Below, one piece after another: positions 1-64,000 of a stretch of DNA of 64,000 nucleotides. Source of the stretch: a virus (Duplodnaviria; Caudoviricetes). A model generated the notes under the pieces. That model saw only the letters and a list, made by a program, of their open reading frames with translations. It searched no databases and was not told where the DNA came from. The translations under genes and the position numbers were made by a program. The stretch covers positions 70,183-134,182 of the IMG/VR virus record IMGVR_UViG_3300011989_000005, one strand, 5' to 3'. How positions within the stretch are numbered: position 1 is the first letter of the stretch; each line of letters starts with the position of its first letter.

Positions 1-275
1 TTCATGATGTTGGCGTAGAAGTAGTGATCGTAGTAGTTGCGCACCGTCTCGGCTATGCGCTGGGTGGTGAACGTCAGCGGATATACCACCGTGTTGGCAT
101 GGCACGTAGTCTCGATGCCGTAGCTGTGCAGGCGGTAGTGCTTTCCGTCCTCGTCCTCCGCTATCTCGACGTAGCAGAGTTTCGCAGTGCTGTCGTACAC
201 CCACATGCCGGTGGTGCAGTCCTTTATCTGCCGCTCCGGCTTGCTGTAGTAGTATGGGATTTCTCTCTGTTCCAT
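1..275 (-). CDS. Hypothetical protein, partial (runs off the left edge)
   Basis: ATG at 275 after an A-rich leader; open frame MEQREIPYYYSKPERQIKD... to the window edge; not in the ORF track. Confidence 0.7.
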   Translation of the reverse strand, partial: MEQREIPYYYSKPERQIKDCTTGMWVYDSTAKLCYVEIAEDEDGKHYRLHSYGIETTCHANTVVYPLTFTTQRIAETVRNYYDHYFYANIM

Positions 276-286
276 TTTTGTTTTGT

Positions 287-1006
287 TTAATGTTTACGAT
301 TCTTCTTCCTTGACTGCTTCTGCGCCTTAGCCTTTGCCTTGCGCTTCTTCTTGTTGACAGGGCTGGGCGGCGTGTAGTTATTGTGCCGCCCGAAGCGCTC
401 GTAGTCCTCGTGGCTCAGCCGTCCAATCTTCCCCACCATTTCGGGGCTGGCGTTTGCGCCGATGTCAACTCGTCGCCCTGCCTCAGACTGTAGCGCCTCG
501 AACTGCTCGCGGCTCAGATAGTCAACGAAGTGCCGCTCATGCTGGCGGTCCATGTAAGTAATCTGATAGCCCGTCAGGTCGTGATGCTCGCCCGACTTGT
601 CACACACGCGGCCAAGGATTTCGAGCAGATGCCAGCCGTCCATGTAGATAGCGTCCTCGATGTGCTTCGGAAAACCGAAGTCCGAGCTGCTGTCGTATAG
701 CGTCACCATCCGCTTCTCGCCGTTCACGCCCCAGAAGCCGCCGCCGTCGCACCGTCCGTGGCGGATCTCGTCAGAGGAGAGCAGCGTGCGGTGCATATCG
801 ACGTAGCTGGCCCGGAACTTAAAGAGCGCCCCGTGCCTCACGATGACGTACTTCGGCTGCAGATCCTCGCGCAGATGCTCACGCTCCATCAGTTCCTCTA
901 ACTCGTCGCTATCGTTTCGTATCAGTTCTTTGATTCTCTCGTCAATGCCTTTCTCGGCATTCGCCCCGAGCATCTGCCGGAGCTCGTTGTACCTTTGGTC
1001 TTGCAT
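287..1006 (-). CDS. Hypothetical protein with basic C-terminal tail
   Basis: 239 aa ORF in a tightly packed minus-strand operon; ends KKKRKAKAKAQKQSRKKNRKH. Confidence 0.8.
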   Translation of the reverse strand: MQDQRYNELRQMLGANAEKGIDERIKELIRNDSDELEELMEREHLREDLQPKYVIVRHGALFKFRASYVDMHRTLLSSDEIRHGRCDGGGFWGVNGEKRMVTLYDSSSDFGFPKHIEDAIYMDGWHLLEILGRVCDKSGEHHDLTGYQITYMDRQHERHFVDYLSREQFEALQSEAGRRVDIGANASPEMVGKIGRLSHEDYERFGRHNNYTPPSPVNKKKRKAKAKAQKQSRKKNRKH

Positions 1007-1025
1007 AATCTTATTTGTTGTTTCA

Positions 1026-1274
1026 TTACAGTTGTTTCACAAACTCGTCGATGTTCTTTATCTCCTTCTCCACGAGGGCGGCCATGAGGGCGTTGAAGGT
1101 GTCGCTCTGGATGACGGCCTCCTTCTGCTTGCGCCCGTCTGCGGCGTAGTTGGTAGGCACGGTGACGGTCACGCTGGCCAGGCTTGGGTAGCTGCTCAGG
1201 ATGTCGTAGATGGTCTGCAGCTCGCGGCGCTTGCGGGCCATGCGCTCCGCCGCTTCAAGGTTCTTCGGGTCCAT
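1026..1274 (-). CDS. Hypothetical protein
   Basis: 82 aa ORF, operon packing, A-rich leader. Confidence 0.75.
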   Translation of the reverse strand: MDPKNLEAAERMARKRRELQTIYDILSSYPSLASVTVTVPTNYAADGRKQKEAVIQSDTFNALMAALVEKEIKNIDEFVKQL

Positions 1275-1320
1275 AATGTTGCTCTTTGTTTTCTTGTTGT
1301 TCTTCCTGTTGTTGTCATAA

Positions 1321-2082
1321 TTAAAATTCGTTTGATTCTTGTTTTTTATCTTTCAGCGGCAAGCCTAATTGTATTCCTAAGATTCGTCTTATATCCGAGA
1401 TGTCTTCAATATATCCCTCAAACATGGTTTCCCATTCGAACACATGAATGATAAAGGCTTCCACTTTAATCTGCATGCCGTACCTGTTCGGGATAAAAAC
1501 CCACAATCGGAATTTCGCATTCCAGTAGCTGTCACTTATCGGTTTGGTCAGATCCAACATGTCGTCCGTTTCCCAGATGCCGATATTATTTCCATGTCCG
1601 TGATACTTCATGTCGGGGAATATCTCCTGGAGCAGCGCATCTACGCTTTCCCTTGTCTCAGAGTAATTTTTCATTCCTTCTTGCAATTTCTTAGTCAGCA
1701 CAGCCAAATACGGCATACCGCCAGGCAGAATATTCCACATTGACCTCGGCTGCAGATACTTCATCTTGCCACATCCGATGCCGAGTATCACCAGTTGTTC
1801 CATCTCAGCGTGGCTGCCCGTCCACTGCGTCCCGTCCTCGCGGGTGCAAAGATTCAGGAACGACCATCCTCCACCGTCCGTCTCGCGGAACCCTCGGGGC
1901 AGTTGCATGAGCATCCCCTGTATTTCCTCCTGATAGAATTTCAATTTGTCACGACGCATGGCCATCTTTACATTGTACAGCACAGCTTCTACGAGGCGCA
2001 CATTGTCGCCCTCCTTCTCGTCGGACAGGCATTCTCTGAATACCCGTTCCACATTTTCTGATGTCAGTTCCATATTTGTCAT
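1321..2082 (-). CDS. Hypothetical phage protein, possibly a two-domain fusion
   Basis: 253 aa ORF; N-terminal half carries a GGGWSFLNLC...WTG...LPGGMPY segment. Confidence 0.75.
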   Translation of the reverse strand: MTNMELTSENVERVFRECLSDEKEGDNVRLVEAVLYNVKMAMRRDKLKFYQEEIQGMLMQLPRGFRETDGGGWSFLNLCTREDGTQWTGSHAEMEQLVILGIGCGKMKYLQPRSMWNILPGGMPYLAVLTKKLQEGMKNYSETRESVDALLQEIFPDMKYHGHGNNIGIWETDDMLDLTKPISDSYWNAKFRLWVFIPNRYGMQIKVEAFIIHVFEWETMFEGYIEDISDIRRILGIQLGLPLKDKKQESNEF

Positions 2083-2107
2083 AATGTTGTGTGGCTTTAT
2101 TAAATGT

Positions 2108-2329
2108 TTACATTTCTATTATCTCTGCCTCGCTGCGCTTGATGTCGTATGTGCCGTTCTCGTGGTCACAACGGTAGTAGGAGCCGAAGAAGTTGGTCCA
2201 TTGTTCTTTCACTGTCAGCACAGTGCCCTTTGGCAGCGTTGGCTTCTCCTTGAACCACGGTCGCGGGTAGTTCGTCAGCTCATGCAGGTCGTGAGCACAC
2301 ATAGCATTCTCTGTCAGTCGTATCTTCAT
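2108..2329 (-). CDS. Hypothetical protein
   Basis: 73 aa ORF preceded by the AAGGAGG junction motif. Confidence 0.7.
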   Translation of the reverse strand: MKIRLTENAMCAHDLHELTNYPRPWFKEKPTLPKGTVLTVKEQWTNFFGSYYRCDHENGTYDIKRSEAEIIEM

Positions 2330-2332
2330 CGG

Positions 2333-2902
2333 TCAGCCCTCCTTGATCTTAACAATTTCTTTCTTCTCTGCATCCCACTCGAAGCCTATTGACTTCAGTT
2401 TGGAAAACAGACGTTCACACTCGTCTTTGTAAGCCTTGCGGTAGATTCTGCTTCTAAAATTGCCGACACCTATATCCGGTCCGATGGAGGTGTACCCGTC
2501 CTCGATGTTCGTGCAAGCATGGTAGATGATGGCTGTGTTCGTGCCTCCGAACTTGCCCTCTGTGTCGATACCCTTATAGATAAAGATGCACTCACCCGCC
2601 ATCAGGATGTCGCCGTCCTGAGCCGTGCCGTCGGCAGCATTCACACCCTCAATGACTGGCTCGTGGGTGTTGCCGTTGTACTTGCGACCATCCCCGCACA
2701 CGATGTTATCGTCATCGTCATAATGCCAGCAGTCGGGGCAGTATTGCCGTCCGTCAATATCAAGCCAACCGCTCGATGTAGCCTCCGACAGCATATTGCC
2801 GCCGTCGGGATCATCCGTGTAACACGTGAACCCGTCGCCATTGACGAAATGCTCACCGCAGCTATCGCATACGATGATTATGGTTTCTACTTTCTTCTTC
2901 AT
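2333..2902 (-). CDS. Hypothetical protein with zinc-finger-like Cys pairs
   Basis: CDSC and CPDC pairs in a 189 aa ORF. Confidence 0.75.
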   Translation of the reverse strand: MKKKVETIIIVCDSCGEHFVNGDGFTCYTDDPDGGNMLSEATSSGWLDIDGRQYCPDCWHYDDDDNIVCGDGRKYNGNTHEPVIEGVNAADGTAQDGDILMAGECIFIYKGIDTEGKFGGTNTAIIYHACTNIEDGYTSIGPDIGVGNFRSRIYRKAYKDECERLFSKLKSIGFEWDAEKKEIVKIKEG

Positions 2903-2924
2903 TGTCGTATTCCTTTTAATAATT

Positions 2925-3845
2925 TTACTTTCTGTTCGGGTATCGCTCCTTGTAGATGCGGTCGGCCTCGGTGATGATGTTCTGGTAGTCGAAGTCGGGA
3001 TTGTGCTTCTTGATTTCGGCTATCATCAGGTGGCGCTCGATGGTCGTAAGGTCGGCACCATCTACCATCGTCCTGTATAGGTCGTAGTATTGCTTTGCTT
3101 CGTGCTCCCATGACCGTGCCTTGTTCTCAGCCGCCTTCAGTTCGTCCTGCAATTCCTTGTAAGATTTCTCCTGGTGCTTGCTGTCGAGTTCGTCTTGCAG
3201 CCGCTGGCGGTACATCAGCGAATAGTCCACCTGCTCGCGGTAGTTGCGCTGCCAGGTCTTCATGTTGTAGTAGAACTTCTCGCCGAGGTTCAACTCTGCG
3301 TCGGTGTACTTCGTCTTGTGCAGCTGCGGAGCCTTGCGTACTATCTTGATGCTGTGCAGCCACTTGTCTGGCTGGTCCTCAAAACCACCCTTGAAGGTGG
3401 TGACATACACCAGTCCTGCGTAGGGCGGCACCTCGTCGGCATCGAGCAGACCCTCCGGCACGGCATAGTAGAAGTAGTTGGGCATCCGCTCGCCCACGGG
3501 CTTCATTCTGTCCTTGGCCTGCTCTATCGTAATCTGCGGGTAACGCTTGCGCTTCTCTTTGAGCAGGTTGCCAAAGAGGTCTGCCTCGCGTGCCACGGTG
3601 CCCTCGTCGGGCAGGACCGAGTTCAGCAGCAGGTGCTTCTCCACCTTGTGACGGAAGTCGTTCATGTAGTCCGAGCGGCTTATCTTGATCTCGAACTCAT
3701 AGATGTAGCCTGCCTTGGTCCAGATGAGTTTGTCAGACTCCCAGCCGAATACAAACAGCCCGTCAACGCGGTACTTAGGCGAGGCGATGAATCCGCCCAG
3801 CACGTGCTGTATCTTCTGCTCGGTCAGTGTGGTGTCGATTGGCAT
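2925..3845 (-). CDS. PD-(D/E)xK-like nuclease-fold protein (MmcB-like) with coiled-coil C-terminus
   Basis: WESD...YIYEFEIKISRSDY and PNYFYYAVP motifs. Confidence 0.6.
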   Translation of the reverse strand: MPIDTTLTEQKIQHVLGGFIASPKYRVDGLFVFGWESDKLIWTKAGYIYEFEIKISRSDYMNDFRHKVEKHLLLNSVLPDEGTVAREADLFGNLLKEKRKRYPQITIEQAKDRMKPVGERMPNYFYYAVPEGLLDADEVPPYAGLVYVTTFKGGFEDQPDKWLHSIKIVRKAPQLHKTKYTDAELNLGEKFYYNMKTWQRNYREQVDYSLMYRQRLQDELDSKHQEKSYKELQDELKAAENKARSWEHEAKQYYDLYRTMVDGADLTTIERHLMIAEIKKHNPDFDYQNIITEADRIYKERYPNRK

Positions 3846-3847
3846 AG

Positions 3848-4357
3848 TCAGTCCTCCTTAATAATATCTTCCGAACCTTCGGCAAACCTGTGCAACGGGA
3901 ATCTGCCATCTGAAATCCATTCGCGTAGCACGTCCATCAGCGAGGAGGTCATGTGCTTGATGCACTCCACGATGTAGCGCGTGGCCTCCTTTCCGTCGTT
4001 GTCGCGGATGAAGTCGCGGATGTTTCCGCATTGATAAGCCATCTTGTAGTACCGCTCGTTGTATTTCAGATTGATGAATATCATCGGGAACGGCTCTCTG
4101 GTCCGCGAACCGACAAGAACCTCATACCATCCGCCTACGCAATCGCCGCGGCCGTCGTTTCCGATGTTGAAGATAATGTTCTTGATTGCAGCCAGACGGT
4201 AGTTCTCCTGCAAACACTTCACATACTTGACTCGTTTCTCCGTGCCATTGATACCGCAAATGCCTATGCAGTTCTCCGGCGCGTGTTCTGTTGCAACGAA
4301 AAACCCGCGCATCGTCAGTTCTTCGCTTAATGTTTCATAAAAAAATCTTTCTATCAT
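3848..4357 (-). CDS. Hypothetical protein
   Basis: 169 aa ORF, operon packing. Confidence 0.7.
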   Translation of the reverse strand: MIERFFYETLSEELTMRGFFVATEHAPENCIGICGINGTEKRVKYVKCLQENYRLAAIKNIIFNIGNDGRGDCVGGWYEVLVGSRTREPFPMIFINLKYNERYYKMAYQCGNIRDFIRDNDGKEATRYIVECIKHMTSSLMDVLREWISDGRFPLHRFAEGSEDIIKED

Positions 4358-4409
4358 ATTTCTTTATTAGTGTCAATTCGTTAAATTCGTTTGTTGAAAG
4401 AGAATTTGC

Positions 4410-4934
4410 TCATCGCACTGGCAGCGGCTTGAAGTTCGTTTCTTGGTAGTAGTCTTTGGGGTGCGTCTTGATGTACTCCTTGACTCGCTTGATACGCTTC
4501 GTCTTGAAGAATCCGCAGGCATCCTCTTTTTCGTCCACTTGCAGAAGAAGTTCGACGGGACCCTTGTAGTGGTTGTTCCTCTCGTTGCATTCTTTATTCA
4601 TGCCAATGCTGGCACAGTCGCCGTAGTGGTCTTTCGTGCCGTCTGTCTTTACATAGGCCATGTAGTAGCCGCATTGTCCGCATTTCCGGCACATTCTCCG
4701 ATTCTTCCTACAGGCGATGACCTTTTGAACATAGTCAGCCCATAGTTCCTGCTGGCTGACGGTTGTCGTGCCATACCACCAACGCTGCCGGTGCTTGCCG
4801 TACCAGCGATATACAATCAACCTGTCGTCTTCTCGCTCCGGGTGGGGCAGAATATGCAACACATGAGCCTTGCACACATCTTCCTCTGCCCTGTCGTCGT
4901 AGAAGTAATACTGCTTGCCTTCCTCTATTTTCAT
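4410..4934 (-). CDS. Hypothetical Cys-rich protein
   Basis: 174 aa ORF with CRKCGQC; junction motif upstream. Confidence 0.75.
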   Translation of the reverse strand: MKIEEGKQYYFYDDRAEEDVCKAHVLHILPHPEREDDRLIVYRWYGKHRQRWWYGTTTVSQQELWADYVQKVIACRKNRRMCRKCGQCGYYMAYVKTDGTKDHYGDCASIGMNKECNERNNHYKGPVELLLQVDEKEDACGFFKTKRIKRVKEYIKTHPKDYYQETNFKPLPVR

Positions 4935-4937
4935 CGC

Positions 4938-5342
4938 TCAGTCCTCCTTATCTTCTAATAGTCCTGCCACGCGCTCTTTCAGGTCTCGGTATTTCTTCTC
5001 CCAATAGCTTGGCCCGTGTTCCCAGTCTATCACGATGGGCACGAGGTGCAGGTCGTAGTCAATATTCATAGTTACGTTTCCATCTTGCTGCATTGTGTCA
5101 ATTTTCGGTTCTGACGCTTCCCATTGCGGCATAACCTCAAAACATAATTTCCATAGACTGACGCCACGGCACTGCGCCATATTGTAAAGCGTCATATTGG
5201 CGCGACATATCAGTTCTGCCTCCTGTTTGTCGGCATGATGCCGCAGATAAGTTTGCAGTTCGCCGTTGATGCGCTCTTCCAACTGAAGCATCTTTTGTCC
5301 GTTCTCAGGTGGCATCATGGCCACTTCATTTTGTTCTATCAT
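4938..5342 (-). CDS. Hypothetical protein
   Basis: 134 aa ORF, ATGA overlap with the upstream gene. Confidence 0.75.
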   Translation of the reverse strand: MIEQNEVAMMPPENGQKMLQLEERINGELQTYLRHHADKQEAELICRANMTLYNMAQCRGVSLWKLCFEVMPQWEASEPKIDTMQQDGNVTMNIDYDLHLVPIVIDWEHGPSYWEKKYRDLKERVAGLLEDKED

Positions 5343-5875
5343 TGTTTCTCCAGTTTAAATCTATAGCATCTGTTGTTTTGATAATGCTGCTGGCACCACT
5401 CGTGGTTGCTGGTCGTGCCGAAGCGGTGCTGGCATCGGGAGCAGCATGGGCCATTGAACTTCTGCTTGCGCGTTACCACAGGAGGCATTATGTCGAGATA
5501 TGGCCGTGCCATGATGTCAAACGTCCGCTCGTCCACAGGCTTGTCGTTGACAGCCTTGTAGGCGCCAGTCTCGAAGGCTCCCACCAGATAGCGTTCCTCT
5601 ATCTCGTCATCGAAGGGCGAGCCGTCCTTGGGGTACGCCGTTGTCAGCACCATGCCGCGCTCGGCATCGTAGCCCCGGATTTCGAAATAGTCAATCGGAG
5701 AGCTGAACGTCGGGCGGAACCGGCGGCCTTTCAGCTCGCCATACTGCTGTTCCTTGTTCAGAGTCCATGCTGTTTTATCTCCGTCTGGCGTATGGCAGAT
5801 GCCTGCGTATGTGCAGCATAACTTGCCCTCTTCGACTCTCATACCATATAGACAGGTATCACACACTTTATCCAT
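5339..5875 (-). CDS. Hypothetical Cys-rich protein
   Basis: 178 aa ORF with Cys clusters at both ends. Confidence 0.75.
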   Translation of the reverse strand: MDKVCDTCLYGMRVEEGKLCCTYAGICHTPDGDKTAWTLNKEQQYGELKGRRFRPTFSSPIDYFEIRGYDAERGMVLTTAYPKDGSPFDDEIEERYLVGAFETGAYKAVNDKPVDERTFDIMARPYLDIMPPVVTRKQKFNGPCCSRCQHRFGTTSNHEWCQQHYQNNRCYRFKLEKQ

Positions 5876-5887
5876 AACATAACGATT

Positions 5888-6187
5888 TTAATTCCCGTTT
5901 CCGGAGTTCTGTTCTATCAGGTGATCCATCTTCACGTTGCGAAAATTACTGCCATACTCGGCATTCAGGCCGTCGTACCGTGCGGCACACTCTTTGATAA
6001 TATCGCGGATGACGGGATAGCGCATCATCGCAAAGAGTATCTGCGCCGAAATCTCGTTGGCCTTGCCACTAATCACAAAATGGTTGCCCTGATGGCCGAT
6101 GAACATAAACGAGGCGTCGCTGCCCTGCAGGGTTTCGAGCCGCTGCTGAACGTCATCGAACACTTGCTTAATTTCGTTCTCTTTCAT
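5888..6187 (-). CDS. Hypothetical protein
   Basis: 99 aa ORF, operon packing. Confidence 0.75.
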   Translation of the reverse strand: MKENEIKQVFDDVQQRLETLQGSDASFMFIGHQGNHFVISGKANEISAQILFAMMRYPVIRDIIKECAARYDGLNAEYGSNFRNVKMDHLIEQNSGNGN

Positions 6188-6205
6188 AATTCGTCTTGTT
6201 AAGTA

Positions 6206-7045
6206 TTATATATACCTTTCCTTCTGATAGCCACGGACGATGACGGCATGGTCGCGCTCGTCAACGGTGATGCCCGTCTTCCAAGGACAGATGCTGCCAA
6301 TGCTGTTGTCGGGTACGCCTGCCTGCTCCAATAGTCTGCTCAACGCATCGTTTGGCCCGTAGTCGCAGTACGGCTTACTATTCACCCAGCCGTATTTGCC
6401 ATCATTATAGCGGCATCCGCCAAGGTAGTATTCCTTGCAGAGCTTGCGGAACTTCTCAATGACCTCGCTGCTGATGCCGCGCTTGGCCTTGTCTTTGGCG
6501 AGCGTGCCGAACACCATTGCCAGTCCGCCTGCGTCCGACAGGTCGCCGTTGTCCTGCATGTGGTTGCCGAATATCATGCGCGTCCACTCGTCGGCTGCTA
6601 TCTGGCAGGCTTCTTCCATTGTGTGACGCTGGCCGTGGCGATAGACGTATTCCCATTCCACGAGTTTCGTCCACTTCTCGAAGCGGTCGTCGTGCCATCC
6701 GTAGAAGTATTCCCGCCATTCCTTATACTCATCGGAGTCGTATTCAGGCTCTGGCCAATATTGCTCCTGCAGTCGGGCTTGTATGGTGTATCGCAACTTG
6801 CGCCACGAATCCACCTCGTTCATCACTTGCACTACGATGGGTGCTGCCTGCTCTCGTTTGATGCGGTCGCACTCGGGGAATGCGGTCATCAGTTCCTCGT
6901 CGGTTCTGCGTTTCGTCTGTTCTTCCATACGCTGTTGTGCTAAGGGTTTTGCTAAGTATTGCTGTCTGAATTGCTCTGGCGTGAAGCGGCGTGCAAGCCG
7001 CTTTATCCAGTCCATGCCTAATATCTTTTTTTCAGATGTTTCCAT
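6206..7045 (-). CDS. Hypothetical protein
   Basis: 279 aa ORF, operon packing. Confidence 0.8.
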   Translation of the reverse strand: METSEKKILGMDWIKRLARRFTPEQFRQQYLAKPLAQQRMEEQTKRRTDEELMTAFPECDRIKREQAAPIVVQVMNEVDSWRKLRYTIQARLQEQYWPEPEYDSDEYKEWREYFYGWHDDRFEKWTKLVEWEYVYRHGQRHTMEEACQIAADEWTRMIFGNHMQDNGDLSDAGGLAMVFGTLAKDKAKRGISSEVIEKFRKLCKEYYLGGCRYNDGKYGWVNSKPYCDYGPNDALSRLLEQAGVPDNSIGSICPWKTGITVDERDHAVIVRGYQKERYI

Positions 7046-7803
7046 GTCCGTTCTTTTAATATCCTGTCTGCTTTCTCTCCGTCATAGTGGTCGCCGCCAA
7101 GAGCGTCCATAAACTCTGCGTAGTCTTCCTGCGTCATTCCGTTGTGCTGACGGCGGAAGAAGGTGTCGTAGGTGTCGAACGAGAACATCGGCACACCGTT
7201 GAAGATACCGTAACACATTCCGAATACTTTTCCTATGTGACGTGTAATCTTCAGGCAGTCCTCCTTACTGTACTTGTAAGGGTACTCAATAAGGAACATG
7301 CCGCTGCGGGTCGAATAGACGGGTACGATGTCCAGCACCTTGTCTGTTCCTAACTCGCGCACTTTGAAGTCGCAGATAAACATGTGACTCTTCAAGTCCT
7401 CGCGTATCTTCCTCTCCCGTTCCCATACCGGCTGCATACGCTCACGGTACTTCCTGCGCTCCGACAGGCTGCCGTTCGGGTCGTACTTGAAGTCAAGTAT
7501 CTCTTCGGCCAGTGTCTCGCCGTCGGTGCAGAGGTCGCGCAGGGCACCGCAGATCATGTGTGCCGCCGTGCCGTTGCAGTCGAACTCCTGAAACTTGTCG
7601 TAAGCCTGGCGGCGACGATCCGCCAGCGGCATCGCCTCATTGTGCATAATCTCGCAAAGGAGCAGCACGCTGTCCACGTAGCGCAGTCCCATCCACGACT
7701 TGCAGTTGTTGTCAACCATCTTGTCGAAATTCTCCCACTTCGATTCTTCGATAACGCCGTGTCCCCGTTCCTTCAGGGCTTCGGCTGAATAATTATCTGT
7801 CAT
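7018..7803 (-). CDS. Hypothetical protein
   Basis: 261 aa ORF, short overlap with the next gene. Confidence 0.8.
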   Translation of the reverse strand: MTDNYSAEALKERGHGVIEESKWENFDKMVDNNCKSWMGLRYVDSVLLLCEIMHNEAMPLADRRRQAYDKFQEFDCNGTAAHMICGALRDLCTDGETLAEEILDFKYDPNGSLSERRKYRERMQPVWERERKIREDLKSHMFICDFKVRELGTDKVLDIVPVYSTRSGMFLIEYPYKYSKEDCLKITRHIGKVFGMCYGIFNGVPMFSFDTYDTFFRRQHNGMTQEDYAEFMDALGGDHYDGEKADRILKERTWKHLKKRY

Positions 7804-7809
7804 AATTCG

Positions 7810-8286
7810 TTATTTTCTTTTTACATTCAACACTTTGAGAATCTGCAGGCACTTGTCGTAGGGTATGCCATTGTACTTTCCATCCTTTCCATCGAAGTCC
7901 ACATAGAAACGGCGGCTTGGCTTGGCAAACTTGTTCCACTGCTTGATGATTTCGCGGATATGATACACCTCCTTGCCGTAGCCTGGAAGATTGATAAAGT
8001 CGCACGGTTTGCAACCGCGATACCACTCATGTTTGCTATTGTACTCGATACCCCATCGGATATCGCCCTCTACCCATACGTGGATAATCTTCTTGATGTA
8101 CTCCTTGCGTTTCCTGCCGCTGCTGCGCTCCCGAGCCCAGCACTGGACGTAGGCGTTGGCGATGTTGTACCACATGCCGTATGACGTACCGTAGTCGCCG
8201 TGGCGCATCTGGTCGTACATCCATTCGAGGCGGTAGTAAGTATGCAGCGGTCCTCGCCCGTGACGTGTCATTCTGACGTGCTTCAT
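7810..8286 (-). CDS. Hypothetical basic, aromatic-rich protein
   Basis: 158 aa ORF preceded by the junction motif. Confidence 0.7.
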   Translation of the reverse strand: MKHVRMTRHGRGPLHTYYRLEWMYDQMRHGDYGTSYGMWYNIANAYVQCWARERSSGRKRKEYIKKIIHVWVEGDIRWGIEYNSKHEWYRGCKPCDFINLPGYGKEVYHIREIIKQWNKFAKPSRRFYVDFDGKDGKYNGIPYDKCLQILKVLNVKRK

Positions 8287-8289
8287 CGT

Positions 8290-8538
8290 TCAGTCCTCCT
8301 TGATATATTTCACTCCAAAGCACCAACGAAGCATACGGCGACGGAACCAGCCAATGCGTTTGAATACTGCGATGCGTGTCATTGACTCTTCATGTTCAAG
8401 GTAGCCGATAGGTTTCGGTGGTGTCTGCACCGTGCAACCATCCATGTCGGATGCCTTGACACCCATCTGGCTAATGGCTTTACCCAACTGTTTTATGCAC
8501 TCCGCAGCCGACGGTTTCTCATTTGTTTCTTTATCCAT
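8290..8538 (-). CDS. Hypothetical protein
   Basis: 82 aa ORF ending in the junction motif (KED*). Confidence 0.7.
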   Translation of the reverse strand: MDKETNEKPSAAECIKQLGKAISQMGVKASDMDGCTVQTPPKPIGYLEHEESMTRIAVFKRIGWFRRRMLRWCFGVKYIKED

Positions 8539-8665
8539 AGTTCCTTATATTCGTTTAATTCGTTCTGTTTTTTGTAAATGAAGAGTGAAGAATGCTGCGA
8601 TTAAGCGAGAGCCATGATGCTTGCATCAATGGCCGAGCGTGAGCAGTATCGGCGAAGCCAATTTG

Positions 8666-8974
8666 CTACTGCTTGGGGGTGATTAGGTAGTCCATATTGC
8701 TCCAACCGCCTGCGGCTTTCACGTTGACGATTTCGCGATACTGCCATGCGTCTGGTATATCGTTGAGCAGTTCGCCGTATCGGTATTCTATGCGAGTGCG
8801 CCAATGGAATCCTTCGCCTGCTGGTCCATCTTTCACCTCGATATATCCCCATTCATTTGGGCGTTGCACCAGCACTTCGTGGATAAACTCGACGATGGTC
8901 TTTGCTTGGTAGTCACTCACGTCGTAGGGTGCGGTCTCATCGCCACCTGTGGGGGCTGTCTGTGTAAACTTCAT
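8666..8974 (-). CDS. Hypothetical phage protein
   Basis: 102 aa ORF preceded by the junction motif. Confidence 0.75.
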   Translation of the reverse strand: MKFTQTAPTGGDETAPYDVSDYQAKTIVEFIHEVLVQRPNEWGYIEVKDGPAGEGFHWRTRIEYRYGELLNDIPDAWQYREIVNVKAAGGWSNMDYLITPKQ

Positions 8975-9456
8975 CGCTCAGTCCTCCTTTCTTTATTATA
9001 AAGATTACTCAACCTCCTGCCGATATATTTCATCTGTTTGGGGAACCACTCGCAGGCTTCATCCTCGCTGTCGAGTACCTGGTCGATTTTCCACGCAAGG
9101 TCGCCCTTGATATCCTCAAAAGATTTCACCTGCTTCAAATCTTCAACAATACAGTTGATGTCATCTTCATTCCAGCTGCAGACGATCAGCGCGGCATTGA
9201 GCAGGCAGCCGCACTCCGCGCAATGGCTGAAATGGTCGCTCTCTGGCGATGTCTCTTCATATACCTGATGATAATACTTACCGCCATCCTCTTTGTCGAG
9301 ATTTCTCGCTTTCTCGGTGGCACAGAGATGGCAATAGTCACCGTCAATCTCTTCCACCTTGAACCCCTCACCGTCGTGCTTCTCAATATAGCACACGCTT
9401 TCAGGGGTAGAAGCCATTTGCCAAATCTCTTTTCTGATGTCTTCTGATAAATTCAT
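8971..9456 (-). CDS. Hypothetical protein with CxxC pairs
   Basis: CHLC and CAEC; start placed at ATG 9456 behind the GGAGG junction motif (track start 9486). Confidence 0.7.
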   Translation of the reverse strand: MNLSEDIRKEIWQMASTPESVCYIEKHDGEGFKVEEIDGDYCHLCATEKARNLDKEDGGKYYHQVYEETSPESDHFSHCAECGCLLNAALIVCSWNEDDINCIVEDLKQVKSFEDIKGDLAWKIDQVLDSEDEACEWFPKQMKYIGRRLSNLYNKERRTER

Positions 9457-9460
9457 ACGC

Positions 9461-9838
9461 TCAGTCCTCCATTGGTTTGCGGTCATTGCCGTTGGTGTGT
9501 ATTCGGTTGTACTCGTCGCATCGGTTCCATAAATCTTCAGGGATTCGTATCACGTCATGCTCGTCGATAATCTGGTGTATATGTCCCCACCGCTCGCAGT
9601 AGTATTCTACAGCCCGCTTATTCGTCGGATTGTCTTTCAGTCCATAGACAAACAGCCCCGAAGACACAAGGTTCTTTGCACTCACTACTTTGTTTATCTG
9701 CTTCGGCTTTTCGTTTTTGAATGGAGATTTATGCCAAGTGCCTTTGGTCAGCAGATACTCTTCGATAATCTTTTCAATGTCCATCTCCCGATAGTCCTTC
9801 AGCGTCGGGTCGCTGTAAAACATGTTGTCCTTAATCAT
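9461..9838 (-). CDS. Hypothetical protein
   Basis: 125 aa ORF. Confidence 0.7.
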   Translation of the reverse strand: MIKDNMFYSDPTLKDYREMDIEKIIEEYLLTKGTWHKSPFKNEKPKQINKVVSAKNLVSSGLFVYGLKDNPTNKRAVEYYCERWGHIHQIIDEHDVIRIPEDLWNRCDEYNRIHTNGNDRKPMED

Positions 9839-9964
9839 ATCGTTCTATTTTTTAATTCTATTCTTTCTTCTAAAGACAGCTGCCAGTGCGGACATTCCTC
9901 GCATCGAATGATTGAAGCTATCCTGCACCATTGCGGTTTTTTCCTTACTCCACATTCCATATCC

Positions 9965-10183
9965 TCACTGTTCGTTTAATTGTACTGCCAGTAATTTCTG
10001 AATCGTGTCGTTTACCTTCTCTTCCGTCGGGAACGGACCGCCGTCAAACAAAAGCATGTGAGGTTCTTTGTCTTCATTAAGAAGCCAGCACTCTATGTGA
10101 ATGCCGTCTTTCACTTTGCTCTTGTCGATTTTTATCTGCTCTGGGTATGCCATCTGGAATAGCATCAATGTGTATCTCGTCAT
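9965..10183 (-). CDS. Hypothetical protein
   Basis: 72 aa ORF preceded by a junction-motif variant. Confidence 0.65.
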   Translation of the reverse strand: MTRYTLMLFQMAYPEQIKIDKSKVKDGIHIECWLLNEDKEPHMLLFDGGPFPTEEKVNDTIQKLLAVQLNEQ

Positions 10184-10187
10184 ACGC

Positions 10188-10595
10188 TCAGTCCCCCTTC
10201 TTTAGCTTAATCTCCATATCCACCGAGCAGTGGGTTATGAAATGTTGCAACTCATGTACCCAACCGATGTTCACGCACTCAATGGGGAATCCGCCCATTT
10301 CGATGCAGTCATGCCCCGCGTGCCACATGCCGTCATTGAACTCGTGTGCCGTCATCTTGCAGAAGTCGTCTGCCCAGAAATAGCGTTTGTCGTACTTGCC
10401 GCCCTCCATGCGGTGCCACCCGATGCTGTCGAAGAACTCGGCAGAGAGTGGTATTGGCTCTACGGTGTCTTCGTGAAACTGTCCGTCTTCGCCTTCTGCT
10501 CTGATGTACGGCGGTACTATTGCAGAGACTTTCAGAATCAGTCCGCTGTGCTTCTGCCTAACGATGTCGCCAGCCATTAACTCTTTTGCTTCCAT
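10188..10595 (-). CDS. Hypothetical phage protein
   Basis: MEAKELMAGDIV...EPIPLS...VHELQH pattern typical of small Bacteroidetes phage proteins. Confidence 0.75.
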   Translation of the reverse strand: MEAKELMAGDIVRQKHSGLILKVSAIVPPYIRAEGEDGQFHEDTVEPIPLSAEFFDSIGWHRMEGGKYDKRYFWADDFCKMTAHEFNDGMWHAGHDCIEMGGFPIECVNIGWVHELQHFITHCSVDMEIKLKKGD

Positions 10596-10600
10596 ATTAG

Positions 10601-11026
10601 CTATTCCGCTCCTTTATTCCACAGTCTGTTCCACCAGTTGCGCTTCATTAGCCGGTCGATGCGCCCGAGCGAACTGTCAAGTTGCTCCTGGCTATGCTTC
10701 AACTGCTCTTTCAGCTCTGAGATTTCCTGCCGCTCCTGGCTCTGGATGCGGTTAGCCATGTCCTTATAAAACTGGCTCTTGGCCTCCTGCTCAATATCGT
10801 CGAAGTTCAGGAACTCGTACTTCTCGGTGCATGAATCCAATGCGTATTCGTTGACCGCCTTCCACGGGTTGCGCGTTATTGTCACCGTCTTCTTGATAAC
10901 CCTCAGACGACCATCCTCTGCTTTGTCTTCGATGGCCTCCGAAAGGTTCCTGTTCTCACACTCCAGTTGTTTTACTCTGTCTCTGAGCGAATCATATTCA
11001 CTCAGTTCAATGTTTAATATTGGCAT
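10601..11026 (-). CDS. Hypothetical coiled-coil protein
   Basis: 141 aa, heptad-rich, ends RNWWNRLWN. Confidence 0.75.
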   Translation of the reverse strand: MPILNIELSEYDSLRDRVKQLECENRNLSEAIEDKAEDGRLRVIKKTVTITRNPWKAVNEYALDSCTEKYEFLNFDDIEQEAKSQFYKDMANRIQSQERQEISELKEQLKHSQEQLDSSLGRIDRLMKRNWWNRLWNKGAE

Positions 11027-11029
11027 AAT

Positions 11030-11341
11030 TCAGTCCTCCTTCGTTGGTGCCAAATCATCCTTGTATGCCCACATGGTATAATTGGCTCCGTATTTCTTGT
11101 TCATTGCATTTACAAACATTGAATCGAAGCCGAGCATACATCTGCTCGGAGGGCTCATATAGCCGCCATCGACATCGTAGAACACTACAGACTTGCTGCT
11201 GTCGGCTTTCTCGTCGATGCTGTGCCACACACTCGGCATCGCTTCAATTTTCGCCAGCAGCACTTGCAGCATTGTATAGACCACTGGAGATGAACTTTCG
11301 TCTGCCTCACCGTTGTTGACAGCCTCCTTGAAGTCCTCCAT
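11030..11341 (-). CDS. Hypothetical protein (start uncertain)
   Basis: 103 aa ORF ending in the junction motif. Confidence 0.6.
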   Translation of the reverse strand: MEDFKEAVNNGEADESSSPVVYTMLQVLLAKIEAMPSVWHSIDEKADSSKSVVFYDVDGGYMSPPSRCMLGFDSMFVNAMNKKYGANYTMWAYKDDLAPTKED

Positions 11342-11414
11342 CTCTTAATCCATCATTCCTCGGATTATCGCCTTAATCTCTTCAATCTGTTTCATATCGT
11401 CATATATACTATTC

Positions 11415-11696
11415 TTATTTATCCGTCACTTGTCCGAAGTCACCCAGCATATCGACGATGAGCGCTTGCATCACACCGTCGAAACCCTCTATCATGTACT
11501 TCAGCCCGCAAGTCATGGTCATCAGGTGTGCCAGTCGCAGGTATTCGGGCGTGCCCTTCTTCTCTTCGCCGAGCTGCTGTAGGCGCTGTGCCATCTGCTG
11601 CGCAGTCTGGTTGATGATGCTCGTCACCATCTGGAAGTCGCGTGTCGCTATCGACAGCGATACTCCCCATAGTCTCTCGTCTTCTGATTTTGCCAT
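11415..11696 (-). CDS. Hypothetical protein
   Basis: 93 aa helical ORF. Confidence 0.7.
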   Translation of the reverse strand: MAKSEDERLWGVSLSIATRDFQMVTSIINQTAQQMAQRLQQLGEEKKGTPEYLRLAHLMTMTCGLKYMIEGFDGVMQALIVDMLGDFGQVTDK

Positions 11697-11705
11697 AGTT
11701 CGTTT

Positions 11706-12218
11706 CTATTTAGTTTGGTTCAACTTGTCAATGCGTTCCTGTAACTCCCTGCTCTCGCGTTCCTTGTCGTAGGGTCGGATGGTGCCCGTTTCTTCCAGCT
11801 CTTGAAGCATCTCACTCATGTTGCCGACGGCGATATACAGGCCCTCAATGATTTTGCTGGTGGAATTGCCGTCGTATTCGTGAGGAAACATTGCGAACAT
11901 CATCCGTTGGTCGGCCTTCAGGCGGTCGATGTGGTCGAAGATGCGCTCCTTCCATGCTTCGACCAGCATTCTTGGGCGAATATACTGCGTTGTCTGGTAG
12001 TCGTCCTCCGTGGTAGCGGGGCGGGGCACTACGTCCATATAGCACTGTCCGAAGGTCTTAAAGCATACCACGTCGGAGCGGTGCGGGTCATCGTTCTTCA
12101 CGTGGATGATGTCGGGATAGTCCATCACTTCCATCCGGCGGTAGAACTGCCGGTTGATAAGTCGGTGCGTCTCGATAGACGACGGCTGTTGTTTCTTTAC
12201 TTTGCGGTTGCTGGTCAT
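11706..12218 (-). CDS. Hypothetical protein
   Basis: 170 aa ORF preceded by the junction motif. Confidence 0.75.
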   Translation of the reverse strand: MTSNRKVKKQQPSSIETHRLINRQFYRRMEVMDYPDIIHVKNDDPHRSDVVCFKTFGQCYMDVVPRPATTEDDYQTTQYIRPRMLVEAWKERIFDHIDRLKADQRMMFAMFPHEYDGNSTSKIIEGLYIAVGNMSEMLQELEETGTIRPYDKERESRELQERIDKLNQTK

Positions 12219-12446
12219 TATTCAGTCCTCCTTTCTTTCACCCGCAGTGCCCGAAACCTCGGTTGACCGGCTCGTAGGTGGCGCAATGCCCGTAGCCTAC
12301 CTTTCGGTATAGGGTTTCTCCACTTGTGCAGTGACTGGCACCGCCACCTGTTGAGCAGTGGCTCATCTTCAGCGCGTGTTGCGCCATCATGTTTCTAAGA
12401 AATTTTGTCCACATAGCTGTTGATGTTATTAAATGGTTTGTAAATG

Positions 12447-12929
12447 TTATACCCACCCGTTGCTGAGTGAGCCGTCTTCATAGACTACGGCATAGTGTTG
12501 TGGTCGCGGTCTGATCAGACACTTGCGCAATACCTTGATGCCGTGCGCCCAGAGACAGACGCTGTCGAGCTGGAACTGCTTGATAATGTCGCGCAGATAA
12601 TTGAGAGCGCCTATGGTGATGTCGGCGATAGGCTCGGCCAGTCCTTGGCAGACGGTGTGCTTGGCTTCGTCGCTCTGGCGGCTCCACCAGTCGATGGTGG
12701 CGGGGGCGAAGTCCATTCCTTCGACCACACAAGAGCGGAGATCAATGTATGTCACGTATGGCTCTGGCCATGCACAGGCCTGTTCCTCGGTGGTCTCACC
12801 GGTTTCGTCGAGCACAAACGGGTCGCTCTCTGCCTCGCGTCGCCAGGGCACGATGGCCACCTGCATCGGTGCGGCGTTGGCTGTCAGGGCGAAGGTCTCA
12901 AAGTCGATGGTAAAATCTAAGTGCTTCAT
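12447..12929 (-). CDS. DEDDh 3'-5' exonuclease-like protein (Rv2179c-like), apparently truncated at the C-terminus
   Basis: TIDFET (ExoI), TIDWWSRQS and LWAHG present; downstream FD and HxAxxD motifs absent. Confidence 0.6.
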   Translation of the reverse strand: MKHLDFTIDFETFALTANAAPMQVAIVPWRREAESDPFVLDETGETTEEQACAWPEPYVTYIDLRSCVVEGMDFAPATIDWWSRQSDEAKHTVCQGLAEPIADITIGALNYLRDIIKQFQLDSVCLWAHGIKVLRKCLIRPRPQHYAVVYEDGSLSNGWV

Positions 12930-12933
12930 TGTC

Positions 12934-13092
12934 TTACATTGAAATAATATTTCTACGCTTCAGGATTTCTCTCACTGTGTCGGCATTCACCTTGGCGATG
13001 CTGGCGATGTTCGCTACGTGCCATCCTTCTCTCTGCAGCCGGATGACTTGTTGTTCGAGGGTATTGCCTCCATGTACTCTTGCTGTTGTCAT
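12934..13092 (-). CDS. Small helix-turn-helix protein (52 aa)
   Basis: Manual translation MTTARVHGGNTLEQQVIRLQREGWHVANIASIAKVNADTVREILKRRNIISM; below the ORF-track cutoff. Confidence 0.65.
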   Translation of the reverse strand: MTTARVHGGNTLEQQVIRLQREGWHVANIASIAKVNADTVREILKRRNIISM

Positions 13093-13125
13093 AATACTTC
13101 AGTCGGTTGTTTAGGTTAATAATCA

Positions 13126-13347
13126 TTATCTATTGTATCTGAATGAGATTCGTCCACGTGTGAGGTCGTAGGGCGAGAGCTCCACCTCCACGCGGTCGCC
13201 CGCCACGATGCGGATATGGTTCTGACGCATCCTGCCAGAGAGTGTGGCGAGGATGGTGACGCCATTGTCGAGATGAACATGGTAATTATCATAGCCAAGT
13301 GACTCGGTTACCTGACCTTCACTTTTAATGCAGTCTTTTTTGCTCAT
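13126..13347 (-). CDS. infA: Translation initiation factor IF-1
   Basis: 73 aa with IF-1 signature EGQVTESL...LDNG...ILATLSGRMRQNHIRIVAGDRVEVELSPYDLTRGRISFR. Confidence 0.95.
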   Translation of the reverse strand: MSKKDCIKSEGQVTESLGYDNYHVHLDNGVTILATLSGRMRQNHIRIVAGDRVEVELSPYDLTRGRISFRYNR

Positions 13348-13367
13348 GTCTCGTTGTGTCCTGGTTT

Positions 13368-13826
13368 TTATTTATCATAATTATTATTATCTTGCATTTC
13401 AGTTTTAGTTTTTTTACGCCTTCTTTCCCGCTCGTGCTGGCGGAAATCAGCGTCTCTCCAGTATTTCCGCCGCCGCTTTTCCAGATAGTTCTGATGACGT
13501 CGCTCATTGTCGTGCTCCAAGAACGGGCTGCTGAACTCCTGTTGGTTATCGGCCAACTCATGCAGTATGCGGATGGCTTCGCACTGATCCCCGGTCATGT
13601 CACTAAGGATGGGCAGGGCTGCAACACAATCCTGAAGCAGAAGTTTGATGTTCTCAACCCGTCGCCGCTGTATAGCCGTCCACCGCAGCTGACGCTGACG
13701 CTCGCGTTTCACAGTCCGATAGTAAGCGGTTTTAGCTGCCTCTTTTGACGGTCCGCTGTATATCCACACCGCACGGCCTGTGCGACATGAGTGACGGATG
13801 ATTGTCGTTATCAATGATGGTCTCAT
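13368..13826 (-). CDS. Hypothetical basic protein
   Basis: 152 aa Arg/Lys-rich ORF between the primase and infA. Confidence 0.65.
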   Translation of the reverse strand: MRPSLITTIIRHSCRTGRAVWIYSGPSKEAAKTAYYRTVKRERQRQLRWTAIQRRRVENIKLLLQDCVAALPILSDMTGDQCEAIRILHELADNQQEFSSPFLEHDNERRHQNYLEKRRRKYWRDADFRQHERERRRKKTKTEMQDNNNYDK

Positions 13827-13844
13827 GTTAATTGTATGTTTAAA

Positions 13845-16800
13845 CTATTCAGTTTCTGGGTCTTTCTCGCTCGCCGCCTGTACATAGCCTTCCTCATATT
13901 CTTTGCCTGAAGTATAGGGCTTGATGGGAATGCAGCCGGGTCGATTGCGGTAGAAGTAATGTACGAATACGGGCTGTGCCGACAGTTCGCGCGGCATGCG
14001 CTCACCGGTCAAAATCTCATGCCGGTAAATGTTCTTCACCTTCTTACCCACAGGTTTGCCCTGCTGGTCGAGCACAGTCAGCCATGCCCTGCTACGACGA
14101 CCACCGTTGCGGCGGTATGAAGGGGTGTTTAGGACCACGTCCGGATCCATCACGATGCCCATGCGGTTCAGGCAGGGCTTCAGACTCTTGGCGATGCGTT
14201 TCTTTGCCTTCTCGATCGTTTCATAGTTCACGCCCTCGCCCTCGCTGTCGAGCAGGCTGATAGCCATCTCTTGCGGCGGGATGGGCTGACCGATGTGAGG
14301 ATTGTTGGGGATGTCCTCAAAGTACTGCACCAGCCAGTCGGTCAGTGCGCCGTCCTTGGTCATGGCGTAGAGCTCGCGGCGCAGGCTGCGTGTCTCGGTC
14401 GGCGGAAGGATGACCTCACCGGGGTGCTGCAGATAGAATTGCGCGCAGGCCACCATGAGGTTCTGTGCCTCGTTGAGCAGGTCGGGCGGCAGGCCGTTGG
14501 CCACCTCCTGCACACCGTACTGCTCCTGGAACTCGTCGGTCGGAGTGAAGTCGAGCCAGCGTCCGTCGTCGGTGGCGGCGTGGTAGTAGTCGCTGGTGAA
14601 GCAGGGGTAGATGCGCCCTTTCACTGAGCCGCCGGATCTGTCGAAGGGCTTGTTGCTGGCGATGAATATCTTGGGAACGTCCTCGCCGCGCAGCGTGACG
14701 GGCTGTTTGTAGAGGGTCTTGATGACGATGGTGGTGCCGGTGTTGAACATATCCTCGAACTTGAAGTTGTCTGGCAGCTCGTCGATGCAGACGAGCGAGT
14801 GGACTCCTGGCACGACGTTGCCCATCATCACCTCGATGGTGATGTTCTTCATGCTCTTGCCCGCGATGTTGGCCGACGAGGGGCGCACGGTGGCCAGCAG
14901 ATCGATATCGGCGCTCTTTCCGTTACGTCCGCTGGCCTTGTTCTCGTCTGTCACGCTATAGTCAGTGATATGAACGGCCCGTTGCACGGCGCGGCTGCGG
15001 TGGCGCGTCAGGACATAGCCGAAGGCGTGGACCTTATTTATGAGGTGCATGTCCTGCATCTGTCGCTCGGTTGCTGTCAGTGTCTCACCAAAACTCTCCT
15101 TCTCCCAGAAGATGCGACCCTGGTTGTAGAGGAAGCGGAAGTGCATGGGCATCTGTTCGAGGGGCTTATCCATAATGAGACGGTATTTCCAGAGCTTCTC
15201 CCATTCCTTCCAGCGCGTGTTCTCAGCCGCACGCATGGCGGGCGTGGTGCATTGACGGCTGATGTCCTCGTGGCGTTTCTTCTCGGCCTCGTATTTCGGG
15301 TTGATGATGATGCGCCACGGCTGCGGGATGACCGTGAAGTCACCCGGCATGATAAGCTCCTCGTTGGTCAGGTAGGGCATCGAGGCATAGTCAACGGCGG
15401 TAATCTTCTCCCTGGTGACGAGCACGGCGGTATTCCCGAAGAAGAAGTAGTCGAAGTCCTCGCCGTAGCTGTGGTCGTTGACGGGCAGCGACGGCATGGT
15501 GCTCAGTGTGCGTCCGTCAAGTCCCTTGCCGGTGAAGACGGCGTTCACGAGGTTGGCCTTATAGGGCGCGTCGGCTTCGCTGATGTGCGCATCGAGCCAG
15601 TCGAGCATCGCCGTGCGGCTGACGCTCTCTAACTGGTTGCCCGTGCGCCCGTTGTCAAGCAGACGGTAGGTGTTCTTGTGCGTCAGCTGATAGAAGACCC
15701 GCTGCCCCTGGCTGCCGGCATAGCAGCGGATGCCCTTCGCCTCCAAGAACTGCAGGAGGTTGGCCACGCTCAGGACGTAGCGCACGTTGGTCTCGCGGCT
15801 CTCGCCGTCGCGGTTCTTCTTGGTCGTGGCTTTGTCTATCCAGAACTGCATCGTCAGGGCATTGTCGAGCAAGCGCATCAGCGCGGCACTGGGGTTGGCC
15901 TTGCGCAGGTCGGGGGCCAGCAGCTTCTGTATCTGCGGGAAATGCGTCACGAAGTCGGTGACGTCCTTCGCCGTTTTCATGCGGCCGTCTGTCTTGCTGA
16001 CGACCACCTGGTCCATCTCGCGTGGCAGCCGCACCCAATGCACGTTGGCGTTCTCCAGTGCGATGCTGCTGCTACTGCCGATGCCCGTCGCGTCGGCATC
16101 GTAGCATACATATATATTACAGGCCACCGCCTGCATGCGGCAGAGCAGCGCCTGCAGCCATTCCTCCACCACGCCGTCATGTATGCCCGATGTCTCGGAG
16201 TTGAGCCACAGTACATGGGCATCGGCGGCAGCCCACATCTGCATCGCGTCGCGCGGACCGGAGCACAGCACCAGTCGCTTCATCTTGTAGCAGGTATTCT
16301 TCTCTCCTTTCACCTCCCTCGTCAGTTCCACTATCGGGTGTCTGCGTTCCCGCTTCCAGTCGGCATACCAGGGGCGTTCCTGTGCGGTGGCAAATTCTTC
16401 ACTCTTCACCCTTAACTCTTCACTTTTAAGGGCCGCCACCGCCACGCTGTCGCCATACACCTTCGTCGCCACGCCCTCCTTCTTGTCCCAGTACCACTTC
16501 GTGCGGCCGCTGGCTCTCGGCTCATATTTCTTCACGCCCCAGTCGTAGGTGAAGGCGAAGATGGGGTATGACGGACGGGCATGCACCTCCAACGAGCACT
16601 TGCCGCCCTGCTTGACCTCCACCGGCCCGGTAACGAACGTTGCCACGGGGAACACGCTGAACTCGCGCTCCAGCACTGCGCCCCACTCCTGTGCAGTCTT
16701 GGTCTCTCCCCTGCCCCGCCAGTAGTTGCGGTCGAGCGAACAGCGGTACAGCGGCAGGCCGCTGTCAGGGTCGAACTCCGTCACCATGTCGCCTATCTGT

Positions 16801-17348
16801 ATCTCGGCGCGGTCGGTATCGTCGGCCTCTCCCCCACCCTGCTTTATTTTCTCCACGTCCTCCTGCTCGGCCTTGCGCCTTGCCAGCTCCACCTTGAAGC
16901 CCAGCGCCCGCAGGTGCTGCTCGGTCCAGGGTGTCAGGTGACTTGGATCGCACTCCTGCGGCTCGACGGCCTTTGTGTGCTGCTCCGGTGCGGTCGGTGC
17001 CACACCGCTTATCTCTATGCCGTGGTCATCGACGAGCCGCTGCAGCACCTCCCCCATTTGTTTCTTGGACAGCGCCGTATGGTCGTAGCCCATCAGCGCG
17101 GCCTGCAGCGAGATTGCCCCGTAGCCCCGTCGCCCGCATTTGCCGTAGCATATCCAGCCAAGCGAGTCGGCACCGCCGCTGATGGCCTGATCAACCTTGA
17201 ACGATGGTGTCCTGTCGTTGTGGTCGGGGAACGGACAATAGTACGTCGCCTTACCCTTCTTCGGCAGATGGTAAGGCTCATATCCGTTTTGCCGCATAAC
17301 ATCGACAAGTGATATCTGGTTCAGTATGTCTCTGTCCTTCTCGTTCAC
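13845..17348 (-). CDS. DNA primase-helicase
   Basis: N-terminal CHC2 zinc finger (CPFPDH...WICYGKC), Toprim-like SGPRDA / VCYDADATG, P-loop SGRNGKS, Walker B CIDE. Confidence 0.85.
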   Translation of the reverse strand: MNEKDRDILNQISLVDVMRQNGYEPYHLPKKGKATYYCPFPDHNDRTPSFKVDQAISGGADSLGWICYGKCGRRGYGAISLQAALMGYDHTALSKKQMGEVLQRLVDDHGIEISGVAPTAPEQHTKAVEPQECDPSHLTPWTEQHLRALGFKVELARRKAEQEDVEKIKQGGGEADDTDRAEIQIGDMVTEFDPDSGLPLYRCSLDRNYWRGRGETKTAQEWGAVLEREFSVFPVATFVTGPVEVKQGGKCSLEVHARPSYPIFAFTYDWGVKKYEPRASGRTKWYWDKKEGVATKVYGDSVAVAALKSEELRVKSEEFATAQERPWYADWKRERRHPIVELTREVKGEKNTCYKMKRLVLCSGPRDAMQMWAAADAHVLWLNSETSGIHDGVVEEWLQALLCRMQAVACNIYVCYDADATGIGSSSSIALENANVHWVRLPREMDQVVVSKTDGRMKTAKDVTDFVTHFPQIQKLLAPDLRKANPSAALMRLLDNALTMQFWIDKATTKKNRDGESRETNVRYVLSVANLLQFLEAKGIRCYAGSQGQRVFYQLTHKNTYRLLDNGRTGNQLESVSRTAMLDWLDAHISEADAPYKANLVNAVFTGKGLDGRTLSTMPSLPVNDHSYGEDFDYFFFGNTAVLVTREKITAVDYASMPYLTNEELIMPGDFTVIPQPWRIIINPKYEAEKKRHEDISRQCTTPAMRAAENTRWKEWEKLWKYRLIMDKPLEQMPMHFRFLYNQGRIFWEKESFGETLTATERQMQDMHLINKVHAFGYVLTRHRSRAVQRAVHITDYSVTDENKASGRNGKSADIDLLATVRPSSANIAGKSMKNITIEVMMGNVVPGVHSLVCIDELPDNFKFEDMFNTGTTIVIKTLYKQPVTLRGEDVPKIFIASNKPFDRSGGSVKGRIYPCFTSDYYHAATDDGRWLDFTPTDEFQEQYGVQEVANGLPPDLLNEAQNLMVACAQFYLQHPGEVILPPTETRSLRRELYAMTKDGALTDWLVQYFEDIPNNPHIGQPIPPQEMAISLLDSEGEGVNYETIEKAKKRIAKSLKPCLNRMGIVMDPDVVLNTPSYRRNGGRRSRAWLTVLDQQGKPVGKKVKNIYRHEILTGERMPRELSAQPVFVHYFYRNRPGCIPIKPYTSGKEYEEGYVQAASEKDPETE

Positions 17349-18277
17349 GATATATTATGGATTTTGTTCTCCACCTGCACGATGGCGCGGAATATCTCGT
17401 ACATCACCTGCGGGACGATGGCGTTGCCGTAGGCTTTGAGGGCCTCCTTCCGCCATTTGCTGAAAGGAATGGATGCTCCGTCCATCCCAATGGAAAGCCC
17501 ATCATTTCCTGAGTGTACAGGGGACTGAGTAGGGAATAGCTCCCAACGCCCGCAGCCAGCTCTTTCGGCGTCGGCAGGAGATGATGCAGAGCCAAGTCTG
17601 CCAAGCCCATCGAGTGACTGGACTCTGCCTTGTGGTTGTACCGCCTGCCCTGCCCGTTGACCTTGCTGTTCGGATGTGGATTGTCTACCACGACAGGTGT
17701 CGGCAGCAGTCCTTCGCCCGATGATGAACACGCGGTCTCTCCGGTGCGGGGCTCCAACGGCACAAGCCGGTATAAGCACCGGCTGGACTGCATATCCGTC
17801 TGCCTCGATATCACGGCAGATGCGTTCAAGGGTAAAGGTCTCTCTGAGTCGGTATCTTCGTAGTCGGTTATCCGCTCCGAATAGGTCGGCTGCGTCTGCC
17901 AGCGGAGTAACGTCGCCTTGCTCGACCATCGACGCGATTCCAGCAACGTTCTCACACACAACCCAATCGGGTCTGACTTGGTTAATACACCTGTGCATGA
18001 ACGGCCAGAGATAGCGGTCGTCGTCCGCTCCTCGTCGCTGCCCGGCGTAACTGAAAGGCTGACAAGGGAACCCTCCTGTGAGTACGTTAATTTGCCCCCC
18101 CCATTTGGAGAAGTCTGTCTTGGTGATGTCTTCATACGATTCTGCGTTTGGGTACCAGTAGTCGAGCACAGCGCGACCGAAGGGATTGATCTCGCAGTGG
18201 AACAGGTTCTCCCATCCGAGCATGCTTGCCGCCACCTCCGGACCACCGATGCCGCTGAATACTGATGCATGTGTCAT
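17345..18277 (-). CDS. DNA (cytosine-5) methyltransferase, main polypeptide
   Basis: Motifs I FSGIGG, IV GFPCQ, VI ENV, VIII PHRRDRVF and X YGNAIVPQV. Confidence 0.92.
   Translation of the reverse strand: MTHASVFSGIGGPEVAASMLGWENLFHCEINPFGRAVLDYWYPNAESYEDITKTDFSKWGGQINVLTGGFPCQPFSYAGQRRGADDDRYLWPFMHRCINQVRPDWVVCENVAGIASMVEQGDVTPLADAADLFGADNRLRRYRLRETFTLERICRDIEADGYAVQPVLIPACAVGAPHRRDRVFIIGRRTAADTCRGRQSTSEQQGQRAGQAVQPQGRVQSLDGLGRLGSASSPADAERAGCGRWELFPTQSPVHSGNDGLSIGMDGASIPFSKWRKEALKAYGNAIVPQVMYEIFRAIVQVENKIHNIS
17404..18270 (-). CDS. Nested alternative-frame ORF, probable second methyltransferase polypeptide (true start unknown)
   Basis: 288 codons open on the same strand inside the MTase gene; carries motif IX-like LSPLYTQEMMGFPLGWT and two LLPTP repeats. 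Confidence 0.55.
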   Translation of the reverse strand: MHQYSAASVVRRWRQACSDGRTCSTARSIPSVALCSTTGTQTQNRMKTSPRQTSPNGGGKLTYSQEGSLVSLSVTPGSDEERTTTAISGRSCTGVLTKSDPIGLCVRTLLESRRWSSKATLLRWQTQPTYSERITDYEDTDSERPLPLNASAVISRQTDMQSSRCLYRLVPLEPRTGETACSSSGEGLLPTPVVVDNPHPNSKVNGQGRRYNHKAESSHSMGLADLALHHLLPTPKELAAGVGSYSLLSPLYTQEMMGFPLGWTEHPFLSANGGRRPSKPTATPSSRR

Positions 18278-18567
18278 TTCATCTTACTTTTTTCTTCAAT
18301 GAAGAATTTACCGTATTCACGCCACTGCTTCTCAATGATGGCGTCCTTGTCGGAGATGCGCTCCCTCAGGTTCTCCACGAGCTGCAGAAGCGAGGCAACC
18401 TTTTTCCTTTCGTTCTCCCATTTCTCCAACGCTTTATAATAGAGGTTGTTCAAGCCACGGACATTCTCGCCAGCCAGTCGCAACTTCTCTTCCAGATCGT
18501 CGCGCTCAGCCTGATACGGGTTTTTGCCCTGCAGAATTTGAAGAAGATTCCTGAAGTATTGTTTCAT
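18274..18567 (-). CDS. Hypothetical coiled-coil protein
   Basis: 97 aa, ATGA overlap with the MTase gene. Confidence 0.75.
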   Translation of the reverse strand: MKQYFRNLLQILQGKNPYQAERDDLEEKLRLAGENVRGLNNLYYKALEKWENERKKVASLLQLVENLRERISDKDAIIEKQWREYGKFFIEEKSKMK

Positions 18568-18578
18568 GCCGTCATCTC

Positions 18579-18770
18579 CTACTTAGTCCGTGTGATACAT
18601 ACAGCCGATGCGCCGGAATCCGTGCGCACCTCGTACTCCTTGTTCTCCAGTTTCATGTCATGTACCTGGACCTTGACCGACTTTATCTTCTTCTTGTCAG
18701 TCAAAATGAAGATACGCGACTGCCGGACGCGTATACTTCTTAACTCTTCTTTGCTCACGGTTTCCTGCAT
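18579..18770 (-). CDS. Small basic protein, first gene of the early operon (Cro-position)
   Basis: 63 aa, divergent from the repressor; role inferred from position only. Confidence 0.55.
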   Translation of the reverse strand: MQETVSKEELRSIRVRQSRIFILTDKKKIKSVKVQVHDMKLENKEYEVRTDSGASAVCITRTK

Positions 18771-18829
18771 AAGTTTTTAAAATCTCTTAATTTGTAGGCA
18801 TGAATAACTTGAAAACGAGGGAAAAGCCT

Positions 18830-18837
18830 TACCTTTG
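18830..18837 (+). promoter_or_regulatory. Bacteroidetes -7 promoter box toward the repressor
   Basis: TACCTTTG matches TAnnTTTG; TTG at 18809-18811 upstream. Confidence 0.6.
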
Positions 18838-18950
18838 CAAGTGTTCTAAGTTCGCAAGGCGGCGCACGGCTTCCTTCTGAAAGGCGCTTCATCGCGTCTG
18901 CAGGCTTTCCTTATACCCCCGTCGGAGAGTTAACTAACTAACTCGGGGTA

Positions 18951-18958
18951 CAAAGGTA
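18951..18958 (-). promoter_or_regulatory. Bacteroidetes -7 promoter box toward the early operon
   Basis: caaaggta reads TACCTTTG on the minus strand. Confidence 0.6.
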
Positions 18959-19025
18959 GGGAAAATTTAGCAAAGCCGTGCGTTGTGTAGCAAAGTATTA
19001 ACGTAATTTAATAATAAGGCTAAGT

Positions 19026-19535
19026 ATGAAAACAACTGAGATCTTTATGAAAATGGTGTATTGGCTTGTAGACAATACCGAAATGAAGAACCCTACTGAT
19101 GTGGCCCGAAAGGCTGGCATCAACGCGGCAAACGTTACTAAGATTAAGACTGGAAAAAACAAGTCGGTGCAGTATGAAACAATGGTAAAGCTGAACAATG
19201 CCTTTGGAAATGTGTTTAATCCGGAATGGATGCGTGGTGAGAGCGACGTTATGCTGGTAGCCGACTTAGCACCGGTTCGTACAGAGCTGCCTTCCCCCGC
19301 CCTGCAGGTTGCCGACCCCATTGCCGCCCTCCTCGCCGCCAAGGACGAGACCATCGCCTCGCTGAAGCGCGAACTCGCCGCCAAGGACGACGACATCAGC
19401 ACGAAGGACAAACTCATCTATACCCTTCAGCAACAGATAGACGACTTGCGTTTGCAAATCGCCGCGGAAAAGGGGCTTCATTCCGCTGGTGTTTCCCGAT
19501 CGGAAGCTGCTGAGAAGATTCACCCGAGTACATAG
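19026..19535 (+). CDS. CI-like XRE-family HTH repressor with coiled-coil C-terminus
   Basis: PTDVARKAGINAANVTKIKTG HTH and FNPEWMRGE; divergent from the early operon; no S24 peptidase domain seen. Confidence 0.8.
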   Translation: MKTTEIFMKMVYWLVDNTEMKNPTDVARKAGINAANVTKIKTGKNKSVQYETMVKLNNAFGNVFNPEWMRGESDVMLVADLAPVRTELPSPALQVADPIAALLAAKDETIASLKRELAAKDDDISTKDKLIYTLQQQIDDLRLQIAAEKGLHSAGVSRSEAAEKIHPST

Positions 19536-19571
19536 GCAGGAACGTATTTTTCCCATTATATATAATTATGT

Positions 19572-19610
19572 ATAAGAAGAACGATTAACAACGTTCTTCT
19601 TATTTTTTTT
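19572..19610 (+). terminator. Intrinsic terminator after the repressor
   Basis: 12-bp stem ataagaagaacg / cgttcttcttat followed by a T run. Confidence 0.85.
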
Positions 19611-19645
19611 GCCCTTGACCACCAGTCTTACTCAACATATTTTGG
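19610..19645 (+). promoter_or_regulatory. Putative late promoter, copy 1
   Basis: TGCCCTTGA-N19-TATTTTGG. Confidence 0.7.
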
Positions 19646-19676
19646 AAACAAAAACAATAAAAACATAATAACGATT

Positions 19677-19991
19677 ATGACTGTACCAGACATCAACAAA
19701 CTGAAGCATGTCATCGCGCAGCAGCTTCACCTGTATTATGAGACACTGGAGGACGGCACGAACGTGCTCCGGCACATCCGCGTACACCAGCGCACACTTC
19801 AGATGCCCGCCGACGGCGGAGTGACCGTAGACATCGTGACACCCGACGGCAAGATAGCCGACGGCAAAGTCAACAGTCAGTCTGTAGAAGACGAGACCCT
19901 TGAGTTGCAGGACCTCTCGCCCGAGGCCCGTGAGGCTATGGAGAACCACTTCGCCACCGACGACGACGTGCGTGCCGCCCTCGGACTCTGA
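19677..19991 (+). CDS. Hypothetical virion-associated protein
   Basis: 104 aa; first gene after the late motif; C-terminus shared with the next gene. Confidence 0.7.
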   Translation: MTVPDINKLKHVIAQQLHLYYETLEDGTNVLRHIRVHQRTLQMPADGGVTVDIVTPDGKIADGKVNSQSVEDETLELQDLSPEAREAMENHFATDDDVRAALGL

Positions 19992-20086
19992 CACTTTAAG
20001 GCTGTCCAGCAGACTGCCGCACCACGGCAGCCCGCCAGCATATAGTTCACTTTATTTTTTTTACCAACACAAACAACAAAAGCAAC

Positions 20087-20533
20087 ATGGCAAGGACCAA
20101 TGCAAACAGCGCCCTTAACATGGCGCACCTCCTGCTCATCAAGCAGGCTCTTGATGCAGTGAAGACTGCAAGTGAAGGACAGGGCACCGAGCTCGCCGCC
20201 CGTATAGCAGCCCTGGAGGCTCTGCTCAACGACGGTGACAACGTGACCGCCGCCATCGACAAGTTCAACGAGATTGTCGCCTTCCTGGCCGGCATCGAGA
20301 ACACTCAGACCCTGGAGGGCATCCTGGCCGGCATCAACACCGCCATCGGTGCAAAGTACACCAAGCCCGCTGACGGCATCCCCGCCAGCGACCTGGCTGC
20401 CGCTATCCAGACCACGCTGACTAACGCTGCCACCGCCTACGGCTGGGGAGACCACGCTCAGGCCGGCTACATCGTGGGCGAGTTTGCCACCGATGCCGAG
20501 GTGCGCACAGCTCTTGGGCTGCCCGCCGAGTAA
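20087..20533 (+). CDS. Fibre-like helical structural protein
   Basis: AIDKFNEIVAFLAGI and KYTKPADGIPASDL segments resemble phage fibre repeats. Confidence 0.65.
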   Translation: MARTNANSALNMAHLLLIKQALDAVKTASEGQGTELAARIAALEALLNDGDNVTAAIDKFNEIVAFLAGIENTQTLEGILAGINTAIGAKYTKPADGIPASDLAAAIQTTLTNAATAYGWGDHAQAGYIVGEFATDAEVRTALGLPAE

Positions 20534-20548
20534 GCCTCTTCCGCTCAC

Positions 20549-20582
20549 GGAGAGCCCGGAAAGTCCGGGTTCTCCTTTCTTC
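20549..20582 (+). terminator. Intrinsic terminator-like hairpin
   Basis: ggagagcccgga-aag-tccgggttctcc followed by tttctt. Confidence 0.6.
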
Positions 20583-20606
20583 ACCTCTTAACAGCAAAAC
20601 AAGAAT

Positions 20607-21053
20607 ATGCCAAACAATAACACTCTTGAAAAGGCCGTCAACCTCGGGCATCTGCAGATGGCTTATAAAGCCGGAGCATTGCTGCCCGTGGACATCTCGA
20701 CGCTCACGCCTGCATCGACGTTCCCCAAGAACGCCGTCATCGGCATCGGCGGCGTGCTCTACCGCGCCAAGCGGGCCACGGCCTCGATGCCGCTGACGAT
20801 GGTGGTGAGCGACGGCAAGTTCGTCACCCATGAGGTGAACGGACAGAAGGCCTTCGTCGTGCAGGACATGACCGTCAACGCCGACTGGGATGTGTGGATG
20901 GATGCCGGGCTCAGCTACGCCTACTCGCTTGCCGACCAAAGAATCACGGCACTGGAGACCGAGACCTACACCGCCAACGGAGAACAATACACGCGCCGAC
21001 AATTACTGCAGGCCGTGGCCGAGCTGATGCAGAAAACCATTGTCACGCAGTGA
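20607..21053 (+). CDS. Hypothetical fibre-associated protein
   Basis: 148 aa ORF directly upstream of the DGR target. Confidence 0.7.
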   Translation: MPNNNTLEKAVNLGHLQMAYKAGALLPVDISTLTPASTFPKNAVIGIGGVLYRAKRATASMPLTMVVSDGKFVTHEVNGQKAFVVQDMTVNADWDVWMDAGLSYAYSLADQRITALETETYTANGEQYTRRQLLQAVAELMQKTIVTQ

Positions 21054-21100
21054 CATTATGGCTCTTGAAATATATCACGAAAACAAAAAAAACTACAATC

Positions 21101-22006
21101 ATGGCAGACAACATTGGAATAGTTACTATTCAAGAAGCGCTGAAGAACGTGCAGAACGGTCTCACGGCGCAAGACACGGCGTCGAAGACACAGACACAGA
21201 TGATCTTCGGACCCGACGGAGCACCTAACGGCAAGATACCCCTCTCGACCGATGCCGTCATCGACCTGAAGACAGGCAAGAAACTCTCCGACATCCTGGA
21301 ATACCAGAAGCCCTACGTCGACTCGGAACTCTTCGTAGACATGGGCCTGCCCTCCGGCACGCTCTGGGCCAAGGCCTCCATCGACCTCACCACGCCGTCG
21401 AAATTCCAGGAGGTGGACGGCGCAGTATCGCCCTTCAAGTACGAGTGCTCATTCTTCTCTTGGGGCAACCAGGACGGACACAATCCCAGCAGCACATCAG
21501 CCTTCGACTACAACTGGGGCGGCGTGAACGAGCAGGAGCCCTACTACGACGGACAGCCCTACGGCACGACACCCGGCAACGCCCTCACGGGCAACATACC
21601 GCCCTCGATGGACGCCGCGCGCGCCTGCCTCGGTGCGCCCTGGCGCATGCCAAGCATGGAGGACTTTTCGGAACTGTTCGCCAATATCGACTACATCGAC
21701 GCCGACGGCAACGTGGTGACGGCAGAGACCAGCATCGCCAAGACGGCTGCCGACAAGCGCGTGACGGTAAACGGCATCAACGGCCTCTACCTGCGCTCGA
21801 AGATCAACGGTAATCGTCTTTTCCTTCCGGCGTCCGGCCTCGGCTATGGCCGTTCGTGGGGCCATCGCACGGGCAATGGCTACTTCTGGTCGTCGGCGTT
21901 CCATTCGGCTCGCGGCGCCCGGTACCTGTCCTTCAATCCGCATGGTGTCGACCCGCAGGACACGAGCGGTCGGTACGGCGGTTTCCCGGTTCGGCCGGTC
22001 CAGTAA
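21101..22006 (+). CDS. DGR target protein (C-type lectin-like fold, probable receptor-binding protein)
   Basis: ATG 21101 after an A-rich leader; VDMGLPSGTLWA, WRMPS, LFLPASG, YFWSS and GFPVRPV motifs; 3' end is the VR. Confidence 0.9.
   Translation: MADNIGIVTIQEALKNVQNGLTAQDTASKTQTQMIFGPDGAPNGKIPLSTDAVIDLKTGKKLSDILEYQKPYVDSELFVDMGLPSGTLWAKASIDLTTPSKFQEVDGAVSPFKYECSFFSWGNQDGHNPSSTSAFDYNWGGVNEQEPYYDGQPYGTTPGNALTGNIPPSMDAARACLGAPWRMPSMEDFSELFANIDYIDADGNVVTAETSIAKTAADKRVTVNGINGLYLRSKINGNRLFLPASGLGYGRSWGHRTGNGYFWSSAFHSARGARYLSFNPHGVDPQDTSGRYGGFPVRPVQ
21817..22003 (+). repeat. DGR variable repeat (VR)
   Basis: 187 bp ungapped match to 22961-23147 with 22 mismatches, all opposite TR adenines. Confidence 0.97.
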
Positions 22007-22038
22007 TACTTCCGCCCGAACCATTCCTTTGTGCGCTT

Positions 22039-22080
22039 CACTGCTGCACCGCCGCGCCCCAGCGCGGCACAGCAGCAGTG
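22039..22080 (+). other. Hairpin or cruciform downstream of the VR
   Basis: cactgctgc / gcagcagtg outer stem and gccgcgc-ccca-gcgcggc inner stem. Confidence 0.7.
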
Positions 22081-22127
22081 GGGCGGACGAAGGAAACCAA
22101 CAGAAAAAATAACAGACAAATAGAGAT

Positions 22128-22808
22128 ATGTCAACAGAACAGACACAACAACAGAACCAGCCGTCTGCCAAAGTCCAGCTGCTCAGGCAGCAGGGCGAGC
22201 GGAAGGGATTCACCAACCAGGAAATCCAGACCATCGAGGCCGACAGGAAGGAGCCTGAGAAGTGGAACGTGGTTCATTTGCTGCGCGATGGAAACTACTG
22301 GCACGCCAACGAGTGGAGCGCGTGGCTGGTGGCTGTGGTCATCACCTCGCAGATGAAGCGCCTGCACCCCGACATGGAGATTGACCCGCCCACGCCGGTG
22401 AAGAAATTCGCCAAGAACATCAACGGTGAATACATCTTCGTGGGATTCCAGGAGAAGTCGTTCGACAAGTACCTGCCCAAGGAACTGGTGCTCGACTGGC
22501 GCGACGTGGAGGACGGGCGCATAGACGTGCCCGTCCAGATGCCCGACGACCACGGCGAGCTGACCTATGAGCGCCTGCAGGCCGCTTATCAGAAGTGGAA
22601 GAGCGAACAGCCGCTGTCGAATGAGAAGGGCAAGAAAGAAAGCACCAACGGCGACCGTCAGGGCCGTGGCGGCGCGATGGGCGATACGCCCGGCCACATC
22701 CTCGCCATCATGGGGCGCATCATGTCGCTGCCGCTTCACCGCACGTCGCCGATAGATGCTCACAAATTCCTCGAAGAGGTGCAGCGCGAACTGCTGGCGC
22801 ATCTCTAA
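22128..22808 (+). CDS. DGR accessory protein, MutS-like (MSL-type) rather than Avd
   Basis: Lies between VR and TR; VVHLLRDGNYWHANEWSAW and YIFVGF resemble MutS domain I; C-terminal SPIDAHKFLEEVQ helix. Confidence 0.65.
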   Translation: MSTEQTQQQNQPSAKVQLLRQQGERKGFTNQEIQTIEADRKEPEKWNVVHLLRDGNYWHANEWSAWLVAVVITSQMKRLHPDMEIDPPTPVKKFAKNINGEYIFVGFQEKSFDKYLPKELVLDWRDVEDGRIDVPVQMPDDHGELTYERLQAAYQKWKSEQPLSNEKGKKESTNGDRQGRGGAMGDTPGHILAIMGRIMSLPLHRTSPIDAHKFLEEVQRELLAHL

Positions 22809-22960
22809 ACAAAAACTGATAACCCATAAAAAAGAATGGTCCGGAAGTATTTCATAGGTCGCCCGTCATGCCCCCGCAGGGGGTGTGAAACAGTGAAGAG
22901 ACAGTCTGGTCTTGCCACGTGCAACCCCTCGCTGCCGTCGTGTAAGGTGGCGACCGAAGC

Positions 22961-23147
22961 TCTTTTCCTTCCGGCGTCCGGCAACGGCAATGGCCGTTCG
23001 TGGAACAATCGCACGGGCAATGGCAACTTCTGGTCGTCGACGTTCAATTCGGCTCGCAACGCCCGGAACCTGAACTTCAATCCGAATGGTGTCAACCCGC
23101 AGAACACGAACAATCGGTACAACGGTTTCCCGGTTCGGCCGGTCCAG
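22961..23147 (+). repeat. DGR template repeat (TR)
   Basis: 17 AAC/AAT codons in the VR frame; directly upstream of the RT. Confidence 0.97.
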
Positions 23148-23190
23148 CAATCTCAGCGGCCATTCTTTCTCTTCTTAACGCCACCGTCTG

Positions 23191-24387
23191 ATGACGCTTA
23201 CCTATCCACAACTGCTGCGCGACCTGCACGTGGCCTTCGCCAGTGCTGCCCGCCACAAGGGCAAGATGAGCTACGTCCGCCACTTCCGCTCACAGCTGCG
23301 CCTGAACCTGGCGTGCCTGGCACTGGTGCTCATCCTGCGTCGCTACGTGCCGCTGCCGTCGCGGTGCTTCATCGTGTTCCATCCCAAGCAGAGAGAGGTG
23401 TTCGCGGCGCAGTTTCCCGACAGGGTGGTGCATCATCTGTACTTCTATTATACCCACTGGCTCTACGAGGCGACGTTCATACGCGACTCGTACTCGTGCA
23501 TCGAGCATCGCGGCACGCTCGACGGCATCCTGCGGCTGGCGCAGCACATCCGGCAGGAGAGCCGCGGCTATACCCGCGAGTGCTACATCCTGAAGCTCGA
23601 CATTCGCGGCTATTTTATGCACATCGACAGACGGCGGCTGCTCAGGATATGTCTCTCGACGCTCGACAGGATGGCCACGCACCGATTGCCGAAGGAGGCA
23701 GCAGCGGTGCTCGGCGTATCACCACGGAGCACGTGGCAGCAGGTGCTCGACATGGACTTCGTGCGCTGGCTGACGGAGGTCATCGCCATGCTCGACCCGA
23801 AGACATCCTGCGAGAGGGCTATGCCCATCGAGGCGTGGAACGGTCTCGATCCCGCAAAGTCGCTCTTCTGCACGGAGGACGGGTGCGGACTGCCCATCGG
23901 CAACCTGACCTCGCAGCTGCTGTCGAACGTCTACCTGAACGTGCTCGACCAGTTTATGAAGCGTGTGCTGAAATGCCGTCGCTATGGCCGCTACGTGGAC
24001 GACTTCTACGTCGTGTCGTGCGACCGCGAGTGGCTGCTGCAGCTGGTTCCGAAGGTGCGGCGGTTCCTGAAGCAGGAGCTTGCACTCGACCTGCACATGG
24101 GAAAGGTGTGCATCTGCCGCTCGACGCAGGGCGTGGAGTTCCTGGGAGCCTACGTCCGTCCGTGGCACATCACGCCGTCGGCAGCCTCGCTGCGGCACAT
24201 ACACCGCCATCTGCGCGAGATGGACTTCAGCCGTCCCGACAAGGTGGTGCGCACGGTCAACTCCTACCTCGGCATCCTGCGCCAGACGGCCAGCTACCGC
24301 CTGCGCCGCGAGCTGTTCTTCCGGCCCGAGTACCTGCGCATCGGCCACTTCGACGCCGACATGACCTGTATGCAGCGAGCCGCATAG
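23191..24387 (+). CDS. DGR reverse transcriptase
   Basis: PKQREVFAAQFPDRVVHH, LKLDIRGYF, GLPIGNLTSQ (SQ signature) and YVDD. Confidence 0.96.
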   Translation: MTLTYPQLLRDLHVAFASAARHKGKMSYVRHFRSQLRLNLACLALVLILRRYVPLPSRCFIVFHPKQREVFAAQFPDRVVHHLYFYYTHWLYEATFIRDSYSCIEHRGTLDGILRLAQHIRQESRGYTRECYILKLDIRGYFMHIDRRRLLRICLSTLDRMATHRLPKEAAAVLGVSPRSTWQQVLDMDFVRWLTEVIAMLDPKTSCERAMPIEAWNGLDPAKSLFCTEDGCGLPIGNLTSQLLSNVYLNVLDQFMKRVLKCRRYGRYVDDFYVVSCDREWLLQLVPKVRRFLKQELALDLHMGKVCICRSTQGVEFLGAYVRPWHITPSAASLRHIHRHLREMDFSRPDKVVRTVNSYLGILRQTASYRLRRELFFRPEYLRIGHFDADMTCMQRAA

Positions 24388-24473
24388 CGGAAATCTCCCT
24401 CCGTCCCGTATGCTGCGATGGTATCGCAGCCTCACGATAAAATCATTATTCACCCATTTAAATAATTATCACA

Positions 24474-25022
24474 ATGATGAACAAGACCACAGGACCCGTG
24501 AGCGACTTTGCTCCCCTGCGCGACGAGGGTTCGCGCGTCACCGTATGTTATGGACTGCAGCAGCCTGAACAGGCAGGCGGCCTTGCCTCCTGGTATGAGG
24601 TGTATCTTTACAAGCGTCAGCACGCCACCATTTCGCTTGCCGACGTGAAGCAAGCCATCTTGACCGACATCAACGCCCGTACTACCGAGAAAATCGTTTC
24701 CGGTCTGGTGTGGACATCTGCCGATGGCGAGCAAATCCCCGTGTGGCTCTCCGTAGAGCAGCAGCTCAACTTCATGGCTGCCTATACCCGTGCCATACAG
24801 ACCAGCGGTGACAACCTGCCCGTCACCTTCAAGATGGGCGAGGACGCAGAAGGTAATCCCGTCTACCACACCTTCGTGACAATGACCGAAGCAGAGGACT
24901 TCTACCAGCACGCCACAGACCATATCCATAGTCTGCAGGCCGCAGGCTGGCAGGAGAAGGACGCTATCGACTGGACTCCCTACGAGGCCCTGTTCCCCGC
25001 AAGCGGCGGCACCGGCGAGTAG
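24474..25022 (+). CDS. Tail-fibre assembly/chaperone-like protein (DUF4376-like)
   Basis: VWLSVEQQLNF...LPVTFK...GWQEKDAIDW; position next to the fibre locus. Confidence 0.55.
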   Translation: MMNKTTGPVSDFAPLRDEGSRVTVCYGLQQPEQAGGLASWYEVYLYKRQHATISLADVKQAILTDINARTTEKIVSGLVWTSADGEQIPVWLSVEQQLNFMAAYTRAIQTSGDNLPVTFKMGEDAEGNPVYHTFVTMTEAEDFYQHATDHIHSLQAAGWQEKDAIDWTPYEALFPASGGTGE

Positions 25023-25087
25023 TCGTCCCGTCTGTTGCGATACTATCACAACAATCTCTTTCACTCTTCCCTCGGGGGCGAGAGTAT

Positions 25088-25228
25088 AAAAAAGCCCCCG
25101 ACGTTCCACAAAGGAAGAACCACCAACCATTTGCGAATGCGAGCGTTACAGGTCGCCGTCGGGGGATATAGTACCCACTGCTCGACCTGTAACGCTATTG
25201 TTTTTATATCCGCGAAGGTTGGTGGTTC
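25088..25228 (-). ncRNA. Candidate structured RNA of about 140 nt
   Basis: TATCTTTG box at 25240-25233, three perfect helices (12, 14 and 9 bp) and a terminal T6 on the minus strand. Confidence 0.5.
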
Positions 25229-25274
25229 GGTGCAAAGATAATAAGAATATTTTAATCTTTAACAAATTTGCACG

Positions 25275-25514
25275 ATGAGACGCATAGATTTAGTGGAATT
25301 TAACAAGGAACTGCTTCAAAAGCTGAACGAAGCGGGCATCCGCTTAGAGGATTATAAGTACTGCGACTTATACCGCGACTATCTTGAATTGTCTCAGACG
25401 ATGGTCACTCGCAAGGCAGTCATCTTGACGCTGGCCGAGCGTCATCATATCAGCGACAGACAAGTCTATAACATTCTTCACCACCTCGAAATGTCAGTAA
25501 ACAGAAGACATTGA
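25275..25514 (+). CDS. Small HTH DNA-binding protein (Bacteroidetes type)
   Basis: LAERHHISDRQVYNIL HTH; N-terminal FNKELLQKL..AGIRLED. Confidence 0.75.
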   Translation: MRRIDLVEFNKELLQKLNEAGIRLEDYKYCDLYRDYLELSQTMVTRKAVILTLAERHHISDRQVYNILHHLEMSVNRRH

Positions 25515-25590
25515 AACCACCGCTTCACGGATGAACAGCAGGCTTCCGGCGATATGCTTTCATTTGCTTCATAGTCAAGTGATTAGTGAA

Positions 25591-25598
25591 TAACTTTG
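25591..25598 (+). promoter_or_regulatory. Bacteroidetes -7 promoter box for the six-gene cassette
   Basis: TAACTTTG, about 70 nt upstream of ATG 25668. Confidence 0.6.
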
Positions 25599-25667
25599 CC
25601 CGTGGGTTCGGATTTCCCGACCCGCGAGTTAATTCACATTATTCACCAACACAAACACTTTACAACA

Positions 25668-26750
25668 ATGAGTGACATGAAAGTTTTCTCTATTCCCGAC
25701 TCGAACGGCGGCAATGGAGGTAATGCGCTTGCCAACGGCATCGTGCCCTTCATGCTCGGAGCGGGCATGAGCGGCGGCATGGGCTTCGGTGGCTTCGGCG
25801 GCGGCTATGGCGGATGGAACGCCATGAATATGAACAACATCACAGAGCTGTTCGCCATGGGCATCCTCGCCAGCATGTTCGGATGGAACGGTAACGGCGG
25901 CTTCGGCGGCATGGGAGGCGCAAACGGCGTAGGGTTCCTCGCCAACCAGCTGAACAACGACAACGGGCGTGAGCTGATTATGCAGGCCGTCACCTCGCAG
26001 GGCGAACAGGCACGCACGGCTACGCAGACCCTTTCGACCATGCTCGGCCAGGACTTCAACCTCGTCAACAGCGGCATCCAGCTCATCCAGAGCTCGCTGT
26101 CAAGCATCGCTGCCCAGCAGGGCATGACTCCGCTGCAGATCATCAACAGCATCCAGGCTGGCAACGCAGCCCTGAGCCAGCAGCTCTGTCAGTGCTGCTG
26201 CGACAACAAGTTCGCTATCGCCGAACAGACATCTCAGCTGCAGCAGGGCATGAACACCGGCTTCAACGGCGTGCAGATGGGTCTGAACACTGGTTTCAAC
26301 GGTGTAGAGCGCGGTCTCTCTGGCATCCAGACGCAGATGGCTCTCAACGCAGGCAAGGACGAGCTGGCCACCTGCCAGCAGACCTACATCCTCACCGACG
26401 GCGCGAACCGCAACACGCAGGCCGTTCTGGCCAAGCTCGACGCTATGCAGACCCAGGTGCTGCAGGACAAGCTCGATGCTGCCCGCGAGAAGAACACACA
26501 ACTGGCCGGCGAGATTTCGCAGCTTAACCAGAACCAGTACATCGCTGGTGTGGTAGGTCAGACGATGGCTCCCGTGAACGCACAGCTCGCTGCCCTGAAC
26601 AAGGAGGTGGACGACATCAAGTGCAAGCTGCCTAACACCGTGAACGTGCAGTACCCGAACCTGGTGGCTGTCAACGCTACGCCTTACGTGAGCGGCGGCA
26701 TCTATCCTAACGGAATGTTCGGAGGCTACGGCGGCAACTACGGTTTCTAA
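25668..26750 (+). CDS. Gly-rich, coiled-coil protein with CQCCC motif (function unknown)
   Basis: ATG 25668 after an AC-rich leader; Gly/Phe/Met-rich hydrophobic N-terminus, Gln-rich helices, 11-aa tandem duplication. Confidence 0.85.
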   Translation: MSDMKVFSIPDSNGGNGGNALANGIVPFMLGAGMSGGMGFGGFGGGYGGWNAMNMNNITELFAMGILASMFGWNGNGGFGGMGGANGVGFLANQLNNDNGRELIMQAVTSQGEQARTATQTLSTMLGQDFNLVNSGIQLIQSSLSSIAAQQGMTPLQIINSIQAGNAALSQQLCQCCCDNKFAIAEQTSQLQQGMNTGFNGVQMGLNTGFNGVERGLSGIQTQMALNAGKDELATCQQTYILTDGANRNTQAVLAKLDAMQTQVLQDKLDAAREKNTQLAGEISQLNQNQYIAGVVGQTMAPVNAQLAALNKEVDDIKCKLPNTVNVQYPNLVAVNATPYVSGGIYPNGMFGGYGGNYGF

Positions 26751-26766
26751 CGGAAGGAGGTGAGCT

Positions 26767-27111
26767 ATGGGATGTAATTTCAATATTCCAACTAACCAGG
26801 GCGGCATACCTTACCTGCAGTCCACCAACACCACCGTTGGCACCACGGCTGTAGATATTGCCCTCGGCTTCAACCGCCGTCCGCTGCCGCCCGTAGGTTA
26901 TTTCACAGTGCGGCTCACCGATGCCATTCCTGCCGGAACCACGACCACGCTGCCCGTCACGCTGACCCGCAACGGCCAGACGCGCCAGCTCACACTCTTC
27001 GACGGCACGCCCGTCACAGTGGCCGAGCTGATTGGCGGCACCGGTGTGTTCACCGTCTTCAACGACGCTGGCAATGGCATACTCCAACTGATGAGCCGCA
27101 CCGTCGTCTAA
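26767..27111 (+). CDS. Small beta-rich protein
   Basis: 114 aa Thr/Val-rich; preceded by AAGGAGGTGA. Confidence 0.8.
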   Translation: MGCNFNIPTNQGGIPYLQSTNTTVGTTAVDIALGFNRRPLPPVGYFTVRLTDAIPAGTTTTLPVTLTRNGQTRQLTLFDGTPVTVAELIGGTGVFTVFNDAGNGILQLMSRTVV

Positions 27112-27172
27112 ACTTCCGCAGGCTGCGGAAACTCCGCAGCCTGCTATTAACTAACACAAAAAGTAAAACAAC

Positions 27173-27730
27173 ATGGATTTCCAAAGTCTAAAGCAAGGTT
27201 CTCCCATATATATTCTTCAGGAAGGCGGCACCGAGCCACAACTTACCGTTGCGACGGTGGCCAACAAGCCAGAACCAAAGCCAATGTATATGACACAGAC
27301 ACCTGGTGCTACGCCCGGTATCTATGCCGGCACGAACATGATGCAGCCCGTCGTGGAGATTGTGGTCCACATGGGCAATGAGGACGTTCCGTTCTCCAAC
27401 CTCTCTCCGACAGCTTCGACAGCCACATATAATAACGGTCAGACTACTATCAGTTGCACGACTGAAGGAATGCTGCCAGCCGTGGATGCCATGATGCAGA
27501 AGGCCAGAAAGCGCATCGAGGAACGTCCCTACGACGATGCGGTTATGGTGAAAGGCAAAGAGTTCCTGATGTCGCTCAACCCTCGCTACAAAGAGGAGGA
27601 AGAGCAGAAGCAGGATATCGCCAACCTGAAAGGACAGATGGGCGACGTGGTAAACACCATGAACACCATGATGACTATGATGCAGGATCTTAACAAGAAG
27701 ATTTCCGGCACCTCGCCGAAGGGCAAGTAG
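27173..27730 (+). CDS. Hypothetical protein with C-terminal coiled coil
   Basis: 185 aa ORF. Confidence 0.8.
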   Translation: MDFQSLKQGSPIYILQEGGTEPQLTVATVANKPEPKPMYMTQTPGATPGIYAGTNMMQPVVEIVVHMGNEDVPFSNLSPTASTATYNNGQTTISCTTEGMLPAVDAMMQKARKRIEERPYDDAVMVKGKEFLMSLNPRYKEEEEQKQDIANLKGQMGDVVNTMNTMMTMMQDLNKKISGTSPKGK

Positions 27731-27795
27731 AAGTCCGTGTGCCGTGCGGCAGAACCGCACGGATAGTAAGTAACCCTTTTAAAACAGCAACGACT

Positions 27796-28137
27796 ATGAT
27801 TTTCGGAATAGAATTTCGTGACGAGCAAGACAAGCGCGAGCTCGTCGAACTGGCACAGACTGCGAAGGATAATGTCTGTGACCTGTGGGACAAGTTGGCC
27901 GAGCACATTCCCGAGCTCCAGCAGATCCAGGAGCGTGGTGGACGCTACCGCGGCGGCTACGGCATGGGATGGCAGGGCAATGTTGGCTACCGCAACTACG
28001 GTGGCGGCACCAACTTCCGCGAAGGCGGCTATCCTCCTCACATGATGGGTGGCTACGGCCCAGCTATGGGAGGCTACGGCCCAACTTTCCGCGAGAACCC
28101 CGCGTACACTGGCGGCGGTGACCGTCGCGGTTACTAA
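27796..28137 (+). CDS. Protein with Gly/Tyr/Arg-rich low-complexity tail
   Basis: Start placed at MIFGIEF; RGGRYRGGYG and repeated GGYGP. Confidence 0.75.
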   Translation: MIFGIEFRDEQDKRELVELAQTAKDNVCDLWDKLAEHIPELQQIQERGGRYRGGYGMGWQGNVGYRNYGGGTNFREGGYPPHMMGGYGPAMGGYGPTFRENPAYTGGGDRRGY

Positions 28138-28147
28138 TTCTCCCCTT

Positions 28148-28207
28148 GGGCGGGCGCTGGCGCCCGGTGCTTCTCAGCCGGGTCAATCCCGCCGCCCGCC
28201 CGTTTTT
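28148..28207 (+). terminator. Terminator-like hairpin
   Basis: gggcgggcg ... cgcccgccc followed by gttttt. Confidence 0.55.
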
Positions 28208-28264
28208 ATCATTCCTAATATCCAGTATGCTGCGGCATTGCCGCAGCCCTAAAAAAGAAAGAAT

Positions 28265-28675
28265 ATGCACCAGTACGATATAATTCCAGAGGAGCTTAGA
28301 AAGTACCTCGCCCAGTTTGGTAAGCACTTCAACAAAAAGCTCTGCGACTACGCCGTCTCCCTCATGATGAAGGCCGGACCCGACGGCAAGCCCGTCCGCA
28401 TCACTCCCATGACCCGCGAAGAGGTTGACACCCTTCTGAAGACCCACGGCGTAGAACTGAAGAACAACGTCCTCTACGATCACGTGTTCGTTGCAAACAT
28501 GGTCAAGTCCGACCAGCTCGGCTCCAGCATCATCGACGCGAAGCATCACGCACTCGCCATCAAGGACTACATCGACGATGTTGACAAGGCCGAAGGCTAT
28601 CTCTTCGACCGCTGGATGTCAGACCTCTGCGGTCTCGGTCCCCATTACCTCCCATACTGGGAAGACATGATTTAA
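28265..28675 (+). CDS. Hypothetical helical protein
   Basis: YLAQFGKHFNKKLCDYAVSLM...YDHVFVANMVKSD...YIDDVD...WEDMI. Confidence 0.85.
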   Translation: MHQYDIIPEELRKYLAQFGKHFNKKLCDYAVSLMMKAGPDGKPVRITPMTREEVDTLLKTHGVELKNNVLYDHVFVANMVKSDQLGSSIIDAKHHALAIKDYIDDVDKAEGYLFDRWMSDLCGLGPHYLPYWEDMI

Positions 28676-28714
28676 CGTTCAGTAAACGGCGGTAGTACCG
28701 CCGCCCCATTCACT

Positions 28715-29110
28715 ATGACCCGCGACTACTTAGACATTGACCGTCACTGGGGCATCCTGGCCTACTATGACGTCATCCCCGCCGACTTCTCACAGCTCGG
28801 CCCCATCCTCCGTGAGTTCTCCTGTCCCGAGGAGGAGATAGAAAAAGCCTGGCAGACCATTCACTACTCAAACAAGGCATTCATTTTCAATGTCCCCTGG
28901 GCACGCATGTCTGTCCTTGTTGTCGGCCACGTCACCCACCCCTCGCAGTTCCTCAACTCCCTTCTGCACGAGTTCGACCACCTACAGGATGCTATCCTCA
29001 AATACTACGACGTGCCCCACGGTACCGAAGACGCAGCATACCTCCAGGGCTACCTCGGTCAAATAGCCTACGACGGCATCCTGCCGCTTCTCTGTCCTGT
29101 CTGCCCTTGA
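28715..29110 (+). CDS. HExxH-motif protein (possible zinc metallopeptidase)
   Basis: LLHEFDHL with downstream EDAAYLQG. Confidence 0.7.
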   Translation: MTRDYLDIDRHWGILAYYDVIPADFSQLGPILREFSCPEEEIEKAWQTIHYSNKAFIFNVPWARMSVLVVGHVTHPSQFLNSLLHEFDHLQDAILKYYDVPHGTEDAAYLQGYLGQIAYDGILPLLCPVCP

Positions 29111-29137
29111 CCTTTTCCCGCTTGTTAGTTATTTTGT
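29102..29137 (+). promoter_or_regulatory. Putative late promoter, copy 2
   Basis: TGCCCTTGA-N19-TATTTTGT. Confidence 0.7.
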
Positions 29138-29158
29138 GCGGAAAAGGCGATATACACA

Positions 29159-30529
29159 ATGGCTCGCACTTCCTCACTCTATTATATAGCGCCGTCGGCT
29201 GTCAACGTCGTGCCTAACTGTAACGGCACGGCGAGCGACCTGTCCGTAAATGTCAGTCGCGACACTAAACTGAAAGTGTATTATCCCGACATCGCCGATC
29301 TTGACATCAGCGTGTCGGCTAACACTTATCTGGAGTGGCAGTTGAAAGGTCGCAACCGCCGGCTGAACGAAGTCAAGCCATATACCATCTACGCCCGTCT
29401 GAGTAAAACAGATCACAGCGACGGCTATATGGTATTCGCCGCGCAGGTACAAAACCCAGCGACGGGCGAATACGAAGACCCTTACATCCTGTCACCTAAC
29501 ACCAGCAGTTCCATCAATGTCACCACCACAGACCGTCGTGGGACAAAGCACACTTGGAGACCTGTACCATCGCGACAGTCACAAAGCAACCGGACAGACT
29601 TCTGGTGGATAAAAATCGGCACGGTCTCGGTGCCGGAGAATGGCAAGCGCACCGTCACCGTTGACACAGGCATCCTTGGCACCGACCAGTATAACACACA
29701 ATGGAGACTGAACCCCGATGATCTTCCTGACAGACCTGTACGAATCATCCTTGAGGACCGAGGCGCATGGACTGATACGCCATATTCCGTATATACGGGT
29801 CCCACCGGACGACGCACTCCGGACGGAACGCTTGACCCCACCGTGGCGGCGTTACTGATTTGGACTGGATCTGAGCCAATGGCAATCAACCATGGCGACC
29901 CTGTCTACGATCCCTATCACCGTGAGTCCCTGTCCCGCCGGCGCTGGATAGAGATGCGCATGTCAGAGGAGTACGCCGACCTGACCGACGCTGAGCTCTA
30001 CGTCAGGCTGACGCAGGAGACTAAGGGCTGGGAAAACGAGAACGAGCTGGAGACGAGCCGTGTGTGGCGGGGCGACAAGCTGTGGGAGTGCCTGGCGGAA
30101 GGAACCACGGAGGCTCCTGGACTTGGCTGCGCCGACTGGCGCGTTGTCAGCGGCGACACCACGTTCTATGCCGGCATCTACACCAGCAACGGCCGGACGT
30201 TCCGCAATGGCAACATTGACAGTGTGCTGACCATGCGCGTATGGTGGGGAAGCGAGGAAGTGACCGACGTGGTGCTGGCAGACCACGGGTATGACATCGC
30301 GTGGAAGCGGTTCACAGCCTACGACGCACAGACGGAGGAGTACACACAGCAGCCAGAGGACCTGTCGTGGACTGCCACAGCGGCAGGTCAGAACAAGATA
30401 CACCTGCGGCGCGGAGATATGGGCAGCGGATGGATGAGAAGCTATCGCAGCGCCATGATACGGGCTACGATGACAGCGGGCATCATCAACGGCGAGGTGA
30501 GCGAGGTGACGGCAGATTTTATATTCTGA
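29159..30529 (+). CDS. Putative tail/baseplate protein
   Basis: 456 aa beta-rich; DRGAW and LWECL...PG...DW segments. Confidence 0.6.
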   Translation: MARTSSLYYIAPSAVNVVPNCNGTASDLSVNVSRDTKLKVYYPDIADLDISVSANTYLEWQLKGRNRRLNEVKPYTIYARLSKTDHSDGYMVFAAQVQNPATGEYEDPYILSPNTSSSINVTTTDRRGTKHTWRPVPSRQSQSNRTDFWWIKIGTVSVPENGKRTVTVDTGILGTDQYNTQWRLNPDDLPDRPVRIILEDRGAWTDTPYSVYTGPTGRRTPDGTLDPTVAALLIWTGSEPMAINHGDPVYDPYHRESLSRRRWIEMRMSEEYADLTDAELYVRLTQETKGWENENELETSRVWRGDKLWECLAEGTTEAPGLGCADWRVVSGDTTFYAGIYTSNGRTFRNGNIDSVLTMRVWWGSEEVTDVVLADHGYDIAWKRFTAYDAQTEEYTQQPEDLSWTATAAGQNKIHLRRGDMGSGWMRSYRSAMIRATMTAGIINGEVSEVTADFIF

Positions 30530-30557
30530 ATGCAAAATTTATAAGCGAGATAAGACA

Positions 30558-31901
30558 ATGGCAATAAAAAGTAGAGCTTCACACAGCCAGCAGGTTTTCG
30601 ACGCACTGACGCTATCGTCGGAGATCACGGTTCGAGGCGGCAATCCGAGGCAGATGTACTCTGCCGTGCTCGGCACTTTCGAGGACGACCGCCGGTACGT
30701 GCCCTGCATCCTTGGCGGATTTGTGTTCGTGTCAGACCCGGCCGGCGTGATGAACGGCGTGGCACAGCTGACAGACATCGAATGGTACACACAGCTGCCC
30801 ATCGAGAACGACTACGCTACCGGGCGCATCACCAATCCGTCGGCAGAGATTCTGGAGGATACCGATGTGATAGACCCTGATACGGGTGCTGTCACCCACG
30901 AGGCACTATGGCGCAGTGCAGACTTCCTTGTCAGCGACGGGTCGGACAGTCCATGGTGCTCGAACGTACCGAAAAACTGCCTTATTATTCACAAGAACAT
31001 GCCTGCTGACACGTCTATGACTATTTACGGCGTGTTGAAATTCATCGACCAGCGCACAGGCGATATTGTACGGCGACTGGAGTCGAAGGATATCGGCACG
31101 TCCGGATTCAACGACGAAGCCACCGTGCTGCGCGGCCCAAGCGGAGCAGAGATTATGATTGACGCACTGGCCATACCGGATGCTGTTCCTGCAGGTCAGA
31201 CAATACTCGACATTCCATGGACGCAACGCATATCAGTACAGCTGGTAGGAGCCGAGGGTAATGTTCCTGACACGGAGGCATGTTACCAGTGGGTGGTGGA
31301 GGACTCCGACGCTGTTGCCGGCTGGCGGGCATTCACCGCCATGGAGATTGCCGCCATGCGGATAACGGGGGAAAACACCAAGTCGCTGACATACGACGCG
31401 CGAATGATAACAACCGAGACGATGCGGATGCGTTGCTATGCCGCCCGTCGCGAGGAGGGAGAGGCATGGAGCAGTCCGATTGGCAGAGACAACCCGTTCT
31501 ACGACTACCGTGTGACGGCTGAGCTGAACGGCAAGCTGACAGCAGATCCGGTTCAACTGCGCGGGGCGGTGCAGGACCTCGGCATGAGCAAACAGGTGGA
31601 GTACACAATGGACCTTCGCTACAACGGCAAGGCGGTACCATTCCCCAAGAAGTGCCTGTTCCTCGTCCACTGGTTCAGCTCAGGAAGAGTGCTTCGCAAC
31701 GGCAGTTATGTCTACGAGAGGAACGACATGGGCTACGGGCCGAACCTGATGTTCTATCCCTGCGACTACGGTTACACCTATGCCGATGGCTTTATGGTTG
31801 ATGCAGAAGTAGAGACGTACAAGGGCTGCGCGGCCGTCATGAGCGGCAACAGCTATGTCAGGCAGGGCGACAGCATGGTGATAGCTCCCACTTACGAATA
31901 A
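30558..31901 (+). CDS. Putative tail/baseplate protein
   Basis: 447 aa in the structural operon. Confidence 0.6.
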   Translation: MAIKSRASHSQQVFDALTLSSEITVRGGNPRQMYSAVLGTFEDDRRYVPCILGGFVFVSDPAGVMNGVAQLTDIEWYTQLPIENDYATGRITNPSAEILEDTDVIDPDTGAVTHEALWRSADFLVSDGSDSPWCSNVPKNCLIIHKNMPADTSMTIYGVLKFIDQRTGDIVRRLESKDIGTSGFNDEATVLRGPSGAEIMIDALAIPDAVPAGQTILDIPWTQRISVQLVGAEGNVPDTEACYQWVVEDSDAVAGWRAFTAMEIAAMRITGENTKSLTYDARMITTETMRMRCYAARREEGEAWSSPIGRDNPFYDYRVTAELNGKLTADPVQLRGAVQDLGMSKQVEYTMDLRYNGKAVPFPKKCLFLVHWFSSGRVLRNGSYVYERNDMGYGPNLMFYPCDYGYTYADGFMVDAEVETYKGCAAVMSGNSYVRQGDSMVIAPTYE

Positions 31902-31922
31902 CCCGAACAAAAAGATAACGTT

Positions 31923-32111
31923 ATGTACCTACTTATCCCGAGGGAGCGGCTACCCCAGAACCGTCATTACGAACTGATGCCCGACGGACGCGCCATCGTG
32001 AGCGGACGCGAGGCAAAGACAATGGGTGCGCTGGAAGGCGTCACCGTAGTACCCAACACCGCCATACTGCAGCAGCTGCGGGCAACAGGCACAAAGAAAC
32101 AGGAGGAATAA
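31923..32111 (+). CDS. Small hypothetical protein
   Basis: 62 aa ORF that fills the gap between tail genes. Confidence 0.65.
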   Translation: MYLLIPRERLPQNRHYELMPDGRAIVSGREAKTMGALEGVTVVPNTAILQQLRATGTKKQEE

Positions 32112-32114
32112 GAC

Positions 32115-33371
32115 ATGAACATATCAGCAGGAATAGTCATCGAAGGCGTTATTGACGGCACCACCATCGGTTATCAGGTTGTAGTCCACGGCGACAGACC
32201 GCTGGAGCAGTCGTACAACAGCAATACTGGCAAGTGCTCGCCAGACTGGGCGGCAATATGGCAGGACATAAAAGACAACGGCGTGTCGTCGGAAAAGCTG
32301 AACAGGCTGCCACGTGTCTATATCAAGGCCCGTGACCTCACGTCGGGCGAGGATGTCACCGACTCACTTGTCATTGCGAAGGTCAAGTACAACGATGCGG
32401 AGGTGGCATGGAACGACGGAGGAACGGCATTCGACATCATCAGGATGGTGGGAAAGAACGATGCCTCATACGGGCTGCCGTTCGGCGTGCCCTGTGCCAT
32501 GTTCATAGGCAACCCTGCAGACAGCCAGAACAATCCCGACAACGACCGCATAACCTTCAGCGGCACGGTGGTCGCTAACGGAGCACAGGTGTCGTTCTCC
32601 GACATCGGAAAGGACGTGAAGATATATCCTGAGCTGTCGGCGAATACAGGATATCTGGTGACGCTGAAAGTGCCCGATGACGGTGACTCCTATATCTATG
32701 ACAAGAAGGTCTCCACCATACGTGTCGCCAAACTATGGTATGACCATGAACTGATAGATCCGGCAAAGACACCTCACTTCTTCAGATACTACGACATCAC
32801 CGGCTCTGACGACACGCCTCTCGCCGATACGGCTGGCAGGATAGCCATCACTACCGTTGCTGATGGTGGAATCACCGCAACGAGCAATAAGATTGAGATA
32901 TTCCCTGATGCTGTTGACAGCATGATGACCCTGCGCTGCGATGCCTTCGCGGGAACTCCAGAGAACCCGGGCGAGCTTCTTGCCAGCGCCATCAACGTCA
33001 TCTACGACCTGAGCGATGAGTACCAGGTGCAATGGACCCTGGCGGACAATGCATCGTTCAGCAGCGGACAGGAGATGACCAGCAGCAATGACCTGAGCGA
33101 GGGACCGCGCTTCATGCTGCGCAAGGGCATGAGGAAATATTTGCGGCCCACCATTGTCGACAAAAGCGGAGAGGCTGTCGTCTTCGAGAACACACCAACG
33201 TGGACGTTCAACGCCGACAGTCCTGACGGCAATACAGCCATCAGTGACATGACCGACACAAACATCAACAACCATACGGCAGGACAGGCGTACTGCTTCA
33301 TCCAGTACTCCGACGTGGTGAAGGACAACCGCCGCCGACCGGTGAAAATCCATGCACAGACAACTATCTGA
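32115..33371 (+). CDS. Putative tail protein
   Basis: 418 aa; N-terminus paralogous to the next gene. Confidence 0.6.
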   Translation: MNISAGIVIEGVIDGTTIGYQVVVHGDRPLEQSYNSNTGKCSPDWAAIWQDIKDNGVSSEKLNRLPRVYIKARDLTSGEDVTDSLVIAKVKYNDAEVAWNDGGTAFDIIRMVGKNDASYGLPFGVPCAMFIGNPADSQNNPDNDRITFSGTVVANGAQVSFSDIGKDVKIYPELSANTGYLVTLKVPDDGDSYIYDKKVSTIRVAKLWYDHELIDPAKTPHFFRYYDITGSDDTPLADTAGRIAITTVADGGITATSNKIEIFPDAVDSMMTLRCDAFAGTPENPGELLASAINVIYDLSDEYQVQWTLADNASFSSGQEMTSSNDLSEGPRFMLRKGMRKYLRPTIVDKSGEAVVFENTPTWTFNADSPDGNTAISDMTDTNINNHTAGQAYCFIQYSDVVKDNRRRPVKIHAQTTI

Positions 33372-33389
33372 ATATTCGGTAAGAAAAAA

Positions 33390-36005
33390 ATGATCATATC
33401 CGCAGGCATTACATTCGATGGCGTCATCGACGGTCAGAACGGCACTAACGGCGACACCACGCTGCAGGCATACAAGTGGAACCAGAGCGCCACAACGGGA
33501 CCGGAGAAGCCGTCAAGGGGACAGTACGACAAAGGATGGACCGCCACAGCCCCCGACCGTCCCGTCACAACCGGCGACCACTTCCTGTGGATGACGCAGA
33601 CAGTGAGGCATACCGCCGAAGACGGCACCGTCACCTACGACGAGTGGAGCACACCCGTGCGCATCTCCGGGGACACTGGCAAACAGGGCGACGACGGCTA
33701 CGGGCTGACGCTTACGCCCTCGTCACTCATCTTCGAGGAGAAGGTGAGGACGGTGGACGGGTCAGAGGAAACCTACGTCGACTATGCGAACAACATCGTG
33801 TCGGCGGTGGTGTACAAGGGAGAAGAGCCACAGAGAACTACTGTCAGTGTCATCACCACCGGGCAGACAAGTGAAGGCTGCGACCTTAGCAAGATAACCG
33901 TATCTGGCGGTACTGTCACAATGGGTAGCGGAAGCATCAGCGACGACGTGTCATCAGGTCACTTCACCATCCGCGTGACAGCCGACGGCGGAGCCTTCGA
34001 CCGACTTGTGCGCATCAATTTCTACGTCAACAGGCTGGGTTCGTGGCGCATGAGCGTCAAACAGGATGCCATCACCGAGGCGGGTCGCCAGATAACTACC
34101 GGGCTGGGTCCTGACGGAGCTATCACCAAGGCATACGAGGGCGCCATTGACCGCCGTGCCGCAGGTTTGCGCAGTGAGTTCTCTGAACGGATTTCACGGG
34201 CTGGTGCCGACGGGCGCAACCTTTTCGGGTTCAGCAAGGGAATAGTGTTCGGCACTTTCCTGCCGTTCGTTCAAGGTTACGGTATTGTCAGCAACGTCGG
34301 CAGCGCCGGTCAGGCATACATACATCATCTGGGCTTCGACGGAGTTCCCGGTCACTACGTTGTCACCTTCCAGGCTCGCATGCTCACACAGTCCCGCAAG
34401 CTCTTCTTCCGTCTGTGGGGCGAGGGCGAGACCACCGCTCAGGAGGAGACCGTCACTACCTCATGGCGGGACTACGAGCTGCATTTCAGCATCGACTCTT
34501 TCCTGAACGACACTTCCGCATCGGGGCAGCTCTACATCAACGACCTGCATAAGAACGACGCAGGCGTGGAACAGTCGGACGCCAACTGGAACCGCATCGT
34601 CATCCGCCATCTGAAGATTGAGCGCGGACTCGCGGCTACAGGATTCTGCGCCTCCGACGAGGACATCGCCTATATCGGGCAGGGGCAGCGGATAACCAGC
34701 CTGACCCTCAGCGAAGGGGATTATCCTGTCACCTTCCCTGCAACTGTCGACGGCAGGGGCAGCGTCTATCAGGTCAGTGTGTCAGGTCTGAGCAACACCT
34801 ATCCATGGAGCCGGAATGGCGCAGGGCAGACGTATTGGGACTACATCAGCCAGCAAGGGGTGACAACGCTTGAAGCGGGCCGTTGCTACACACTGAGTTT
34901 CTGGGCGAAAGCCAGCGTTGGCGGAGTTACTATTACTCAGCACCTGTATCGTTCCGGATATGACCTCATAGACAATATCGGATCCGACTTGTACATGTCT
35001 GGCAGCTACGGGACTGTCAGCGAGAGCATGACATCCGACGGAAAAACCCACGTCCAGCTGACTACGGCATGGAAACAGTATTTTGTTCACTTCTATGCGA
35101 AAAACCCTATACCGTCAGTCAATGTGATTCCGCTACGCGTTGAGAAGGACATGAACTATGGTTCCGGCAAGAGCATCGCATCCTGCTCCATCTATATGTC
35201 AGACATCGTGCTGCAGGAGGGCTACGTCATGGACACCGCCACCTTCTCGTCGCTCATTGAGCAGAACGCCCGTCGCATCAGCCTTGTACAGCAGGCGGGA
35301 ACCCGCCGTGCCGGCATCGACGTGCAGGAAGGCACCGTAAACCTCTTTGGCGACCGCGTGTCCTTCAGCAACGCTGACGGAACCATCAGGGATAAGGTTT
35401 GGATAGATCCAAATGACGGTACACTGCATGCGGTGAATGGAGATTTCTCGGGCAATGGCACATTCCGTGGAACGGTGTATGCTTCAGATGGAGAATTTAC
35501 AGGCAAGATAAAAGCGACGGGCGGATTCTTTAAGGGAGAGAACTCTAATGGGTTCTCAATAAACTTCAACGCCGATGATCGGAGAATCACAATCAAAGGA
35601 CCGAGTTCCGTTAAAAACGTGTCAACATTAGCGCCAGCAACAGGCTCTGTCGAGGTGGAGTATGTTTCTATAGGACAATTTAGGCAAGCAGGTGGATCCT
35701 CAGAAGTGCATGGTGGTGAGCGACAGTATTATATACAATCAGATATTAGACTATACCGTCCTGGGGCGACCAACAACTATAATGGAATGATGGCTCAGTT
35801 GGATACTTATGATGGATTGATTTTTAAATATATACACAAAGTTACAGGTGAAACGAATAGATCGTGCTATGGTCCGAATAGTATGCGTGTATTCGGAGGT
35901 ATTATTTTTATTGACGACATTCCTGATTATGTTAAAGACAGAAATTCAGTTGTAGTTGGTCAAGTATATCTTGATGGCGAGACGCTAAAAGTCAGATTAA
36001 CGTAA
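33390..36005 (+). CDS. Tail fibre/spike-like protein with carbohydrate-binding-like modules
   Basis: WSTPVRISG, YTLSFWAKA and LTTAWKQY motifs; beta-repeat GTLHAVNGDFSG...GEFTGKIKATGG. Confidence 0.7.
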   Translation: MIISAGITFDGVIDGQNGTNGDTTLQAYKWNQSATTGPEKPSRGQYDKGWTATAPDRPVTTGDHFLWMTQTVRHTAEDGTVTYDEWSTPVRISGDTGKQGDDGYGLTLTPSSLIFEEKVRTVDGSEETYVDYANNIVSAVVYKGEEPQRTTVSVITTGQTSEGCDLSKITVSGGTVTMGSGSISDDVSSGHFTIRVTADGGAFDRLVRINFYVNRLGSWRMSVKQDAITEAGRQITTGLGPDGAITKAYEGAIDRRAAGLRSEFSERISRAGADGRNLFGFSKGIVFGTFLPFVQGYGIVSNVGSAGQAYIHHLGFDGVPGHYVVTFQARMLTQSRKLFFRLWGEGETTAQEETVTTSWRDYELHFSIDSFLNDTSASGQLYINDLHKNDAGVEQSDANWNRIVIRHLKIERGLAATGFCASDEDIAYIGQGQRITSLTLSEGDYPVTFPATVDGRGSVYQVSVSGLSNTYPWSRNGAGQTYWDYISQQGVTTLEAGRCYTLSFWAKASVGGVTITQHLYRSGYDLIDNIGSDLYMSGSYGTVSESMTSDGKTHVQLTTAWKQYFVHFYAKNPIPSVNVIPLRVEKDMNYGSGKSIASCSIYMSDIVLQEGYVMDTATFSSLIEQNARRISLVQQAGTRRAGIDVQEGTVNLFGDRVSFSNADGTIRDKVWIDPNDGTLHAVNGDFSGNGTFRGTVYASDGEFTGKIKATGGFFKGENSNGFSINFNADDRRITIKGPSSVKNVSTLAPATGSVEVEYVSIGQFRQAGGSSEVHGGERQYYIQSDIRLYRPGATNNYNGMMAQLDTYDGLIFKYIHKVTGETNRSCYGPNSMRVFGGIIFIDDIPDYVKDRNSVVVGQVYLDGETLKVRLT

Positions 36006-36024
36006 TATAAGTAATAATAAAACT

Positions 36025-36279
36025 ATGAAGGTAGATTTTGAGAACATCGAGGTTTATACAGACCTCGACAAAAAGAACAAGGTAACGGCAAATGTCCGTA
36101 AAGAATTTGCAAATGTAGTTTACCAGAATGGGCAGGGCATAGCGTTCCACGCTCTCGCTCTGAAAATTTGGAACGGGGAAAAAGAATATTCCGATGAGGA
36201 ATACGAGTTGATTATGAAAATAGCGGAGGCGTATTATTCACCATGTTTTATTGACGCACTTCGTGCCTATAAACCATGA
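36025..36279 (+). CDS. Small hypothetical protein after the tail fibre
   Basis: 84 aa ORF with an A-rich leader. Confidence 0.75.
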   Translation: MKVDFENIEVYTDLDKKNKVTANVRKEFANVVYQNGQGIAFHALALKIWNGEKEYSDEEYELIMKIAEAYYSPCFIDALRAYKP

Positions 36280-36301
36280 AAACGGGGCAGGTATAGGAGC
36301 G

Positions 36302-36805
36302 TTATTTTCTCCTATATCTGCTGCATATAATAATGGTCACATCGCCGCGAGAGACGAGATAGATGGTGTTATAATCCGTCTCAAAGAAAACGTCGTAATA
36401 AAGGAACTCTGATATTTCGCGGAACAAAGAACTACCACTGCCATCGTAATTCAACCAAATAAAAGGTTTTTCTGCACTGATAGTGTAAGTGCCTTTATAT
36501 TCTTTTTCCGGGTCTACGTCAGAAACGTTCCTGTTCAACTCAAACCTTCCGTCACTCCCGAAAACCAGCGTCGCTGGATTACGGTCAATAAACTCGGATG
36601 TACACCCAGAGATAATGTTGCCATTTATGCTTCCAGACAACTCACTGATGTCATTACAAAAGAAATCCCCGTCATGTTCCCATGAGCCGACTATATGCTG
36701 TTTGATATCGGTAACTTGTTTGTCTTCCATACTCTCACTGTCTTTCGAGCACCCCGTCATCAGCATTCCTGCGACGAGCATTGCCATGAATAAAACCTGT
36801 TTCAT
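36302..36805 (-). CDS. Lipoprotein (lipocalin-like), moron-type gene
   Basis: MKQVLFMAMLVAGMLMTG-CSKDSE lipobox; IVGSW and GTYTI motifs; lower GC; own TATCTTTG box at 36853-36846. Confidence 0.8.
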   Translation of the reverse strand: MKQVLFMAMLVAGMLMTGCSKDSESMEDKQVTDIKQHIVGSWEHDGDFFCNDISELSGSINGNIISGCTSEFIDRNPATLVFGSDGRFELNRNVSDVDPEKEYKGTYTISAEKPFIWLNYDGSGSSLFREISEFLYYDVFFETDYNTIYLVSRGDVTIIICSRYRRK

Positions 36806-36885
36806 TGTGTAGCTTTTTTTTAGTTTGAAAATGTCGTAGCAAGTGCAAAGATAGTGCAAACCAAATAAAAAACCAAATAAAAGAC

Positions 36886-36922
36886 AGAAAAATCCACCGT
36901 CGCATTCCCGCAGCGGTGGATT
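36886..36922 (-). terminator. Intrinsic terminator ending the minus-strand late operon
   Basis: aatccaccg / cggtggatt stem with an A run on its left (T run on minus). Confidence 0.65.
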
Positions 36923-36930
36923 ATCGTTTC

Positions 36931-37581
36931 TCACTCATAACGGTTTCGGGCGCGCCGCCAGTTTTTTTGAGGTTCTCCGGCAGTTGGTTTTCTGCTCACA
37001 TAAGAAGGAGTGTCCTCCGTAACTTCGCTCTCCCTGGTCTCCGCTTCCGCTTCGGGTACATTTTCCGCTACCTTCCGGTATTTCTCCCACAGCCCTTCCA
37101 CGTCCTCGCGCTTGCCGTAGGCGGTGGCTGTGAAGTGCTTGCCGTAGCGCATGTTCACAGGTCCCTCGATGGCGAAGTCCGGCAGCAGTATCGCCGTCGC
37201 GTCCTGTCGTATGTCATGCAGCACCAGACGCTCCCCGTAGGGGTTCTCCTTCAGCCACGCCGAGGCATCGGGCGATGCCGCCTCCGACAGGTCGCTGACG
37301 ATGGTCAGCCTTCGTATATAGTTCAGCCGGCCATTGCCGTCCATGCGGGCGATAGTTCGCCGCATCCACGTGGCTATCACCTCCGTTGCCTGGTCGGGCA
37401 GCGTCGGTGCTATAATCATCAGTTCCGTCTCAGCATACCGCGTCAGTATCGCTGGCAGCAGTTCCGTCAGACTCAAGTCGCCATAGCCCTCTATCTCCAT
37501 CGTTCCCTTCGTCCCGATGGCATCGCGTACCGAAAGCATGTGCAGCCCGGCGCAGCAGGGTTCTATCAGTTTCTTCATCAT
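36931..37581 (-). CDS. Hypothetical protein
   Basis: 216 aa ORF. Confidence 0.75.
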   Translation of the reverse strand: MMKKLIEPCCAGLHMLSVRDAIGTKGTMEIEGYGDLSLTELLPAILTRYAETELMIIAPTLPDQATEVIATWMRRTIARMDGNGRLNYIRRLTIVSDLSEAASPDASAWLKENPYGERLVLHDIRQDATAILLPDFAIEGPVNMRYGKHFTATAYGKREDVEGLWEKYRKVAENVPEAEAETRESEVTEDTPSYVSRKPTAGEPQKNWRRARNRYE

Positions 37582-37713
37582 ATCTTCCGTTCTTTATTTT
37601 CTGTTCAGTATGCTGCCGTAGTACGGCAGTCTTCCCTCATAATCAGCGAGGCCCAGGCCCTTCTATATGAGCCTGAGCCTCGCTTTCCGTTTCAGAGAGT
37701 CTGCGTAGGTCGC

Positions 37714-38292
37714 TTATGCAGCGTCCTCCTGCTCGATCACACCGTAGTATTTTACGGTATCATAGGGCTGGAAATCACAAACTACAGTGAATGTGGTTCC
37801 ATGATCGTCGCCACGTGCGGCACCCGTGTCGCTGGCACGGCTCCAGGTAATGTCGCCGGTGGGGTTGCCTACTACCAGCCACTCAGGAACGGGAGTACCG
37901 CCTGCGGTGGCAGCCTTCTTTACGCCAGTGGGGAAGAAGCACAGGAAGTTGCCGTCGAGGTTCGACAGTGTGCGGGAGAGCACAGCCATCTCGTCGATGC
38001 CAATCTCCACACGGCCCGTACCGGTCACGGTGTTACCCTTGCCGGAACCGTTGTCCTCACTGGTCACCTGACCCGTCTGGCCCTTGAAGTCCACGCGGTA
38101 GCCCTTCAGAGCGGGAGCGGTATCGCCAGTGCCTGCGGCGGTGATGTTGTACTGGTTCTTCTCATCGTTTACCTCGATGGAAGCCACGTGGTCGCTGTCC
38201 AGCGGTACAATCATGCAGTAGTTCGACACACCTGCAGGATTCTCCTTACACTGGTTAGCACCTTTAAGTACAGAATTAAATTTGCAAGCCAT
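37714..38292 (-). CDS. Putative major tail (tube) protein
   Basis: 192 aa beta-rich, downstream of the capsid gene; C..NPAGV start and WLVVGNP...DTGAARGDDHG. Confidence 0.55.
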   Translation of the reverse strand: MACKFNSVLKGANQCKENPAGVSNYCMIVPLDSDHVASIEVNDEKNQYNITAAGTGDTAPALKGYRVDFKGQTGQVTSEDNGSGKGNTVTGTGRVEIGIDEMAVLSRTLSNLDGNFLCFFPTGVKKAATAGGTPVPEWLVVGNPTGDITWSRASDTGAARGDDHGTTFTVVCDFQPYDTVKYYGVIEQEDAA

Positions 38293-38434
38293 AATCTTTA
38301 TAAATTTTGTGTTTGTGTTGGTTTTCGTGTTCAGTATGCTGCTGTATCACAGCAGCCATTGAGAGCGGTCAGAGGGCGGCGGCACGGGCGGCGATATGAT
38401 TCATACCCGCGCCGCCGCAGCACCTCCGATGCGT

Positions 38435-39859
38435 TTAGCCCTTCGTGTAGTAGGTCTTGCCTTCTACGACCTCGGTGTCAGTGGTCTGTGAGTAGGTGTT
38501 GCCACTCTTCTCATACCAGCCCTGCTCGGCGGGGTTGCCAGAGGGGTTCTCTACGGCTGTGTAGGTGGGAGTAGGCTCAGGAGTAGGCTCAGGAGCAGCG
38601 CTTGCCTCTGTAGCCGGCATGAACTTGGCCTTCAGCTCGTACACGCCACCGGGGAAGGTGAAGTTATACGTCTCAGAAGTGCCGCCGTCGCTCCAGTTCA
38701 CGAAGATGTAGCCCTTCTTCGGCGTGGCCTTCACCTGAATCAGGTCGCCAGCCTGGAAGAGTTCCTTCTCAGTCATCACCTGGACGGTACCCATCTTCTC
38801 GTTCTCGCTCACAGCGGTGAAGATCTCGGTGAGATACTCGCCGGCAGGCATCAGGGGAGCCACGTTCTGCACGTCGTTGACGGCGAACACCTGTGGGTCG
38901 AAGTCGCGGATGCGGACGGTGGCGCGGACGTTGGCCTGGAAGTCGAAGACGCGCAGGTCCTTGTTCACCTGGCCGATAGAAATCAGCGCCTGGTCCTCGC
39001 GCTTGTCACAGATATACTCGATATTCTTTTCGAGCGTTGCGATGAGCTGGCCTCCGGTTCCGAGGGCTGCGCTGGTGGCGAGCACCACATTAGGCATCTC
39101 GGCGAACTTCCAGCCGGCCTGCAGCACGGTCGGCGAAATCTGCGGGAAGGTAATCATGTAGCCCTTCACGGCCTTGCGGCAGAACTCGTCAGAGGCGATG
39201 ATATACAGCTTCTTGTTTGGGTCCTTCAGGGCAGGTGACAGCTTGCCGTAGAAGTTCACCAGCAGGTCGTACACCTGGTCGGCCTCCAGATTGGTGATGT
39301 CGCCGGTCGGAATCAGGTTGCCGTTCTTCTCGCTGATGGTACCGTCTGTGCGGCGCATGGCGATGATGGTGTAGAAACCGTTGAACAGGCTCAAACCTTT
39401 CTTCACGGCATTCTCGGGAGTTTCCTCCAGCTTGCGGTAGGCCATGTTTCCGAAAGGAATGTTGGCGCGGACGTCCTCGGCGAGGTTGCCGGAGAGGTTG
39501 TTCAGCAAGAACTGAGTGTGCTCAGTGTTCTCGGTGACGTTAGTCACGTCGAAGGGACCTTTCTCCGTGTAGCGCTCGATAGAGTCGCTGGTGTGGAGAT
39601 AGATTTTTTCAACTTTGGCAGGGTTGTCAGTGAACTTACCCAGTTCGCTGTCCTTCACATTGCCAACAAAATAGGGACGAGCCTGCAGACCCTTGCGGTG
39701 GAACAGGTAGCAGACGTCGATATTCTCGACATCGGTTGTCACCTTGATACCCAAGTCGCCAAACATGCTGTCGGTGAGCAGATAAGCATGGGCTATCAGC
39801 TCCGGATTGATCGCTTCCTTAACGGTCGTGATCTGTGCTACTGAAAGTGCGTAAGCCAT
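38435..39859 (-). CDS. Major capsid protein with C-terminal InlB-B-repeat/Ig-like extension
   Basis: Follows the protease/scaffold gene; strong codon bias; ATPKKGYIFVNWSDG domain and PEPT linker. Confidence 0.7.
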   Translation of the reverse strand: MAYALSVAQITTVKEAINPELIAHAYLLTDSMFGDLGIKVTTDVENIDVCYLFHRKGLQARPYFVGNVKDSELGKFTDNPAKVEKIYLHTSDSIERYTEKGPFDVTNVTENTEHTQFLLNNLSGNLAEDVRANIPFGNMAYRKLEETPENAVKKGLSLFNGFYTIIAMRRTDGTISEKNGNLIPTGDITNLEADQVYDLLVNFYGKLSPALKDPNKKLYIIASDEFCRKAVKGYMITFPQISPTVLQAGWKFAEMPNVVLATSAALGTGGQLIATLEKNIEYICDKREDQALISIGQVNKDLRVFDFQANVRATVRIRDFDPQVFAVNDVQNVAPLMPAGEYLTEIFTAVSENEKMGTVQVMTEKELFQAGDLIQVKATPKKGYIFVNWSDGGTSETYNFTFPGGVYELKAKFMPATEASAAPEPTPEPTPTYTAVENPSGNPAEQGWYEKSGNTYSQTTDTEVVEGKTYYTKG

Positions 39860-39927
39860 AATTTTGTGTTTGTGTTGATTGAGGGTTTATTACTATTGTT
39901 TACTGTTTCTGTGTTGTGTTGCTAAGC

Positions 39928-39963
39928 CGAATTTACGGAATGCCGAAATGGAAATCAAGGGCA
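39928..39963 (-). promoter_or_regulatory. Putative late promoter, copy 3 (capsid)
   Basis: TGCCCTTGA-N19-TAAATTCG. Confidence 0.7.
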
Positions 39964-40017
39964 GCCTGAGCCGCTTGTTCCGTAAGCTGCGATATTATCG
40001 CAGCCATCCGGCGCGAG

Positions 40018-41847
40018 TTATTTCTTCTCCCGCTTCCGCTTCTCGAACTCCTGGATTTCCTCGTAGGTCATCTCGCTCGTGATGCGCTCCTGCTTCTTCG
40101 GTCCTTCGCCTGTTCCGTTATCCTGCGGGATGCCGGCCTGCTCGTCCACCATCGGTGCGGGCTTCTCAGAGAGCTCCTTCACCTCGCCCTGCAGCTCCTT
40201 CACCTGCTTGTTCAGCTTCTCGATGGTAGCCACATGCTCGGCAATCTTCGCGTCCTTTTCAGTGATAGCCTTGCCCTTCTCGTCCACCTCGGCGGTCAGC
40301 GTCTCGATGGTCTTGTCGCGCTCGGCGATGGTGGCGTTGGCCTGGTCGCGCTCCTCGGCGATGCCGTTCAGCGTGGCCAGCGTTTCCTTCAGCTGGGTAA
40401 TCTCATTGTCCTTCTCGGCAATCTTCTGCTCCGCCGTGTGCAGCGTCTCCTGAATCTTGTTGATCTCGGCAGCGGCGTTCTTCTGAGCCTCCTGCGATGC
40501 AGGCTCGGCAGCGGGTTCTGCGGCAGGGGCTCCCTCCGGTGCGGCGGGCTGCTCCTCCTGTGCGTTCTCTTCACTGACAGCAGGTGCCTCGGTTGCTGCT
40601 GCTCCCTCGGCTGGCTGTTCCGTAGCAGGAGTCTGCTCCTGCGTGGCTGCGGGCTGCTCGGCAACCTCTGCGGCCTTCTTCTCTTCGTCTGTCATATCTT
40701 CTTGGTTTTGGGGTTTGGCTATCTCTACAGTCTCAGGACCGAAAAAGCCCTGCTCTTCTTTCATTACATGACCGTCATCGACTATTCTCAGGTCGCCACG
40801 GCTCGTAGCGACAGCGGCTTTCTGCTGTGCGTTGAGCTTGGCTATCTCCTCCGGTCCCTCGTCGTCTGGCTGCTCACCGCCCGGCTCGTTCTTAGGCTCT
40901 GCCGTCACCAGACGTGCGGCTGTCAGCGTCTCGTTGGCCAACTCGAACACGCACTCGATGGCGCGGATCATGTCGCCTATCTCATCGACCAGAGCCGGCA
41001 TAACCTCCTGCGCCTCGAACACCTTTCCCGTCAGCATGTCGGCAGTTACGAGCGGACGGTTCTCACGCACGGTCTGGTGGAACTGTTCGGTGTCTCTGTC
41101 GAGTTCCGCCTGCAGCTTCTCATACTCGCCTGCGGCGGCCTTGCGGTACCAGTCGTTCTTCTCGGGGCAGTCCTTGCCGACGAGCTCCACATAGCGGTAG
41201 CCGTCCTGATCGACGGTATTATGGGCGACGGCCCAGAAAGCAGCCATCGTGCCGATGCAGCCGAACTCGTCGAAAGGGTTCATCACCACCACGCGGTCGC
41301 ACCGACAGGCAAGGTTCACACCGCTGCTGCAGCACATACCGTCAACGAAGGCGACGGTAGGCTTGCCGGCCTTGCGGCAGTCGTCAATCATCATCTCGTA
41401 GTCGTTACGGCACGATGCCTGTCCGCCCGGCGTATTGATGATAAAGAGGTGACCTACCACCTGCGGAATCTGGTTGGCATACATCACCTGGTCGCGGAAG
41501 TCCTTCGTGCCATACGAGCAGCCGTCGCCGTCGCGGGTCACGGGACCGTCCACCACCACCACATTGATAATCTCGTCGACCTCCTGCAGCTCCTCGTCAT
41601 TCCAGTACAGGTGACTCTCTATGCGGTGGATGTTGCCGACGTACAGTTTATCCTCGAAGTTGGCCCCTACGGTCTTTCCTTCTTTCTGGTAGCCCTTCTT
41701 CGAGAGGAAGTAGCCGTGCTGCTTTTTTATGTCGTTGGGCAGGTGCAGCTCTACGGCATTCTTCAGCGCATCGGCATACGTCTGTGCCAGGTCTGGGCGG
41801 AAGTCCCACACCTTGTTGTGCATGATGTTCAATAGTCCGATGTTCAT
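40018..41847 (-). CDS. S49/ClpP-like prohead protease fused to an acidic coiled-coil scaffold
   Basis: INTPGGQ, AFVDGMCCSSG, FGCIGT and LVDEIG motifs; Glu/Ala/Pro-rich linker and coiled coil. Confidence 0.85.
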   Translation of the reverse strand: MNIGLLNIMHNKVWDFRPDLAQTYADALKNAVELHLPNDIKKQHGYFLSKKGYQKEGKTVGANFEDKLYVGNIHRIESHLYWNDEELQEVDEIINVVVVDGPVTRDGDGCSYGTKDFRDQVMYANQIPQVVGHLFIINTPGGQASCRNDYEMMIDDCRKAGKPTVAFVDGMCCSSGVNLACRCDRVVVMNPFDEFGCIGTMAAFWAVAHNTVDQDGYRYVELVGKDCPEKNDWYRKAAAGEYEKLQAELDRDTEQFHQTVRENRPLVTADMLTGKVFEAQEVMPALVDEIGDMIRAIECVFELANETLTAARLVTAEPKNEPGGEQPDDEGPEEIAKLNAQQKAAVATSRGDLRIVDDGHVMKEEQGFFGPETVEIAKPQNQEDMTDEEKKAAEVAEQPAATQEQTPATEQPAEGAAATEAPAVSEENAQEEQPAAPEGAPAAEPAAEPASQEAQKNAAAEINKIQETLHTAEQKIAEKDNEITQLKETLATLNGIAEERDQANATIAERDKTIETLTAEVDEKGKAITEKDAKIAEHVATIEKLNKQVKELQGEVKELSEKPAPMVDEQAGIPQDNGTGEGPKKQERITSEMTYEEIQEFEKRKREKK

Positions 41848-41877
41848 AATCGTTTGTGTCGTTAATTGTTTCTGTCT

Positions 41878-41913
41878 GCATTATAATGGCAAGCGCTCTG
41901 ATAATCAAGGGCA
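41878..41913 (-). promoter_or_regulatory. Putative late promoter, copy 4 (protease)
   Basis: TGCCCTTGA-N19-TATAATGC. Confidence 0.65.
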
Positions 41914-41918
41914 ACTCT

Positions 41919-43145
41919 TCATTTTATCTCCGGTGTCCTGTGTGTAGCCGGGAAAGCGGTGAACAGCCGCTTGCGGCTCTGCTCGCACGCTGCCTTGCGC
42001 CTGCGACACTCCGCAGCCTGTGCGTTCGCTCGTGCCTGAGCCGCCTGCGCCTCCCTCTCCCGTGCGTTATTATATATAGGTGTGCCAACCGCCGCGTCGC
42101 CCAGTGTCTCCAGGTTCTCCGCGATATAGTCACACGCCATCGCCATCGCCTGCTGTGCGTCGGTCATGCTGTCGCGCCGTGCCAGCCGCTCCTCCTTCTC
42201 GATGCTGCTGCCGGTGCCCCTCGCCGATGTGCTCACCGTCAGGCTCAGTCGCGATATGTTCGTTCGTCGGCTCTCCACGTAGAAGGCCAGTGCTATGCGC
42301 AGTTTCTTCAGCAGCGTCTTCATTACAGTACTATCGCCGCCGTTGTTGGCGAAGTCCACAACAGCCTCCAATAGTCGTGCGCCGATGCGGGGCTCCAGGT
42401 AGGTGTCCTGACAGAACCGTATATCTCTCACCAGGCTCACATACACCGACCGCTGTTTTCTTATGTCGATAAACTTGTCGAGCACCGTCGCCGTTTGGAA
42501 CAGCAGGTCTTTGTTCAGGTAGAAGGCGTCGGCATACTGCCACATCTCAGCAAACAGCTTCTCTCCCTTTGCGTCGGCTTCGAGGAATAGCAGCAGCGAG
42601 TCGACGGCACGTCCGGCTCCGCCCAGTGCGTCCATCACGGCGCGGTCTTTCGCCTTCTCGTCAGCCGGGTCGTAGCTCTCGCCGCTCGATATGTTCATGC
42701 CCCCGCCCTCGTTGAACGAGATCGTCAGCAGCCCCGCCTTGTTGGCCAGCATTCTGTACCATTCTATGCGCTGGCAGATGCGAATCAGTTGGATGGTCTT
42801 CATATCCTTGGCGGATACCTCCTTCTCGCCCTCCTCCGGCACGGTGTAGGTCTCGCGGTATTTTCCCTGCGCCACCTGCTCCAGGCGCTCCGTCACGTCG
42901 GCATGCGCCAGGCGCGGGTCCTGCTTCGCCTTGCCTGTCGGGCGCACGGTGGTAGCCGTGATATCCACATACTCCTGCCGCAGCCGGTCGTATTCCGTCA
43001 GCACATGCTGATAGAGCCTACTGCCCAGCAGCGGCTCCAGTGCCACCGCTTCCTCTTCCTCCAGGTAGCCGAACAGCACCTGCGGCTTATCCCACCGCGC
43101 CGTAGGCATCAGAGCCTGTATCTCGTTCTGAGTTGTTATTAACAT
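41919..43145 (-). CDS. Putative head-tail connector/virion protein
   Basis: 408 aa helical with internal duplication (LEPLLGSRL / LEPRIGARL); role from position. Confidence 0.55.
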   Translation of the reverse strand: MLITTQNEIQALMPTARWDKPQVLFGYLEEEEAVALEPLLGSRLYQHVLTEYDRLRQEYVDITATTVRPTGKAKQDPRLAHADVTERLEQVAQGKYRETYTVPEEGEKEVSAKDMKTIQLIRICQRIEWYRMLANKAGLLTISFNEGGGMNISSGESYDPADEKAKDRAVMDALGGAGRAVDSLLLFLEADAKGEKLFAEMWQYADAFYLNKDLLFQTATVLDKFIDIRKQRSVYVSLVRDIRFCQDTYLEPRIGARLLEAVVDFANNGGDSTVMKTLLKKLRIALAFYVESRRTNISRLSLTVSTSARGTGSSIEKEERLARRDSMTDAQQAMAMACDYIAENLETLGDAAVGTPIYNNAREREAQAAQARANAQAAECRRRKAACEQSRKRLFTAFPATHRTPEIK

Positions 43146-43185
43146 GGTCGTCGTTTTTGTGTGGACTGTCGTTATATTGTTATAC

Positions 43186-43221
43186 CGAAATTACGTGATG
43201 ACGAAAGAGGAATCAAGGGCA
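43186..43221 (-). promoter_or_regulatory. Putative late promoter, copy 5
   Basis: TGCCCTTGA-N19-TAATTTCG. Confidence 0.7.
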
Positions 43222-43301
43222 GGAGGATTAAGTGAAGAGTGAAAGATAACAAGCGGCGACCCAGTGCGGCAGCAAATTCTTCACTCTTCACTCTTCACTT
43301 C

Positions 43302-46300
43302 TTACAAGTAGTTCTCACCGTGGCGCTGGGCTTCCTTCTGCATCTTGTTATACATGGCAGGGATGCCGTCACTGCCCGTCCATTTGTTCACGGCGACGAT
43401 GGGCTGGTTCAGCCGCTCCAGCAGAGCCTGCTGTACGGCGGTGTTGGCATCAAGCGACGACTGTAGGGCAATGGGATCGAAGCCTAAGCCCGTTCCGTTT
43501 GCGACGATAGCATCGCCGCTCATATCCTCGAACTCCCCGACGTTGCCATCCGCGAAGGCGGGCATGCCAGTGCCGCGACGGCGGCGGGTGCTCAGCCCCG
43601 AGATGGAACCGCCGTTATATAGCGTCTGGATATCTCGCCAGATGCCGGTGTCGTTCATCTGCAGCAGGCGGGTGGTCTTGGCGTCGATGATCGCCTCGCG
43701 GCCTGCCTCGCCCACAAGGTGGAACTCCGGCCCGTTGGTGATGTGCGTCTTCGCCCCTTTACCCATGTACTTTGCACGGTAGGTCTTGCCGTCCGCCCCG
43801 TCCACGTTGTACTGCCTGCCAGGTGTCAGCGAAGCCGGATCGGTCAGCTCGTTCACGTTACCCTCGGCGTAGGTCAGCATGCCCGTCGCCAGTCGGCCTG
43901 CACCTACCGATGCGCCGGTGGCTTGGGCGATCTCCGACTTCGACTTGGCAATCTTCGACGTAGCCAGTCCCATCAGTCCGCCGATAAGGGCGGTGAATAC
44001 GCCGACGGCCACGGGACCACCGATAGGACCGAGCTCTTTCAGCGTCTTTGATATCCACGAAGGAGCATTGGCAGCAGTCTCACCCGTCGATGCAGCCATT
44101 GATGCGGTCAACATCGAAATAGCGGCCTGACCCGCTGCCTGCACAATCATCATCTGAACCTTCTGCGACGTATCGAGGTTGTCGTTGCTCATCGTCTGAT
44201 AGGCGATTCCGTACATATTAGCGGCGGCAGTCATGGCGGCAAACGACGACTTGTTGGTCTTCACCATCTGCTGGTCGTTCTGCTGCTCACTCTTCTTCAC
44301 CATCTCCTGAGCCTGCATCTTCGCTTGGGCGATCTCGGTGCTTGCGTCGATTTCCTTCTGCTTCAGTGCGTCCAGTTTCTCGCCCGTGGCCTCTATCTGT
44401 TCGTCGGTGATGGATAGCGGCGACGGTACATACCCCGGCAATTCAGTCAGCATCTCAGCCTTCTCCGTCTCGGCAGCGATAGCCTGCTCCTTATATGTCT
44501 GCCACAGCAGCCCCATGTTCTCCTGACTCTTGGCTACTTCCTCGTCGGTCATCTGCCACGGGGCTTTCGGCATACCCTCGCCGCTCGGCGTTTCGCCCGT
44601 TGGCTGTACGGGAGCGATAATCTGTCCCTGCTCGTCCACGGCGAATCCCTCGGCATTGCGCTTGTAGCCGTCGCCTGAACCGCTGCCGCCCGCTGCGCCC
44701 ATCGAGGCATAGAGCGCTTCGGTGTTCTTGATAACCGCTTGAGTGTTGGCATCAATGACAGAGTTCTGCAACAGGGCGTTGAGCTGGTCGGTGATGGTTT
44801 CGCTCATCTTCATGTTCAGGTCGTCCATGAGTTTGCGCCAGGCTTCCGCCTGTGCGTTCTGGACTTCTATCTCATGCTGCCTTTCCAGTGCCTGGCGCTC
44901 GTCGAGGTGTTCATAATGGGCGGTGGCATCGCTGGTGCCGGCATCGTCGATGACGACGTAGGTGCCTGCACCGGGACCACCTTTGCCGGTCAAGTTCAGC
45001 TTTGCCCGCTCATTGTAGTATTCGGCATCCCCCGCATGGCTGGCCTCGAAGACGCCCTGTAGACTGCTCGTCAGCAGGTCGGCCCACGAGCGCAGTTCGG
45101 TGTATAGTCTGTTCTGCGATTCCTCCGTGCGGGCAATGATATCCTCGCGCTGCTTGGCCAGTTCGGTCTCTTCCTTCGCCGTGGCGAGGTTCAGCGCCAT
45201 CTCGGCGTGCTGCGCGTCGAGCCGCTTGCGGGTGGCTTCCTCCGCATTGCCGCGCCGCTCGGCAGCGTCGGCCTGCTGGTTGAGCATATCCACATGGGCG
45301 CGACCCTGCTTCTTCATCAGGTTATAGTAGTGCTCCTGCATGGTCAGTTGCAGGCGCATCTGCTGGATAGCCAGTTTGTCGGCCACGCGGTCGCTCGCCA
45401 CGCCCGCCCCTATCAGGCTGTTGGCACGGCTCACGCGCCCCTGGTCGATGCCCAGCTGTGCCACCGTGCGGTCGAGCATCTGCTTCATCGTTGTCTTGCC
45501 GTCGCCGCCAGGCACGAGGATGTTGTTCCACATGATCTCCGCCTGCTTCTTCAACTGCGAAGCCTCCTTCTTGATGGCGTCCTGTATGGCGTCGTAGGTC
45601 TGGCGCAGCTGAGCCATCAGTGCCTCCTGCTGTTCGGGGCGGATGGAGAGCCAGTCGGCCCACTGCCCCATGTTCTTCTCGCGCATCTGCTGCATCACGC
45701 GGTCGATGGTCGTAGAGTAAGCCTGCTCAGCCTCGCCCAGCAGGAACGACGTGCGCTGCAGCTCGGCGCGACCCTGCCGCTCGTTGAAGTCGCGCATGTC
45801 CTTGCCCGCCTTCATCAGCTCGTCGTACTCCTTGCGCATGTCGCCCGTCAGGATGTCCATCGTCGAAAGGCTCTCGCGCAACTGCTTCGTGATGCCGTTG
45901 AAGGGGCGCTCCTTGTCGATGATATCCTCGATGGCTTTCATCTGCTTGGTCAGCGCCTGCTGTCCTTTCAGGTACGAGCGCTCCGTGTCGAGCTCCACCT
46001 GCGACATCCAGCGGTGGACGATGGCAGCACCCTTGTCGCCCGACTTCTCGATGGCATCCACAAACTGGTTGGTCTTCGCTATCTGCGCCTTGACAAACGA
46101 CTCCGTGTCGCCTGTGCGCTCACTGATGATGTGGTAGATGGCGTTCAGTTCCTCCTGCGTCACCTCCTTCTGCTTGCGGCTGTAGAGCTTCTGCAGTTCG
46201 GCGCGTCGCTGCTGCCACTCCATCTCGTTGGCCAGTGTGCGGTTGCGTATCTCGGCCTCCGTCAGTCCCTCGTCGGTGCCCGCTTCCTCTATGCGCGTCT

Positions 46301-49300
46301 TGCGCTCCGTGTAGTAGGCGTCCAGTTCGTGCAGGTAGGCATCCATCTCGTCGCGGAACTGCTTCTTGGCCCCGCGCTCCTTCTTCGGGTCGAGCCAGTC
46401 GCCCGTGTTCGTCAGGTGGCGGGCGTGCAGCTCGTCCTGAATCTTCAGGCGCTCAGTGTTGTACCACTCGATAACCGTGCGCATGTCGCTCGACATGCCC
46501 GCCTCGATGGCTTTCTTCAGCGCCTTGTCCTCGTTGAGCACGGCCTTTACGTCGGTGTCGGTCTGGATGCTGTTCACGAACTTGTTCATCTGCTCGCGGC
46601 GGTTCACCAACTGCTCGGCGGTCATCTCCGTGTAGGTGGTGGAGTCGGCACGCTCGGAAGTGCCCCATGGGGAATTACCGCTACCCTCGTTGCCGTTGGT
46701 GAAGTCGGTGTTCTGTATCTTCGACTCGGCACGCTCGGCGGCATCCACGGCACGGATGCTCTCGTCGGCCACTTGGCGCAGTCCCTTCTCGTAGCTCTTC
46801 ATGTTCTCGATACTGCGCTCTATCGTGCCTTTGCGTTTGTCGTTGGTGAAATAGTCGGCATTATTGGCAAACAGGTTATTGTATGAACGCTGCTGCTTAT
46901 ACACCTCCACGGCCAGTTTCTCCTTCTCCTCGCCCTCGGCTTTCTGATAGCGGGCGAGTGCATCCTTCCAGTCGGCCATGATGGAGTTGAGTGTTCTCAC
47001 TGCCGACTCGCGCGACTCCTTGCGCAGCACATTGGCACGGGCATCAAACACGCGCTCTGCCGTCTCTACCTGCTTCTGGTATTCCTCTACCGACGCCCGG
47101 TAACTCTCGGCACGGGCACCGATGTTGCTGGCAATACTGCTCACTATCTCGTTGTCGGAGGCTCCCCTGCCCGACTGTGCATAGGCATCGCGGAAGTCCT
47201 TCTTGGCACTCTGACTGATAAACTGCCGGTTGGCCATGACGATTTTCTGAACCTCTGCCTGGAATTTCTTCTGGTCCTTGGCGTATTTCTGTGCGGCCTC
47301 GCTGACGGCAACCGACACACGGGCGTAGGCTTCGTCGTTGCTGCCGAAGTACGACGCAATAAGGTCGTCGGTGCTCGATGCGCCCTTGCGAACCTTGCCG
47401 CCATACTCCTGCTCAATGTCGCTCAGAGCGGCCTCCTTCTGTTTCAGGGTGATGGTCTCGCGCAGTTTCTTGTTGATCAGTTCGCGGGCTTCAGCCAGCT
47501 GTCTTGCACTGGCGGTCTCTGAGAGCATGTAGCCCAGATAGGCACCATACTTCGAGTTGATTTCACGGATGATGCGAGCCGATTCCTTGCCCTCGGCGTT
47601 CACGCGCTTCATGCCCTCCTCCACCTTGGCGGTCTGCTCGGCGGCTTTCTTCTCACTGCCAGCCAGCTTATCGGTTTCCTTCGACAGCTTGTCCGTCTTG
47701 TCTGCCGACTGCTCCACCGCCTTGCCTTTCTCGGTCTCTGCCTTGGTCTGCTCCTTGGCGGCGAGTGCTGCCACGCGCTCCTGCTCCCTCACCTTGGCAA
47801 GTGAGCGGAACAACTTGTTGGCGGCAGTCATCTGTTTGTGTAACTGCTTTTCAACCTCGCCCATAGCCTTCGACGTTTCCGACATGGCGTTGGCGGCATT
47901 TCTCAGCGAGTACACCAGCATGGCCATGGCAGATGCAGCAGCAACAAACACATTGGCCCATTGTGCGAGAGTAAGGGCTCTCAGTTTAAGGATGACAAGA
48001 TCCAGAGCGATGCGCCAGTTCTTGAAGAGGTCGATAATCCTGGCAAGACCCAGCGCGATGGCATTCCACATAATACCTATAATATTCGTCTTCAGCACCA
48101 ATACGAGCGTAGAGATGGTAGCCAGAGCGGTAGTAAGTCCGCCGCCCCCCATCAGCAGGTCAACTATCTTGCGCAGTCCGTCGATGACGGTACCAAGGAA
48201 TCGCTGCGCATTATCACTCACAAACGCTTCCTCAAACGCATTCTTCAGCCTCTCCCACTTCGCAGCCGTCGTCTCGTTCATCTTGTCGAACTCCTGCTGT
48301 ATGGCGATGTTCTCCTCATACGCCTCGCCGGCCACGCCGAGTTGGCGGCGCAGCTCGTCCACGTTCTGCGACAGTCCGGAGAACACGATGCCCGCACGGG
48401 CGCCCTGCTGGTTCAGGTCCTTCATGATGTCGCGCATACCGGCCATGCCCAGCATCTGCTCCACCGAGTCGGCGTCCATGCCCGTGTCCTTGATGCGCTG
48501 CAGTATCATCAGTATCACCTCCATGCCGCGCCCCGTGTCGAAGAGGTTGCGGATAGTGTCGGGTGTCACGCCGATGGCCTTGGCCAGCTCGAAGGCGTTG
48601 TTGCGTATGGCGGGAATCATGCGGCTCAGTGCCGTTGCCGACATCTCGATGCGCATACCCAGGCTACTGACCGTCGAACCCAGTGCGGCCACCTGGTCGA
48701 TGGTGATGCCGCTCTGTGCGCCCACGGCGCCTACGCGCTTCACGAAGTCGGTAATCTCTGGGGCGGTACTGGCACTGCTGGCACGCAGACGGTCGATGGT
48801 CGAAGCAATCTTCTCCATAGCCACAGCCGTTGCCGACGAGCCCTCGACGGTGCCCTCCTGCAGCTGCTTGCGTATCTTGTCCACCTCGCCCGTGGCGATG
48901 GCCACGCGCATCATCTCCGTAGCCGCCTCGCGTCCCATTTCGGGCAGGGCAATCATCAGTTTGTTGGCAGCCTCGGTGAATCCCTGCACGTCCTCCAGCG
49001 TCTTCAAACCCAGCTGTCCGGCACTGGCGGAAATTTCCATGAGTGAGGTCAAACTGGTCCTGACGTCCATTTTCTTCAGGTTCTCCGACAGCCGTCCCAC
49101 CTCGTCAGCGGTGAAGCCCGTCGTCTTGCGCACCTCGCCCATGCGGTCGGAGAGGTCCATCAGGTCGCCCATCGTGGCGGTGACTTTCTGCATGGCTACG
49201 GCGGTACCGACGTACACACTGAGGTAAGTCCTCACGCGGCTCCATGCTTTCTCGAAGGCCGATGCCGCACCTTTCGAGCTGTTGGCCAAATCCTTCATCT

Positions 49301-51713
49301 CCTGGTCGGCTGCTTTCACCTTCTTGGCCAGTTCGTCGAAGGCCTGCTGTCCCTCCTTGGTGGTGCGGTCCATAGCGTTCAGCGCCAATCGCCCTTGCTC
49401 TACGGCTTGCTTCAGAGCATTAAACGAACGGCCCTTTGGAGAGTCGAGTACACTCTGGACTTCTTGGGAGAGATGACCGACATTTTTCAGTTCTACCCCT
49501 ATTCGTTGAAGTGCCTCCTGCATACGTCGCCATGCCAGCCCGCCTTTTACGGCTTTTGCTGACATCTCTTCCAATACCTTCTTGGCTTGCGTCAACTGTT
49601 CAATGGAACCTTTGAAACCACCCTTACCAGCTTGTGAGCTGATTTGCATCGCCTGCTTCCACGACATCGTTTGCTCGGCGGCTTTCTTTGCCGACATGCC
49701 TGCCTGTTCCAAATATTCGTTTATCTTGGCGATAATATCAACATAAGTTTTCTGCGGCAGGGTGTCGCGCCATTTTTTCAAGGCTTCTGCCTGCTGCTTC
49801 ACCTCCCCCATACTGGCGGTCTCATGGTCGCCACGCTGGAAGAAGTCGAAGGCTTCCTGTCCCTGCTTGCGCACCATGCGGCGTTGTAGGCGCTCCACCT
49901 CCTTCAGATTATCCTCATATTCTTGTAGGTTCTTTCCGGCGTTCTTTGGGTCGTCGATGAGTTTTTGCCAATACTGATGCTGGCTTTTCAGCACATCCGC
50001 CGAAACGTCGTTGAACTGCGCCATCTGATTAGTCATCTCCGTCAGCTGATTCTTCATCAGCCTGTCGGTCTCCTTGCGCTTCTGTGCCACGCGCTCCTCT
50101 TCCAGCCCGAACTGGTGCAGATAGTTCTCTGCTTTGACGATGGCCTCGGAGTACTGTTTGTGCAACGTGTCGCCCGTCTTCAGTGCCTGCTGATATTGCT
50201 TGGCGGCTTCGATGGCGCTGCGCAGTTCGCTCTCGCTCATGTTGGTGTAGTTGCCGCTGAGTATGCTGGCCGACTGCTTCTGCGCTGTGATGGTAGCCCG
50301 CTCGCGTTCCTCCTGCGTCACCTGTTCCAGTTTCTGGCGGTACTGGTCGAGTTCGGTGCTGCCATGCTCGGCACCTGCCACCATCGCCTCCCAATATTTC
50401 TTCACCTCCTGCAAGCCCGATGCCGACAGCGACGAGAGATTGTTCATCTGCTGACTGATGTGATCGGCGGCTTCGCTCTTGGCCAACTGGTCAAGATATA
50501 CCCTTCCCTGCTCCACCATCTTGTTATACTGAAACCATACGGGAATGCCTTTCTGCACGGAGTCGCGTAGTTTCTCGGCCTCCTGCACAGCGGCTTTTAC
50601 TTCGCTGACGCCAAACTTTGACGGGTCGCCCAATATGTTGCCCAGTTCCGTGCGTCGGGCGTTGCGCTGATAGCCATCAATCTTCTTCAGAGCGGCTTCT
50701 GCTTTGTTGAACTCCGTAGTGCCCTCGGCTGCCCCGTTTTTCTGTGTTTCCCAATACTTGCGCGTCTCTACAAGTGCATCAGCCGATAGGTTCTTCAAGT
50801 CGCGCAAACGCTTGTTCATCGTCTTAGCCAGTTCCTGCTCCAGTTGCAGTTGCTCTTTTTCACGTGCTGCCTGCCGTGCTGCCTCTATACCGTGCTCCTT
50901 TAGGTACTGGTCGGCGCGGACGATGTTGTCGGCCAGTGCCTTTGCCTCCGGGCTGGCGGTCTTGTAGGTGGAGAGCAGTTCGCGGGCGTTGGTGATGGCG
51001 GTGCGTATCTCGTCCTCGGTGTAACGCCCGAAGTCCTTGCTGCCCAACAGCGATACGGCGGCCTCGCGCTCCTGCCGGCGGATGCTGGCCACGTGAGTCT
51101 CCATCTGCGTCAGCTGCTGGTTGTACTTGTTCCACTCGTCGGTGCCCTTGGGTACGAGCGTGAGGATTTCCTTCAGTCCCTTTATCTCCTTGTCGAGCGT
51201 GGCCTGTGCTATGACGCCGCCCTTGTCGAGCGTCTCGATAACCTTCTGCGTGTCGCGGTCGAGGTTGTTCAGCTGCTTGCGGCTCTCCTCGATCACCTTG
51301 TTCAGGTCGCGCTGCTGCTCCAGGTCTTCTGGATCGCTCTCGCGGACGCTGCGCTTGCGGGCTTCGGCGGCGTTGATGGCGCCCTTCAGCTCGGCGCGGC
51401 TGCTCTTCTCTATCTCGCCCAGACGGATGTTCTGCACCACGGTCTCCAGTGCCGTCGCACCCTTGACGAGTTCGCGCAGGGCCTGGTCGTATGACTTGGC
51501 GGCCTTCTGTGCCTGGCGGAACTTGTCGGCCACGTCGAACTCCACGCCGTTGGCATCCTTCATCCGCTTGATACCCTTGTCGAGTGCTTCCTGCAGTCGG
51601 TCCACTTCGTCGTGTGCATCCTTCGAGCTCTGGCGCATGGCGTCGAGTGCGGGGTTCACGCCCTTGGTGTCGGCGCGAAACTGGATGGTTGCTAAAGTTA
51701 TCTTGTTGCTCAT
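43302..51713 (-). CDS. Tape measure protein
   Basis: 2803 aa helical; TP901-like core VRKTTGFT...AGQLG; hydrophobic segments; C-terminal LVGEAGREAII. Confidence 0.9.
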   Translation of the reverse strand: MSNKITLATIQFRADTKGVNPALDAMRQSSKDAHDEVDRLQEALDKGIKRMKDANGVEFDVADKFRQAQKAAKSYDQALRELVKGATALETVVQNIRLGEIEKSSRAELKGAINAAEARKRSVRESDPEDLEQQRDLNKVIEESRKQLNNLDRDTQKVIETLDKGGVIAQATLDKEIKGLKEILTLVPKGTDEWNKYNQQLTQMETHVASIRRQEREAAVSLLGSKDFGRYTEDEIRTAITNARELLSTYKTASPEAKALADNIVRADQYLKEHGIEAARQAAREKEQLQLEQELAKTMNKRLRDLKNLSADALVETRKYWETQKNGAAEGTTEFNKAEAALKKIDGYQRNARRTELGNILGDPSKFGVSEVKAAVQEAEKLRDSVQKGIPVWFQYNKMVEQGRVYLDQLAKSEAADHISQQMNNLSSLSASGLQEVKKYWEAMVAGAEHGSTELDQYRQKLEQVTQEERERATITAQKQSASILSGNYTNMSESELRSAIEAAKQYQQALKTGDTLHKQYSEAIVKAENYLHQFGLEEERVAQKRKETDRLMKNQLTEMTNQMAQFNDVSADVLKSQHQYWQKLIDDPKNAGKNLQEYEDNLKEVERLQRRMVRKQGQEAFDFFQRGDHETASMGEVKQQAEALKKWRDTLPQKTYVDIIAKINEYLEQAGMSAKKAAEQTMSWKQAMQISSQAGKGGFKGSIEQLTQAKKVLEEMSAKAVKGGLAWRRMQEALQRIGVELKNVGHLSQEVQSVLDSPKGRSFNALKQAVEQGRLALNAMDRTTKEGQQAFDELAKKVKAADQEMKDLANSSKGAASAFEKAWSRVRTYLSVYVGTAVAMQKVTATMGDLMDLSDRMGEVRKTTGFTADEVGRLSENLKKMDVRTSLTSLMEISASAGQLGLKTLEDVQGFTEAANKLMIALPEMGREAATEMMRVAIATGEVDKIRKQLQEGTVEGSSATAVAMEKIASTIDRLRASSASTAPEITDFVKRVGAVGAQSGITIDQVAALGSTVSSLGMRIEMSATALSRMIPAIRNNAFELAKAIGVTPDTIRNLFDTGRGMEVILMILQRIKDTGMDADSVEQMLGMAGMRDIMKDLNQQGARAGIVFSGLSQNVDELRRQLGVAGEAYEENIAIQQEFDKMNETTAAKWERLKNAFEEAFVSDNAQRFLGTVIDGLRKIVDLLMGGGGLTTALATISTLVLVLKTNIIGIMWNAIALGLARIIDLFKNWRIALDLVILKLRALTLAQWANVFVAAASAMAMLVYSLRNAANAMSETSKAMGEVEKQLHKQMTAANKLFRSLAKVREQERVAALAAKEQTKAETEKGKAVEQSADKTDKLSKETDKLAGSEKKAAEQTAKVEEGMKRVNAEGKESARIIREINSKYGAYLGYMLSETASARQLAEARELINKKLRETITLKQKEAALSDIEQEYGGKVRKGASSTDDLIASYFGSNDEAYARVSVAVSEAAQKYAKDQKKFQAEVQKIVMANRQFISQSAKKDFRDAYAQSGRGASDNEIVSSIASNIGARAESYRASVEEYQKQVETAERVFDARANVLRKESRESAVRTLNSIMADWKDALARYQKAEGEEKEKLAVEVYKQQRSYNNLFANNADYFTNDKRKGTIERSIENMKSYEKGLRQVADESIRAVDAAERAESKIQNTDFTNGNEGSGNSPWGTSERADSTTYTEMTAEQLVNRREQMNKFVNSIQTDTDVKAVLNEDKALKKAIEAGMSSDMRTVIEWYNTERLKIQDELHARHLTNTGDWLDPKKERGAKKQFRDEMDAYLHELDAYYTERKTRIEEAGTDEGLTEAEIRNRTLANEMEWQQRRAELQKLYSRKQKEVTQEELNAIYHIISERTGDTESFVKAQIAKTNQFVDAIEKSGDKGAAIVHRWMSQVELDTERSYLKGQQALTKQMKAIEDIIDKERPFNGITKQLRESLSTMDILTGDMRKEYDELMKAGKDMRDFNERQGRAELQRTSFLLGEAEQAYSTTIDRVMQQMREKNMGQWADWLSIRPEQQEALMAQLRQTYDAIQDAIKKEASQLKKQAEIMWNNILVPGGDGKTTMKQMLDRTVAQLGIDQGRVSRANSLIGAGVASDRVADKLAIQQMRLQLTMQEHYYNLMKKQGRAHVDMLNQQADAAERRGNAEEATRKRLDAQHAEMALNLATAKEETELAKQREDIIARTEESQNRLYTELRSWADLLTSSLQGVFEASHAGDAEYYNERAKLNLTGKGGPGAGTYVVIDDAGTSDATAHYEHLDERQALERQHEIEVQNAQAEAWRKLMDDLNMKMSETITDQLNALLQNSVIDANTQAVIKNTEALYASMGAAGGSGSGDGYKRNAEGFAVDEQGQIIAPVQPTGETPSGEGMPKAPWQMTDEEVAKSQENMGLLWQTYKEQAIAAETEKAEMLTELPGYVPSPLSITDEQIEATGEKLDALKQKEIDASTEIAQAKMQAQEMVKKSEQQNDQQMVKTNKSSFAAMTAAANMYGIAYQTMSNDNLDTSQKVQMMIVQAAGQAAISMLTASMAASTGETAANAPSWISKTLKELGPIGGPVAVGVFTALIGGLMGLATSKIAKSKSEIAQATGASVGAGRLATGMLTYAEGNVNELTDPASLTPGRQYNVDGADGKTYRAKYMGKGAKTHITNGPEFHLVGEAGREAIIDAKTTRLLQMNDTGIWRDIQTLYNGGSISGLSTRRRRGTGMPAFADGNVGEFEDMSGDAIVANGTGLGFDPIALQSSLDANTAVQQALLERLNQPIVAVNKWTGSDGIPAMYNKMQKEAQRHGENYL

Positions 51714-51746
51714 AATCGTATGTGAATATGGTGGGTGATGGTGTTG

Positions 51747-52274
51747 TTACTTTCTGCGCCGCATGAGCAGTTCGTTCATCTGCTCGTAGTTCTCGCGGTT
51801 AGAGCCGGCGGCGTAGGTGAGGAAGCCGAGTCCGATGAACGAGAAGTGGTTCACCAGCAGCCGCTCGAACTTGCGTGCCTGCTTGCGCATCTCTGTGGTG
51901 CTGTGGGGCTTGGCCCTGCGCTTGCGTCCACGGACGGGGATGGGCTTCCATGCCCTCGTGGTGAAGGGGTCGATGGGGGTGTAGGGGTTGTTCCTGCCCA
52001 CGGCCAGCTCCACGAACTGTCCGTACTTCAGGTAGGTTTCCTGAAACACCTCTGCGTCGCCGCCCGAGTCGCTCCATGCCTTCCATCCGATGGAGCGTAT
52101 CAGCTGTCCGGTCTTGATGGCCGTCAGTCGCTTGATGTTCTTGCGTGAGTCCTGCTTACCGAAGGTGATGAAACGGCGTATCATCTGCATCACCTGCTCG
52201 TCGCGCCAGTCAAATTTCGTGGCGAATATCTGGTCTGCATACGGGTCGTGCTCCCGCCATCGTTCGTTTGCCAT
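51747..52274 (-). CDS. Putative neck/tail-completion protein
   Basis: KTGQLIRSI and YGQFVELAVG resemble HK97 gp10-like motifs. Confidence 0.5.
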   Translation of the reverse strand: MANERWREHDPYADQIFATKFDWRDEQVMQMIRRFITFGKQDSRKNIKRLTAIKTGQLIRSIGWKAWSDSGGDAEVFQETYLKYGQFVELAVGRNNPYTPIDPFTTRAWKPIPVRGRKRRAKPHSTTEMRKQARKFERLLVNHFSFIGLGFLTYAAGSNRENYEQMNELLMRRRK

Positions 52275-52316
52275 GATGTCTGCTTATTGTCTGTTTGTGT
52301 TGGTGATTTCTGAAGG

Positions 52317-52352
52317 GGAAGATAGGGGGTGAGAGGGTGAAAAGCAAGGGCA
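52317..52352 (-). promoter_or_regulatory. Putative late promoter, copy 6
   Basis: TGCCCTTGC-N19-TATCTTCC. Confidence 0.6.
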
Positions 52353-52460
52353 GTGCGAGGCGAGAGCAGAAACACGAAAGCGTGCTTTCGGTGACTATGC
52401 CGAGCCGCTGCCTGCGCTCGGCGAAGCCAGGGACAATGCGAGGCAGAAGCAGAGACTTAT

Positions 52461-52501
52461 AAAAAAGCGGATGCAGCAGACCGTCGCGGTCTGCTGCATC
52501 C
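52461..52501 (-). terminator. Intrinsic terminator
   Basis: ggatgcagcagaccg / cggtctgctgcatcc stem next to A6 (T6 on minus). Confidence 0.75.
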
Positions 52502-52588
52502 TGATACAATTTAATTTAGCAAACTTTTTTGCCTGCGAGCCTCGCGGCGGGCGGATGGCAATAATTTGTACATCATATTATTATAACC

Positions 52589-53191
52589 TTAAATGATTGT
52601 TGTCTCTTCAGGTTGGCTGGTCGATGATATATCGGGTTGGCGGGTCAATGCTGCATCGGCTTCTTCATTTACCCTCTCCTCATCCATCTGCCGGACGAGC
52701 ACGTTGGCGAGGCAGTGCTGCCATCGGCGGTGCAGCTCGCCGCCCTCGCGCTCGGCTACGTCCATGGCGCGGTAGAGCTTGTGCTCCGTATCGCCCCACT
52801 GCCCCCGGTAGAGTGCCGTCGGCTCCGCCAGCTGCTCCTCAACGGAGGCCAGCAGGCGCATCACCAGGCGCGCCTCTGCGGTGCGGGCGGTGCGTATGCG
52901 GTCGGCCAGGGCGTGGTAGTAGGCAGCGTCGCGGGGCTGGGCAGTTCTGCCGTCCTGCTTTCCGTTATTTCGATATTCCGGTATATTGTTATTGCGATTT
53001 TGTTCCGGCGAAGCCAGCGTCTCCAGCAGCGCCTGCGCCGCCAGTTCCGCATCGTCGGGCTCCGGGGTGAGCGGTGCGGGCTTCACGCCCTCGATGCGGA
53101 GGGGAAACCTCTCCCCCACCCCATTCCCCGCAGGGCGGGGAGCAGTATGCTTGCGTCTGAATATCTTCTTGATAGCGTCTGTCAGTTTCAT
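52589..53191 (-). CDS. Hypothetical protein, probably leaderless
   Basis: ATG 53191 (MKLTDAIKK) lies 4 nt after late motif copy 7. Confidence 0.65.
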   Translation of the reverse strand: MKLTDAIKKIFRRKHTAPRPAGNGVGERFPLRIEGVKPAPLTPEPDDAELAAQALLETLASPEQNRNNNIPEYRNNGKQDGRTAQPRDAAYYHALADRIRTARTAEARLVMRLLASVEEQLAEPTALYRGQWGDTEHKLYRAMDVAEREGGELHRRWQHCLANVLVRQMDEERVNEEADAALTRQPDISSTSQPEETTII

Positions 53192-53195
53192 GCCC

Positions 53196-53231
53196 GCAAA
53201 ATAGGGCGCGACGGTATGAAATTCAAGGGCA
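53196..53231 (-). promoter_or_regulatory. Putative late promoter, copy 7
   Basis: TGCCCTTGA-N19-TATTTTGC. Confidence 0.7.
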
Positions 53232-53237
53232 GAGAGT

Positions 53238-53274
53238 AAAAAGATGCAGGGCACCGTCGCGGCGGCCTGCATCC
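53238..53274 (-). terminator. Intrinsic terminator, paralogous to 52461-52501
   Basis: gatgcagg...cctgcatc stem next to A6. Confidence 0.65.
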
Positions 53275-53402
53275 GAACATTTAATTTATACCTATGACAA
53301 ATTACAAGATTTATTCTCAAACGACCCGCCGGCAGATCTGACGGTATGCCTGGCGGGGACTCTTGTCTTTATGAGGTATCATTTTAACTTCGGTGAAAAT
53401 GG

Positions 53403-55235
53403 TCACGCCCCCTGCCCCGCTACCGTTTCGACCATACCCGTCGGGTTGCGGTCCAATGTTGTGAAACTCATCTGACGTATGGCTGGCTCCAGATGCGAGT
53501 CGAACCTGTTGAACGTGAAGACATCCATCAGGAAGCGGAGGTACATGCGCTGCCGCACGTTGAGCAGCTGCTGCTTCATCAGGCGTATCTCGCGCAGGGC
53601 GGTTCCGCCGTTAGAGGCGCTGACCATCGGCACACCGATGTCGCGGGGGTCAACACCGAAGGCGAGGAAGATGGGTGAGGTCGATAGTTCCAGTTCCTCC
53701 TTGCCAGCCTTCACCGCGTCGTTGGTAGTCTCTTTCACATCGACTATCTCGACGTTGTGATGATCCTTGCCGTCCTGGCCGAGCCACATGAACTGTCGCA
53801 TCATCTTGCCGTTGTTCTCGCGCTGCTGCAGGAACGTCTCTACGTCCTGGTCCAGCCCGTCGATGAACTCCTGCTGCGCCGCCTTGTCGCCGGCAATGCC
53901 ATTGTCGGCAAACACCATGTCGAGGTAGTCGAGCGAGATGTAAATGATACGGCCCCAGGTGGTGTTGTTCTCGCGCTGCTTGGCCTTGTCGTAGAGGATG
54001 GTGCTGGAGAAATCGTAAGCCTTAGATGTAAAGATGCTCCACCAGTCGGGCTGCTGATAGTAGTTCTTGTTGCCGTAATAGACGGGGCAGACGGCCCATG
54101 TGGGGCGGGCATTGATGCGTTTGCGCTGGTTCGACGATACGAGGTAGCGCATGTCGCTGACGCGGGCGGTAGCCTCGCAGACGGGGTACATCGTCACCTT
54201 GTCGTCGTGAGCCCCTATTGTGTTGTGCTCGCCGATGCCCTTCGCCCTGAAGCGCTCACCGAAGTACACGTGCTGGATATGGCGGTATTCCGACATCGCC
54301 TCATAGCGGATGCCGTCTATGATTTTCAGTTGACCTATCTTCACGATGCGCGGGTCCCAGCGGCCACGGCGGCCTCGCTCGAAGCCTACGGTGGGGAAGT
54401 AGAGGTCGTACATCATGCAGTCGAGCATGCACTGCGAGAGGTGCAGGTCGAGATTGTTCTCCTCCAGGAACTGCTTCACGCCGGGCACGTGGCGCTCCAT
54501 GTCGCTGTCGTCTTTCTCGTCGTAGCCCTCCCATGTGCGCTCCCACTCGTAATAAGCCTGCTCCCAGTAGTCGGGGCCGATGCCCTGCAGCCGCTTCTTC
54601 GGACGGTTCTCGGGGGCTATCTCGGTGATGGGCTTCAGCGGATCTTCACCGGGGGCGGCAGCGGGGTCGATAGCCATGTCGCCACCGTACTCGTCCTGCT
54701 GCTCTCCCTTGCGGGCCTGCTGGCAGCGCAGCCGCAGGTTGAAACCCGCGTGCTGAAACTCGCAGTAGGTGTCGTCCTCGAAGTGGTACATCAGCCTTAC
54801 GCTCAGCCCCGTGGCCAGGTCGGCCAGGTAGCGCAGCGGTGCGGCGGTGTAGGGGCTTGCCTTCGCCAGCGAGTAGATGACGCCGGGCAGGTTGTCCTTT
54901 GGTCCCCACTTCACGTAGCCGCGTCCCATCGGATTGCCGTCGGGTCCGCTGATGGTCATCGGCGTTGAGTCGGTGCTGTCAAACGACCATGCCACCTGCG
55001 AGAGCGGGCCGTTGCTCAGCGTGCCGCAGCTCATGCCGGAGGCCATCGACTGTGCCTCACCCTTTGACGGGTCGCGGTCGCCGAGGGAGAGCGAGCGCAC
55101 CTTGCCTTTGAGCACGTCGAGCGCCACAAACCCGCGCTTCCGCAGCGAGCGGTCGAGCTTCTGATATTCCGAGAAGGTCTTCGGGCGGTGTATGATGCTG
55201 CCCGCATTACCTCTGTTGTTCTTATTCTTAGCCAT
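53403..55235 (-). CDS. Putative portal protein
   Basis: 610 aa from MAKNKNN; directly downstream of the terminase; WGPKDNLP, YYQQPDWWSIF and AFGVDPRDIG motifs. Confidence 0.75.
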   Translation of the reverse strand: MAKNKNNRGNAGSIIHRPKTFSEYQKLDRSLRKRGFVALDVLKGKVRSLSLGDRDPSKGEAQSMASGMSCGTLSNGPLSQVAWSFDSTDSTPMTISGPDGNPMGRGYVKWGPKDNLPGVIYSLAKASPYTAAPLRYLADLATGLSVRLMYHFEDDTYCEFQHAGFNLRLRCQQARKGEQQDEYGGDMAIDPAAAPGEDPLKPITEIAPENRPKKRLQGIGPDYWEQAYYEWERTWEGYDEKDDSDMERHVPGVKQFLEENNLDLHLSQCMLDCMMYDLYFPTVGFERGRRGRWDPRIVKIGQLKIIDGIRYEAMSEYRHIQHVYFGERFRAKGIGEHNTIGAHDDKVTMYPVCEATARVSDMRYLVSSNQRKRINARPTWAVCPVYYGNKNYYQQPDWWSIFTSKAYDFSSTILYDKAKQRENNTTWGRIIYISLDYLDMVFADNGIAGDKAAQQEFIDGLDQDVETFLQQRENNGKMMRQFMWLGQDGKDHHNVEIVDVKETTNDAVKAGKEELELSTSPIFLAFGVDPRDIGVPMVSASNGGTALREIRLMKQQLLNVRQRMYLRFLMDVFTFNRFDSHLEPAIRQMSFTTLDRNPTGMVETVAGQGA

Positions 55236-55258
55236 AATTTTATGTTGGATTTTTGAGC

Positions 55259-55294
55259 CTAAGATATGCGCGGATAGGCGGTTAATCAAGGGCA
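55259..55294 (-). promoter_or_regulatory. Putative late promoter, copy 8 (portal)
   Basis: TGCCCTTGA-N19-TATCTTAG. Confidence 0.7.
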
Positions 55295-55581
55295 GTGCGA
55301 GGTGCCGTCCTACCCTACCCGAAAAATTTTTCTGCCAAAATGCTTGCACGGTTCAAAGATAATGTCTATGCTTTGCAGCATCAAATAAGGCACCGCAGAG
55401 AGTGACGGTGTTCCTGAAAGTCCTTAAAGGTGGGGTCTTCACGTCGGCCTCGGAAGACAGTGCTTGCACATCCGACATTAAATAAACACCGGCAAGATCG
55501 GGACGAATAGGTAAATAGCCGTCACAACAGTTCAATAGAGGGGTTGACCGCAAGGTTAGCTCCTCGTTTTTTGTTTTCTTC

Positions 55582-57528
55582 CTACCTTGGTATGCCTGCC
55601 AAATTCTGGAATCTGCCTCTCAGCCCGCCTCCAATCTTGCTCTTTGTCTCCGCACACTCCCTGACCCCTATCACCAGATCGTCAAACGCATCTGAAATGG
55701 TCGTTCTCTCACGCTTATCCCCGCCTATTCCGCTTTCCGAGCGAAGTTTCTCTGTTTCCTTGTATTTGCGGAACGTGCCAGGAACTACGGCGGCATTCTC
55801 CAGCGAGGCACGCAGATAGACGCAGCGGTCTGCCTCACGGTTGATGGTGACAAAGGGCGACTCGGTGCCGGAGAAACAGTCGTTGATAAACTGGTACTTG
55901 CGCTCATGCCGCCACGACGTAAATTCCGCCCGCGTCACCTTGAAACCGTAACTGGCAAGTTCGTCGGCCACCACGATATCGAAGCGCGACTGCTCCGATT
56001 CCTCCAGGGCATAGGCTTTGTTGGCACCCTGCTTGATGCTGCTGGCCACGTAGAAGATAACCTCCTTGCAGCCACGGCGCAGGAAGGGGCGGTAATACTG
56101 GGCGAAGAGTTTCGACAGTCCGCGCAGGCGCACCTCGCCCTGCACAAAGAACTCCTTCATCACCAGCAACGACGCGCGGCCCTGAAACATCCGCGTCTGG
56201 CCTACCACAAAGCAATTGATGTCGGCATTGGCATCGAGGGCTATCCTTAATGGCTCCTTATAGTCAAGGTCTAAATCAAGGCTACAGTCTTCGCCGTCGT
56301 GCTGCAGTTGGTCCCATTCCATCGTCTCAGTCTCAAAGTCGGTGGGCCACCGCTGGCTGTCGAGCGCACGGCCTTTGATGCGGGTGGTATATTTGTCGAG
56401 CACAAGGTCGGTGATGTCGCTGCACTCGTAGGTGTTCAGTTCTGAGAAGTTGCAGTAGAAGCCGTCCTTGGCCTGGCCACGGGGCTGGTTCAGGATCTGC
56501 AGGCGGAACAGCAGGTCGGGCAGTTCGCGCTTCATCTGACGGATCCACGCCTCGCCGCCCAGCAGGGCAGCATTCTCTATCGACGAGAACCGCCAGAAGG
56601 TTTCCGACTGTGTGCGCAAGGCGTAGAGCTTGCGCAGGTATTCCTCGTTCTGTGCCAGCCGGGCAGCCAGGTTGGTATGGTGCTCCTTGTCGTACAGCTC
56701 CGCATACCTCACCTCGGCCATCATCTCCTCTATCTGCCGGTTGACGTCGGTCGTCTCATACTCGGCCTCCTTCTCCCAGAGACATTCGCGGGCGTTCAGT
56801 CCGGCATCGCTCACCCACAGCTGCGAGAGCCACTTGTTGTTCATCTTAGGGTCGGTGCCGTAGCCCCACCGCTTCTGCTCGGTCTTGCGATACGCCTTGG
56901 GCAGGAAGTCGCCGCGCAGCGTCGGCAGTACCTCTTCCTTTACCCGTTGCCACGGCATGTACTTCGTCTCGTCGCCCATCAGTGCCGCAAGGTTCAGACC
57001 GTTGGCACTACCCTTGACCGCGAGTGAGATCATCTGGATTACATGCCCATTAGCGAACGACACGCAATTTTCCCACACCCTCGGCTTGGCCAGCGGCATG
57101 GGCCATCGGAGCCGTGCGGGCGGTCGGCCCAGGAAGTAATGCACACCCTCCAAAAATCCCAGCAGGTTCATTACCTTCAGCACGTTAGGCATCGTGCGGG
57201 TGTAGTTCTGCTTGGCACTGGCACCGCAGAATCCGCTCATCATGCGAGCCAGCCCTATCACGATGTCGGCCATGTTGAACGCCAAGAACGCCGACTTACC
57301 CGTACCGCGTCCTGCCAGCACCTTCGTGGAGCGCGAGCCGAAGTTGCGCACCTTCTTCTGCCACGGTGCCATATACACCGTGTTGCGCCCGTCGCCCTGA
57401 TAGTCCACATACTCGCCCTGCTCCTCGCCCTCGTCGTCGGCACCGGGCTTATAGTCCTCCACGTTGGGCAGCATGCGGGCCTCGAACAGGTCGCTGCTGT
57501 TGTTAGGGTTACTGCCTATCCTGCTCAT
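55582..57528 (-). CDS. Terminase large subunit
   Basis: Walker A AGRGTGKS, Walker B LMGDE, RNase H-like IALDAN and DAFDD. Confidence 0.88.
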   Translation of the reverse strand: MSRIGSNPNNSSDLFEARMLPNVEDYKPGADDEGEEQGEYVDYQGDGRNTVYMAPWQKKVRNFGSRSTKVLAGRGTGKSAFLAFNMADIVIGLARMMSGFCGASAKQNYTRTMPNVLKVMNLLGFLEGVHYFLGRPPARLRWPMPLAKPRVWENCVSFANGHVIQMISLAVKGSANGLNLAALMGDETKYMPWQRVKEEVLPTLRGDFLPKAYRKTEQKRWGYGTDPKMNNKWLSQLWVSDAGLNARECLWEKEAEYETTDVNRQIEEMMAEVRYAELYDKEHHTNLAARLAQNEEYLRKLYALRTQSETFWRFSSIENAALLGGEAWIRQMKRELPDLLFRLQILNQPRGQAKDGFYCNFSELNTYECSDITDLVLDKYTTRIKGRALDSQRWPTDFETETMEWDQLQHDGEDCSLDLDLDYKEPLRIALDANADINCFVVGQTRMFQGRASLLVMKEFFVQGEVRLRGLSKLFAQYYRPFLRRGCKEVIFYVASSIKQGANKAYALEESEQSRFDIVVADELASYGFKVTRAEFTSWRHERKYQFINDCFSGTESPFVTINREADRCVYLRASLENAAVVPGTFRKYKETEKLRSESGIGGDKRERTTISDAFDDLVIGVRECAETKSKIGGGLRGRFQNLAGIPR

Positions 57529-57537
57529 GGTTTATCC

Positions 57538-58218
57538 TTATTTTTGTTCAGTAGGCTGCGGCAGTGCCGCAGCTTCCTCCGCAGCATCCTCTCCCTTGCT
57601 CTTGGCGGCCATTGTCTCCACCATGCGGTTGATGTTGCCCTCCTTCTCGTCCACGAAGCCGCCATACTTTGCAATGATGCGCTTCATCTCCCGGTCATCC
57701 ACGTCCTCCTTGGTCTCGTCCACGTCCTTCACGCTCGTCGTCACCACGGGCGGCAGGAATGCCATCCTGCCCATATCCACGCGCTCTTCCTCCGGCTTAT
57801 CCAGCCCGGCCACCTCATACAGCCTCTTCGAGCCTTTGTCGAGCGCCGTCACGTTGTCGGTCTCCAAACCTATCTGTATCATCTTCTCGGCGGCGTGGCG
57901 CACCTTTATCTCGTCCTGGCGGCGCGAACCCGACTGCAGGTGGTCCACCACGAACTCGAAGAGCATCTTGTCCTTCTGTGCGGCATGGGTTATCTCGGTC
58001 ACGCCGGCGTACTTGCCCGACTGCTTCACCAGCTGGCGCAGCAGCTGGTAGTAGTCGAGCATGGGGTTCTTTATCCACACCCAATAGACATGCACCACGC
58101 GGCTCAGCCGGTCCTTATGTTCCCGCCGCATGTCGAGGTCGTCGATGGGCACCCCGTTCTGGAAGTGCAGCAGTGCCCCCGACATCAGCGATTGTGACAT
58201 TCCTGTTTCTCTTGCCAT
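57538..58218 (-). CDS. Putative terminase small subunit
   Basis: 226 aa helical ORF directly upstream of the large subunit. Confidence 0.55.
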   Translation of the reverse strand: MARETGMSQSLMSGALLHFQNGVPIDDLDMRREHKDRLSRVVHVYWVWIKNPMLDYYQLLRQLVKQSGKYAGVTEITHAAQKDKMLFEFVVDHLQSGSRRQDEIKVRHAAEKMIQIGLETDNVTALDKGSKRLYEVAGLDKPEEERVDMGRMAFLPPVVTTSVKDVDETKEDVDDREMKRIIAKYGGFVDEKEGNINRMVETMAAKSKGEDAAEEAAALPQPTEQK

Positions 58219-58264
58219 AGTCTCGTCTCGTTTTTGTGTTTCTGTGTTGCCGTTCGGTAAGCCC

Positions 58265-59053
58265 TCATATCCCCGCCACGAACTCCGCCCACCGGTGGCT
58301 GTCGTTCTTGCGGGTGGTCTGCTTCCCTGCGGTATCGAAGAGGGGACCGTCGTTCCAGCCTGACACCCCAGGGCATAGCTTGCCCGTCACGTCGTAGTGG
58401 CGGATGACGCGCTCGCGGGGTATGTCGTAGGCCATCATCAGGAAACGCACCAGTCGCAGCGTGCGGTCCACCACGCGGTCGCTCAGCGTCCAGCCCTCGT
58501 GGTTGGGAGCTGCCGCCGACGTTCCCTTGGCGAGCGTTGAGCACATCTCGATGCTCACGGTGTTGCGGTTCACGGCCTTGCCCGAGAGCCGTGCGCCGCC
58601 CGTCCAGGGGTTGCGCTTGTCGCCCACGGCCCAGCAGTAGTAGCTGTCGATGTCGGGGTTCACCAGCACCGTCTGCTCGTCGTCCACCACGAAGTCGGCA
58701 CTCGCAGGCCGCTGCATGAACACGTTGCGGTTGGTCATCGCCGCCCCGCGACGGCTCGACGCCCCAGCGGTGTAGTGTATGGCGATGTATTTCACCTCGC
58801 GACCCGGTGCAAACGTGATGTGCTGCCTGATGTGCGCCTCCGTCAGCGTTACGCCCGTCAGCCGTGCCAGCGTCTTCTGCCCCGCCATGCCGTCAGCCGT
58901 CAGATGCTCTGCCTGTTGGAATGCCGTCACCGCCGCCACCGTCCGTGCCCCGTATTCGCCGTCAGCCGTCAGCTGGTAGCCCCGCTGCAGCAGCAGACGC
59001 TGCAACAGTTGCACGCTCTCCCCCCTGCTCCCTTTCTTATATACTTTTGCCAT
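58265..59053 (-). CDS. Endolysin: peptidoglycan-binding domain plus N-acetylmuramoyl-L-alanine amidase
   Basis: ADGEYGART..AVTAFQ PG-binding motif; IAIHYT, SIEMC and IRHYDVTGKLCP. Confidence 0.92.
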   Translation of the reverse strand: MAKVYKKGSRGESVQLLQRLLLQRGYQLTADGEYGARTVAAVTAFQQAEHLTADGMAGQKTLARLTGVTLTEAHIRQHITFAPGREVKYIAIHYTAGASSRRGAAMTNRNVFMQRPASADFVVDDEQTVLVNPDIDSYYCWAVGDKRNPWTGGARLSGKAVNRNTVSIEMCSTLAKGTSAAAPNHEGWTLSDRVVDRTLRLVRFLMMAYDIPRERVIRHYDVTGKLCPGVSGWNDGPLFDTAGKQTTRKNDSHRWAEFVAGI

Positions 59054-59081
59054 AGTCTTTATTTCGTTTTTGTGTTTGTGT

Positions 59082-59345
59082 TCACAATTCGTCTATTTTG
59101 TGTTGTATGTCTGATAAATCATTTTGTATATCGGAACGCACGGCTTTTAGAGCTTCGTATATTCTCTTTGGCATGCGATGAAGTTTCATCTTATTTTCGC
59201 CTGAATGCCATCCCGTTACTGTGAAGTCTACCACCACATCGTCCGGGTTTACTTTCAGGATTTCGTCGTACTGACTTAACTCCTGTAGTTTGACTGCCTT
59301 CTGGCTCAGAAGTTCTTGCAGCTGCTTGATTGTTTCTTCTGTCAT
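59082..59345 (-). CDS. Hypothetical protein
   Basis: 87 aa ORF. Confidence 0.65.
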   Translation of the reverse strand: MTEETIKQLQELLSQKAVKLQELSQYDEILKVNPDDVVVDFTVTGWHSGENKMKLHRMPKRIYEALKAVRSDIQNDLSDIQHKIDEL

Positions 59346-59372
59346 ATTGCCTTAAATTTTTGATAATTTCTT

Positions 59373-59966
59373 TCAGTTAAACCACCTCACCTCCGGTGCT
59401 CCCTTATATCCCTTCTCCCAAACGAACCACGCATACGCCGTGGCGCGCCATGGTGAATGCTCGAAGTCCCCGTTCTTAGCGCACAGCAGCCGTGCATGGC
59501 TGACCCAAATACGTCGGGGGGGGTGATTTTCAAACAGCGCCGCCCGGCGTTTCCCTTCGAGAAACGTCAGCTTCAGGAACATCGCCACCTTCCTGCCCCC
59601 CGGGATGATCGCCAGCGCCTTCTCCACGAACTCCTGCGCAAAGGAATAGGGCGGGTTCGTCACGATGTCACCCTCCCAGTGGGTATTGTCGGCAGAAAGG
59701 AAATCAGCCACCTCGCCATACCCACGGTCTGCCAGGTCACGGCTCACCACCTCGTACCCCGCCCTGATGAGTTGCCGCGAGATATGCCCCTCGCCACAAC
59801 TCGGCTCCAGTATCGGTCCGTCGAAGTGCTCGATGCGACAGAGCCAGTCCGTCGCCGCCGGTTCCGTGGCGTAGTAGTCGAGGTCCGCCCGCTCATGCTC
59901 GCAGTGGCTCGATGCCCCGATAGTCTTGAAAGTGGAAGCCGCGCCTCCTTTCCAGTCTCTCGCCAT
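59373..59966 (-). CDS. DNA amino-methyltransferase (N6-adenine type)
   Basis: DYYATEP, LEPSCGEG SAM-binding motif and VTNPPY catalytic motif. Confidence 0.85.
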   Translation of the reverse strand: MARDWKGGAASTFKTIGASSHCEHERADLDYYATEPAATDWLCRIEHFDGPILEPSCGEGHISRQLIRAGYEVVSRDLADRGYGEVADFLSADNTHWEGDIVTNPPYSFAQEFVEKALAIIPGGRKVAMFLKLTFLEGKRRAALFENHPPRRIWVSHARLLCAKNGDFEHSPWRATAYAWFVWEKGYKGAPEVRWFN

Positions 59967-59972
59967 AGTCTT

Positions 59973-60206
59973 TTAAGTGAAGAGTGAAGAATGAAGAATG
60001 AAGAATTTGCTACCGCACATCACGAACAGCGTGAGCATCAGCAGGAAAAGGATAGCGGCCACGACATAGAATGCCTTGCGCCATGTATCGCGCTGGCTCT
60101 CCATGTGCATACGCTCGATGTCGGCACGCAGAAACTTGTGCCATACTTTCATATAGTCCTCGTCGTCCAGCCTCGGACACGGGATGTCTGGTACTTTTAC
60201 CGTCAT
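59973..60206 (-). CDS. Small membrane protein; C-terminus derived from a repeat
   Basis: One hydrophobic helix; ends GSKFFILHSSLFT, encoded by the heptamer repeat. Confidence 0.6.
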   Translation of the reverse strand: MTVKVPDIPCPRLDDEDYMKVWHKFLRADIERMHMESQRDTWRKAFYVVAAILFLLMLTLFVMCGSKFFILHSSLFT

Positions 60207-60284
60207 ACTCTTTCACAGTTTTGTAGTTCACAAGATTGTGAAGAATGAAGAGCGGTAGCAATTTTTTCACTCTTCACTCTTCAC

Positions 60285-60962
60285 TTACTTAAATGCCGGA
60301 TCGTAATCGCGTATCTCGCCCGTCACCGCGTCTATAAACAGCACGTCGTCCACATCGCCGAAAGTCCACTGAGGGTTACAGTCCTTGGGGCCAACTGGCA
60401 GGCGCAGAATGATAAAGTTGCAGTCCTTGGGAAGAATACCGTTCCACTCCTTCAGTCGAATCAATGCCTGCTCGGCACTGAGCTTGATGGGCTTGTCGCT
60501 CATGTCCTTGTCCTCAATCCACACGTCGTTGATAGGCCAGGGGATTTGCGTGCCGTCTTTTACGTGGTCGGTGATATACTGCACCTGCGGGCCGCGCTGG
60601 TTGTCCCAGTAGAAGAATACATCCCTGATGCTGACCACGTGCAGGTCGTCGATGTTCTCCATCGTCACAGTGTCGTTCAGTATCACGAGGCTGTTGCGCC
60701 ACTGGTACTTGCCGTTCAGGGCAATCGTGTGCCCCTCGTCCTGCAGGTGCTGAATCAGCGAGTACATCGTCTGCCTGTGTAGCGCCTGGATATGACCCAC
60801 GCCAGCCGTGAAGTCCTGTACGACGCCATCATAATCATGATAAACCACCACGGGGTCATCAATCTTCGGGGTCTTCCCCTTGCAGCCGTTGCAGCTGCAC
60901 ACGAGGGTCATCACTGCCAACAGCAGCACCCCCATCACTTTTCCGAAAAAATCCTTTTTCAT
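60285..60962 (-). CDS. Lipoprotein with PepSY-like C-terminus
   Basis: Signal peptide ...MTLVCSC; C-terminal FIDAVTGEI. Confidence 0.7.
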   Translation of the reverse strand: MKKDFFGKVMGVLLLAVMTLVCSCNGCKGKTPKIDDPVVVYHDYDGVVQDFTAGVGHIQALHRQTMYSLIQHLQDEGHTIALNGKYQWRNSLVILNDTVTMENIDDLHVVSIRDVFFYWDNQRGPQVQYITDHVKDGTQIPWPINDVWIEDKDMSDKPIKLSAEQALIRLKEWNGILPKDCNFIILRLPVGPKDCNPQWTFGDVDDVLFIDAVTGEIRDYDPAFK

Positions 60963-60991
60963 TGTCGTTAAAAATTAAGTTAATACTATAG

Positions 60992-61246
60992 CTATTCAGC
61001 CTTAAAAACGTTTCCCGTTGTGCTGCACGTTACCTCCCACCGTTGTCCGTAGAGCGGACTGATTGGGTTTGTCGGCCATATCGTCGGCACAATCTGCGGT
61101 ACATACTGCACTTCATTCTGCTTGTCAACAATGAATGACAGGAGAAAGAAGTAGTCATCGTCACTGAGGGTGGGCGTACCATCGTCAAACCCTTTTGCTT
61201 TGAGGTTGTTTAGGATTTCAATCCCTTTACGCTGTTGTTCTGTCAT
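60992..61246 (-). CDS. Hypothetical protein
   Basis: 84 aa ORF. Confidence 0.65.
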   Translation of the reverse strand: MTEQQRKGIEILNNLKAKGFDDGTPTLSDDDYFFLLSFIVDKQNEVQYVPQIVPTIWPTNPISPLYGQRWEVTCSTTGNVFKAE

Positions 61247-61289
61247 AATTCGTATAATTCGTTAAATTCGTGGTAGAAATAAAATCCGT

Positions 61290-61721
61290 TCAATCCGTGT
61301 CATCCGTGGTCGAAACTTCTTCGGCGGTCTCCCACCCCGTGTCCGGCACGAAGTCCTCCCGCTCCTTCAGATACATCACCCGCTGCCCGCCCAGCCAGTG
61401 CCACCGGAATCCATGCCCTATCAGTTTCTGTTCCGCTGCCGGCCACGGGTCGCCCCAGTCGATAGAGGCCCTGAGTCCCATCGCGTCGCGCAACTGGCTC
61501 ACGCTCATCACCTCCACGTCGAGTCCGAACTCCGGCATCGAGATCCACCTTTTGGCAAACTCCTCCACCGCCATCCGCACGTTCTCCTTCAGTGCGTCGA
61601 TGTCCGTCACCTTCTGTGGCGCTTTCTCTTCGTCGTTCTGTGCCATATTCCTATGTATATACGGCAGGGCTTCCTCCATGGTCTTGAAGGTCATCCAGCC
61701 GGTCTTTTCTTTCTTGCTCAT
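61290..61721 (-). CDS. Hypothetical protein
   Basis: 143 aa ORF. Confidence 0.7.
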   Translation of the reverse strand: MSKKEKTGWMTFKTMEEALPYIHRNMAQNDEEKAPQKVTDIDALKENVRMAVEEFAKRWISMPEFGLDVEVMSVSQLRDAMGLRASIDWGDPWPAAEQKLIGHGFRWHWLGGQRVMYLKEREDFVPDTGWETAEEVSTTDDTD

Positions 61722-62028
61722 AGCGTATCGTCGACTTTCAGGTCGTCACTCCTCCATTCCTCACACACCATCCTCCCATTCACCCGCATGTCGGGATTGA
61801 GCAAGCACCCCCGCTGTCCGTCGCTGTCCTGCGTCTTGTTCTGGCAGTTCAGGCAGCATTTCCTATCCGTCTCTTCCATATCGTTCTTTTTCTTTTGTGG
61901 CCGCCTGTCGGCTCGAAATTTTATTTAGAATTGATGTTTAGAATTTTATTTAGAATTTATGCGGTAGCCATTTTAAATCGTATTATAAATAAGAATTTTA
62001 AATACCATTTCAAGTGTAGCGCCCAATA

Positions 62029-62589
62029 TTACTCCCCGTCACCGTCCGACTCCGTTCCCGGCACATCTCCGGCGGGCAGTTCATCCTCCTCTGGCATAAA
62101 GTCCTCCGGGTCCAGCTCGTCATCCACGCAGAGTTCTATCGGCTCCCTTCTCTCAAACTGTATCATCTCCGCTGCCCATCCGTCCTCCAGAGGTCCTATT
62201 GGCTCCACGTACAGGCGGTCTTCCAGATTAATGCGCCCGAAATCTCCGTTCGGCGAGTCCTCCTCGTGCCTTTTCTTCAGCCACGCATAGAAGCGCATCG
62301 CGTGACGCGCCGCTTCCTTATACGCCACCGCCAGCGCGTCGCTGTCCTCCAGCCGCTCTGCCCTCACGAAGAAATACACAGGGTAGTTCCACGTTGCCAG
62401 TCCGTCATCTATCTCGCCCTGTTCCCCTGCCTCCATCACAACACAGGGCGAGAACTTTGTAGAAATACTCTTCGGCATCGACCTCACGCCGTCAATGCTT
62501 TTAGCGATGTAGAACCGTCGGTTCTTTCTTCTGTCGCGCATCGGCGGATATCTTTTACACCAACTGCGCACTATCGAATAAAAAGTCAT
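62029..62589 (-). CDS. Hypothetical protein, possibly tail-completion type
   Basis: 186 aa; SPCVVME and PIGPLEDGW segments; acidic tail. Confidence 0.6.
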   Translation of the reverse strand: MTFYSIVRSWCKRYPPMRDRRKNRRFYIAKSIDGVRSMPKSISTKFSPCVVMEAGEQGEIDDGLATWNYPVYFFVRAERLEDSDALAVAYKEAARHAMRFYAWLKKRHEEDSPNGDFGRINLEDRLYVEPIGPLEDGWAAEMIQFERREPIELCVDDELDPEDFMPEEDELPAGDVPGTESDGDGE

Positions 62590-62617
62590 AGTCTATTCCG
62601 TTTTTGTGTTGTTATCG

Positions 62618-62688
62618 TTGGCCGTACAGGGGTCGAACCCACACTTCATGAGCCAGAGTCATGCGTGCTACCATTACACCAACAGCCA
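62618..62688 (-). tRNA. tRNA-Gln (anticodon CTG)
   Basis: Cloverleaf TGGCTGT/ACGGCCA acceptor, GTGT/GCAC D stem, CATGA-CTCTGGC-TCATG anticodon arm, TTCGACC T loop; no encoded CCA. Confidence 0.85.
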
Positions 62689-62697
62689 ATCTTGTTT

Positions 62698-63954
62698 TTA
62701 TTTTCCCGTCTCAGCGTTTTCGCCCTTTGTCCCGTCGTCGCTCTCTTTCTTCACGCCGTCCGCGTCAGCCCCGTGCTCGTCGGTATTTCCGCCGATGTCA
62801 ATCCCGAAGTGCTTTGCCGCCTCCAGAATCTTCTCGTCCACCAGAGCCTTCTCCTTCGGCTCCAGCGTCAGATATTCCTGCCAGTTCACGCGCCATTGTT
62901 CGATGCGTTTCTCACGATCCTTCCCCTCCTTGCCGCGCCGCAGGTCGATGAGCCACTTACGCAGTTCCCTGCGCCGCTTCTTCTGTTCGCTGGTAAGCTC
63001 CGCAGGCTCCCGCTCTCCGCCTTCACCGTCAGCCGATGTGCAGTCCTCGTTCAGTGCCGCGTCGCATTGCGACGTGGGAACAAGATGTGCCATCCCCAGG
63101 TCGTCAATCATCACGCGCCCGCTCTCCGCCACCTTCTCCCACTCCCGGTCCAGCTCGTCGCGTATCGCCCGTATCTTCTTGTCGAGCTTCGTCGCCTGCT
63201 TTGCCCACTGCTCTCTGCTCTTTGCGCTCGCATGGTCATCGTCCATCAGCAGTTGCATATTATCTCGTGCCTCGCCCAACTGCCGCATCAGTTCCCCATA
63301 TCCCGCAGCCCTCTCCTGCGTCTCTTTCGGCAACAGGTGAACATACTGGTCGATATGCTTCGGACGGACCGGCACCACAGCACACTGAACCCTCACCGTG
63401 TCCGTCGCCGCATCATACTCCGTCCCTACCGTCTTAATCATCGGCAGCGGCTTCCCCGTCTGTGCCGCCTCAGTGCCCTGCTGTTTTGCAGAAGGAGATG
63501 ATACTGCCCCCGCCCCTACAGGGGTGGGGAGTGCCTGCGGTTTGCCCGCTCCGGCTCCGGCGGCGCGTTTTGGCTCTTGGTTGTAGTGCGCAGCCGCTCC
63601 CCTTCCGCTTGTATTATGTGCGGTGACCTTTGACGGCGGTAGCAAATTCTCCACTCTTAACTCTTCACTCTTCACTTCCGACAAGACGCTCACGACTTGT
63701 CGGATTGCCCGGTATGCAGACTTTATATAGATCTGCGTCGGCAGCCACGTCTCAGCCACCGCCACCATTGACGACATCAGACTGATGCCATCCGTCATAG
63801 CCTTACAGTCCTCTGCCGTCCACCGTGTCGTGACCGTCATTAAGTTCTGGCTCCGTGCCAGCGGTCTGTCCGTCAGCGTCAGCAGCCGCATGCCGTCGCG
63901 CACCAGCCACTCCCCCACCCTGCCGACGAACGCTTTGCGTTCCTCCGCCGTCAT
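62698..63954 (-). CDS. Hypothetical phage protein
   Basis: 418 aa ORF with a low-complexity middle and RPKHIDQYVHLLP segment. Confidence 0.8.
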   Translation of the reverse strand: MTAEERKAFVGRVGEWLVRDGMRLLTLTDRPLARSQNLMTVTTRWTAEDCKAMTDGISLMSSMVAVAETWLPTQIYIKSAYRAIRQVVSVLSEVKSEELRVENLLPPSKVTAHNTSGRGAAAHYNQEPKRAAGAGAGKPQALPTPVGAGAVSSPSAKQQGTEAAQTGKPLPMIKTVGTEYDAATDTVRVQCAVVPVRPKHIDQYVHLLPKETQERAAGYGELMRQLGEARDNMQLLMDDDHASAKSREQWAKQATKLDKKIRAIRDELDREWEKVAESGRVMIDDLGMAHLVPTSQCDAALNEDCTSADGEGGEREPAELTSEQKKRRRELRKWLIDLRRGKEGKDREKRIEQWRVNWQEYLTLEPKEKALVDEKILEAAKHFGIDIGGNTDEHGADADGVKKESDDGTKGENAETGK

Positions 63955-64000
63955 ATCATCGATCCCTTTCAGGTAATCACGTACAAGTATTTTCCTGATC

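Follow-up and report, generated by a model that had tools for sequence, protein, structure and literature searches.

A repeated Shine-Dalgarno-like 12-mer at gene junctions in the non-structural arm of a phage: a candidate signal for termination-reinitiation that may double as a recombination joint

Why should the same 12 nucleotides stand time and again directly ahead of start codons in one arm of a phage genome? Screening the 64-kb stretch of DNA analysed here (the window) for AAGGAGGACTGA with at most one mismatch yielded ten matches, six of them exact, all on the minus strand within 2333-12233 (Table 1) and all in the arm carrying the primase and IF-1 genes, which is the non-structural arm. 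Chance would provide 0.41 matches (mean of 100 dinucleotide shuffles, maximum 4), and none of the 100 shuffles reached ten, which bears out the recurrence reported in a preliminary description of this DNA; with two mismatches allowed, 14 matches were obtained compared to 5.44 expected. That description had listed nine copies located 2-4 nt before an ATG. All nine were recovered at this distance (spacers CCG, CT, GCG, ACG, GCG, GCGT, GCGT, ATT and ATA), but a tenth copy had been overlooked; it lies inside a gene and may have arisen by chance or be the fossil of a former junction. None of the 23 ORFs of the hypervariable block listed in Table 1 matched a Pfam family, and homologues of only five of the 23 were found in the five relatives identified via the primase.

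Table 1. Motif copies and associated features (window coordinates).
Feature	Position	Strand	Remarks
Block of small ORFs	1026..12218	-	23 co-directional ORFs, hypervariable
Motif copy AAGGAGGGCTGA	2333..2344	-	TGA stops ORF 2333-2902; 3 nt, then ATG of ORF 2108-2329
Exact copy	3848..3859	-	TGA stops ORF 3848-4357 (ending KED); 2 nt, then ATG of 306-aa ORF 2925-3845
Exact copy	4938..4949	-	TGA stops ORF 4938-5342; 3 nt, then ATG of ORF 4410-4934
Tenth copy AAGGAGGACTGC	7255..7266	-	Within 261-aa ORF 7018-7803, read as KEDC; no start codon follows
Exact copy	8290..8301	-	Between 82-aa ORF 8290-8538 and 158-aa ORF 7810-8286
Exact copy, other frame	8978..8989	-	ORF 8971-9456 upstream; ATGA overlap with ORF 8666-8974; motif TGA is not a stop
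Motif copy ATGGAGGACTGA	9461..9472	-	TGA stops ORF 9461-9838; 4 nt, then ATG at 9456
Motif copy AAGGGGGACTGA	10188..10199	-	TGA stops ORF 10188-10595; 4 nt, then ATG of ORF 9965-10183; one deletion end
Two-gene cassette	10188..11029	-	ORFs 10188-10595 and 10601-11026; two flanking motif copies; missing from the run X4 contig
Exact copy	11030..11041	-	TGA stops ORF 11030-11341; 3 nt, then ATG of ORF 10601-11026; other deletion end
Exact copy	12222..12233	-	3 nt before ATG of ORF 11706-12218; no ORF possessing a start codon ends at its TGA
Small Cys/His-rich ORF	12238..12456	-	Missed by the gene call; stops 19 nt before ATG at 12218
Translation initiation factor IF-1	13126..13347	-	PF01176, 83 bits; same strand, upstream of the block

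The core of the motif is complementary to CCUCC, the anti-SD core of the 16S 3′ tail as stated in PMC13000457. Eight of the ten window copies contain GGAGG, whereas copy 10188 reads GGGGG and copy 2333 GGAGGG; the pairing offered by most copies is restricted to AAGGAGG, and copies 8978 and 12222 add A/G-rich letters toward the tail. As had been described, the TGA of the motif is the upstream stop codon in seven copies (2333, 3848, 4938, 8290, 9461, 10188 and 11030). These are read in the frame AAG-GAG-GAC-TGA, and the upstream proteins end in KED or, at variant copies, in KEG, MED or KGD. The two exceptions reported earlier, 8978 and 12222, were confirmed as well, and together with a copy at genome position 16424 they are the three at which the TGA stops nothing. 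Copy 12222 is nevertheless also near an upstream stop codon, as the small Cys/His-rich ORF ends close by. No stem-loop forms part of the motif, which is situated in the final codons of the gene upstream, and in the flanking contexts viewed, no conserved sequence extends further than approximately 5 nt upstream of it.

SD usage was then evaluated in the complete 134-kb genome, using home-made gene calls (168 genes, accounting for 87% of its length), a home-made duplex-energy cut-off for a strong SD and a 16S 3′ tail of presumed sequence. Strong SDs were detected at 22 genes and were almost confined to tight junctions: 17 of the 33 junctions with a gap of at most 5 nt carried one compared to 5 of the 135 other starts (Fisher p = 2e-10). 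Sorted by gap, the fractions were 6/9 for overlapping genes, 11/24 for 0-5 nt, 1/25 for 6-15 nt, 3/29 for 16-30 nt, 0/32 for 31-100 nt and 1/47 for more than 100 nt. In the last case, an uncalled ORF stops 19 nt upstream of the start, and four of the remaining strong SDs follow gaps of 12-20 nt. Genes leading an operon thus have essentially no strong SD (at most 1/47 with a gap above 100 nt). By arm, strong SDs were present at 16 of 72 genes in one arm, whereas the arm with the head-protease gene had none among its 20 genes. The SD is dispensable, since 16 of the 33 tight junctions lack it and A-rich, SD-less leaders precede the 306-aa gene's more distant homologues; this weighs against coupling.

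A comparable restriction to tight stop-start junctions was observed in three of five relatives, with strong SDs at 12/27 tight junctions versus 9/125 other starts in G002, 12/30 versus 10/119 in G003 and 16/32 versus 10/150 in G004; the association was weak in G001 (p = 0.08) and G005 (p = 0.07). The motif itself, again with at most one mismatch, occurs 10 times in G002, 8 times in G003, 11 times each in G004 and G007 and 10 times in G009, compared to 0-3 matches for a reversed-pattern control. In G002, G003 and G004, its neighbours are mostly genes unrelated to those of the window. These findings leave very little room for the view that the copies reflect an SD-using host, shared ancestry or chance. 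The pattern followed by an ATG is indeed common as a single instance, being present in at least 118 viral-contig stretches with one match each in the 80 listed. However, 146 of the 168 genes do without a strong SD, the shuffles fell far short of the observed number of copies, and the flanking genes are unrelated both to one another and, for the most part, to those beside the copies of the relatives.

The reading we favour, with a probability of about one half, is that the 12-mer is a start-associated junction for termination-reinitiation which doubles as a recombination joint; it probably hands ribosomes from gene to gene and serves as a site of gene exchange among related phages. On long polycistronic transcripts from the non-structural arm, a 7-nt SD (AAGGAGG), positioned 7-9 nt ahead of the ATG and fused with the TGA of the preceding gene, would hold the ribosome terminating at this TGA through pairing with the 16S 3′ tail, so that it could restart on the ATG 2-4 nt further on; free-standing genes of the phage would instead rely on A-rich leaders without an SD. 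The same 12-20 nt, present at numerous junctions and again in related phages, would act as short homologies at which single genes or small cassettes may be lost, gained and re-joined without harm to either neighbour. SD-driven coupling, one of two alternatives offered previously, gains support from the junction structure, which has the anatomy expected for termination-reinitiation, and from the near-restriction of strong SDs to tight junctions; the coupling itself is predicted from sequence, as is any role of the motif in translation. Coupling and the second alternative, a shuffling of cassettes, are compatible, and both gain support from the present data.

The putative host bears on how such an SD would be read. 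The preliminary description took the DNA for a putative early arm of a Bacteroidetes phage; such a host is plausible, and ribosomes of Bacteroidia are reported to be SD-blind unless bS21 leaves (PMC13000457, PMC13000453); should the host belong to the Bacteroidia, this would count against coupling. The SD-led genes might form a regulon for ribosomes with an exposed anti-SD, either lacking bS21 or remodelled during infection, on which they would be initiated de novo. Flavobacterium johnsoniae ribosomes without bS21 were reported to gain translation of SD-led mRNAs (PMC9976891, PMC13000457), and the concentration of strong SDs in one arm as well as the pairing extended toward the tail in two copies would fit such a regulon. 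We nevertheless consider it rather improbable. De novo initiation should also favour SDs at genes leading an operon, where they are essentially absent; most copies offer approximately 7 bp, far below the 9-13 bp typical of rpsU, and the phage has no bS21 gene.

Sequence comparisons across six phages distinguished the SD from the letters that follow it. At 81 of 93 start-proximal sites, GGAGG ends 7-9 nt before the ATG, and A and A precede it at 63 and 59 of the 93 sites, as expected if it pairs with a U-rich tail. AC follows GGAGG at 46 of these 93 sites compared to 11.6% of 1300 internal GGAGG, and the stop codon is TGA at 56 of 66 SD junctions versus 27% of genes elsewhere. Neither the AC nor the TGA of the three copies at which nothing stops is accounted for by rRNA pairing or coupling. 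Conserved letters unable to pair with the 16S tail, on copies confined to one strand and one arm, might point to an operator for a phage factor, either an RNA-binding repressor or RNase acting at ribosome-binding sites or a DNA-binding protein of the kind that uses stoperators; a similar argument has been made for start-associated sequences (PMC3203893). Such an operator appears distinctly unlikely, as no candidate factor was found among block genes devoid of Pfam families, and none is needed to explain why the motif is tied to the stop codon and keeps a set distance to the ATG. In addition, the SD is invariant across homologous junctions, whereas the next four letters differ (CTGA, ATGA, TTGA or CAAG). 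The 158-aa gene is preceded by four different upstream genes and retains AAGGAGGA at an unchanged distance in each case.

The motif coincides with changes in gene order. Homology between phages changes partner there: the 82-aa and 158-aa genes are 3 kb apart in G007, next to different neighbours, with the homology switching exactly at the motif, and the homologues of the 306-aa gene in G006 and G007 keep the motif behind unrelated upstream genes. Natural breakpoints were also found in sequencing runs. Run X4, a rumen metagenome, contains a contig with a clean deletion joint 10187|11030 (7 letters shared, side 192, depth 10.9), which removes the two-gene cassette; in run X10, approximately 2.6 kb of additional DNA sits precisely at 11030, and in run X2 a permuting joint connects junction 10188 to junction 8978. 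Among the 27 distinct joint ends, eight map no more than 12 nt from a motif copy, compared to 0.7 expected when all positions are considered. Relative to other gene junctions, the excess is modest, with a joint end at five of nine motif junctions versus 4 of 19 others (p = 0.10). The earlier proposal that small genes are shuffled as cassettes is supported by these individual events and weakened by two results, the modest size of this excess and the persistence of SD pairs, which are separated no more frequently than other tight pairs. Where both partners have a homologue in the other genome, SD pairs had remained neighbours in 32 of 40 comparisons and SD-less tight pairs in 39 of 85.

Such exchanges raise the question of whether the motif is mainly a portable linker for the clean exchange of accessory genes between co-infecting relatives, its SD likeness having little or no effect in an SD-blind host. 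The homology switches and the deletion, insertion and permuting joints at motif copies are consistent with this, as is the retention of the full 12-mer, including ACTGA, at the three copies whose TGA stops nothing. The upstream proteins, although unrelated, all terminate in KED, and the homologues of a 103-aa protein differ in their C-terminal end with the downstream neighbour. The arm is hypervariable, with few genes shared with the relatives, and pairs of two orphans make up 26 of 66 SD pairs versus 22 of 100 SD-less pairs. Nevertheless, an element that only links genes would have no need to match the anti-SD core perfectly or to keep 7-9 nt from the ATG, and it is the SD that stays invariant across homologous junctions while the following four letters change. 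SD pairs are broken no more often than other tight pairs. For homologous recombination, a length of 12 nt is very short, and the event observed involved 7 shared letters. We regard a role chiefly as a linker as unlikely and prefer a reinitiation junction at which exchanges also occur, the motif possibly being their cause and not a mere mark of them.

A link between the motif and the IF-1 gene had also been suspected. The gene is genuine, as judged from its PF01176 match, but the relatives do not support the link: G009 has 10 motif copies and no IF-1 was detected in its record (91% complete), whereas G001 encodes IF-1 yet has three copies.

Among known systems, the closest analogue appears to be the start-associated sequences (SAS) of Cluster K mycobacteriophages (Pope et al. 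2011, PMC3203893). SAS are likewise short asymmetric repeats (13 bp compared to 12 for the phage motif) that share one orientation and number about 10-19 per genome, exclusively in the non-structural half and a few nucleotides before an ATG. They combine an SD core with conserved letters unable to pair with 16S rRNA, sometimes include the upstream stop, accompany different gene families in different phages, and their function is putative as well. They differ in consensus (GGGATAGGAGCCC) and in the phylum of the host. The stop codon is near-constant in the phage motif, unlike in SAS, and the copies lie almost only at tight junctions, with most other genes lacking an SD and natural breakpoints seen at the motif. 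Extended inverted repeats, present at about half of the SAS sites, were not seen upstream of the phage motif in the flanking contexts viewed.

With respect to mechanism, SDs in Haloferax are inactive at 5′ UTRs but aid reinitiation (Huber et al. 2019, PMC6728339), and the SD there also lies within the 3′ end of the upstream gene at gaps of -4 to a few nucleotides. In the same work, the Bacteroidetes had SDs at less than 10% of their overlapping gene pairs and were judged, as a phylum, not to use them for reinitiation; in this phage, by contrast, about half of the tight junctions have a strong SD, via a single stereotyped 12-mer. SDs in an otherwise SD-less setting are known from rpsU of Flavobacteriales, where an extended SD forms a 9-13 bp SD-ASD helix (PMC9976891) and can be read only after release of the anti-SD from the bS21/bS18/bS6 pocket (PMC9976891, PMC13000457, PMC13000453). 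In certain Bacteroidia, some ribosomal-protein genes have SDs of moderate strength, among them rpsR in Bacteroidales (PMC9976891). The rpsU SD belongs to a monocistronic leader, whereas the phage motif offers approximately 7 bp at many genes and at junctions only.

With respect to recombination, PeSL of T4-type phages are also short regulatory elements repeated beside orphan genes in hyperplastic regions, and their copies recombine to give insertions, deletions and replacements (Arbiol et al. 2010, PMC2839356). PeSL consist of a promoter and a terminator stem-loop in intergenic DNA, whereas the phage motif is a putative translation signal overlapping the upstream coding end, with one motif-to-motif deletion, one insertion and one permuting joint observed at its copies and the modest excess given above (p = 0.10). 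Short motifs near the starts of many early or non-structural genes are also shared with the RegB/RegA targets and the L5 stoperators. T4 RegA and RegB act on early ribosome-binding sites. Both these targets and the stoperators serve a phage factor, unlike the phage motif, for which none is known, and the stoperators, known from Cluster A mycobacteriophages and mentioned in PMC3203893, keep no fixed distance to start codons.

In its widest form, which we put forward as a speculative and rather doubtful extension, the finding would mean that a clade of large ruminant-gut phages, probably infecting Bacteroidales, possesses a translation regulon in a normally SD-blind host. Its accessory genes would be chained by one SD-stop-start linker, legible solely to terminating ribosomes or to those with a freed anti-SD, due to bS21 loss or remodelling by the phage, and this linker would at the same time make each gene an exchangeable plug-in cassette.

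The 12-mer AAGGAGGACTGA, in which a Shine-Dalgarno (SD) sequence is fused to an upstream TGA stop, was found ten times in the 64-kb window when up to one mismatch was allowed, always on the minus strand and between 2333 and 12233. Shuffled versions of the window contained 0.41 copies on average and ten copies were reached in none of 100 shuffles; we consider it highly improbable that the repeat is nothing special. The window forms the right-hand part of a 134,182-bp record, complete according to CheckV, and the six exact 12-mers of this record all fall within that interval. The preliminary description had listed nine copies 2–4 nt in front of an ATG (2333, 3848, 4938, 8290, 8978, 9461, 10188, 11030 and 12222), and all nine were indeed so placed. 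As it had also stated, the TGA is the upstream stop in seven of them, the reading AAG-GAG-GAC-TGA closing the upstream ORF, and both exceptions were confirmed: at 8978 the upstream ORF lies in another frame and ends in an ATGA overlap, and at 12222 the TGA closes no ORF. The tenth copy, at 7255, carries TGC in place of TGA and lies within an ORF with no start codon following. It might represent a former junction between two genes now fused. No support was obtained for such a fusion involving a paralogue of the 158-aa gene (BLASTP E = 0.32); the sole homologue found in this check covers residues 7–109, and the homology test of the C-terminal part of the 261-aa ORF gave nothing. Several small insertions are present just downstream, at 7332–7358, in contigs of three out of four metagenome runs. 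An Rfam search of window positions 1–20000 found nothing. Scanning the viral collection for the motif followed by ATG yielded at least 118 stretches; as there was one match each in the 80 stretches listed, the scan is uninformative on the spread of the repeated form.

Gene calling with a crude, home-made codon score, which is not a validated predictor, gave 168 genes, which account for 87% of the genome. Leaders at most starts are A-rich and lack an SD. A strong SD, defined by a duplex energy of ≤ −9 kcal/mol against an assumed 16S tail, was found at 22 starts: at 17 of 33 junctions with an overlap or a gap of ≤5 nt, compared to 5 of the remaining 135 starts (p = 2e-10). By distance to the upstream gene, strong SDs accounted for 6/9 overlapping genes, 11/24 with a gap of 0–5 nt, 1/25 with 6–15 nt, 3/29 with 16–30 nt, 0/32 with 31–100 nt and 1/47 with over 100 nt. 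The last of these is copy 12222, which is preceded by an ORF (12238–12456) absent from the gene call; its stop lies 19 nt before the ATG, so that a stop codon lies ≤20 nt upstream of every strong SD. Essentially none of the operon-leading genes has a strong SD. The minus-strand arm with the primase, IF-1, exoribonuclease-like and DNA methyltransferase genes holds 16 of the 22, and none was found at the 20 genes of the arm with the head-protease gene.

Judged from the sequence, the anatomy of the motif is that of a termination-reinitiation junction: the SD lies at optimal spacing within the end of the upstream gene, the stop lies 2–4 nt before the ATG or overlaps it, and SDs are missing at leading genes. 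Termination-reinitiation, with a by-product role as recombination joint, is the reading we prefer, at a probability of about 0.5. An SD before a stop is also a feature of prfB-type +1 frameshifting. This candidate was rejected, by inspection only, because the P-site GAC cannot re-pair in +1 and the SD abuts the P site.

A primase search of IMG/VR returned nine loci, and five whole records chosen in this way (G001–G005) were compared. With ≤1 mismatch, they contain 3, 10, 8, 11 and 0 motif copies, respectively, and a reversed control pattern gave 0–3 copies. Five records found via accessory genes (G006–G010) contain 4, 11, 6, 10 and 1. The link between strong SDs and tight junctions is present in G002, G003 and G004 (p = 1e-5 to 3e-8) and weak in G001 (p = 0.08) and G005 (p = 0.07). 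In all six whole phages taken together, start-proximal GGAGG ends 7–9 nt before the ATG in 81 of 93 cases. It is directly followed by AC in 46/93, compared to 11.6% of 1300 internal GGAGG, and by ACTGA in 28/93; TGA is the stop at 56 of 66 SD junctions versus 27% of genes elsewhere. The AC after GGAGG and a TGA that stops nothing are explained by no translation reading; they are consistent with a unit that is copied whole. An operator for a phage factor would be another way to account for these letters, to be weighed against the spacing to the ATG, and appears improbable to us. Of the 23 ORFs between 1026 and 12218, no more than 5 are matched by a homologue in any of the five relatives, which indicates that the motif in the relatives mostly adjoins unrelated genes, in a hypervariable block; a Pfam family was assigned to 0/23.

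Other viral contigs yielded closer homologues of two accessory genes, and the BLASTN blocks that these contigs share with the phage under study (G000) consist of single genes in permuted order. At junction 8290, the upstream 60 nt are identical in 58 positions to one place in G007, motif included, and the match of the downstream gene lies 3 kb off in G007, behind an unrelated gene; the homology partner thus switches at the motif. The 158-aa gene carries AAGGAGGA at constant spacing behind four different neighbours, with the next four letters varying, and the last residues before the stop in homologues of the 103-aa protein are KED, KQD, KEADV or KR, depending on the junction. The leaders of more remote homologues of the 306-aa gene carry no SD. 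Some decayed motif versions retain ACTGA or ACTG with altered SD letters (..GATAGACTGA.., ..AAAGGACTGA.. and ..GAGAAGACTGTGG..), which suggests that a junction can outlast the loss of its SD part. The junctions in G000 come from a small set of linkers. In the plus-strand arm, six tight junctions have GTAACGACT-ATG; several minus-strand genes around genome position 61–68 kb have (A/T)AAGAGCGAT-ATG, and genes with long upstream gaps have AAAGCTACAC..ATG, a variant of which precedes window ORF 1321–2082.

Natural variants were sought in public metagenome runs. The 10-kb stretch is contained, whole or in part, in 20 runs, all labelled gut metagenomes and mostly from ruminants, one of which may be the source of the window's DNA; no RNA run is listed among them. 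Contigs of four runs from four studies were compared with window positions 1–14000. In run X4, 10187 is joined directly to 11030 (7 letters in common, shorter side 192, depth 10.9), corresponding to the loss of exactly the two ORFs between copies 10188 and 11030 with one junction left intact. In a contig of run X10, ~2.6 kb of additional DNA sits precisely at 11030, and 740 other letters take the place of 8547–10600; in a contig of run X2, a joint of 10179 with 8971 links the junctions 10188 and 8978. Distinct joint ends lie ≤12 nt from a motif copy in 8 of 27 cases against 0.7 expected (p = 3e-7), a tally of contigs that cannot show variant frequencies, with short sides at several joints, and that includes the ends of joints 3861–12221 (X4, side 20, 35 letters between) and 2925–8282 (X2, side 21), both too weak alone. 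This excess is weakened by the fact that gene junctions are natural break points anyway: a joint end was found at 5/9 motif junctions versus 4/19 other gene junctions (p = 0.10). Among tight pairs with homologues of both partners in another of the six genomes, adjacency was kept in 32/40 SD pairs compared to 39/85 non-SD pairs, which further weakens the case for the motif as a breakpoint. The earlier proposal of cassette shuffling thus gains support from the partner switches and from an insertion and a deletion at motif copies; the excess of breakage over other junctions is modest, and SD pairs were broken no more often than tight pairs lacking an SD. A linker kept mainly for gene exchange, for which the same switches would speak and the retained adjacency would not, seems to us rather unlikely.

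In the same contigs, a hairpin-forming element of ~50 nt between ORFs 8666–8974 and 8290–8538 shows very high summed contig depth in three of the four rumen-metagenome runs (locally up to 4653, the flanks being at ~10), with a lesser local peak in X10. Many contigs with it have unrelated loose ends on both sides, and three copies occur in G003. It looks like a small dispersed repeat common to many genomes of that habitat.

The IF-1 gene noted in the arm is real, and its suggested connection with the motif found no support. The Pfam model detected IF-1 in G000, G001 and G004, and blastp added G002 and G003. No IF-1 was found in G005 and G010, which have 0 and 1 motif copies, or in G009, a record only 91% complete with 10 copies, and G001 combines IF-1 with only 3. 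This distribution is confounded by relatedness, and IF-1 genes exist in other phages too. The product of the small ORF 12238–12456 could be a metal-binding peptide. A 356-aa anti-restriction-like protein is encoded near the DarB-like protein.

Features of the window and of the remaining genome
Feature	Position	Strand	Remarks
Internal motif copy	window 7255-7266	-	inside 261-aa ORF 7018-7803
Hairpin-forming element	window 8594-8651		intergenic; second copy genome 381-430 (88% identical)
Small Cys/His-rich ORF	window 12238-12456	-	58-72 aa by start chosen; four His-Cys pairs
Rv2179c-like 3'-5' exoribonuclease domain protein	window 12447-12929	-	E = 1.7e-10; flanks IF-1 gene
IF-1 gene	window 13126-13347	-
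Primase-like protein, 1167 aa	window 13845-17348	-	CHC2 zinc finger below Pfam's cut-off; flanks IF-1 gene
Divergent intergenic region with TACCTTTG	window 18770-19026	both	upstream of two outward-facing arms
tRNA-Gln (CTG)	window 62617-62688	-	only tRNA in window
Other stereotyped leaders	genome 22.5-27.7 kb and 40.5-41.9 kb; window 1321-2082 leader		genome positions outside window
DarB-like antirestriction/methyltransferase/helicase, 1684 aa	genome 31416-36470; L062:11416-16470	+	outside window; PHROG 10089, E = 1e-256
Decayed motif versions	genome 62710-63333 and 53313-53498; L067:2950-2995		genome positions outside window

Several lines point towards a host of G000 in the Bacteroidota: an SD is missing from the majority of leaders, the primase matches only four records of the cultured-phage collection, from Polaribacter and Bacteroides phages (24–26% identity), the protein atlas gave leads only, labelled Bacteroidota, and the runs containing the stretch are from ruminant gut. 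Genome-wide, TAnnTTTG shows no enrichment (27 and 18 copies versus 24 and 19.5 expected); 65 upstream regions contain it 7 times, and the sites ahead of some leading genes are a weak hint. The TACCTTTG sites are candidates for −7 promoter elements of the Bacteroidota type. For the phage IF-1, divergence is too great to inform on the host, the nearest cellular proteins being 41–61% identical and from many phyla. The phage collection contained no Megablast match to the arm and no match to a 474-aa protein taken as a candidate major capsid protein.

In Haloferax, SD motifs have no activity at 5′ UTRs, yet help reinitiation, and in Bacteroidetes fewer than 10% of gene overlaps carry an SD, according to Huber et al. 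2019 (PMC6728339); G000 thus deviates from what is usual in its presumed host. Work of the Fredrick and Ortega groups shows that Bacteroidia ribosomes read SDs only once the 16S tail leaves the bS21/bS18/bS6 pocket (PMC9976891, PMC13000457, PMC13000453), and that certain Bacteroidia have moderate SDs at some ribosomal-protein genes (PMC9976891). De novo initiation by ribosomes with such an exposed anti-SD would be an alternative use of the motif, to be set beside the position of every strong SD close behind a stop codon; we regard it as distinctly unlikely. Cellulophaga phages lack SDs according to one preprint, and our literature search yielded no description of repeated SD-type junctions in Bacteroidota phages. 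The closest analogue, which the motif resembles in its presumed mode of action, is the start-associated sequence (SAS) of Cluster K mycobacteriophages, a 13-bp one-way repeat with 11–19 copies 3–7 bp before ATGs in the non-structural half, comprising an SD core and letters unable to pair, of unknown function (PMC3203893). The motif is not a member of the SAS, since it differs in sequence and host and extended inverted repeats were not observed. With the PeSLs of T4-type phages (PMC2839356), it would share a role in shuffling but does not share the structure.

If the host belongs to the Bacteroidia, termination-reinitiation at these junctions would represent a natural use of the anti-SD of ‘SD-blind’ ribosomes beyond rpsU and a few ribosomal-protein genes, and the ~10 native junctions per phage would be a ready-made set for testing SD pairing by terminating or bS21-free ribosomes. 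The motif would provide a concrete, datable case of a translation signal doubling as a joint of gene-by-gene mosaicism in phage accessory regions, and would extend the unexplained phenomenon of start-associated sequences from mycobacteriophages to an unrelated phage group.

Follow-up and report, generated by a model that had tools for sequence, protein, structure and literature searches.

Late promoters of phages P1 (Lpa), T4 (gp55) and SPO1 (gp33/34) depend on a phage activator or sigma factor, and their multi-copy elements stand before morphogenesis and lysis operons. In the phage family studied here, virion, packaging and lysis genes are preceded, at a constant distance, by a common box of nine letters. 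In placement this box is like those late elements, but its sequence differs. Its layout, with a fixed N19 to a TA box, resembles that of T4 middle promoters. There, a phage box of about 9 bp (MotA) takes the place of the host upstream element or overlaps it, its distance to a host-like downstream element is fixed, and AsiA and MotA redirect the host polymerase, a sigma appropriation without a phage sigma factor, as described in the available part of the T4 account (PMC2988021). For Bacteroidota, the available text of PMC7366714 gives the sigma-A or sigma-ABfr consensus as TTTG near -33 and TAnnTTTG near -7. The accessible part of PMC9723704 places sigma-A boxes at -12 to -5 and gives the SM5 promoters of Flavobacterium psychrophilum a box, TAnnTTGY, that is one base shorter.

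The window, the whole stretch of 64,000 nucleotides analyzed, comprises bases 70183-134182 of a circular 134182-bp phage record. It contained seven exact copies of TGCCCTTGA, at 19610(+), 29102(+), 39963(-), 41913(-), 43221(-), 53231(-) and 55294(-); the shuffle mean was 0.60, and seven or more were found in 0 of 100 shuffles. The sequence-only reading had counted eight copies. Eight sites were indeed present, but not as identical copies, as the site at 52352(-) is a variant, TGCCCTTGC, with one mismatch. A one-mismatch search of the window returned 25 sites against 14.6 expected, so the other one-mismatch matches are mostly chance. The invariant spacing proposed earlier was borne out: at all eight sites a TA-starting box follows the 9-mer after exactly 19 nt. 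All eight also faced, as had been noticed, a downstream gene, in each case an ATG-started ORF that begins 40-104 nt on, counted from the 9-mer's first base. For the bipartite pattern TGCCCTTG-N20-TAnnTT, 0.00 matches were expected and 7 were found; only the TT requirement kept out the site at 41913 (TATAAT). These results confirmed that the motif is real and non-random in the window. The sites and their surroundings are as follows.

19572-19603 (+): terminator-like hairpin directly upstream of copy 1.
19610-19650 (+): copy 1, TGCCCTTGA at 19610-19618, N19, TATTTTGG at 19638-19645, predicted +1 A at 19650; downstream, ATG 19677 of a 104-aa gene, then tail-fibre-like genes and a DGR on the same strand.
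29102-29142 (+): copy 2, TGCCCTTGA, N19, TATTTTGT, predicted +1 A at 29142; ATG 29159 of a 456-aa core gene, then 447-, 418- and 871-aa genes.
39923-39963 (-): copy 3, TGCCCTTGA at 39963-39955, N19, TAAATTCG, predicted +1 A at 39923; ATG 39859 of a 474-aa core gene (Flg_new_2 Ig-like domain).
41873-41913 (-): copy 4, TGCCCTTGA, N19, TATAATGC, predicted +1 A at 41873; ATG 41847 of a 609-aa head maturation protease (phrog_53, E 1.1e-35).
43181-43221 (-): copy 5, TGCCCTTGA, N19, TAATTTCG, predicted +1 A at 43181; ATG 43145 of a 408-aa core virion-module gene.
52312-52352 (-): copy 6, variant TGCCCTTGC, N19, TATCTTCC, predicted +1 C at 52312 with an A adjoining; ATG 52274 of a 175-aa HK97-gp10-like gene, then a 2803-aa PhageMin_Tail protein.
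52469-52501 (-): terminator-like hairpin, 15-bp stem and T run, between the copy 7 unit and copy 6.
53191-53231 (-): copy 7, TGCCCTTGA, N19, TATTTTGC, predicted +1 at the A of ATG 53191; the 200-aa gene 52589-53191 would therefore be leaderless; position 40 is also where the ATG stands in G006.
55254-55294 (-): copy 8, TGCCCTTGA, N19, TATCTTAG, predicted +1 A at 55254; ATG 55235 of a 610-aa core gene, the putative portal of the sequence-only reading.
55354-55385 (-): site resembling a host-type promoter, TTTG-N20-TATCTTTG, some 70 nt upstream from copy 8.

Unit boundaries would be marked by the hairpins just upstream of copies 1 and 6. The motif is not confined to 19610-55294, the range first given for it. 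Six further gene-facing intergenic copies lie outside the window, at genome positions 480(-), 8606(+), 10262(+), 43977(-, N18), 48452(-) and 48468(+, N18 to the TA box). Genome-wide, the TGCCCTTG 8-mer occurred 20 times, 14 of them at gene-facing intergenic sites. The six left over, namely an intergenic one at 22172(+) without a TA box and five inside ORFs without a box, are about the chance level for an 8-mer by arithmetic estimate. When 8-mers were ranked by intergenic enrichment, TGCCCTTG came first (12 intergenic regions, 20 genome copies). The block of minus-strand genes that occupies window 1-18000 had no copy, in keeping with the statement that none precedes early genes. The window boxes also departed from TAnnTTTG as had been reported, the canonical form being present at 0 of 8 sites.

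To define the register, 143 TGCCCTTG sites were collected across the genome and 26 related loci, and 115 of them were outside ORFs. TAnnTT stood at exactly N19 in 75 of the 115 and at other spacings from N14 to N24 in 6; with the looser box nAnnTT, 96 qualified. Columns were counted over 91 distinct sites. These had been selected on the 8-mer core, which is invariant for that reason; the other columns are unselected. The ninth base was A in 80 sites and the first base of the box was T in 73. After the TT of the box came G in 54 and then C in 49. TAnnTTGY was the form of 38 boxes and 53 had other forms; 10 were fully canonical TAnnTTTG. Position 40 was A in 84 of the 91 sites, where an A-rich leader came next; in the window, 7 of 8 sites had this A. 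Upstream of the 9-mer the 91 sites showed no conservation, indicating that the motif does not belong to a dispersed repeat. With the box at -12 to -5, as the available part of PMC9723704 has it for sigma-A boxes, position 40 is the expected +1. The predicted layout would put the 9-mer at -40 to -32, including a TTG at -33, the TA box at -12 to -5 and the conserved A at +1, so that transcripts are predicted to start at the A 12 nt past the T of the TA box. One gene's ATG starts exactly at position 40 in genomes G000 and G006.

Sigma-A promoters are built similarly. Both classes have two elements with TTG 20 nt before the TA box, and both have A-rich leaders without Shine-Dalgarno sequences. Host-type TTTG/TTG-N20-TAnnTTTG sites occur in the phage genome itself, at 697, 4594, 11089, 107035 and 125543. 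The host -33 TTG is contained in the 9-mer in the same register as in these host-type promoters, which the sequence-only reading had overlooked. The differences lie in the letters. In place of the weak TTTG of sigma-A the phage class has nine invariant bases, the base before TTG is always C (CTTG) and never the host's T (TTTG), and most -7 boxes are of the form TAnnTTGY or are degenerate rather than TAnnTTTG. Among gene-facing intergenic sites of five complete genomes, canonical TAnnTTTG was present in 13 of 16 TTTG-N20-TAnnTT sites versus 4 of 38 9-mer sites (Fisher p 9e-7). This showed that both elements leave the host consensus jointly in 9-mer sites.

T4 middle promoters, as far as the available part of their account goes, have a stringent -10 and a tolerant MotA box, whereas in the phage class the upstream element is invariant and the downstream one loose. 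The MotA box is centred at -30; the phage box, at a predicted -40 to -32, keeps the host TTG. The host phylum and the sigma factor also differ. With SM5, the likeness is in the downstream box, TAnnTTGY being the commonest form in the phage class; SM5, in the accessible text of PMC9723704, is a host regulon, whereas the phage class is phage-borne and has a 9-mer upstream.

The 9-mer stood upstream of the homolog of the 408-aa gene in 20 of 20 related loci, with protein identities of 53-87%, and it was unchanged in the most distant relatives found. In four fully fetched relatives, orthologous operons were headed by it. Orthologs of the 610-, 408- and 1070-aa genes had it upstream in 5 of 5 complete genomes, and several further orthologs were motif-driven in 3-4 of the 5. 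The orthologs of the genes behind copies 2, 3 and 6 were motif-driven in G010 and G009, in G009, G008 and G006, and in G008 and G006, respectively, and the copy 4 site recurs in relatives. Equal frequency in host regions had been named beforehand as evidence against a phage regulon. Host chromosomes showed no excess: in five host-type MAGs (15.4 Mb), 42 of 43 matches were phage-borne, on contigs with homologs of this phage. For the 7-mer core, 31 of 37 matches were on phage contigs, and 6 were elsewhere versus 11 control matches. Among 80 IMG/VR loci examined, 7 carried at least two copies, and all 7 had homologs of this phage. At the sequence level, these comparisons showed a motif that is conserved in the family and appears absent from host chromosomes.

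Genes directly downstream of the copies included protease, gp10-like, tape-measure-like, fibre-like and Rz-like spanin genes, and an endolysin lay further along the operon headed by the copy at genome 480. Apart from the PhageMin_Tail protein, the tail or fibre matches were weak, including the tail/virion PHROG matches downstream of copy 2. The capsid, connector and portal genes named in the sequence-only reading are putative. A HU-like protein (PF00216) and a 240-aa membrane-type protein were motif-driven without a demonstrable virion role, and family searches gave no match for the motif-driven 1070-, 387- and 169-aa core proteins. The proposal of a promoter-like element that heads virion-module transcription units was upheld as far as these family matches and the upstream conservation at orthologous genes reach. 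Host-type promoters preceded maintenance-type genes (ParA-like, HTH repressor-like and a 200-aa core gene), and the genome is plasmid-prophage-like in make-up, with HTH repressor-like, ParA-like and anti-restriction genes. The HTH gene and its surroundings are located as follows.

18830 (+) and 18958 (-): host-type -7 boxes near the HTH gene.
19026-19535 (+): Cro/C1-type HTH gene, 169 aa (PF13443, E 2e-5).

Together they look like an immunity switch, placed with the early minus-strand block on one side and copy 1 on the other. A homolog of the HTH protein was found in only one of four complete relatives, and the motif in all four.

The proteins that might read the motif were searched for in the whole genome. 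A six-frame search with the sigma-70-family models PF04542, PF08281 and PF04545 returned nothing at E <= 1. TIGR02937 gave a single match of 13.5 bits, below the 42.9 cut-off, to an acidic protein of 202 aa, of which just one of four relatives has a homolog. The ArpU and RinA models found nothing in the phage genome. The earlier observation that the window holds no sigma factor thus extends to the whole genome with the models tried, which would miss very divergent sigmas. One candidate factor was a core protein family:

genome 6855-7457 (-): 200-aa core protein, 351 homologs.

It matched no known family, and its confident model had no PDB fold match. Its three C-terminal helices resembled winged-helix domains at Z 4-5.7, below the noise level of the tool. 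Host-type boxes were upstream of its gene in at least four of five complete genomes, with a variant box in the fifth.

On balance, TGCCCTTGA-N19-TAnnTT is probably a family-specific class of virion, packaging and lysis promoters read by host RNA polymerase together with a putative phage specificity factor. The carriers would form one family of roughly 130-kb phages of rumen Bacteroidales, possibly phage-plasmids, and the class would head virion, packaging and lysis operons plus a few core genes without an assigned function. The host multi-subunit polymerase would read it only in modified form. The modification may be a phage-encoded specificity factor, either a sigma of very divergent sequence or a protein that binds the box and assumes the -33 contact itself, and the modified polymerase would produce a phage-timed (late) regulon. 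Promoter activity, the start site and late timing are what we infer, as are the factor's existence and its identity. A more specific version, in which a phage protein on TGCCCTTGA retargets sigma-A polymerase to virion and lysis operons throughout the family and the 200-aa core protein is one candidate, is a tentative suggestion that we consider unlikely as it stands; if true, such sigma appropriation in Bacteroidota would bring a transcription factor of a new type and give Bacteroidales an orthogonal promoter system.

Unmodified host sigma-A might instead read these sites as strong promoters, with TGCCCTTGA as a phage-optimized extended -33 element and timing from repression, replication or read-through. 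We judge this unlikely but regard it as a serious competitor. The TTG keeps the host spacing, with N20 to the TA just as the genome's host-type promoters have it, and 10 of the 91 boxes are canonical, so plain sigma-A could read at least some sites. Copy 4 can also be read as TTGATT-17-TATAAT (score 10/12), and the models tried found no phage sigma. Invariance of the 9-mer across phages that are down to 36-52% protein identity would also fit a slowly evolving host reader. Against this, C precedes TTG in all 9-mer sites where host-type sites have TTTG, and a non-canonical -7 box is found in 34 of 38 9-mer sites versus 3 of 16 TTTG sites. Neither the 9-mer nor its 7-mer core is in excess on host chromosomes, and a phage with repressor-like and partition-like genes would pay a high price for lysis and virion promoters that are constitutive. 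The chromosomal counts bear also on an alternative host sigma, a second RpoD-like paralog or the reader of the SM5 promoters, whose regulon should leave copies on host chromosomes: no more than one of the 43 full matches lay off phage contigs, as did 6 of the 37 matches to the core versus 11 controls. Each of three MAGs searched did have two RpoD-like sigmas (the G001 pair being 286 aa each), and 38 of the 91 sites have TAnnTTGY, the box that SM5 promoters carry at -12 to -5, but the SM5 account, in its available part (PMC9723704), describes no upstream 9-mer. We consider this reading improbable.

The strict register speaks on another proposal, that the 9-mer is a phage repressor operator over -33 that shuts virion and lysis promoters in a carrier state. 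Asymmetric multi-site operators are known from phage P1, and the genome has HTH repressor-like, ParA-like and anti-restriction genes, a make-up like that of a plasmid prophage. However, an operator need not keep the N19 register or a -7 change; the strict N19 (75 versus 6 sites) and the correlated -7 change are properties of polymerase recognition, and the HTH protein does not follow the motif through the four complete relatives. We hold this to be quite improbable. A phage-encoded RNA polymerase is more improbable by far. Several large proteins have no family match, which is nothing direct, and no polymerase family was found among the scanned proteins, a part of the genome's genes. Single-subunit polymerases would not be expected to use a bipartite architecture that has a degenerate spacer and keeps the host register.

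The DGR reported downstream of copy 1 was present on the same strand, and 22 of 23 VR-TR mismatches were at TR adenines. The proposed tie of its expression to copy 1 is tentative, since a terminator-like hairpin intervenes. The parts of the DGR are as follows.

21817-22007 (+): VR.
22961-23151 (+): TR.
23191-24387 (+): RT.

A terminator-like hairpin at 20549-20575(+) sits between copy 1 and the DGR.

The 9-mer TGCCCTTGA occurred seven times in the 64-kb window, against a mean of 0.60 in shuffled sequences; none of 100 shuffles contained seven or more. An earlier sequence-only reading had proposed eight copies of a late promoter-like motif here. All of its coordinates were confirmed, seven as exact copies and the one at 52352(-) as the variant TGCCCTTGC. 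Its claims on spacing and orientation also held: exactly 19 nt (N19) separated the 9-mer from a TA-starting box at all eight sites, and each site faced an ATG-started ORF. The bipartite pattern TGCCCTTG-N20-TAnnTT, built on the 8-mer core TGCCCTTG, gave seven matches in the window against 0.00 expected. The site at 41913, with the box TATAAT, missed this pattern at the TT requirement alone.

The window covers bases 70183-134182 of a 134182-bp record. Bases 2-99 of the record were identical to its last 98 bases (window 63903-64000), and an ORF of about 435 aa spanned the junction of the two ends, indicating that the record, classed as 'linear', is a closed circle. The whole genome contained 20 TGCCCTTG 8-mers, and TGCCCTTG ranked first among its 8-mers by intergenic-enrichment score. 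Fourteen were intergenic, faced a gene and had a TA box, the eight window sites being among them. One other was intergenic and five were within ORFs, all six without the box. The gene-facing copies outside the window, each with a TA box, were as follows (genome coordinates).

480, minus strand; on the circle, just past the right end of the window
8606, plus strand
10262, plus strand
43977, minus strand; spacing N18
48452, minus strand
48468, plus strand; N18 to its TA box

A megablast search of window positions 38000-60000 against a phage collection found no match. A search with the 408-aa protein encoded downstream of one copy recovered 20 IMG/VR loci with 53–87% identity, and six rumen MAG contigs labelled Prevotellaceae, Bacteroidales, Bacteroidaceae or Prevotella. 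These labels, together with A-rich leaders without Shine-Dalgarno sequences, fit a Bacteroidota host. The 9-mer was present upstream of the 408-aa homolog in all 20 loci, and the spacer sequence varied among them. This genome and 26 related loci together contained 143 TGCCCTTG sites. Among the 115 outside ORFs, 96 had nAnnTT at exactly N19; with the stricter TAnnTT, N19 was found at 75 sites versus six at other spacings from N14 to N24. Of this genome and four fully fetched relatives, all five carried the motif at the head of the 610-, 408- and 1070-aa gene orthologs, and three or four carried it at the head of several further virion-module orthologs. The most distant relatives, with 36–43% identity in a 200-aa core protein (genome 6855-7457), still had an identical box.

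Five MAGs (15.4 Mb), each with a related phage contig, were scanned with the full pattern. Of 43 matches, 42 fell on contigs carrying homologs of this phage; the remaining one was on a 20-kb contig. With a 7-mer core in four MAGs, 31 of 37 matches were on phage contigs, and the other six showed no excess over 11 control matches. Among 80 loci examined from the listed matches of an IMG/VR pattern scan, all seven with at least two copies held homologs of this phage. The motif is a signature of a phage family rather than a host regulon. Literature searches found no description of the box among the papers listed, which leaves its unpublished status unproven.

The anatomy of the element was read from columns that had no role in selection, using 91 distinct sites. 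The ninth base was A in 80 sites, and the spacer began pyrimidine-rich. Box position 1 was T in 73 sites and G in 14; after the box TT came G in 54 and then C in 49. Position 40, counted from base 1 of the 9-mer, was A in 84 sites and was followed by an A-rich leader. Sequences 5' of the 9-mer were not conserved, which means that the motif does not belong to a dispersed repeat. A Flavobacterium psychrophilum study places the sigma-A box TAnnTTTG at -12 to -5 (PMC9723704). On that scale, position 40 would be +1, the 9-mer would span -40 to -32 and its TTG -35 to -33. The predicted +1 was A at seven of the eight window sites. TAnnTTGY was the commonest box form (38/91) and is the same as the F. 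psychrophilum motif SM5 (PMC9723704).

Several relatives carried one or two extra tandem units of about 75–80 nt upstream of the true promoter-like copy. The units begin with TGCCCTTGG or TGCCCTTGT, contain a GCCGAG...CTCGGC hairpin and have no TA box at N19. They were found in related loci L015 (13389), L020 (13267), L021 (16603), L030 (13385) and L039-L041.

Promoters of host type, TTTG (or TTG)-N20-TAnnTTTG, were also present in this genome, in a register identical to that of the 9-mer class. They and the boxes around a Cro/C1-type HTH gene were located as follows.

Genome 697, host-type promoter
Genome 4594, host-type promoter
Genome 11089, host-type promoter
Genome 107035, host-type promoter
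Genome 125543, host-type promoter
Window 19026-19535, Cro/C1-type HTH gene, with host-type -7 boxes on both sides at 18830 (plus) and 18958 (minus)

A host-type promoter preceded a ParA-like gene in 5/5 genomes and also a 418-aa gene. Host-type boxes lay upstream of the 200-aa core gene in at least four of five complete genomes; in the complete relative G008 the box was a variant. The product of another gene with such a promoter starts, judged by eye, like a lipoprotein signal. The HTH region (window 18755-19603) would form an immunity-like switch. A strong terminator-like hairpin (19572-19603) follows the HTH gene and lies immediately 5' of the first copy, at 19610(+). In gene-facing intergenic regions of the five genomes, canonical TAnnTTTG was found at 13 of 16 TTTG-N20-TAnnTT sites versus 4 of 38 9-mer sites (Fisher p 9e-7), and in the 9-mer class TTG was preceded by C at every site. 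The two classes diverge at both elements jointly.

The sequence AAAGCTACAC was found at window 36814(-) and at eight further genome positions. It stands 9–14 nt ahead of the ATG in at least seven genes, most of which have host-type promoters, and is a possible element of the leader or of translation initiation. The ParA-like gene (genome 1102-1968) has a Walker-type motif, judged by eye. An anti-restriction protein (genome 21030-22100) matched phrog_7245, and a 1676-aa DarB-like antirestriction/methyltransferase/helicase protein (genome 31440-36470) matched phrog_10089 (E 1.6e-256). These three genes suggest a possible plasmid-prophage lifestyle.

The genes downstream of the motif included the following.

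Head maturation protease, matching phrog_53 (E 1e-35)
HK97-gp10-like protein and 2803-aa PhageMin_Tail protein, family matches
474-aa protein with an Ig-like Flg_new_2 domain
Tail, fibre and virion proteins, weak matches
Coiled-coil protein after the 43977 copy, with Rz-like spanin and holin matches
HU-like protein after the 10262 copy, family match

The 1070-, 387-, 169-, 240-, 610-, 648- and 408-aa proteins downstream of the motif had no family match. A PDB sequence search with the 1070-, 387-, 610-, 648- and 408-aa proteins gave zero matches, leaving the labels portal, terminase and capsid without confirmation. Among the gene labels of the sequence-only reading, capsid, connector and portal found no supporting match. 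The model of the 474-aa protein (pLDDT 52) was too poor for use. The motif-driven 240-, 387-, 1070- and 169-aa proteins are core genes with homologs in 4/4 complete relatives. Tail and fibre genes adjoin the homolog of the 169-aa gene and the 1070-aa operon in relatives. The minus-strand unit headed by 480(-) contains a 75-aa gene, the junction-spanning gene, tRNA-Gln and an endolysin gene (window 58265-59053); in relatives, the equivalent promoter is directly upstream of the junction-gene homolog. The tRNA-Gln (CTG anticodon, window 62617-62688, minus strand) lies within a string of packaging and lysis genes.

For the 200-aa gene at 52589-53191(-), the ATG coincides with the predicted +1 both here and in the complete relative G006. 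Its mRNA is predicted to be leaderless if this +1 holds. Its orthologs in two further relatives have a 12–13-nt leader starting with AAA.

A complete DGR was found at window 21101-24387, plus strand, consisting of these parts.

21817-22007, plus strand, VR, at the 3' end of a 301-aa gene (21101-22006)
22961-23151, plus strand, TR, 88% identical to VR, with 22 of 23 mismatches at TR adenines
23191-24387, plus strand, reverse transcriptase ORF (PF00078, E 1.6e-11)

The sequence-only reading had proposed that the motif would tie DGR expression to the lytic phase. The DGR is real and lies downstream of the copy at 19610 on the same strand with no intervening copy. A terminator-like hairpin (20549-20575) stands between them, so co-expression is possible.

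The motif is very probably a promoter, which is the only reasonable reading of its fixed register, gene-facing placement, short leaders, ortholog-level conservation and the terminator-like hairpins directly 5' of the copies at 19610 and 52352. Gene content and the contrast with the host-type class make it likely that these promoters form a late regulon. We lean slightly towards a phage factor being required. Nine invariant bases in place of the host's weak TTTG, the correlated loosening at -7 and the absence from host DNA point to such a factor; the failure to find a sigma factor in the phage genome and the fully canonical -7 box at some sites count against it. A conserved host factor reading the box would also fit, as the box does not vary across this diverged family of phages.

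Profile searches of the phage genome found no sigma factor. An acidic 202-aa protein with a weak TIGR02937 match was rejected as a sigma candidate, as it had no sigma Pfam match and a homolog in one of four relatives. Pfam, PHROGs or NCBIfam scans of about 100 of the approximately 150–190 ORFs, including the last early-block genes, found no regulator except the HTH gene. The 200-aa core protein (genome 6855-7457, minus strand) was the sole candidate factor raised, and had no link to the box. It had 351 homologs, with at least 49% identity among those aligned, and no Pfam, PHROG or NCBIfam match. Its model (pLDDT 90.8) had no Foldseek match in PDB at E ≤ 0.001; a wide VIA search gave a best Z of 5.7, below noise and covering only the C-terminal 55 residues. 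An atlas look-up of the 222-aa (200-aa) and 152-aa core proteins returned unnamed clusters only. On the host side, each of three rumen MAGs with a related phage contig encoded two RpoD-like sigma factors. Those of the MAG G001 (L198 and L201) have 286 aa each and near-identical region 4.

The 9-mer class reads as a family-specific, extended -33 promoter class of Bacteroidales phages. Functionally, it comes closest to the T4 middle promoter, in which a 9-bp MotA box stands a fixed distance from a -10 element of host type (PMC2988021). Compared with it, stringency is reversed in the 9-mer class and the host TTG is kept.

A conserved late-promoter element is a familiar idea in many phages, and the value here lies in the system and phylum; the principle itself is not new. 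Bacteroidota hosts have an unusual primary sigma factor, and transcription control in their phages is, to our knowledge, almost unmapped. An invariant, host-absent box in the host -33/-7 register is a testable handle that could show how these phages redirect host polymerase to genes for virions and lysis. In genomes whose genes are mostly unannotated, the box also shows where operons begin. It bears on the timing of expression of the DGR beside the fibre genes, and the engineering of Prevotella or Bacteroides could gain promoters that depend on the phage (orthogonal promoters).

Six RNA runs were found as contigs, and four were compared with window 37500-57499. The RNA contig pieces from these four runs covered virion genes. 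A high-depth piece at 43266-43305 is a simple heptamer repeat (GAAGAGT-like). This repeat lies just past the stop of the 2803-aa gene and draws many unrelated metatranscriptome contigs. Relatives have other short tandem repeats at the same intergenic place.

Follow-up and report, generated by a model that had tools for sequence, protein, structure and literature searches.

No natural system other than diversity-generating retroelements (DGRs) is known to hypermutate proteins in a targeted way, and DGRs are being developed as directed-evolution tools. The MutS-like (MSL) class of DGR accessory genes was defined by Wu in 2018 (PMC5758913) in 16 of 372 DGRs; the encoded proteins measure 112 to 283 aa with a pI of 7.2 ± 1.7, and in the accessible part of that paper avd is present in all 16 cassettes. 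The same source gives 26% of DGRs as lacking avd, proposes Avd-independent homing, and reports that avd was sought in trans in the genomes of avd-less DGRs and none was found. The avd-less lineage 3 carries the accessory protein CH1, with a length of 160 to 169 aa, a pI of 4.7 ± 0.2 and no motifs in the description given there. In Bacteroides, Avd-like genes were described in five DGRs and Msl in three, Bfr, Bth and Bun (Macadangdang 2024, bioRxiv 2024.11.15.621889); these three are the low-activity ones, so that Msl is not simply an activator. In the same preprint, deletion of the host mutS gene in B. ovatus raised VR mutagenesis 5- to 10-fold. MSL is merely listed, or taken as pointing to a possible connection with mismatch repair, in PMC10053308, PMC8632793, and bioRxiv 10.64898/2026.07.21.739853. 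Within the DGR, MSL and Avd literature, whose supplements may list such cases, we found no MSL-only cassette, no MSL::Avd fusion and no tested function of MSL. A preliminary description of the locus reported here had assigned its accessory gene to a published class with no established function, which agrees with the account in PMC5758913.

An MSL cassette in a rumen/gut phage

The stretch of DNA analyzed (64,000 nucleotides, hereafter the window) comprises bases 70183 to 134182 of a 134,182-bp virus record (IMGVR_UViG_3300011989_000005) that is rated complete by CheckV. Near-identical copies of the phage are present in metagenome runs from bovine, sheep and other animal gut, and the phage that hosts the cassette is a rumen/gut phage. 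The window contains an intact DGR in the order target/VR-MSL-TR-RT with all parts on the plus strand. The target gene (21101–22006, +) encodes 301 aa from the ATG at 21101, its open frame extending back to a GTG at 20894, and residues 131 to 300 give weak matches to Fib_succ_major/FISUMP (E 0.006–0.015, below the cut-offs); the product is probably a phage receptor-binding or tail protein. VR (21817–22007, +; 191 nt, mutable core 21839–21978) encodes the variable C-terminus of the target, ends at the target stop codon, and is 88% identical to TR (22961–23151, +), which contains 42 adenines among its 191 nt; the 140-nt core at 22983–23122 accounts for 39 of these. Twenty-two of the 23 mismatches between the two copies fall on TR adenines (15 at codon position 1, 7 at position 2 and none elsewhere), and the 23rd is the stop codon itself, TAA in VR and CAA in TR. 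Because the mismatches sit at adenines of the downstream copy, the upstream copy is VR and the downstream copy TR. The reverse transcriptase (RT; 23191–24387, +; 398 aa) matches phrog_1423 (E 2.3e-73) and RVT_1, shows the motifs IGNLTSQ and YVDD in its translation, and has as its best solved relative 8ub7_A, annotated 'Reverse transcriptase' (E 4.7e-27). With an adenine-biased TR/VR pair, a VR at the 3' end of the target gene and a DGR-type RT, the locus is a DGR. A GC-rich imperfect inverted repeat (22024–22095; 34-nt arms, 4-nt loop, 79% complementary) starts 17 nt downstream of VR; by analogy with the VR of BPP-1, which has a hairpin downstream, it could form a target-site hairpin or cruciform, act as a terminator, or both.

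The statement in the preliminary description that the accessory slot does not hold Avd is borne out, and the cassette as a whole has no recognizable Avd: PF05635, TIGR02436 and the DGR-specific PF22296 (bAvd) gave no matches, even at E 1 to 10, anywhere in the 134-kb phage; PF05635 and PF22296 gave none in five related phage records, of which four are complete; and the small ORFs neighboring the accessory gene had no Avd-like matches. Contigs, not reads, from four metagenome runs of four studies were compared over 21100–24400, and 40 rows of the 232 in the resulting difference list were available. Among these 40 rows, at least 24 places in VR (25 rows) differ among the four runs, and 22 of the 24 listed places lie at TR adenines. 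These adenines make up 22% of the repeat, so that an even spread of differences would put about 5 places on them. Each run carries its own VR haplotype, and the differences listed include 3 in TR and 2 in the MSL gene (681 nt). Given this sample-to-sample variation of VR at TR adenines, the element appears to work without Avd, and it appears to be active in nature. This variation argues for Avd-independent operation. The Avd-independent mechanism put forward earlier is therefore supported insofar as VR varies at TR adenines with no recognizable Avd, but it is left qualified in that a host gene may supply Avd in trans, an alternative weighed below.

Within the RT, residues 168 to 227 include about 55 extra residues between the two blocks that align with 8ub7_A, and C207, W216 and L219 in this stretch are invariant among MSL-linked RTs. 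The stretch is probably not MSL-specific, because a single-piece tblastn match to the RT of the Avd-type Bacteroides phage F2 spans it. Upstream of the target, two small ORFs at 19677–19991 and 20087–20533 (both +) end in nearly the same motif (DDDVRAALGL and DAEVRTALGL) and have no family matches; they may be tail-fiber-associated paralogs. The region at 13845–18277 (−) contains a 1167-aa open frame (13845–17348) and then a C-5 cytosine DNA methylase (PF00145, E 7.9e-34), which are ordinary phage replication and anti-restriction genes. A 384-aa protein encoded at 25596–26750 (+), with low-complexity ends rich in Gly, Asn and Met and a coiled-coil-like middle, has no family match.

The accessory protein and its relationship to MutS domain I

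The MSL-type accessory gene, P0001, occupies 22128–22808 (+) between VR and TR, exactly where the 226-aa ORF had been described. Its product begins with a Q-rich basic tail (residues 1–27), followed by a MutS-domain-I-like core (residues 28–160; nt 22209–22607, +), a basic Gly-rich linker that is disordered in the model (residues 161–186) and a C-terminal two-helix hairpin (residues 187–226; nt 22686–22805, +), whose helices span residues 189–199 and 208–225 in the AlphaFold model. Forty-one relatives among 90%-identity clusters are 46 to 97% identical over the aligned part, and an exhaustive HMMER scan returned 237 representatives at E ≤ 1e-3, mostly of 175 to 200 aa. P0001 is a real, conserved gene, since its relatives are numerous and the listed differences across the four runs are few in it, 2 in 681 nt as against 24 places in the 191-nt VR. 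The protein has a pI of 6.1 (5.1 for the core), close to the family mean of 6.0 ± 0.8, and the family ranges over 173 to 226 aa and pI 5.0 to 8.65.

Searches with P0001 alone found no match in PHROG, NCBIfam or PDB sequences (phmmer) and only one chance-level match in Pfam; none was found with the family profile against PDB chains, nor by tblastn of P0001 and a typical bacterial member, P0084, against 50,697 GenBank phage records. In the ESM Atlas, P0001 matches unnamed clusters, one of which has MutS_I on 17% of its members. At the level of the family, hhalign against an alignment of MutS domain I (24 Bacteroidales MutS N-termini and one canonical MutS_I protein of the same phage) gave a probability of 95% and an E-value of 3.6e-8 over 58 columns, and 18 of 99 relatives match Pfam MutS_I (PF01624) at E ≤ 0.01, the best at 9.9e-5. 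A six-frame PF01624 search of 34 Bacteroidales genomes that carry MSL recovered a bona fide MutS in all 34 and, in the same genomes, 12 MSL ORFs at E ≤ 0.1, with 7 above the Pfam gathering cut-off. By these profile comparisons the resemblance to MutS domain I exceeds chance at the family level, and to that extent the domain I motifs noted earlier are upheld.

The hhalign register pairs IHLfkEGxFxRAYEWSAWL of MSL with LLFRcGDFYEtYxxDA of MutS and FVGFPxxSLxKYiP with MAGFPxHALDtYLPKL, and places G55-N-Y57-W-H59 of P0001 on the G-D-F-Y-E of MutS. The Phe and Glu of the MutS Phe-X-Glu motif are mismatch contacts. The Phe position is aromatic in 98 of 99 family members (Phe in 82, Trp in 12, Tyr in 4; Y57 in P0001), whereas the Glu position is mostly Arg (76 of 99) or His (17), with Lys in 2 and Glu in 1; P0001 has H59 there, and thus keeps the aromatic of the motif but not its acid. 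The core of MSL is homologous to bacterial MutS domain I (PF01624), with the G-x-(F/Y/W) element and the (V/A)GFP...(K/t)Y(L/I)P strand-helix conserved in both. P0001 differs from MutS in lacking the connector, core, clamp and ATPase domains, no matches to other MutS domains being found, and MSL adds a strand and helix with an invariant W157 as well as the C-terminal hairpin.

AlphaFold gave a poor model (pLDDT 68) from 23 close relatives and a mean pLDDT of 87 from 99 diverse relatives. The latter model has an α/β core followed by a helical hairpin and no four-helix bundle, in agreement with the earlier claim of an α/β fold unlike the four-helix Avd. Residues 29 to 129 of the model align structurally with residues 13 to 112 of E. 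coli MutS, the match being confined to domain I and a generic hairpin; the proposed likeness to the MutS C-terminal helix did not hold up, the hairpin matching it no better than it matches any hairpin. Foldseek searches of the PDB with the models of pLDDT 68 and 87 gave no match at E ≤ 0.001. The earlier reading of the protein as resembling MutS domain I, and not Avd, is supported.

P0001 and Avd share a slot between the target gene and TR-RT, which in Bacteroides phage F2 (MT806186) holds a 127-aa 'putative bAvd'. They have little else in common: Avd is a basic four-helix bundle of about 110 to 130 aa, whereas P0001 is an acidic-to-neutral α/β protein with a two-helix hairpin, its pI of 6.1 compares with 9.5 ± 0.7 for the Avd proteins described in PMC5758913, and no sequence or profile similarity to Avd (PF22296, PF05635) was found with Pfam or hhalign. 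Like the MSL proteins of PMC5758913 and those of Bfr, Bth and Bun, as far as these are described, P0001 is small and roughly neutral in charge. Its homology to MutS domain I, its position inside a DGR cassette beside TR and RT, its length of 226 aa and its near-neutral pI identify it, on sequence grounds, as a member of the MSL class, and from the shared relationship to PF01624 we infer that the P0001 family and the published class are the same.

MutS-related sequences were also seen elsewhere. Outside the window (G000:C1, about 19785–20984; L001:1474–2673, +), the phage has a further gene for a MutS-related protein, this one of 399 aa, with a canonical N-terminal MutS domain I (PF01624, 88–89 bits; GDFYE intact) and a remainder of about 290 residues that has no family match. 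In two Bacteroidales genomes, MutS_I domains (82 and 77 bits) lie in giant open frames of 3372 and 6205 aa (G022:C84:14289–14558 and G036:C17:90977–91246), and the G036 frame shares its contig with an MSL-DGR about 25 kb apart.

Related loci, Avd fusions and the RT tree

MSL relatives are encoded at 6 viral loci and at 80 loci in Bacteroidales genomes. At 47 of the loci, including the window, a full-length MSL gene lies upstream of a same-strand RT, the two being separated by a median of 363 nt. An A-biased TR/VR pair, defined as one of 80 nt or more in which TR adenines account for 70% or more of the mismatches, is present at 38 of these 47, and in 35 VR lies just upstream of MSL, ending a median of 146 nt before it. 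An all-against-all comparison of 1,028 flanking ORFs found only the VR/TR-encoded segment and one tail-associated gene to be conserved; the latter occurs at 7 loci, some of them in phages, and the downstream ORF of the window at this position encodes a DUF4376 protein. The order target/VR-MSL-TR-RT without Avd defines a large DGR clade of Bacteroidales and phages, and this layout is common in Bacteroidales. Whereas all 16 MSL cassettes of PMC5758913 and the three of Bacteroides carry avd or an Avd-like gene in the descriptions accessible to us, the window and the 46 other loci have none, and the Avd-less MSL cassette is new in comparison with a published class known only together with avd. The avd-less DGRs of PMC5758913 likewise have no avd, but in that account they carry CH1 or no accessory gene, whereas the MSL family is MutS-I-like; in a comparison by description only, the family's lengths and pI values do not fit CH1.

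Neither PF05635 nor PF22296 matched within 5 kb of the 34 primary Bacteroidales MSL loci, and the nearest matches on the same contigs lie 5.7, 9, 14, 37 and 126 kb away. Elsewhere in the genomes, unlinked PF05635 genes were found in 27 of 34 at E ≤ 0.1, with 22 over the cut-off; the 7 genomes with no such match at this threshold are all incomplete MAGs. The PF05635 genes of MSL hosts are of the generic 23S-rRNA-IVP type; they are multicopy and show no linkage to the DGR.

Three joins of MSL and Avd were found, all as secondary MSL matches and as rare relatives. In G031 and G016, single ORFs of 254 and 247 aa combine an N-terminal MutS_I domain (30.5 and 23.7 bits, respectively) with a C-terminal bAvd domain (32.2 and 29.0 bits), and the G031 fusion is flanked by a 692-aa target and an RT; in G017, a 177-aa MSL is followed 13 nt on by a 119-aa Avd, with the RT downstream. 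The MSL::Avd fusion family comprises 13 clusters, including one that bears the NCBI name 'four helix bundle protein', and some of the longer published MSLs may be fusions of this kind. In hhalign, the MSL family aligned with the fusions at 99.7% over P0001 residues 1 to 170 and with nothing beyond. Homology thus ends at residue 170, so a member of the family ends either in the hairpin or in a complete Avd as its C-terminal module. With pI values of 8.2–9.3 the fusions are basic, in contrast to the hairpin forms (mean 6.0 ± 0.8). The idea that the hairpin is half of an Avd was rejected, as hhalign showed no profile similarity between it and the Avd part of the fusions. The fusions argue for a physical association of MSL with the RT/Avd machinery in its work.

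In the RT tree, 32 MSL-only loci and the MSL+Avd locus form a clade (support 98/97); the fusion locus falls outside it, as does Bacteroides phage F2, which has Avd only. Four other phage RTs are the neighbors of the window RT (100/97), and the MSL+Avd RT falls near the base of the MSL clade (95/78). The branches are long and the root is a midpoint one, so that the tree does not tell in which order Avd was lost or gained.

Further MSL-related loci were recorded. In a related 141.6-kb phage record (L002, 2445–5253), a region with 86 to 92% DNA identity to the window has lost the equivalent of 22566–24185, which covers the C-terminal part of MSL, TR in its normal position and the greater part of the RT. 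The loss has produced a chimeric open frame, MSL-N/RT-C; the target gene region is also present there in a second copy, and the locus looks like a decayed DGR. About 20 Bacteroidales loci (L066–L087) have only the first 50 to 85 residues of MSL, often in ORFs of 65 to 130 aa with no RT nearby, and may be MSL remnants or a separate mini-protein family.

Possible roles of MSL in retrohoming

We tentatively favor, at somewhat less than even confidence, a role for MSL as a retrohoming component that engages mispaired nucleic acid, evades host MutS and replaces the contribution of Avd. MSL would belong physically to the retrohoming machinery and dock there by its C-terminal module, in place of which some relatives have an entire bAvd domain fused at that position. 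The face that resembles MutS-I, with the mismatch-stacking aromatic kept and the partner Glu changed to Arg or His, would engage the mispaired product of adenine mutagenesis, be it the heteroduplex of cDNA and VR or the hybrid of RNA and cDNA, and this engagement would stop host MutS from reverting the mutagenesis event; the rationale for shielding is the rise in VR mutagenesis on deletion of mutS in B. ovatus. In the Avd-less clade, MSL would in addition take over what Avd contributes to RT function. Several observations count against this favored role. An acidic core would not be expected of a protein that binds nucleic acid, Phe-X-Glu has lost its Glu, P0001 by itself has no family match and Foldseek gave nothing significant; host four-helix-bundle genes are common, the three Bacteroides DGRs with Msl are reported as low-activity, and the evidence for activity comes from contigs, with 40 of 232 difference rows listed. 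The protein would also be acting as an isolated MutS domain I, whereas MutS owes its affinity to its clamp and ATPase domains. A bolder form, which we consider doubtful, is that the clade runs a second DGR mechanism, in which an RT-tethered MutS-domain-I module replaces Avd and hides the heteroduplex from host repair; the MSL::Avd fusions and the MSL+Avd cassettes would then be evolutionary intermediates.

It is possible, though we think it unlikely, that MSL is purely an RT cofactor, an Avd analog that binds RT and TR RNA for cDNA synthesis and in which the MutS-I fold is only a scaffold that plays no part in mismatch binding or repair. MSL sits in the slot of the F2 bAvd, Avd is absent from the 47 loci with the MSL layout, the bAvd fusions of relatives place MSL in the same complex, and the RT tree separates the MSL loci, with support, from the Avd-only phage. 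However, P0001 is not basic as Avd is, and the retention of the MutS-type aromatic in nearly all relatives suggests that the MutS-like face is used. MSL is moreover kept where Avd is present (at L090 and in the fusions), so the two are not redundant.

We regard as improbable the proposal that MSL is an anti-repair decoy, an acidic mimic of domain I that would bind host MutS, MutL or a partner and block repair locally without touching DNA. The acidity of the core and the limit that host MutS sets on DGR output, as reported for B. ovatus, would suit such a decoy, and the 399-aa canonical MutS_I protein encoded outside the window suggests that the phage invests in MutS-related functions. We know of no MutS interaction through domain I alone, however, and the strict cis-linkage to TR-RT together with the Avd fusions fits an RNP component better than a free inhibitor.

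Quite improbable, in our view, is a supply of Avd in trans by a host four-helix-bundle gene, which would make MSL an add-on, as in the MSL+avd cassettes already published, and the mechanism not Avd-independent. Such genes do exist in most of the Bacteroidales genomes examined, and the published MSL DGRs all had avd in the accessible account (PMC5758913); yet 7 of the 34 genomes, albeit incomplete ones, gave no match, the genes present are generic, multicopy and unlinked to the DGR, and the same paper reports finding no avd in trans in genomes with avd-less DGRs. That P0001 is an unrelated phage gene that merely happens to lie between VR and TR, as its own want of a family match might suggest, is contradicted by synteny, the same gene occupying the same place at 47 loci in phage and bacterial backgrounds with otherwise unrelated flanks, and can be set aside as highly improbable.

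MSL may guard mismatched intermediates, replace Avd, or do both. A compact four-part cassette that is abundant in gut and rumen Bacteroidales and apparently active in nature makes two questions testable: what role MutS-like accessory genes play, and whether mutagenic retrohoming can proceed without Avd. If MSL shields the heteroduplex, the escape of DGRs from host repair, which lowers their output 5- to 10-fold, would be accounted for, and MSL would offer a portable part for engineered DGRs, which, according to the accessible part of bioRxiv 10.64898/2026.07.21.739853, currently rely on dominant-negative MutL.
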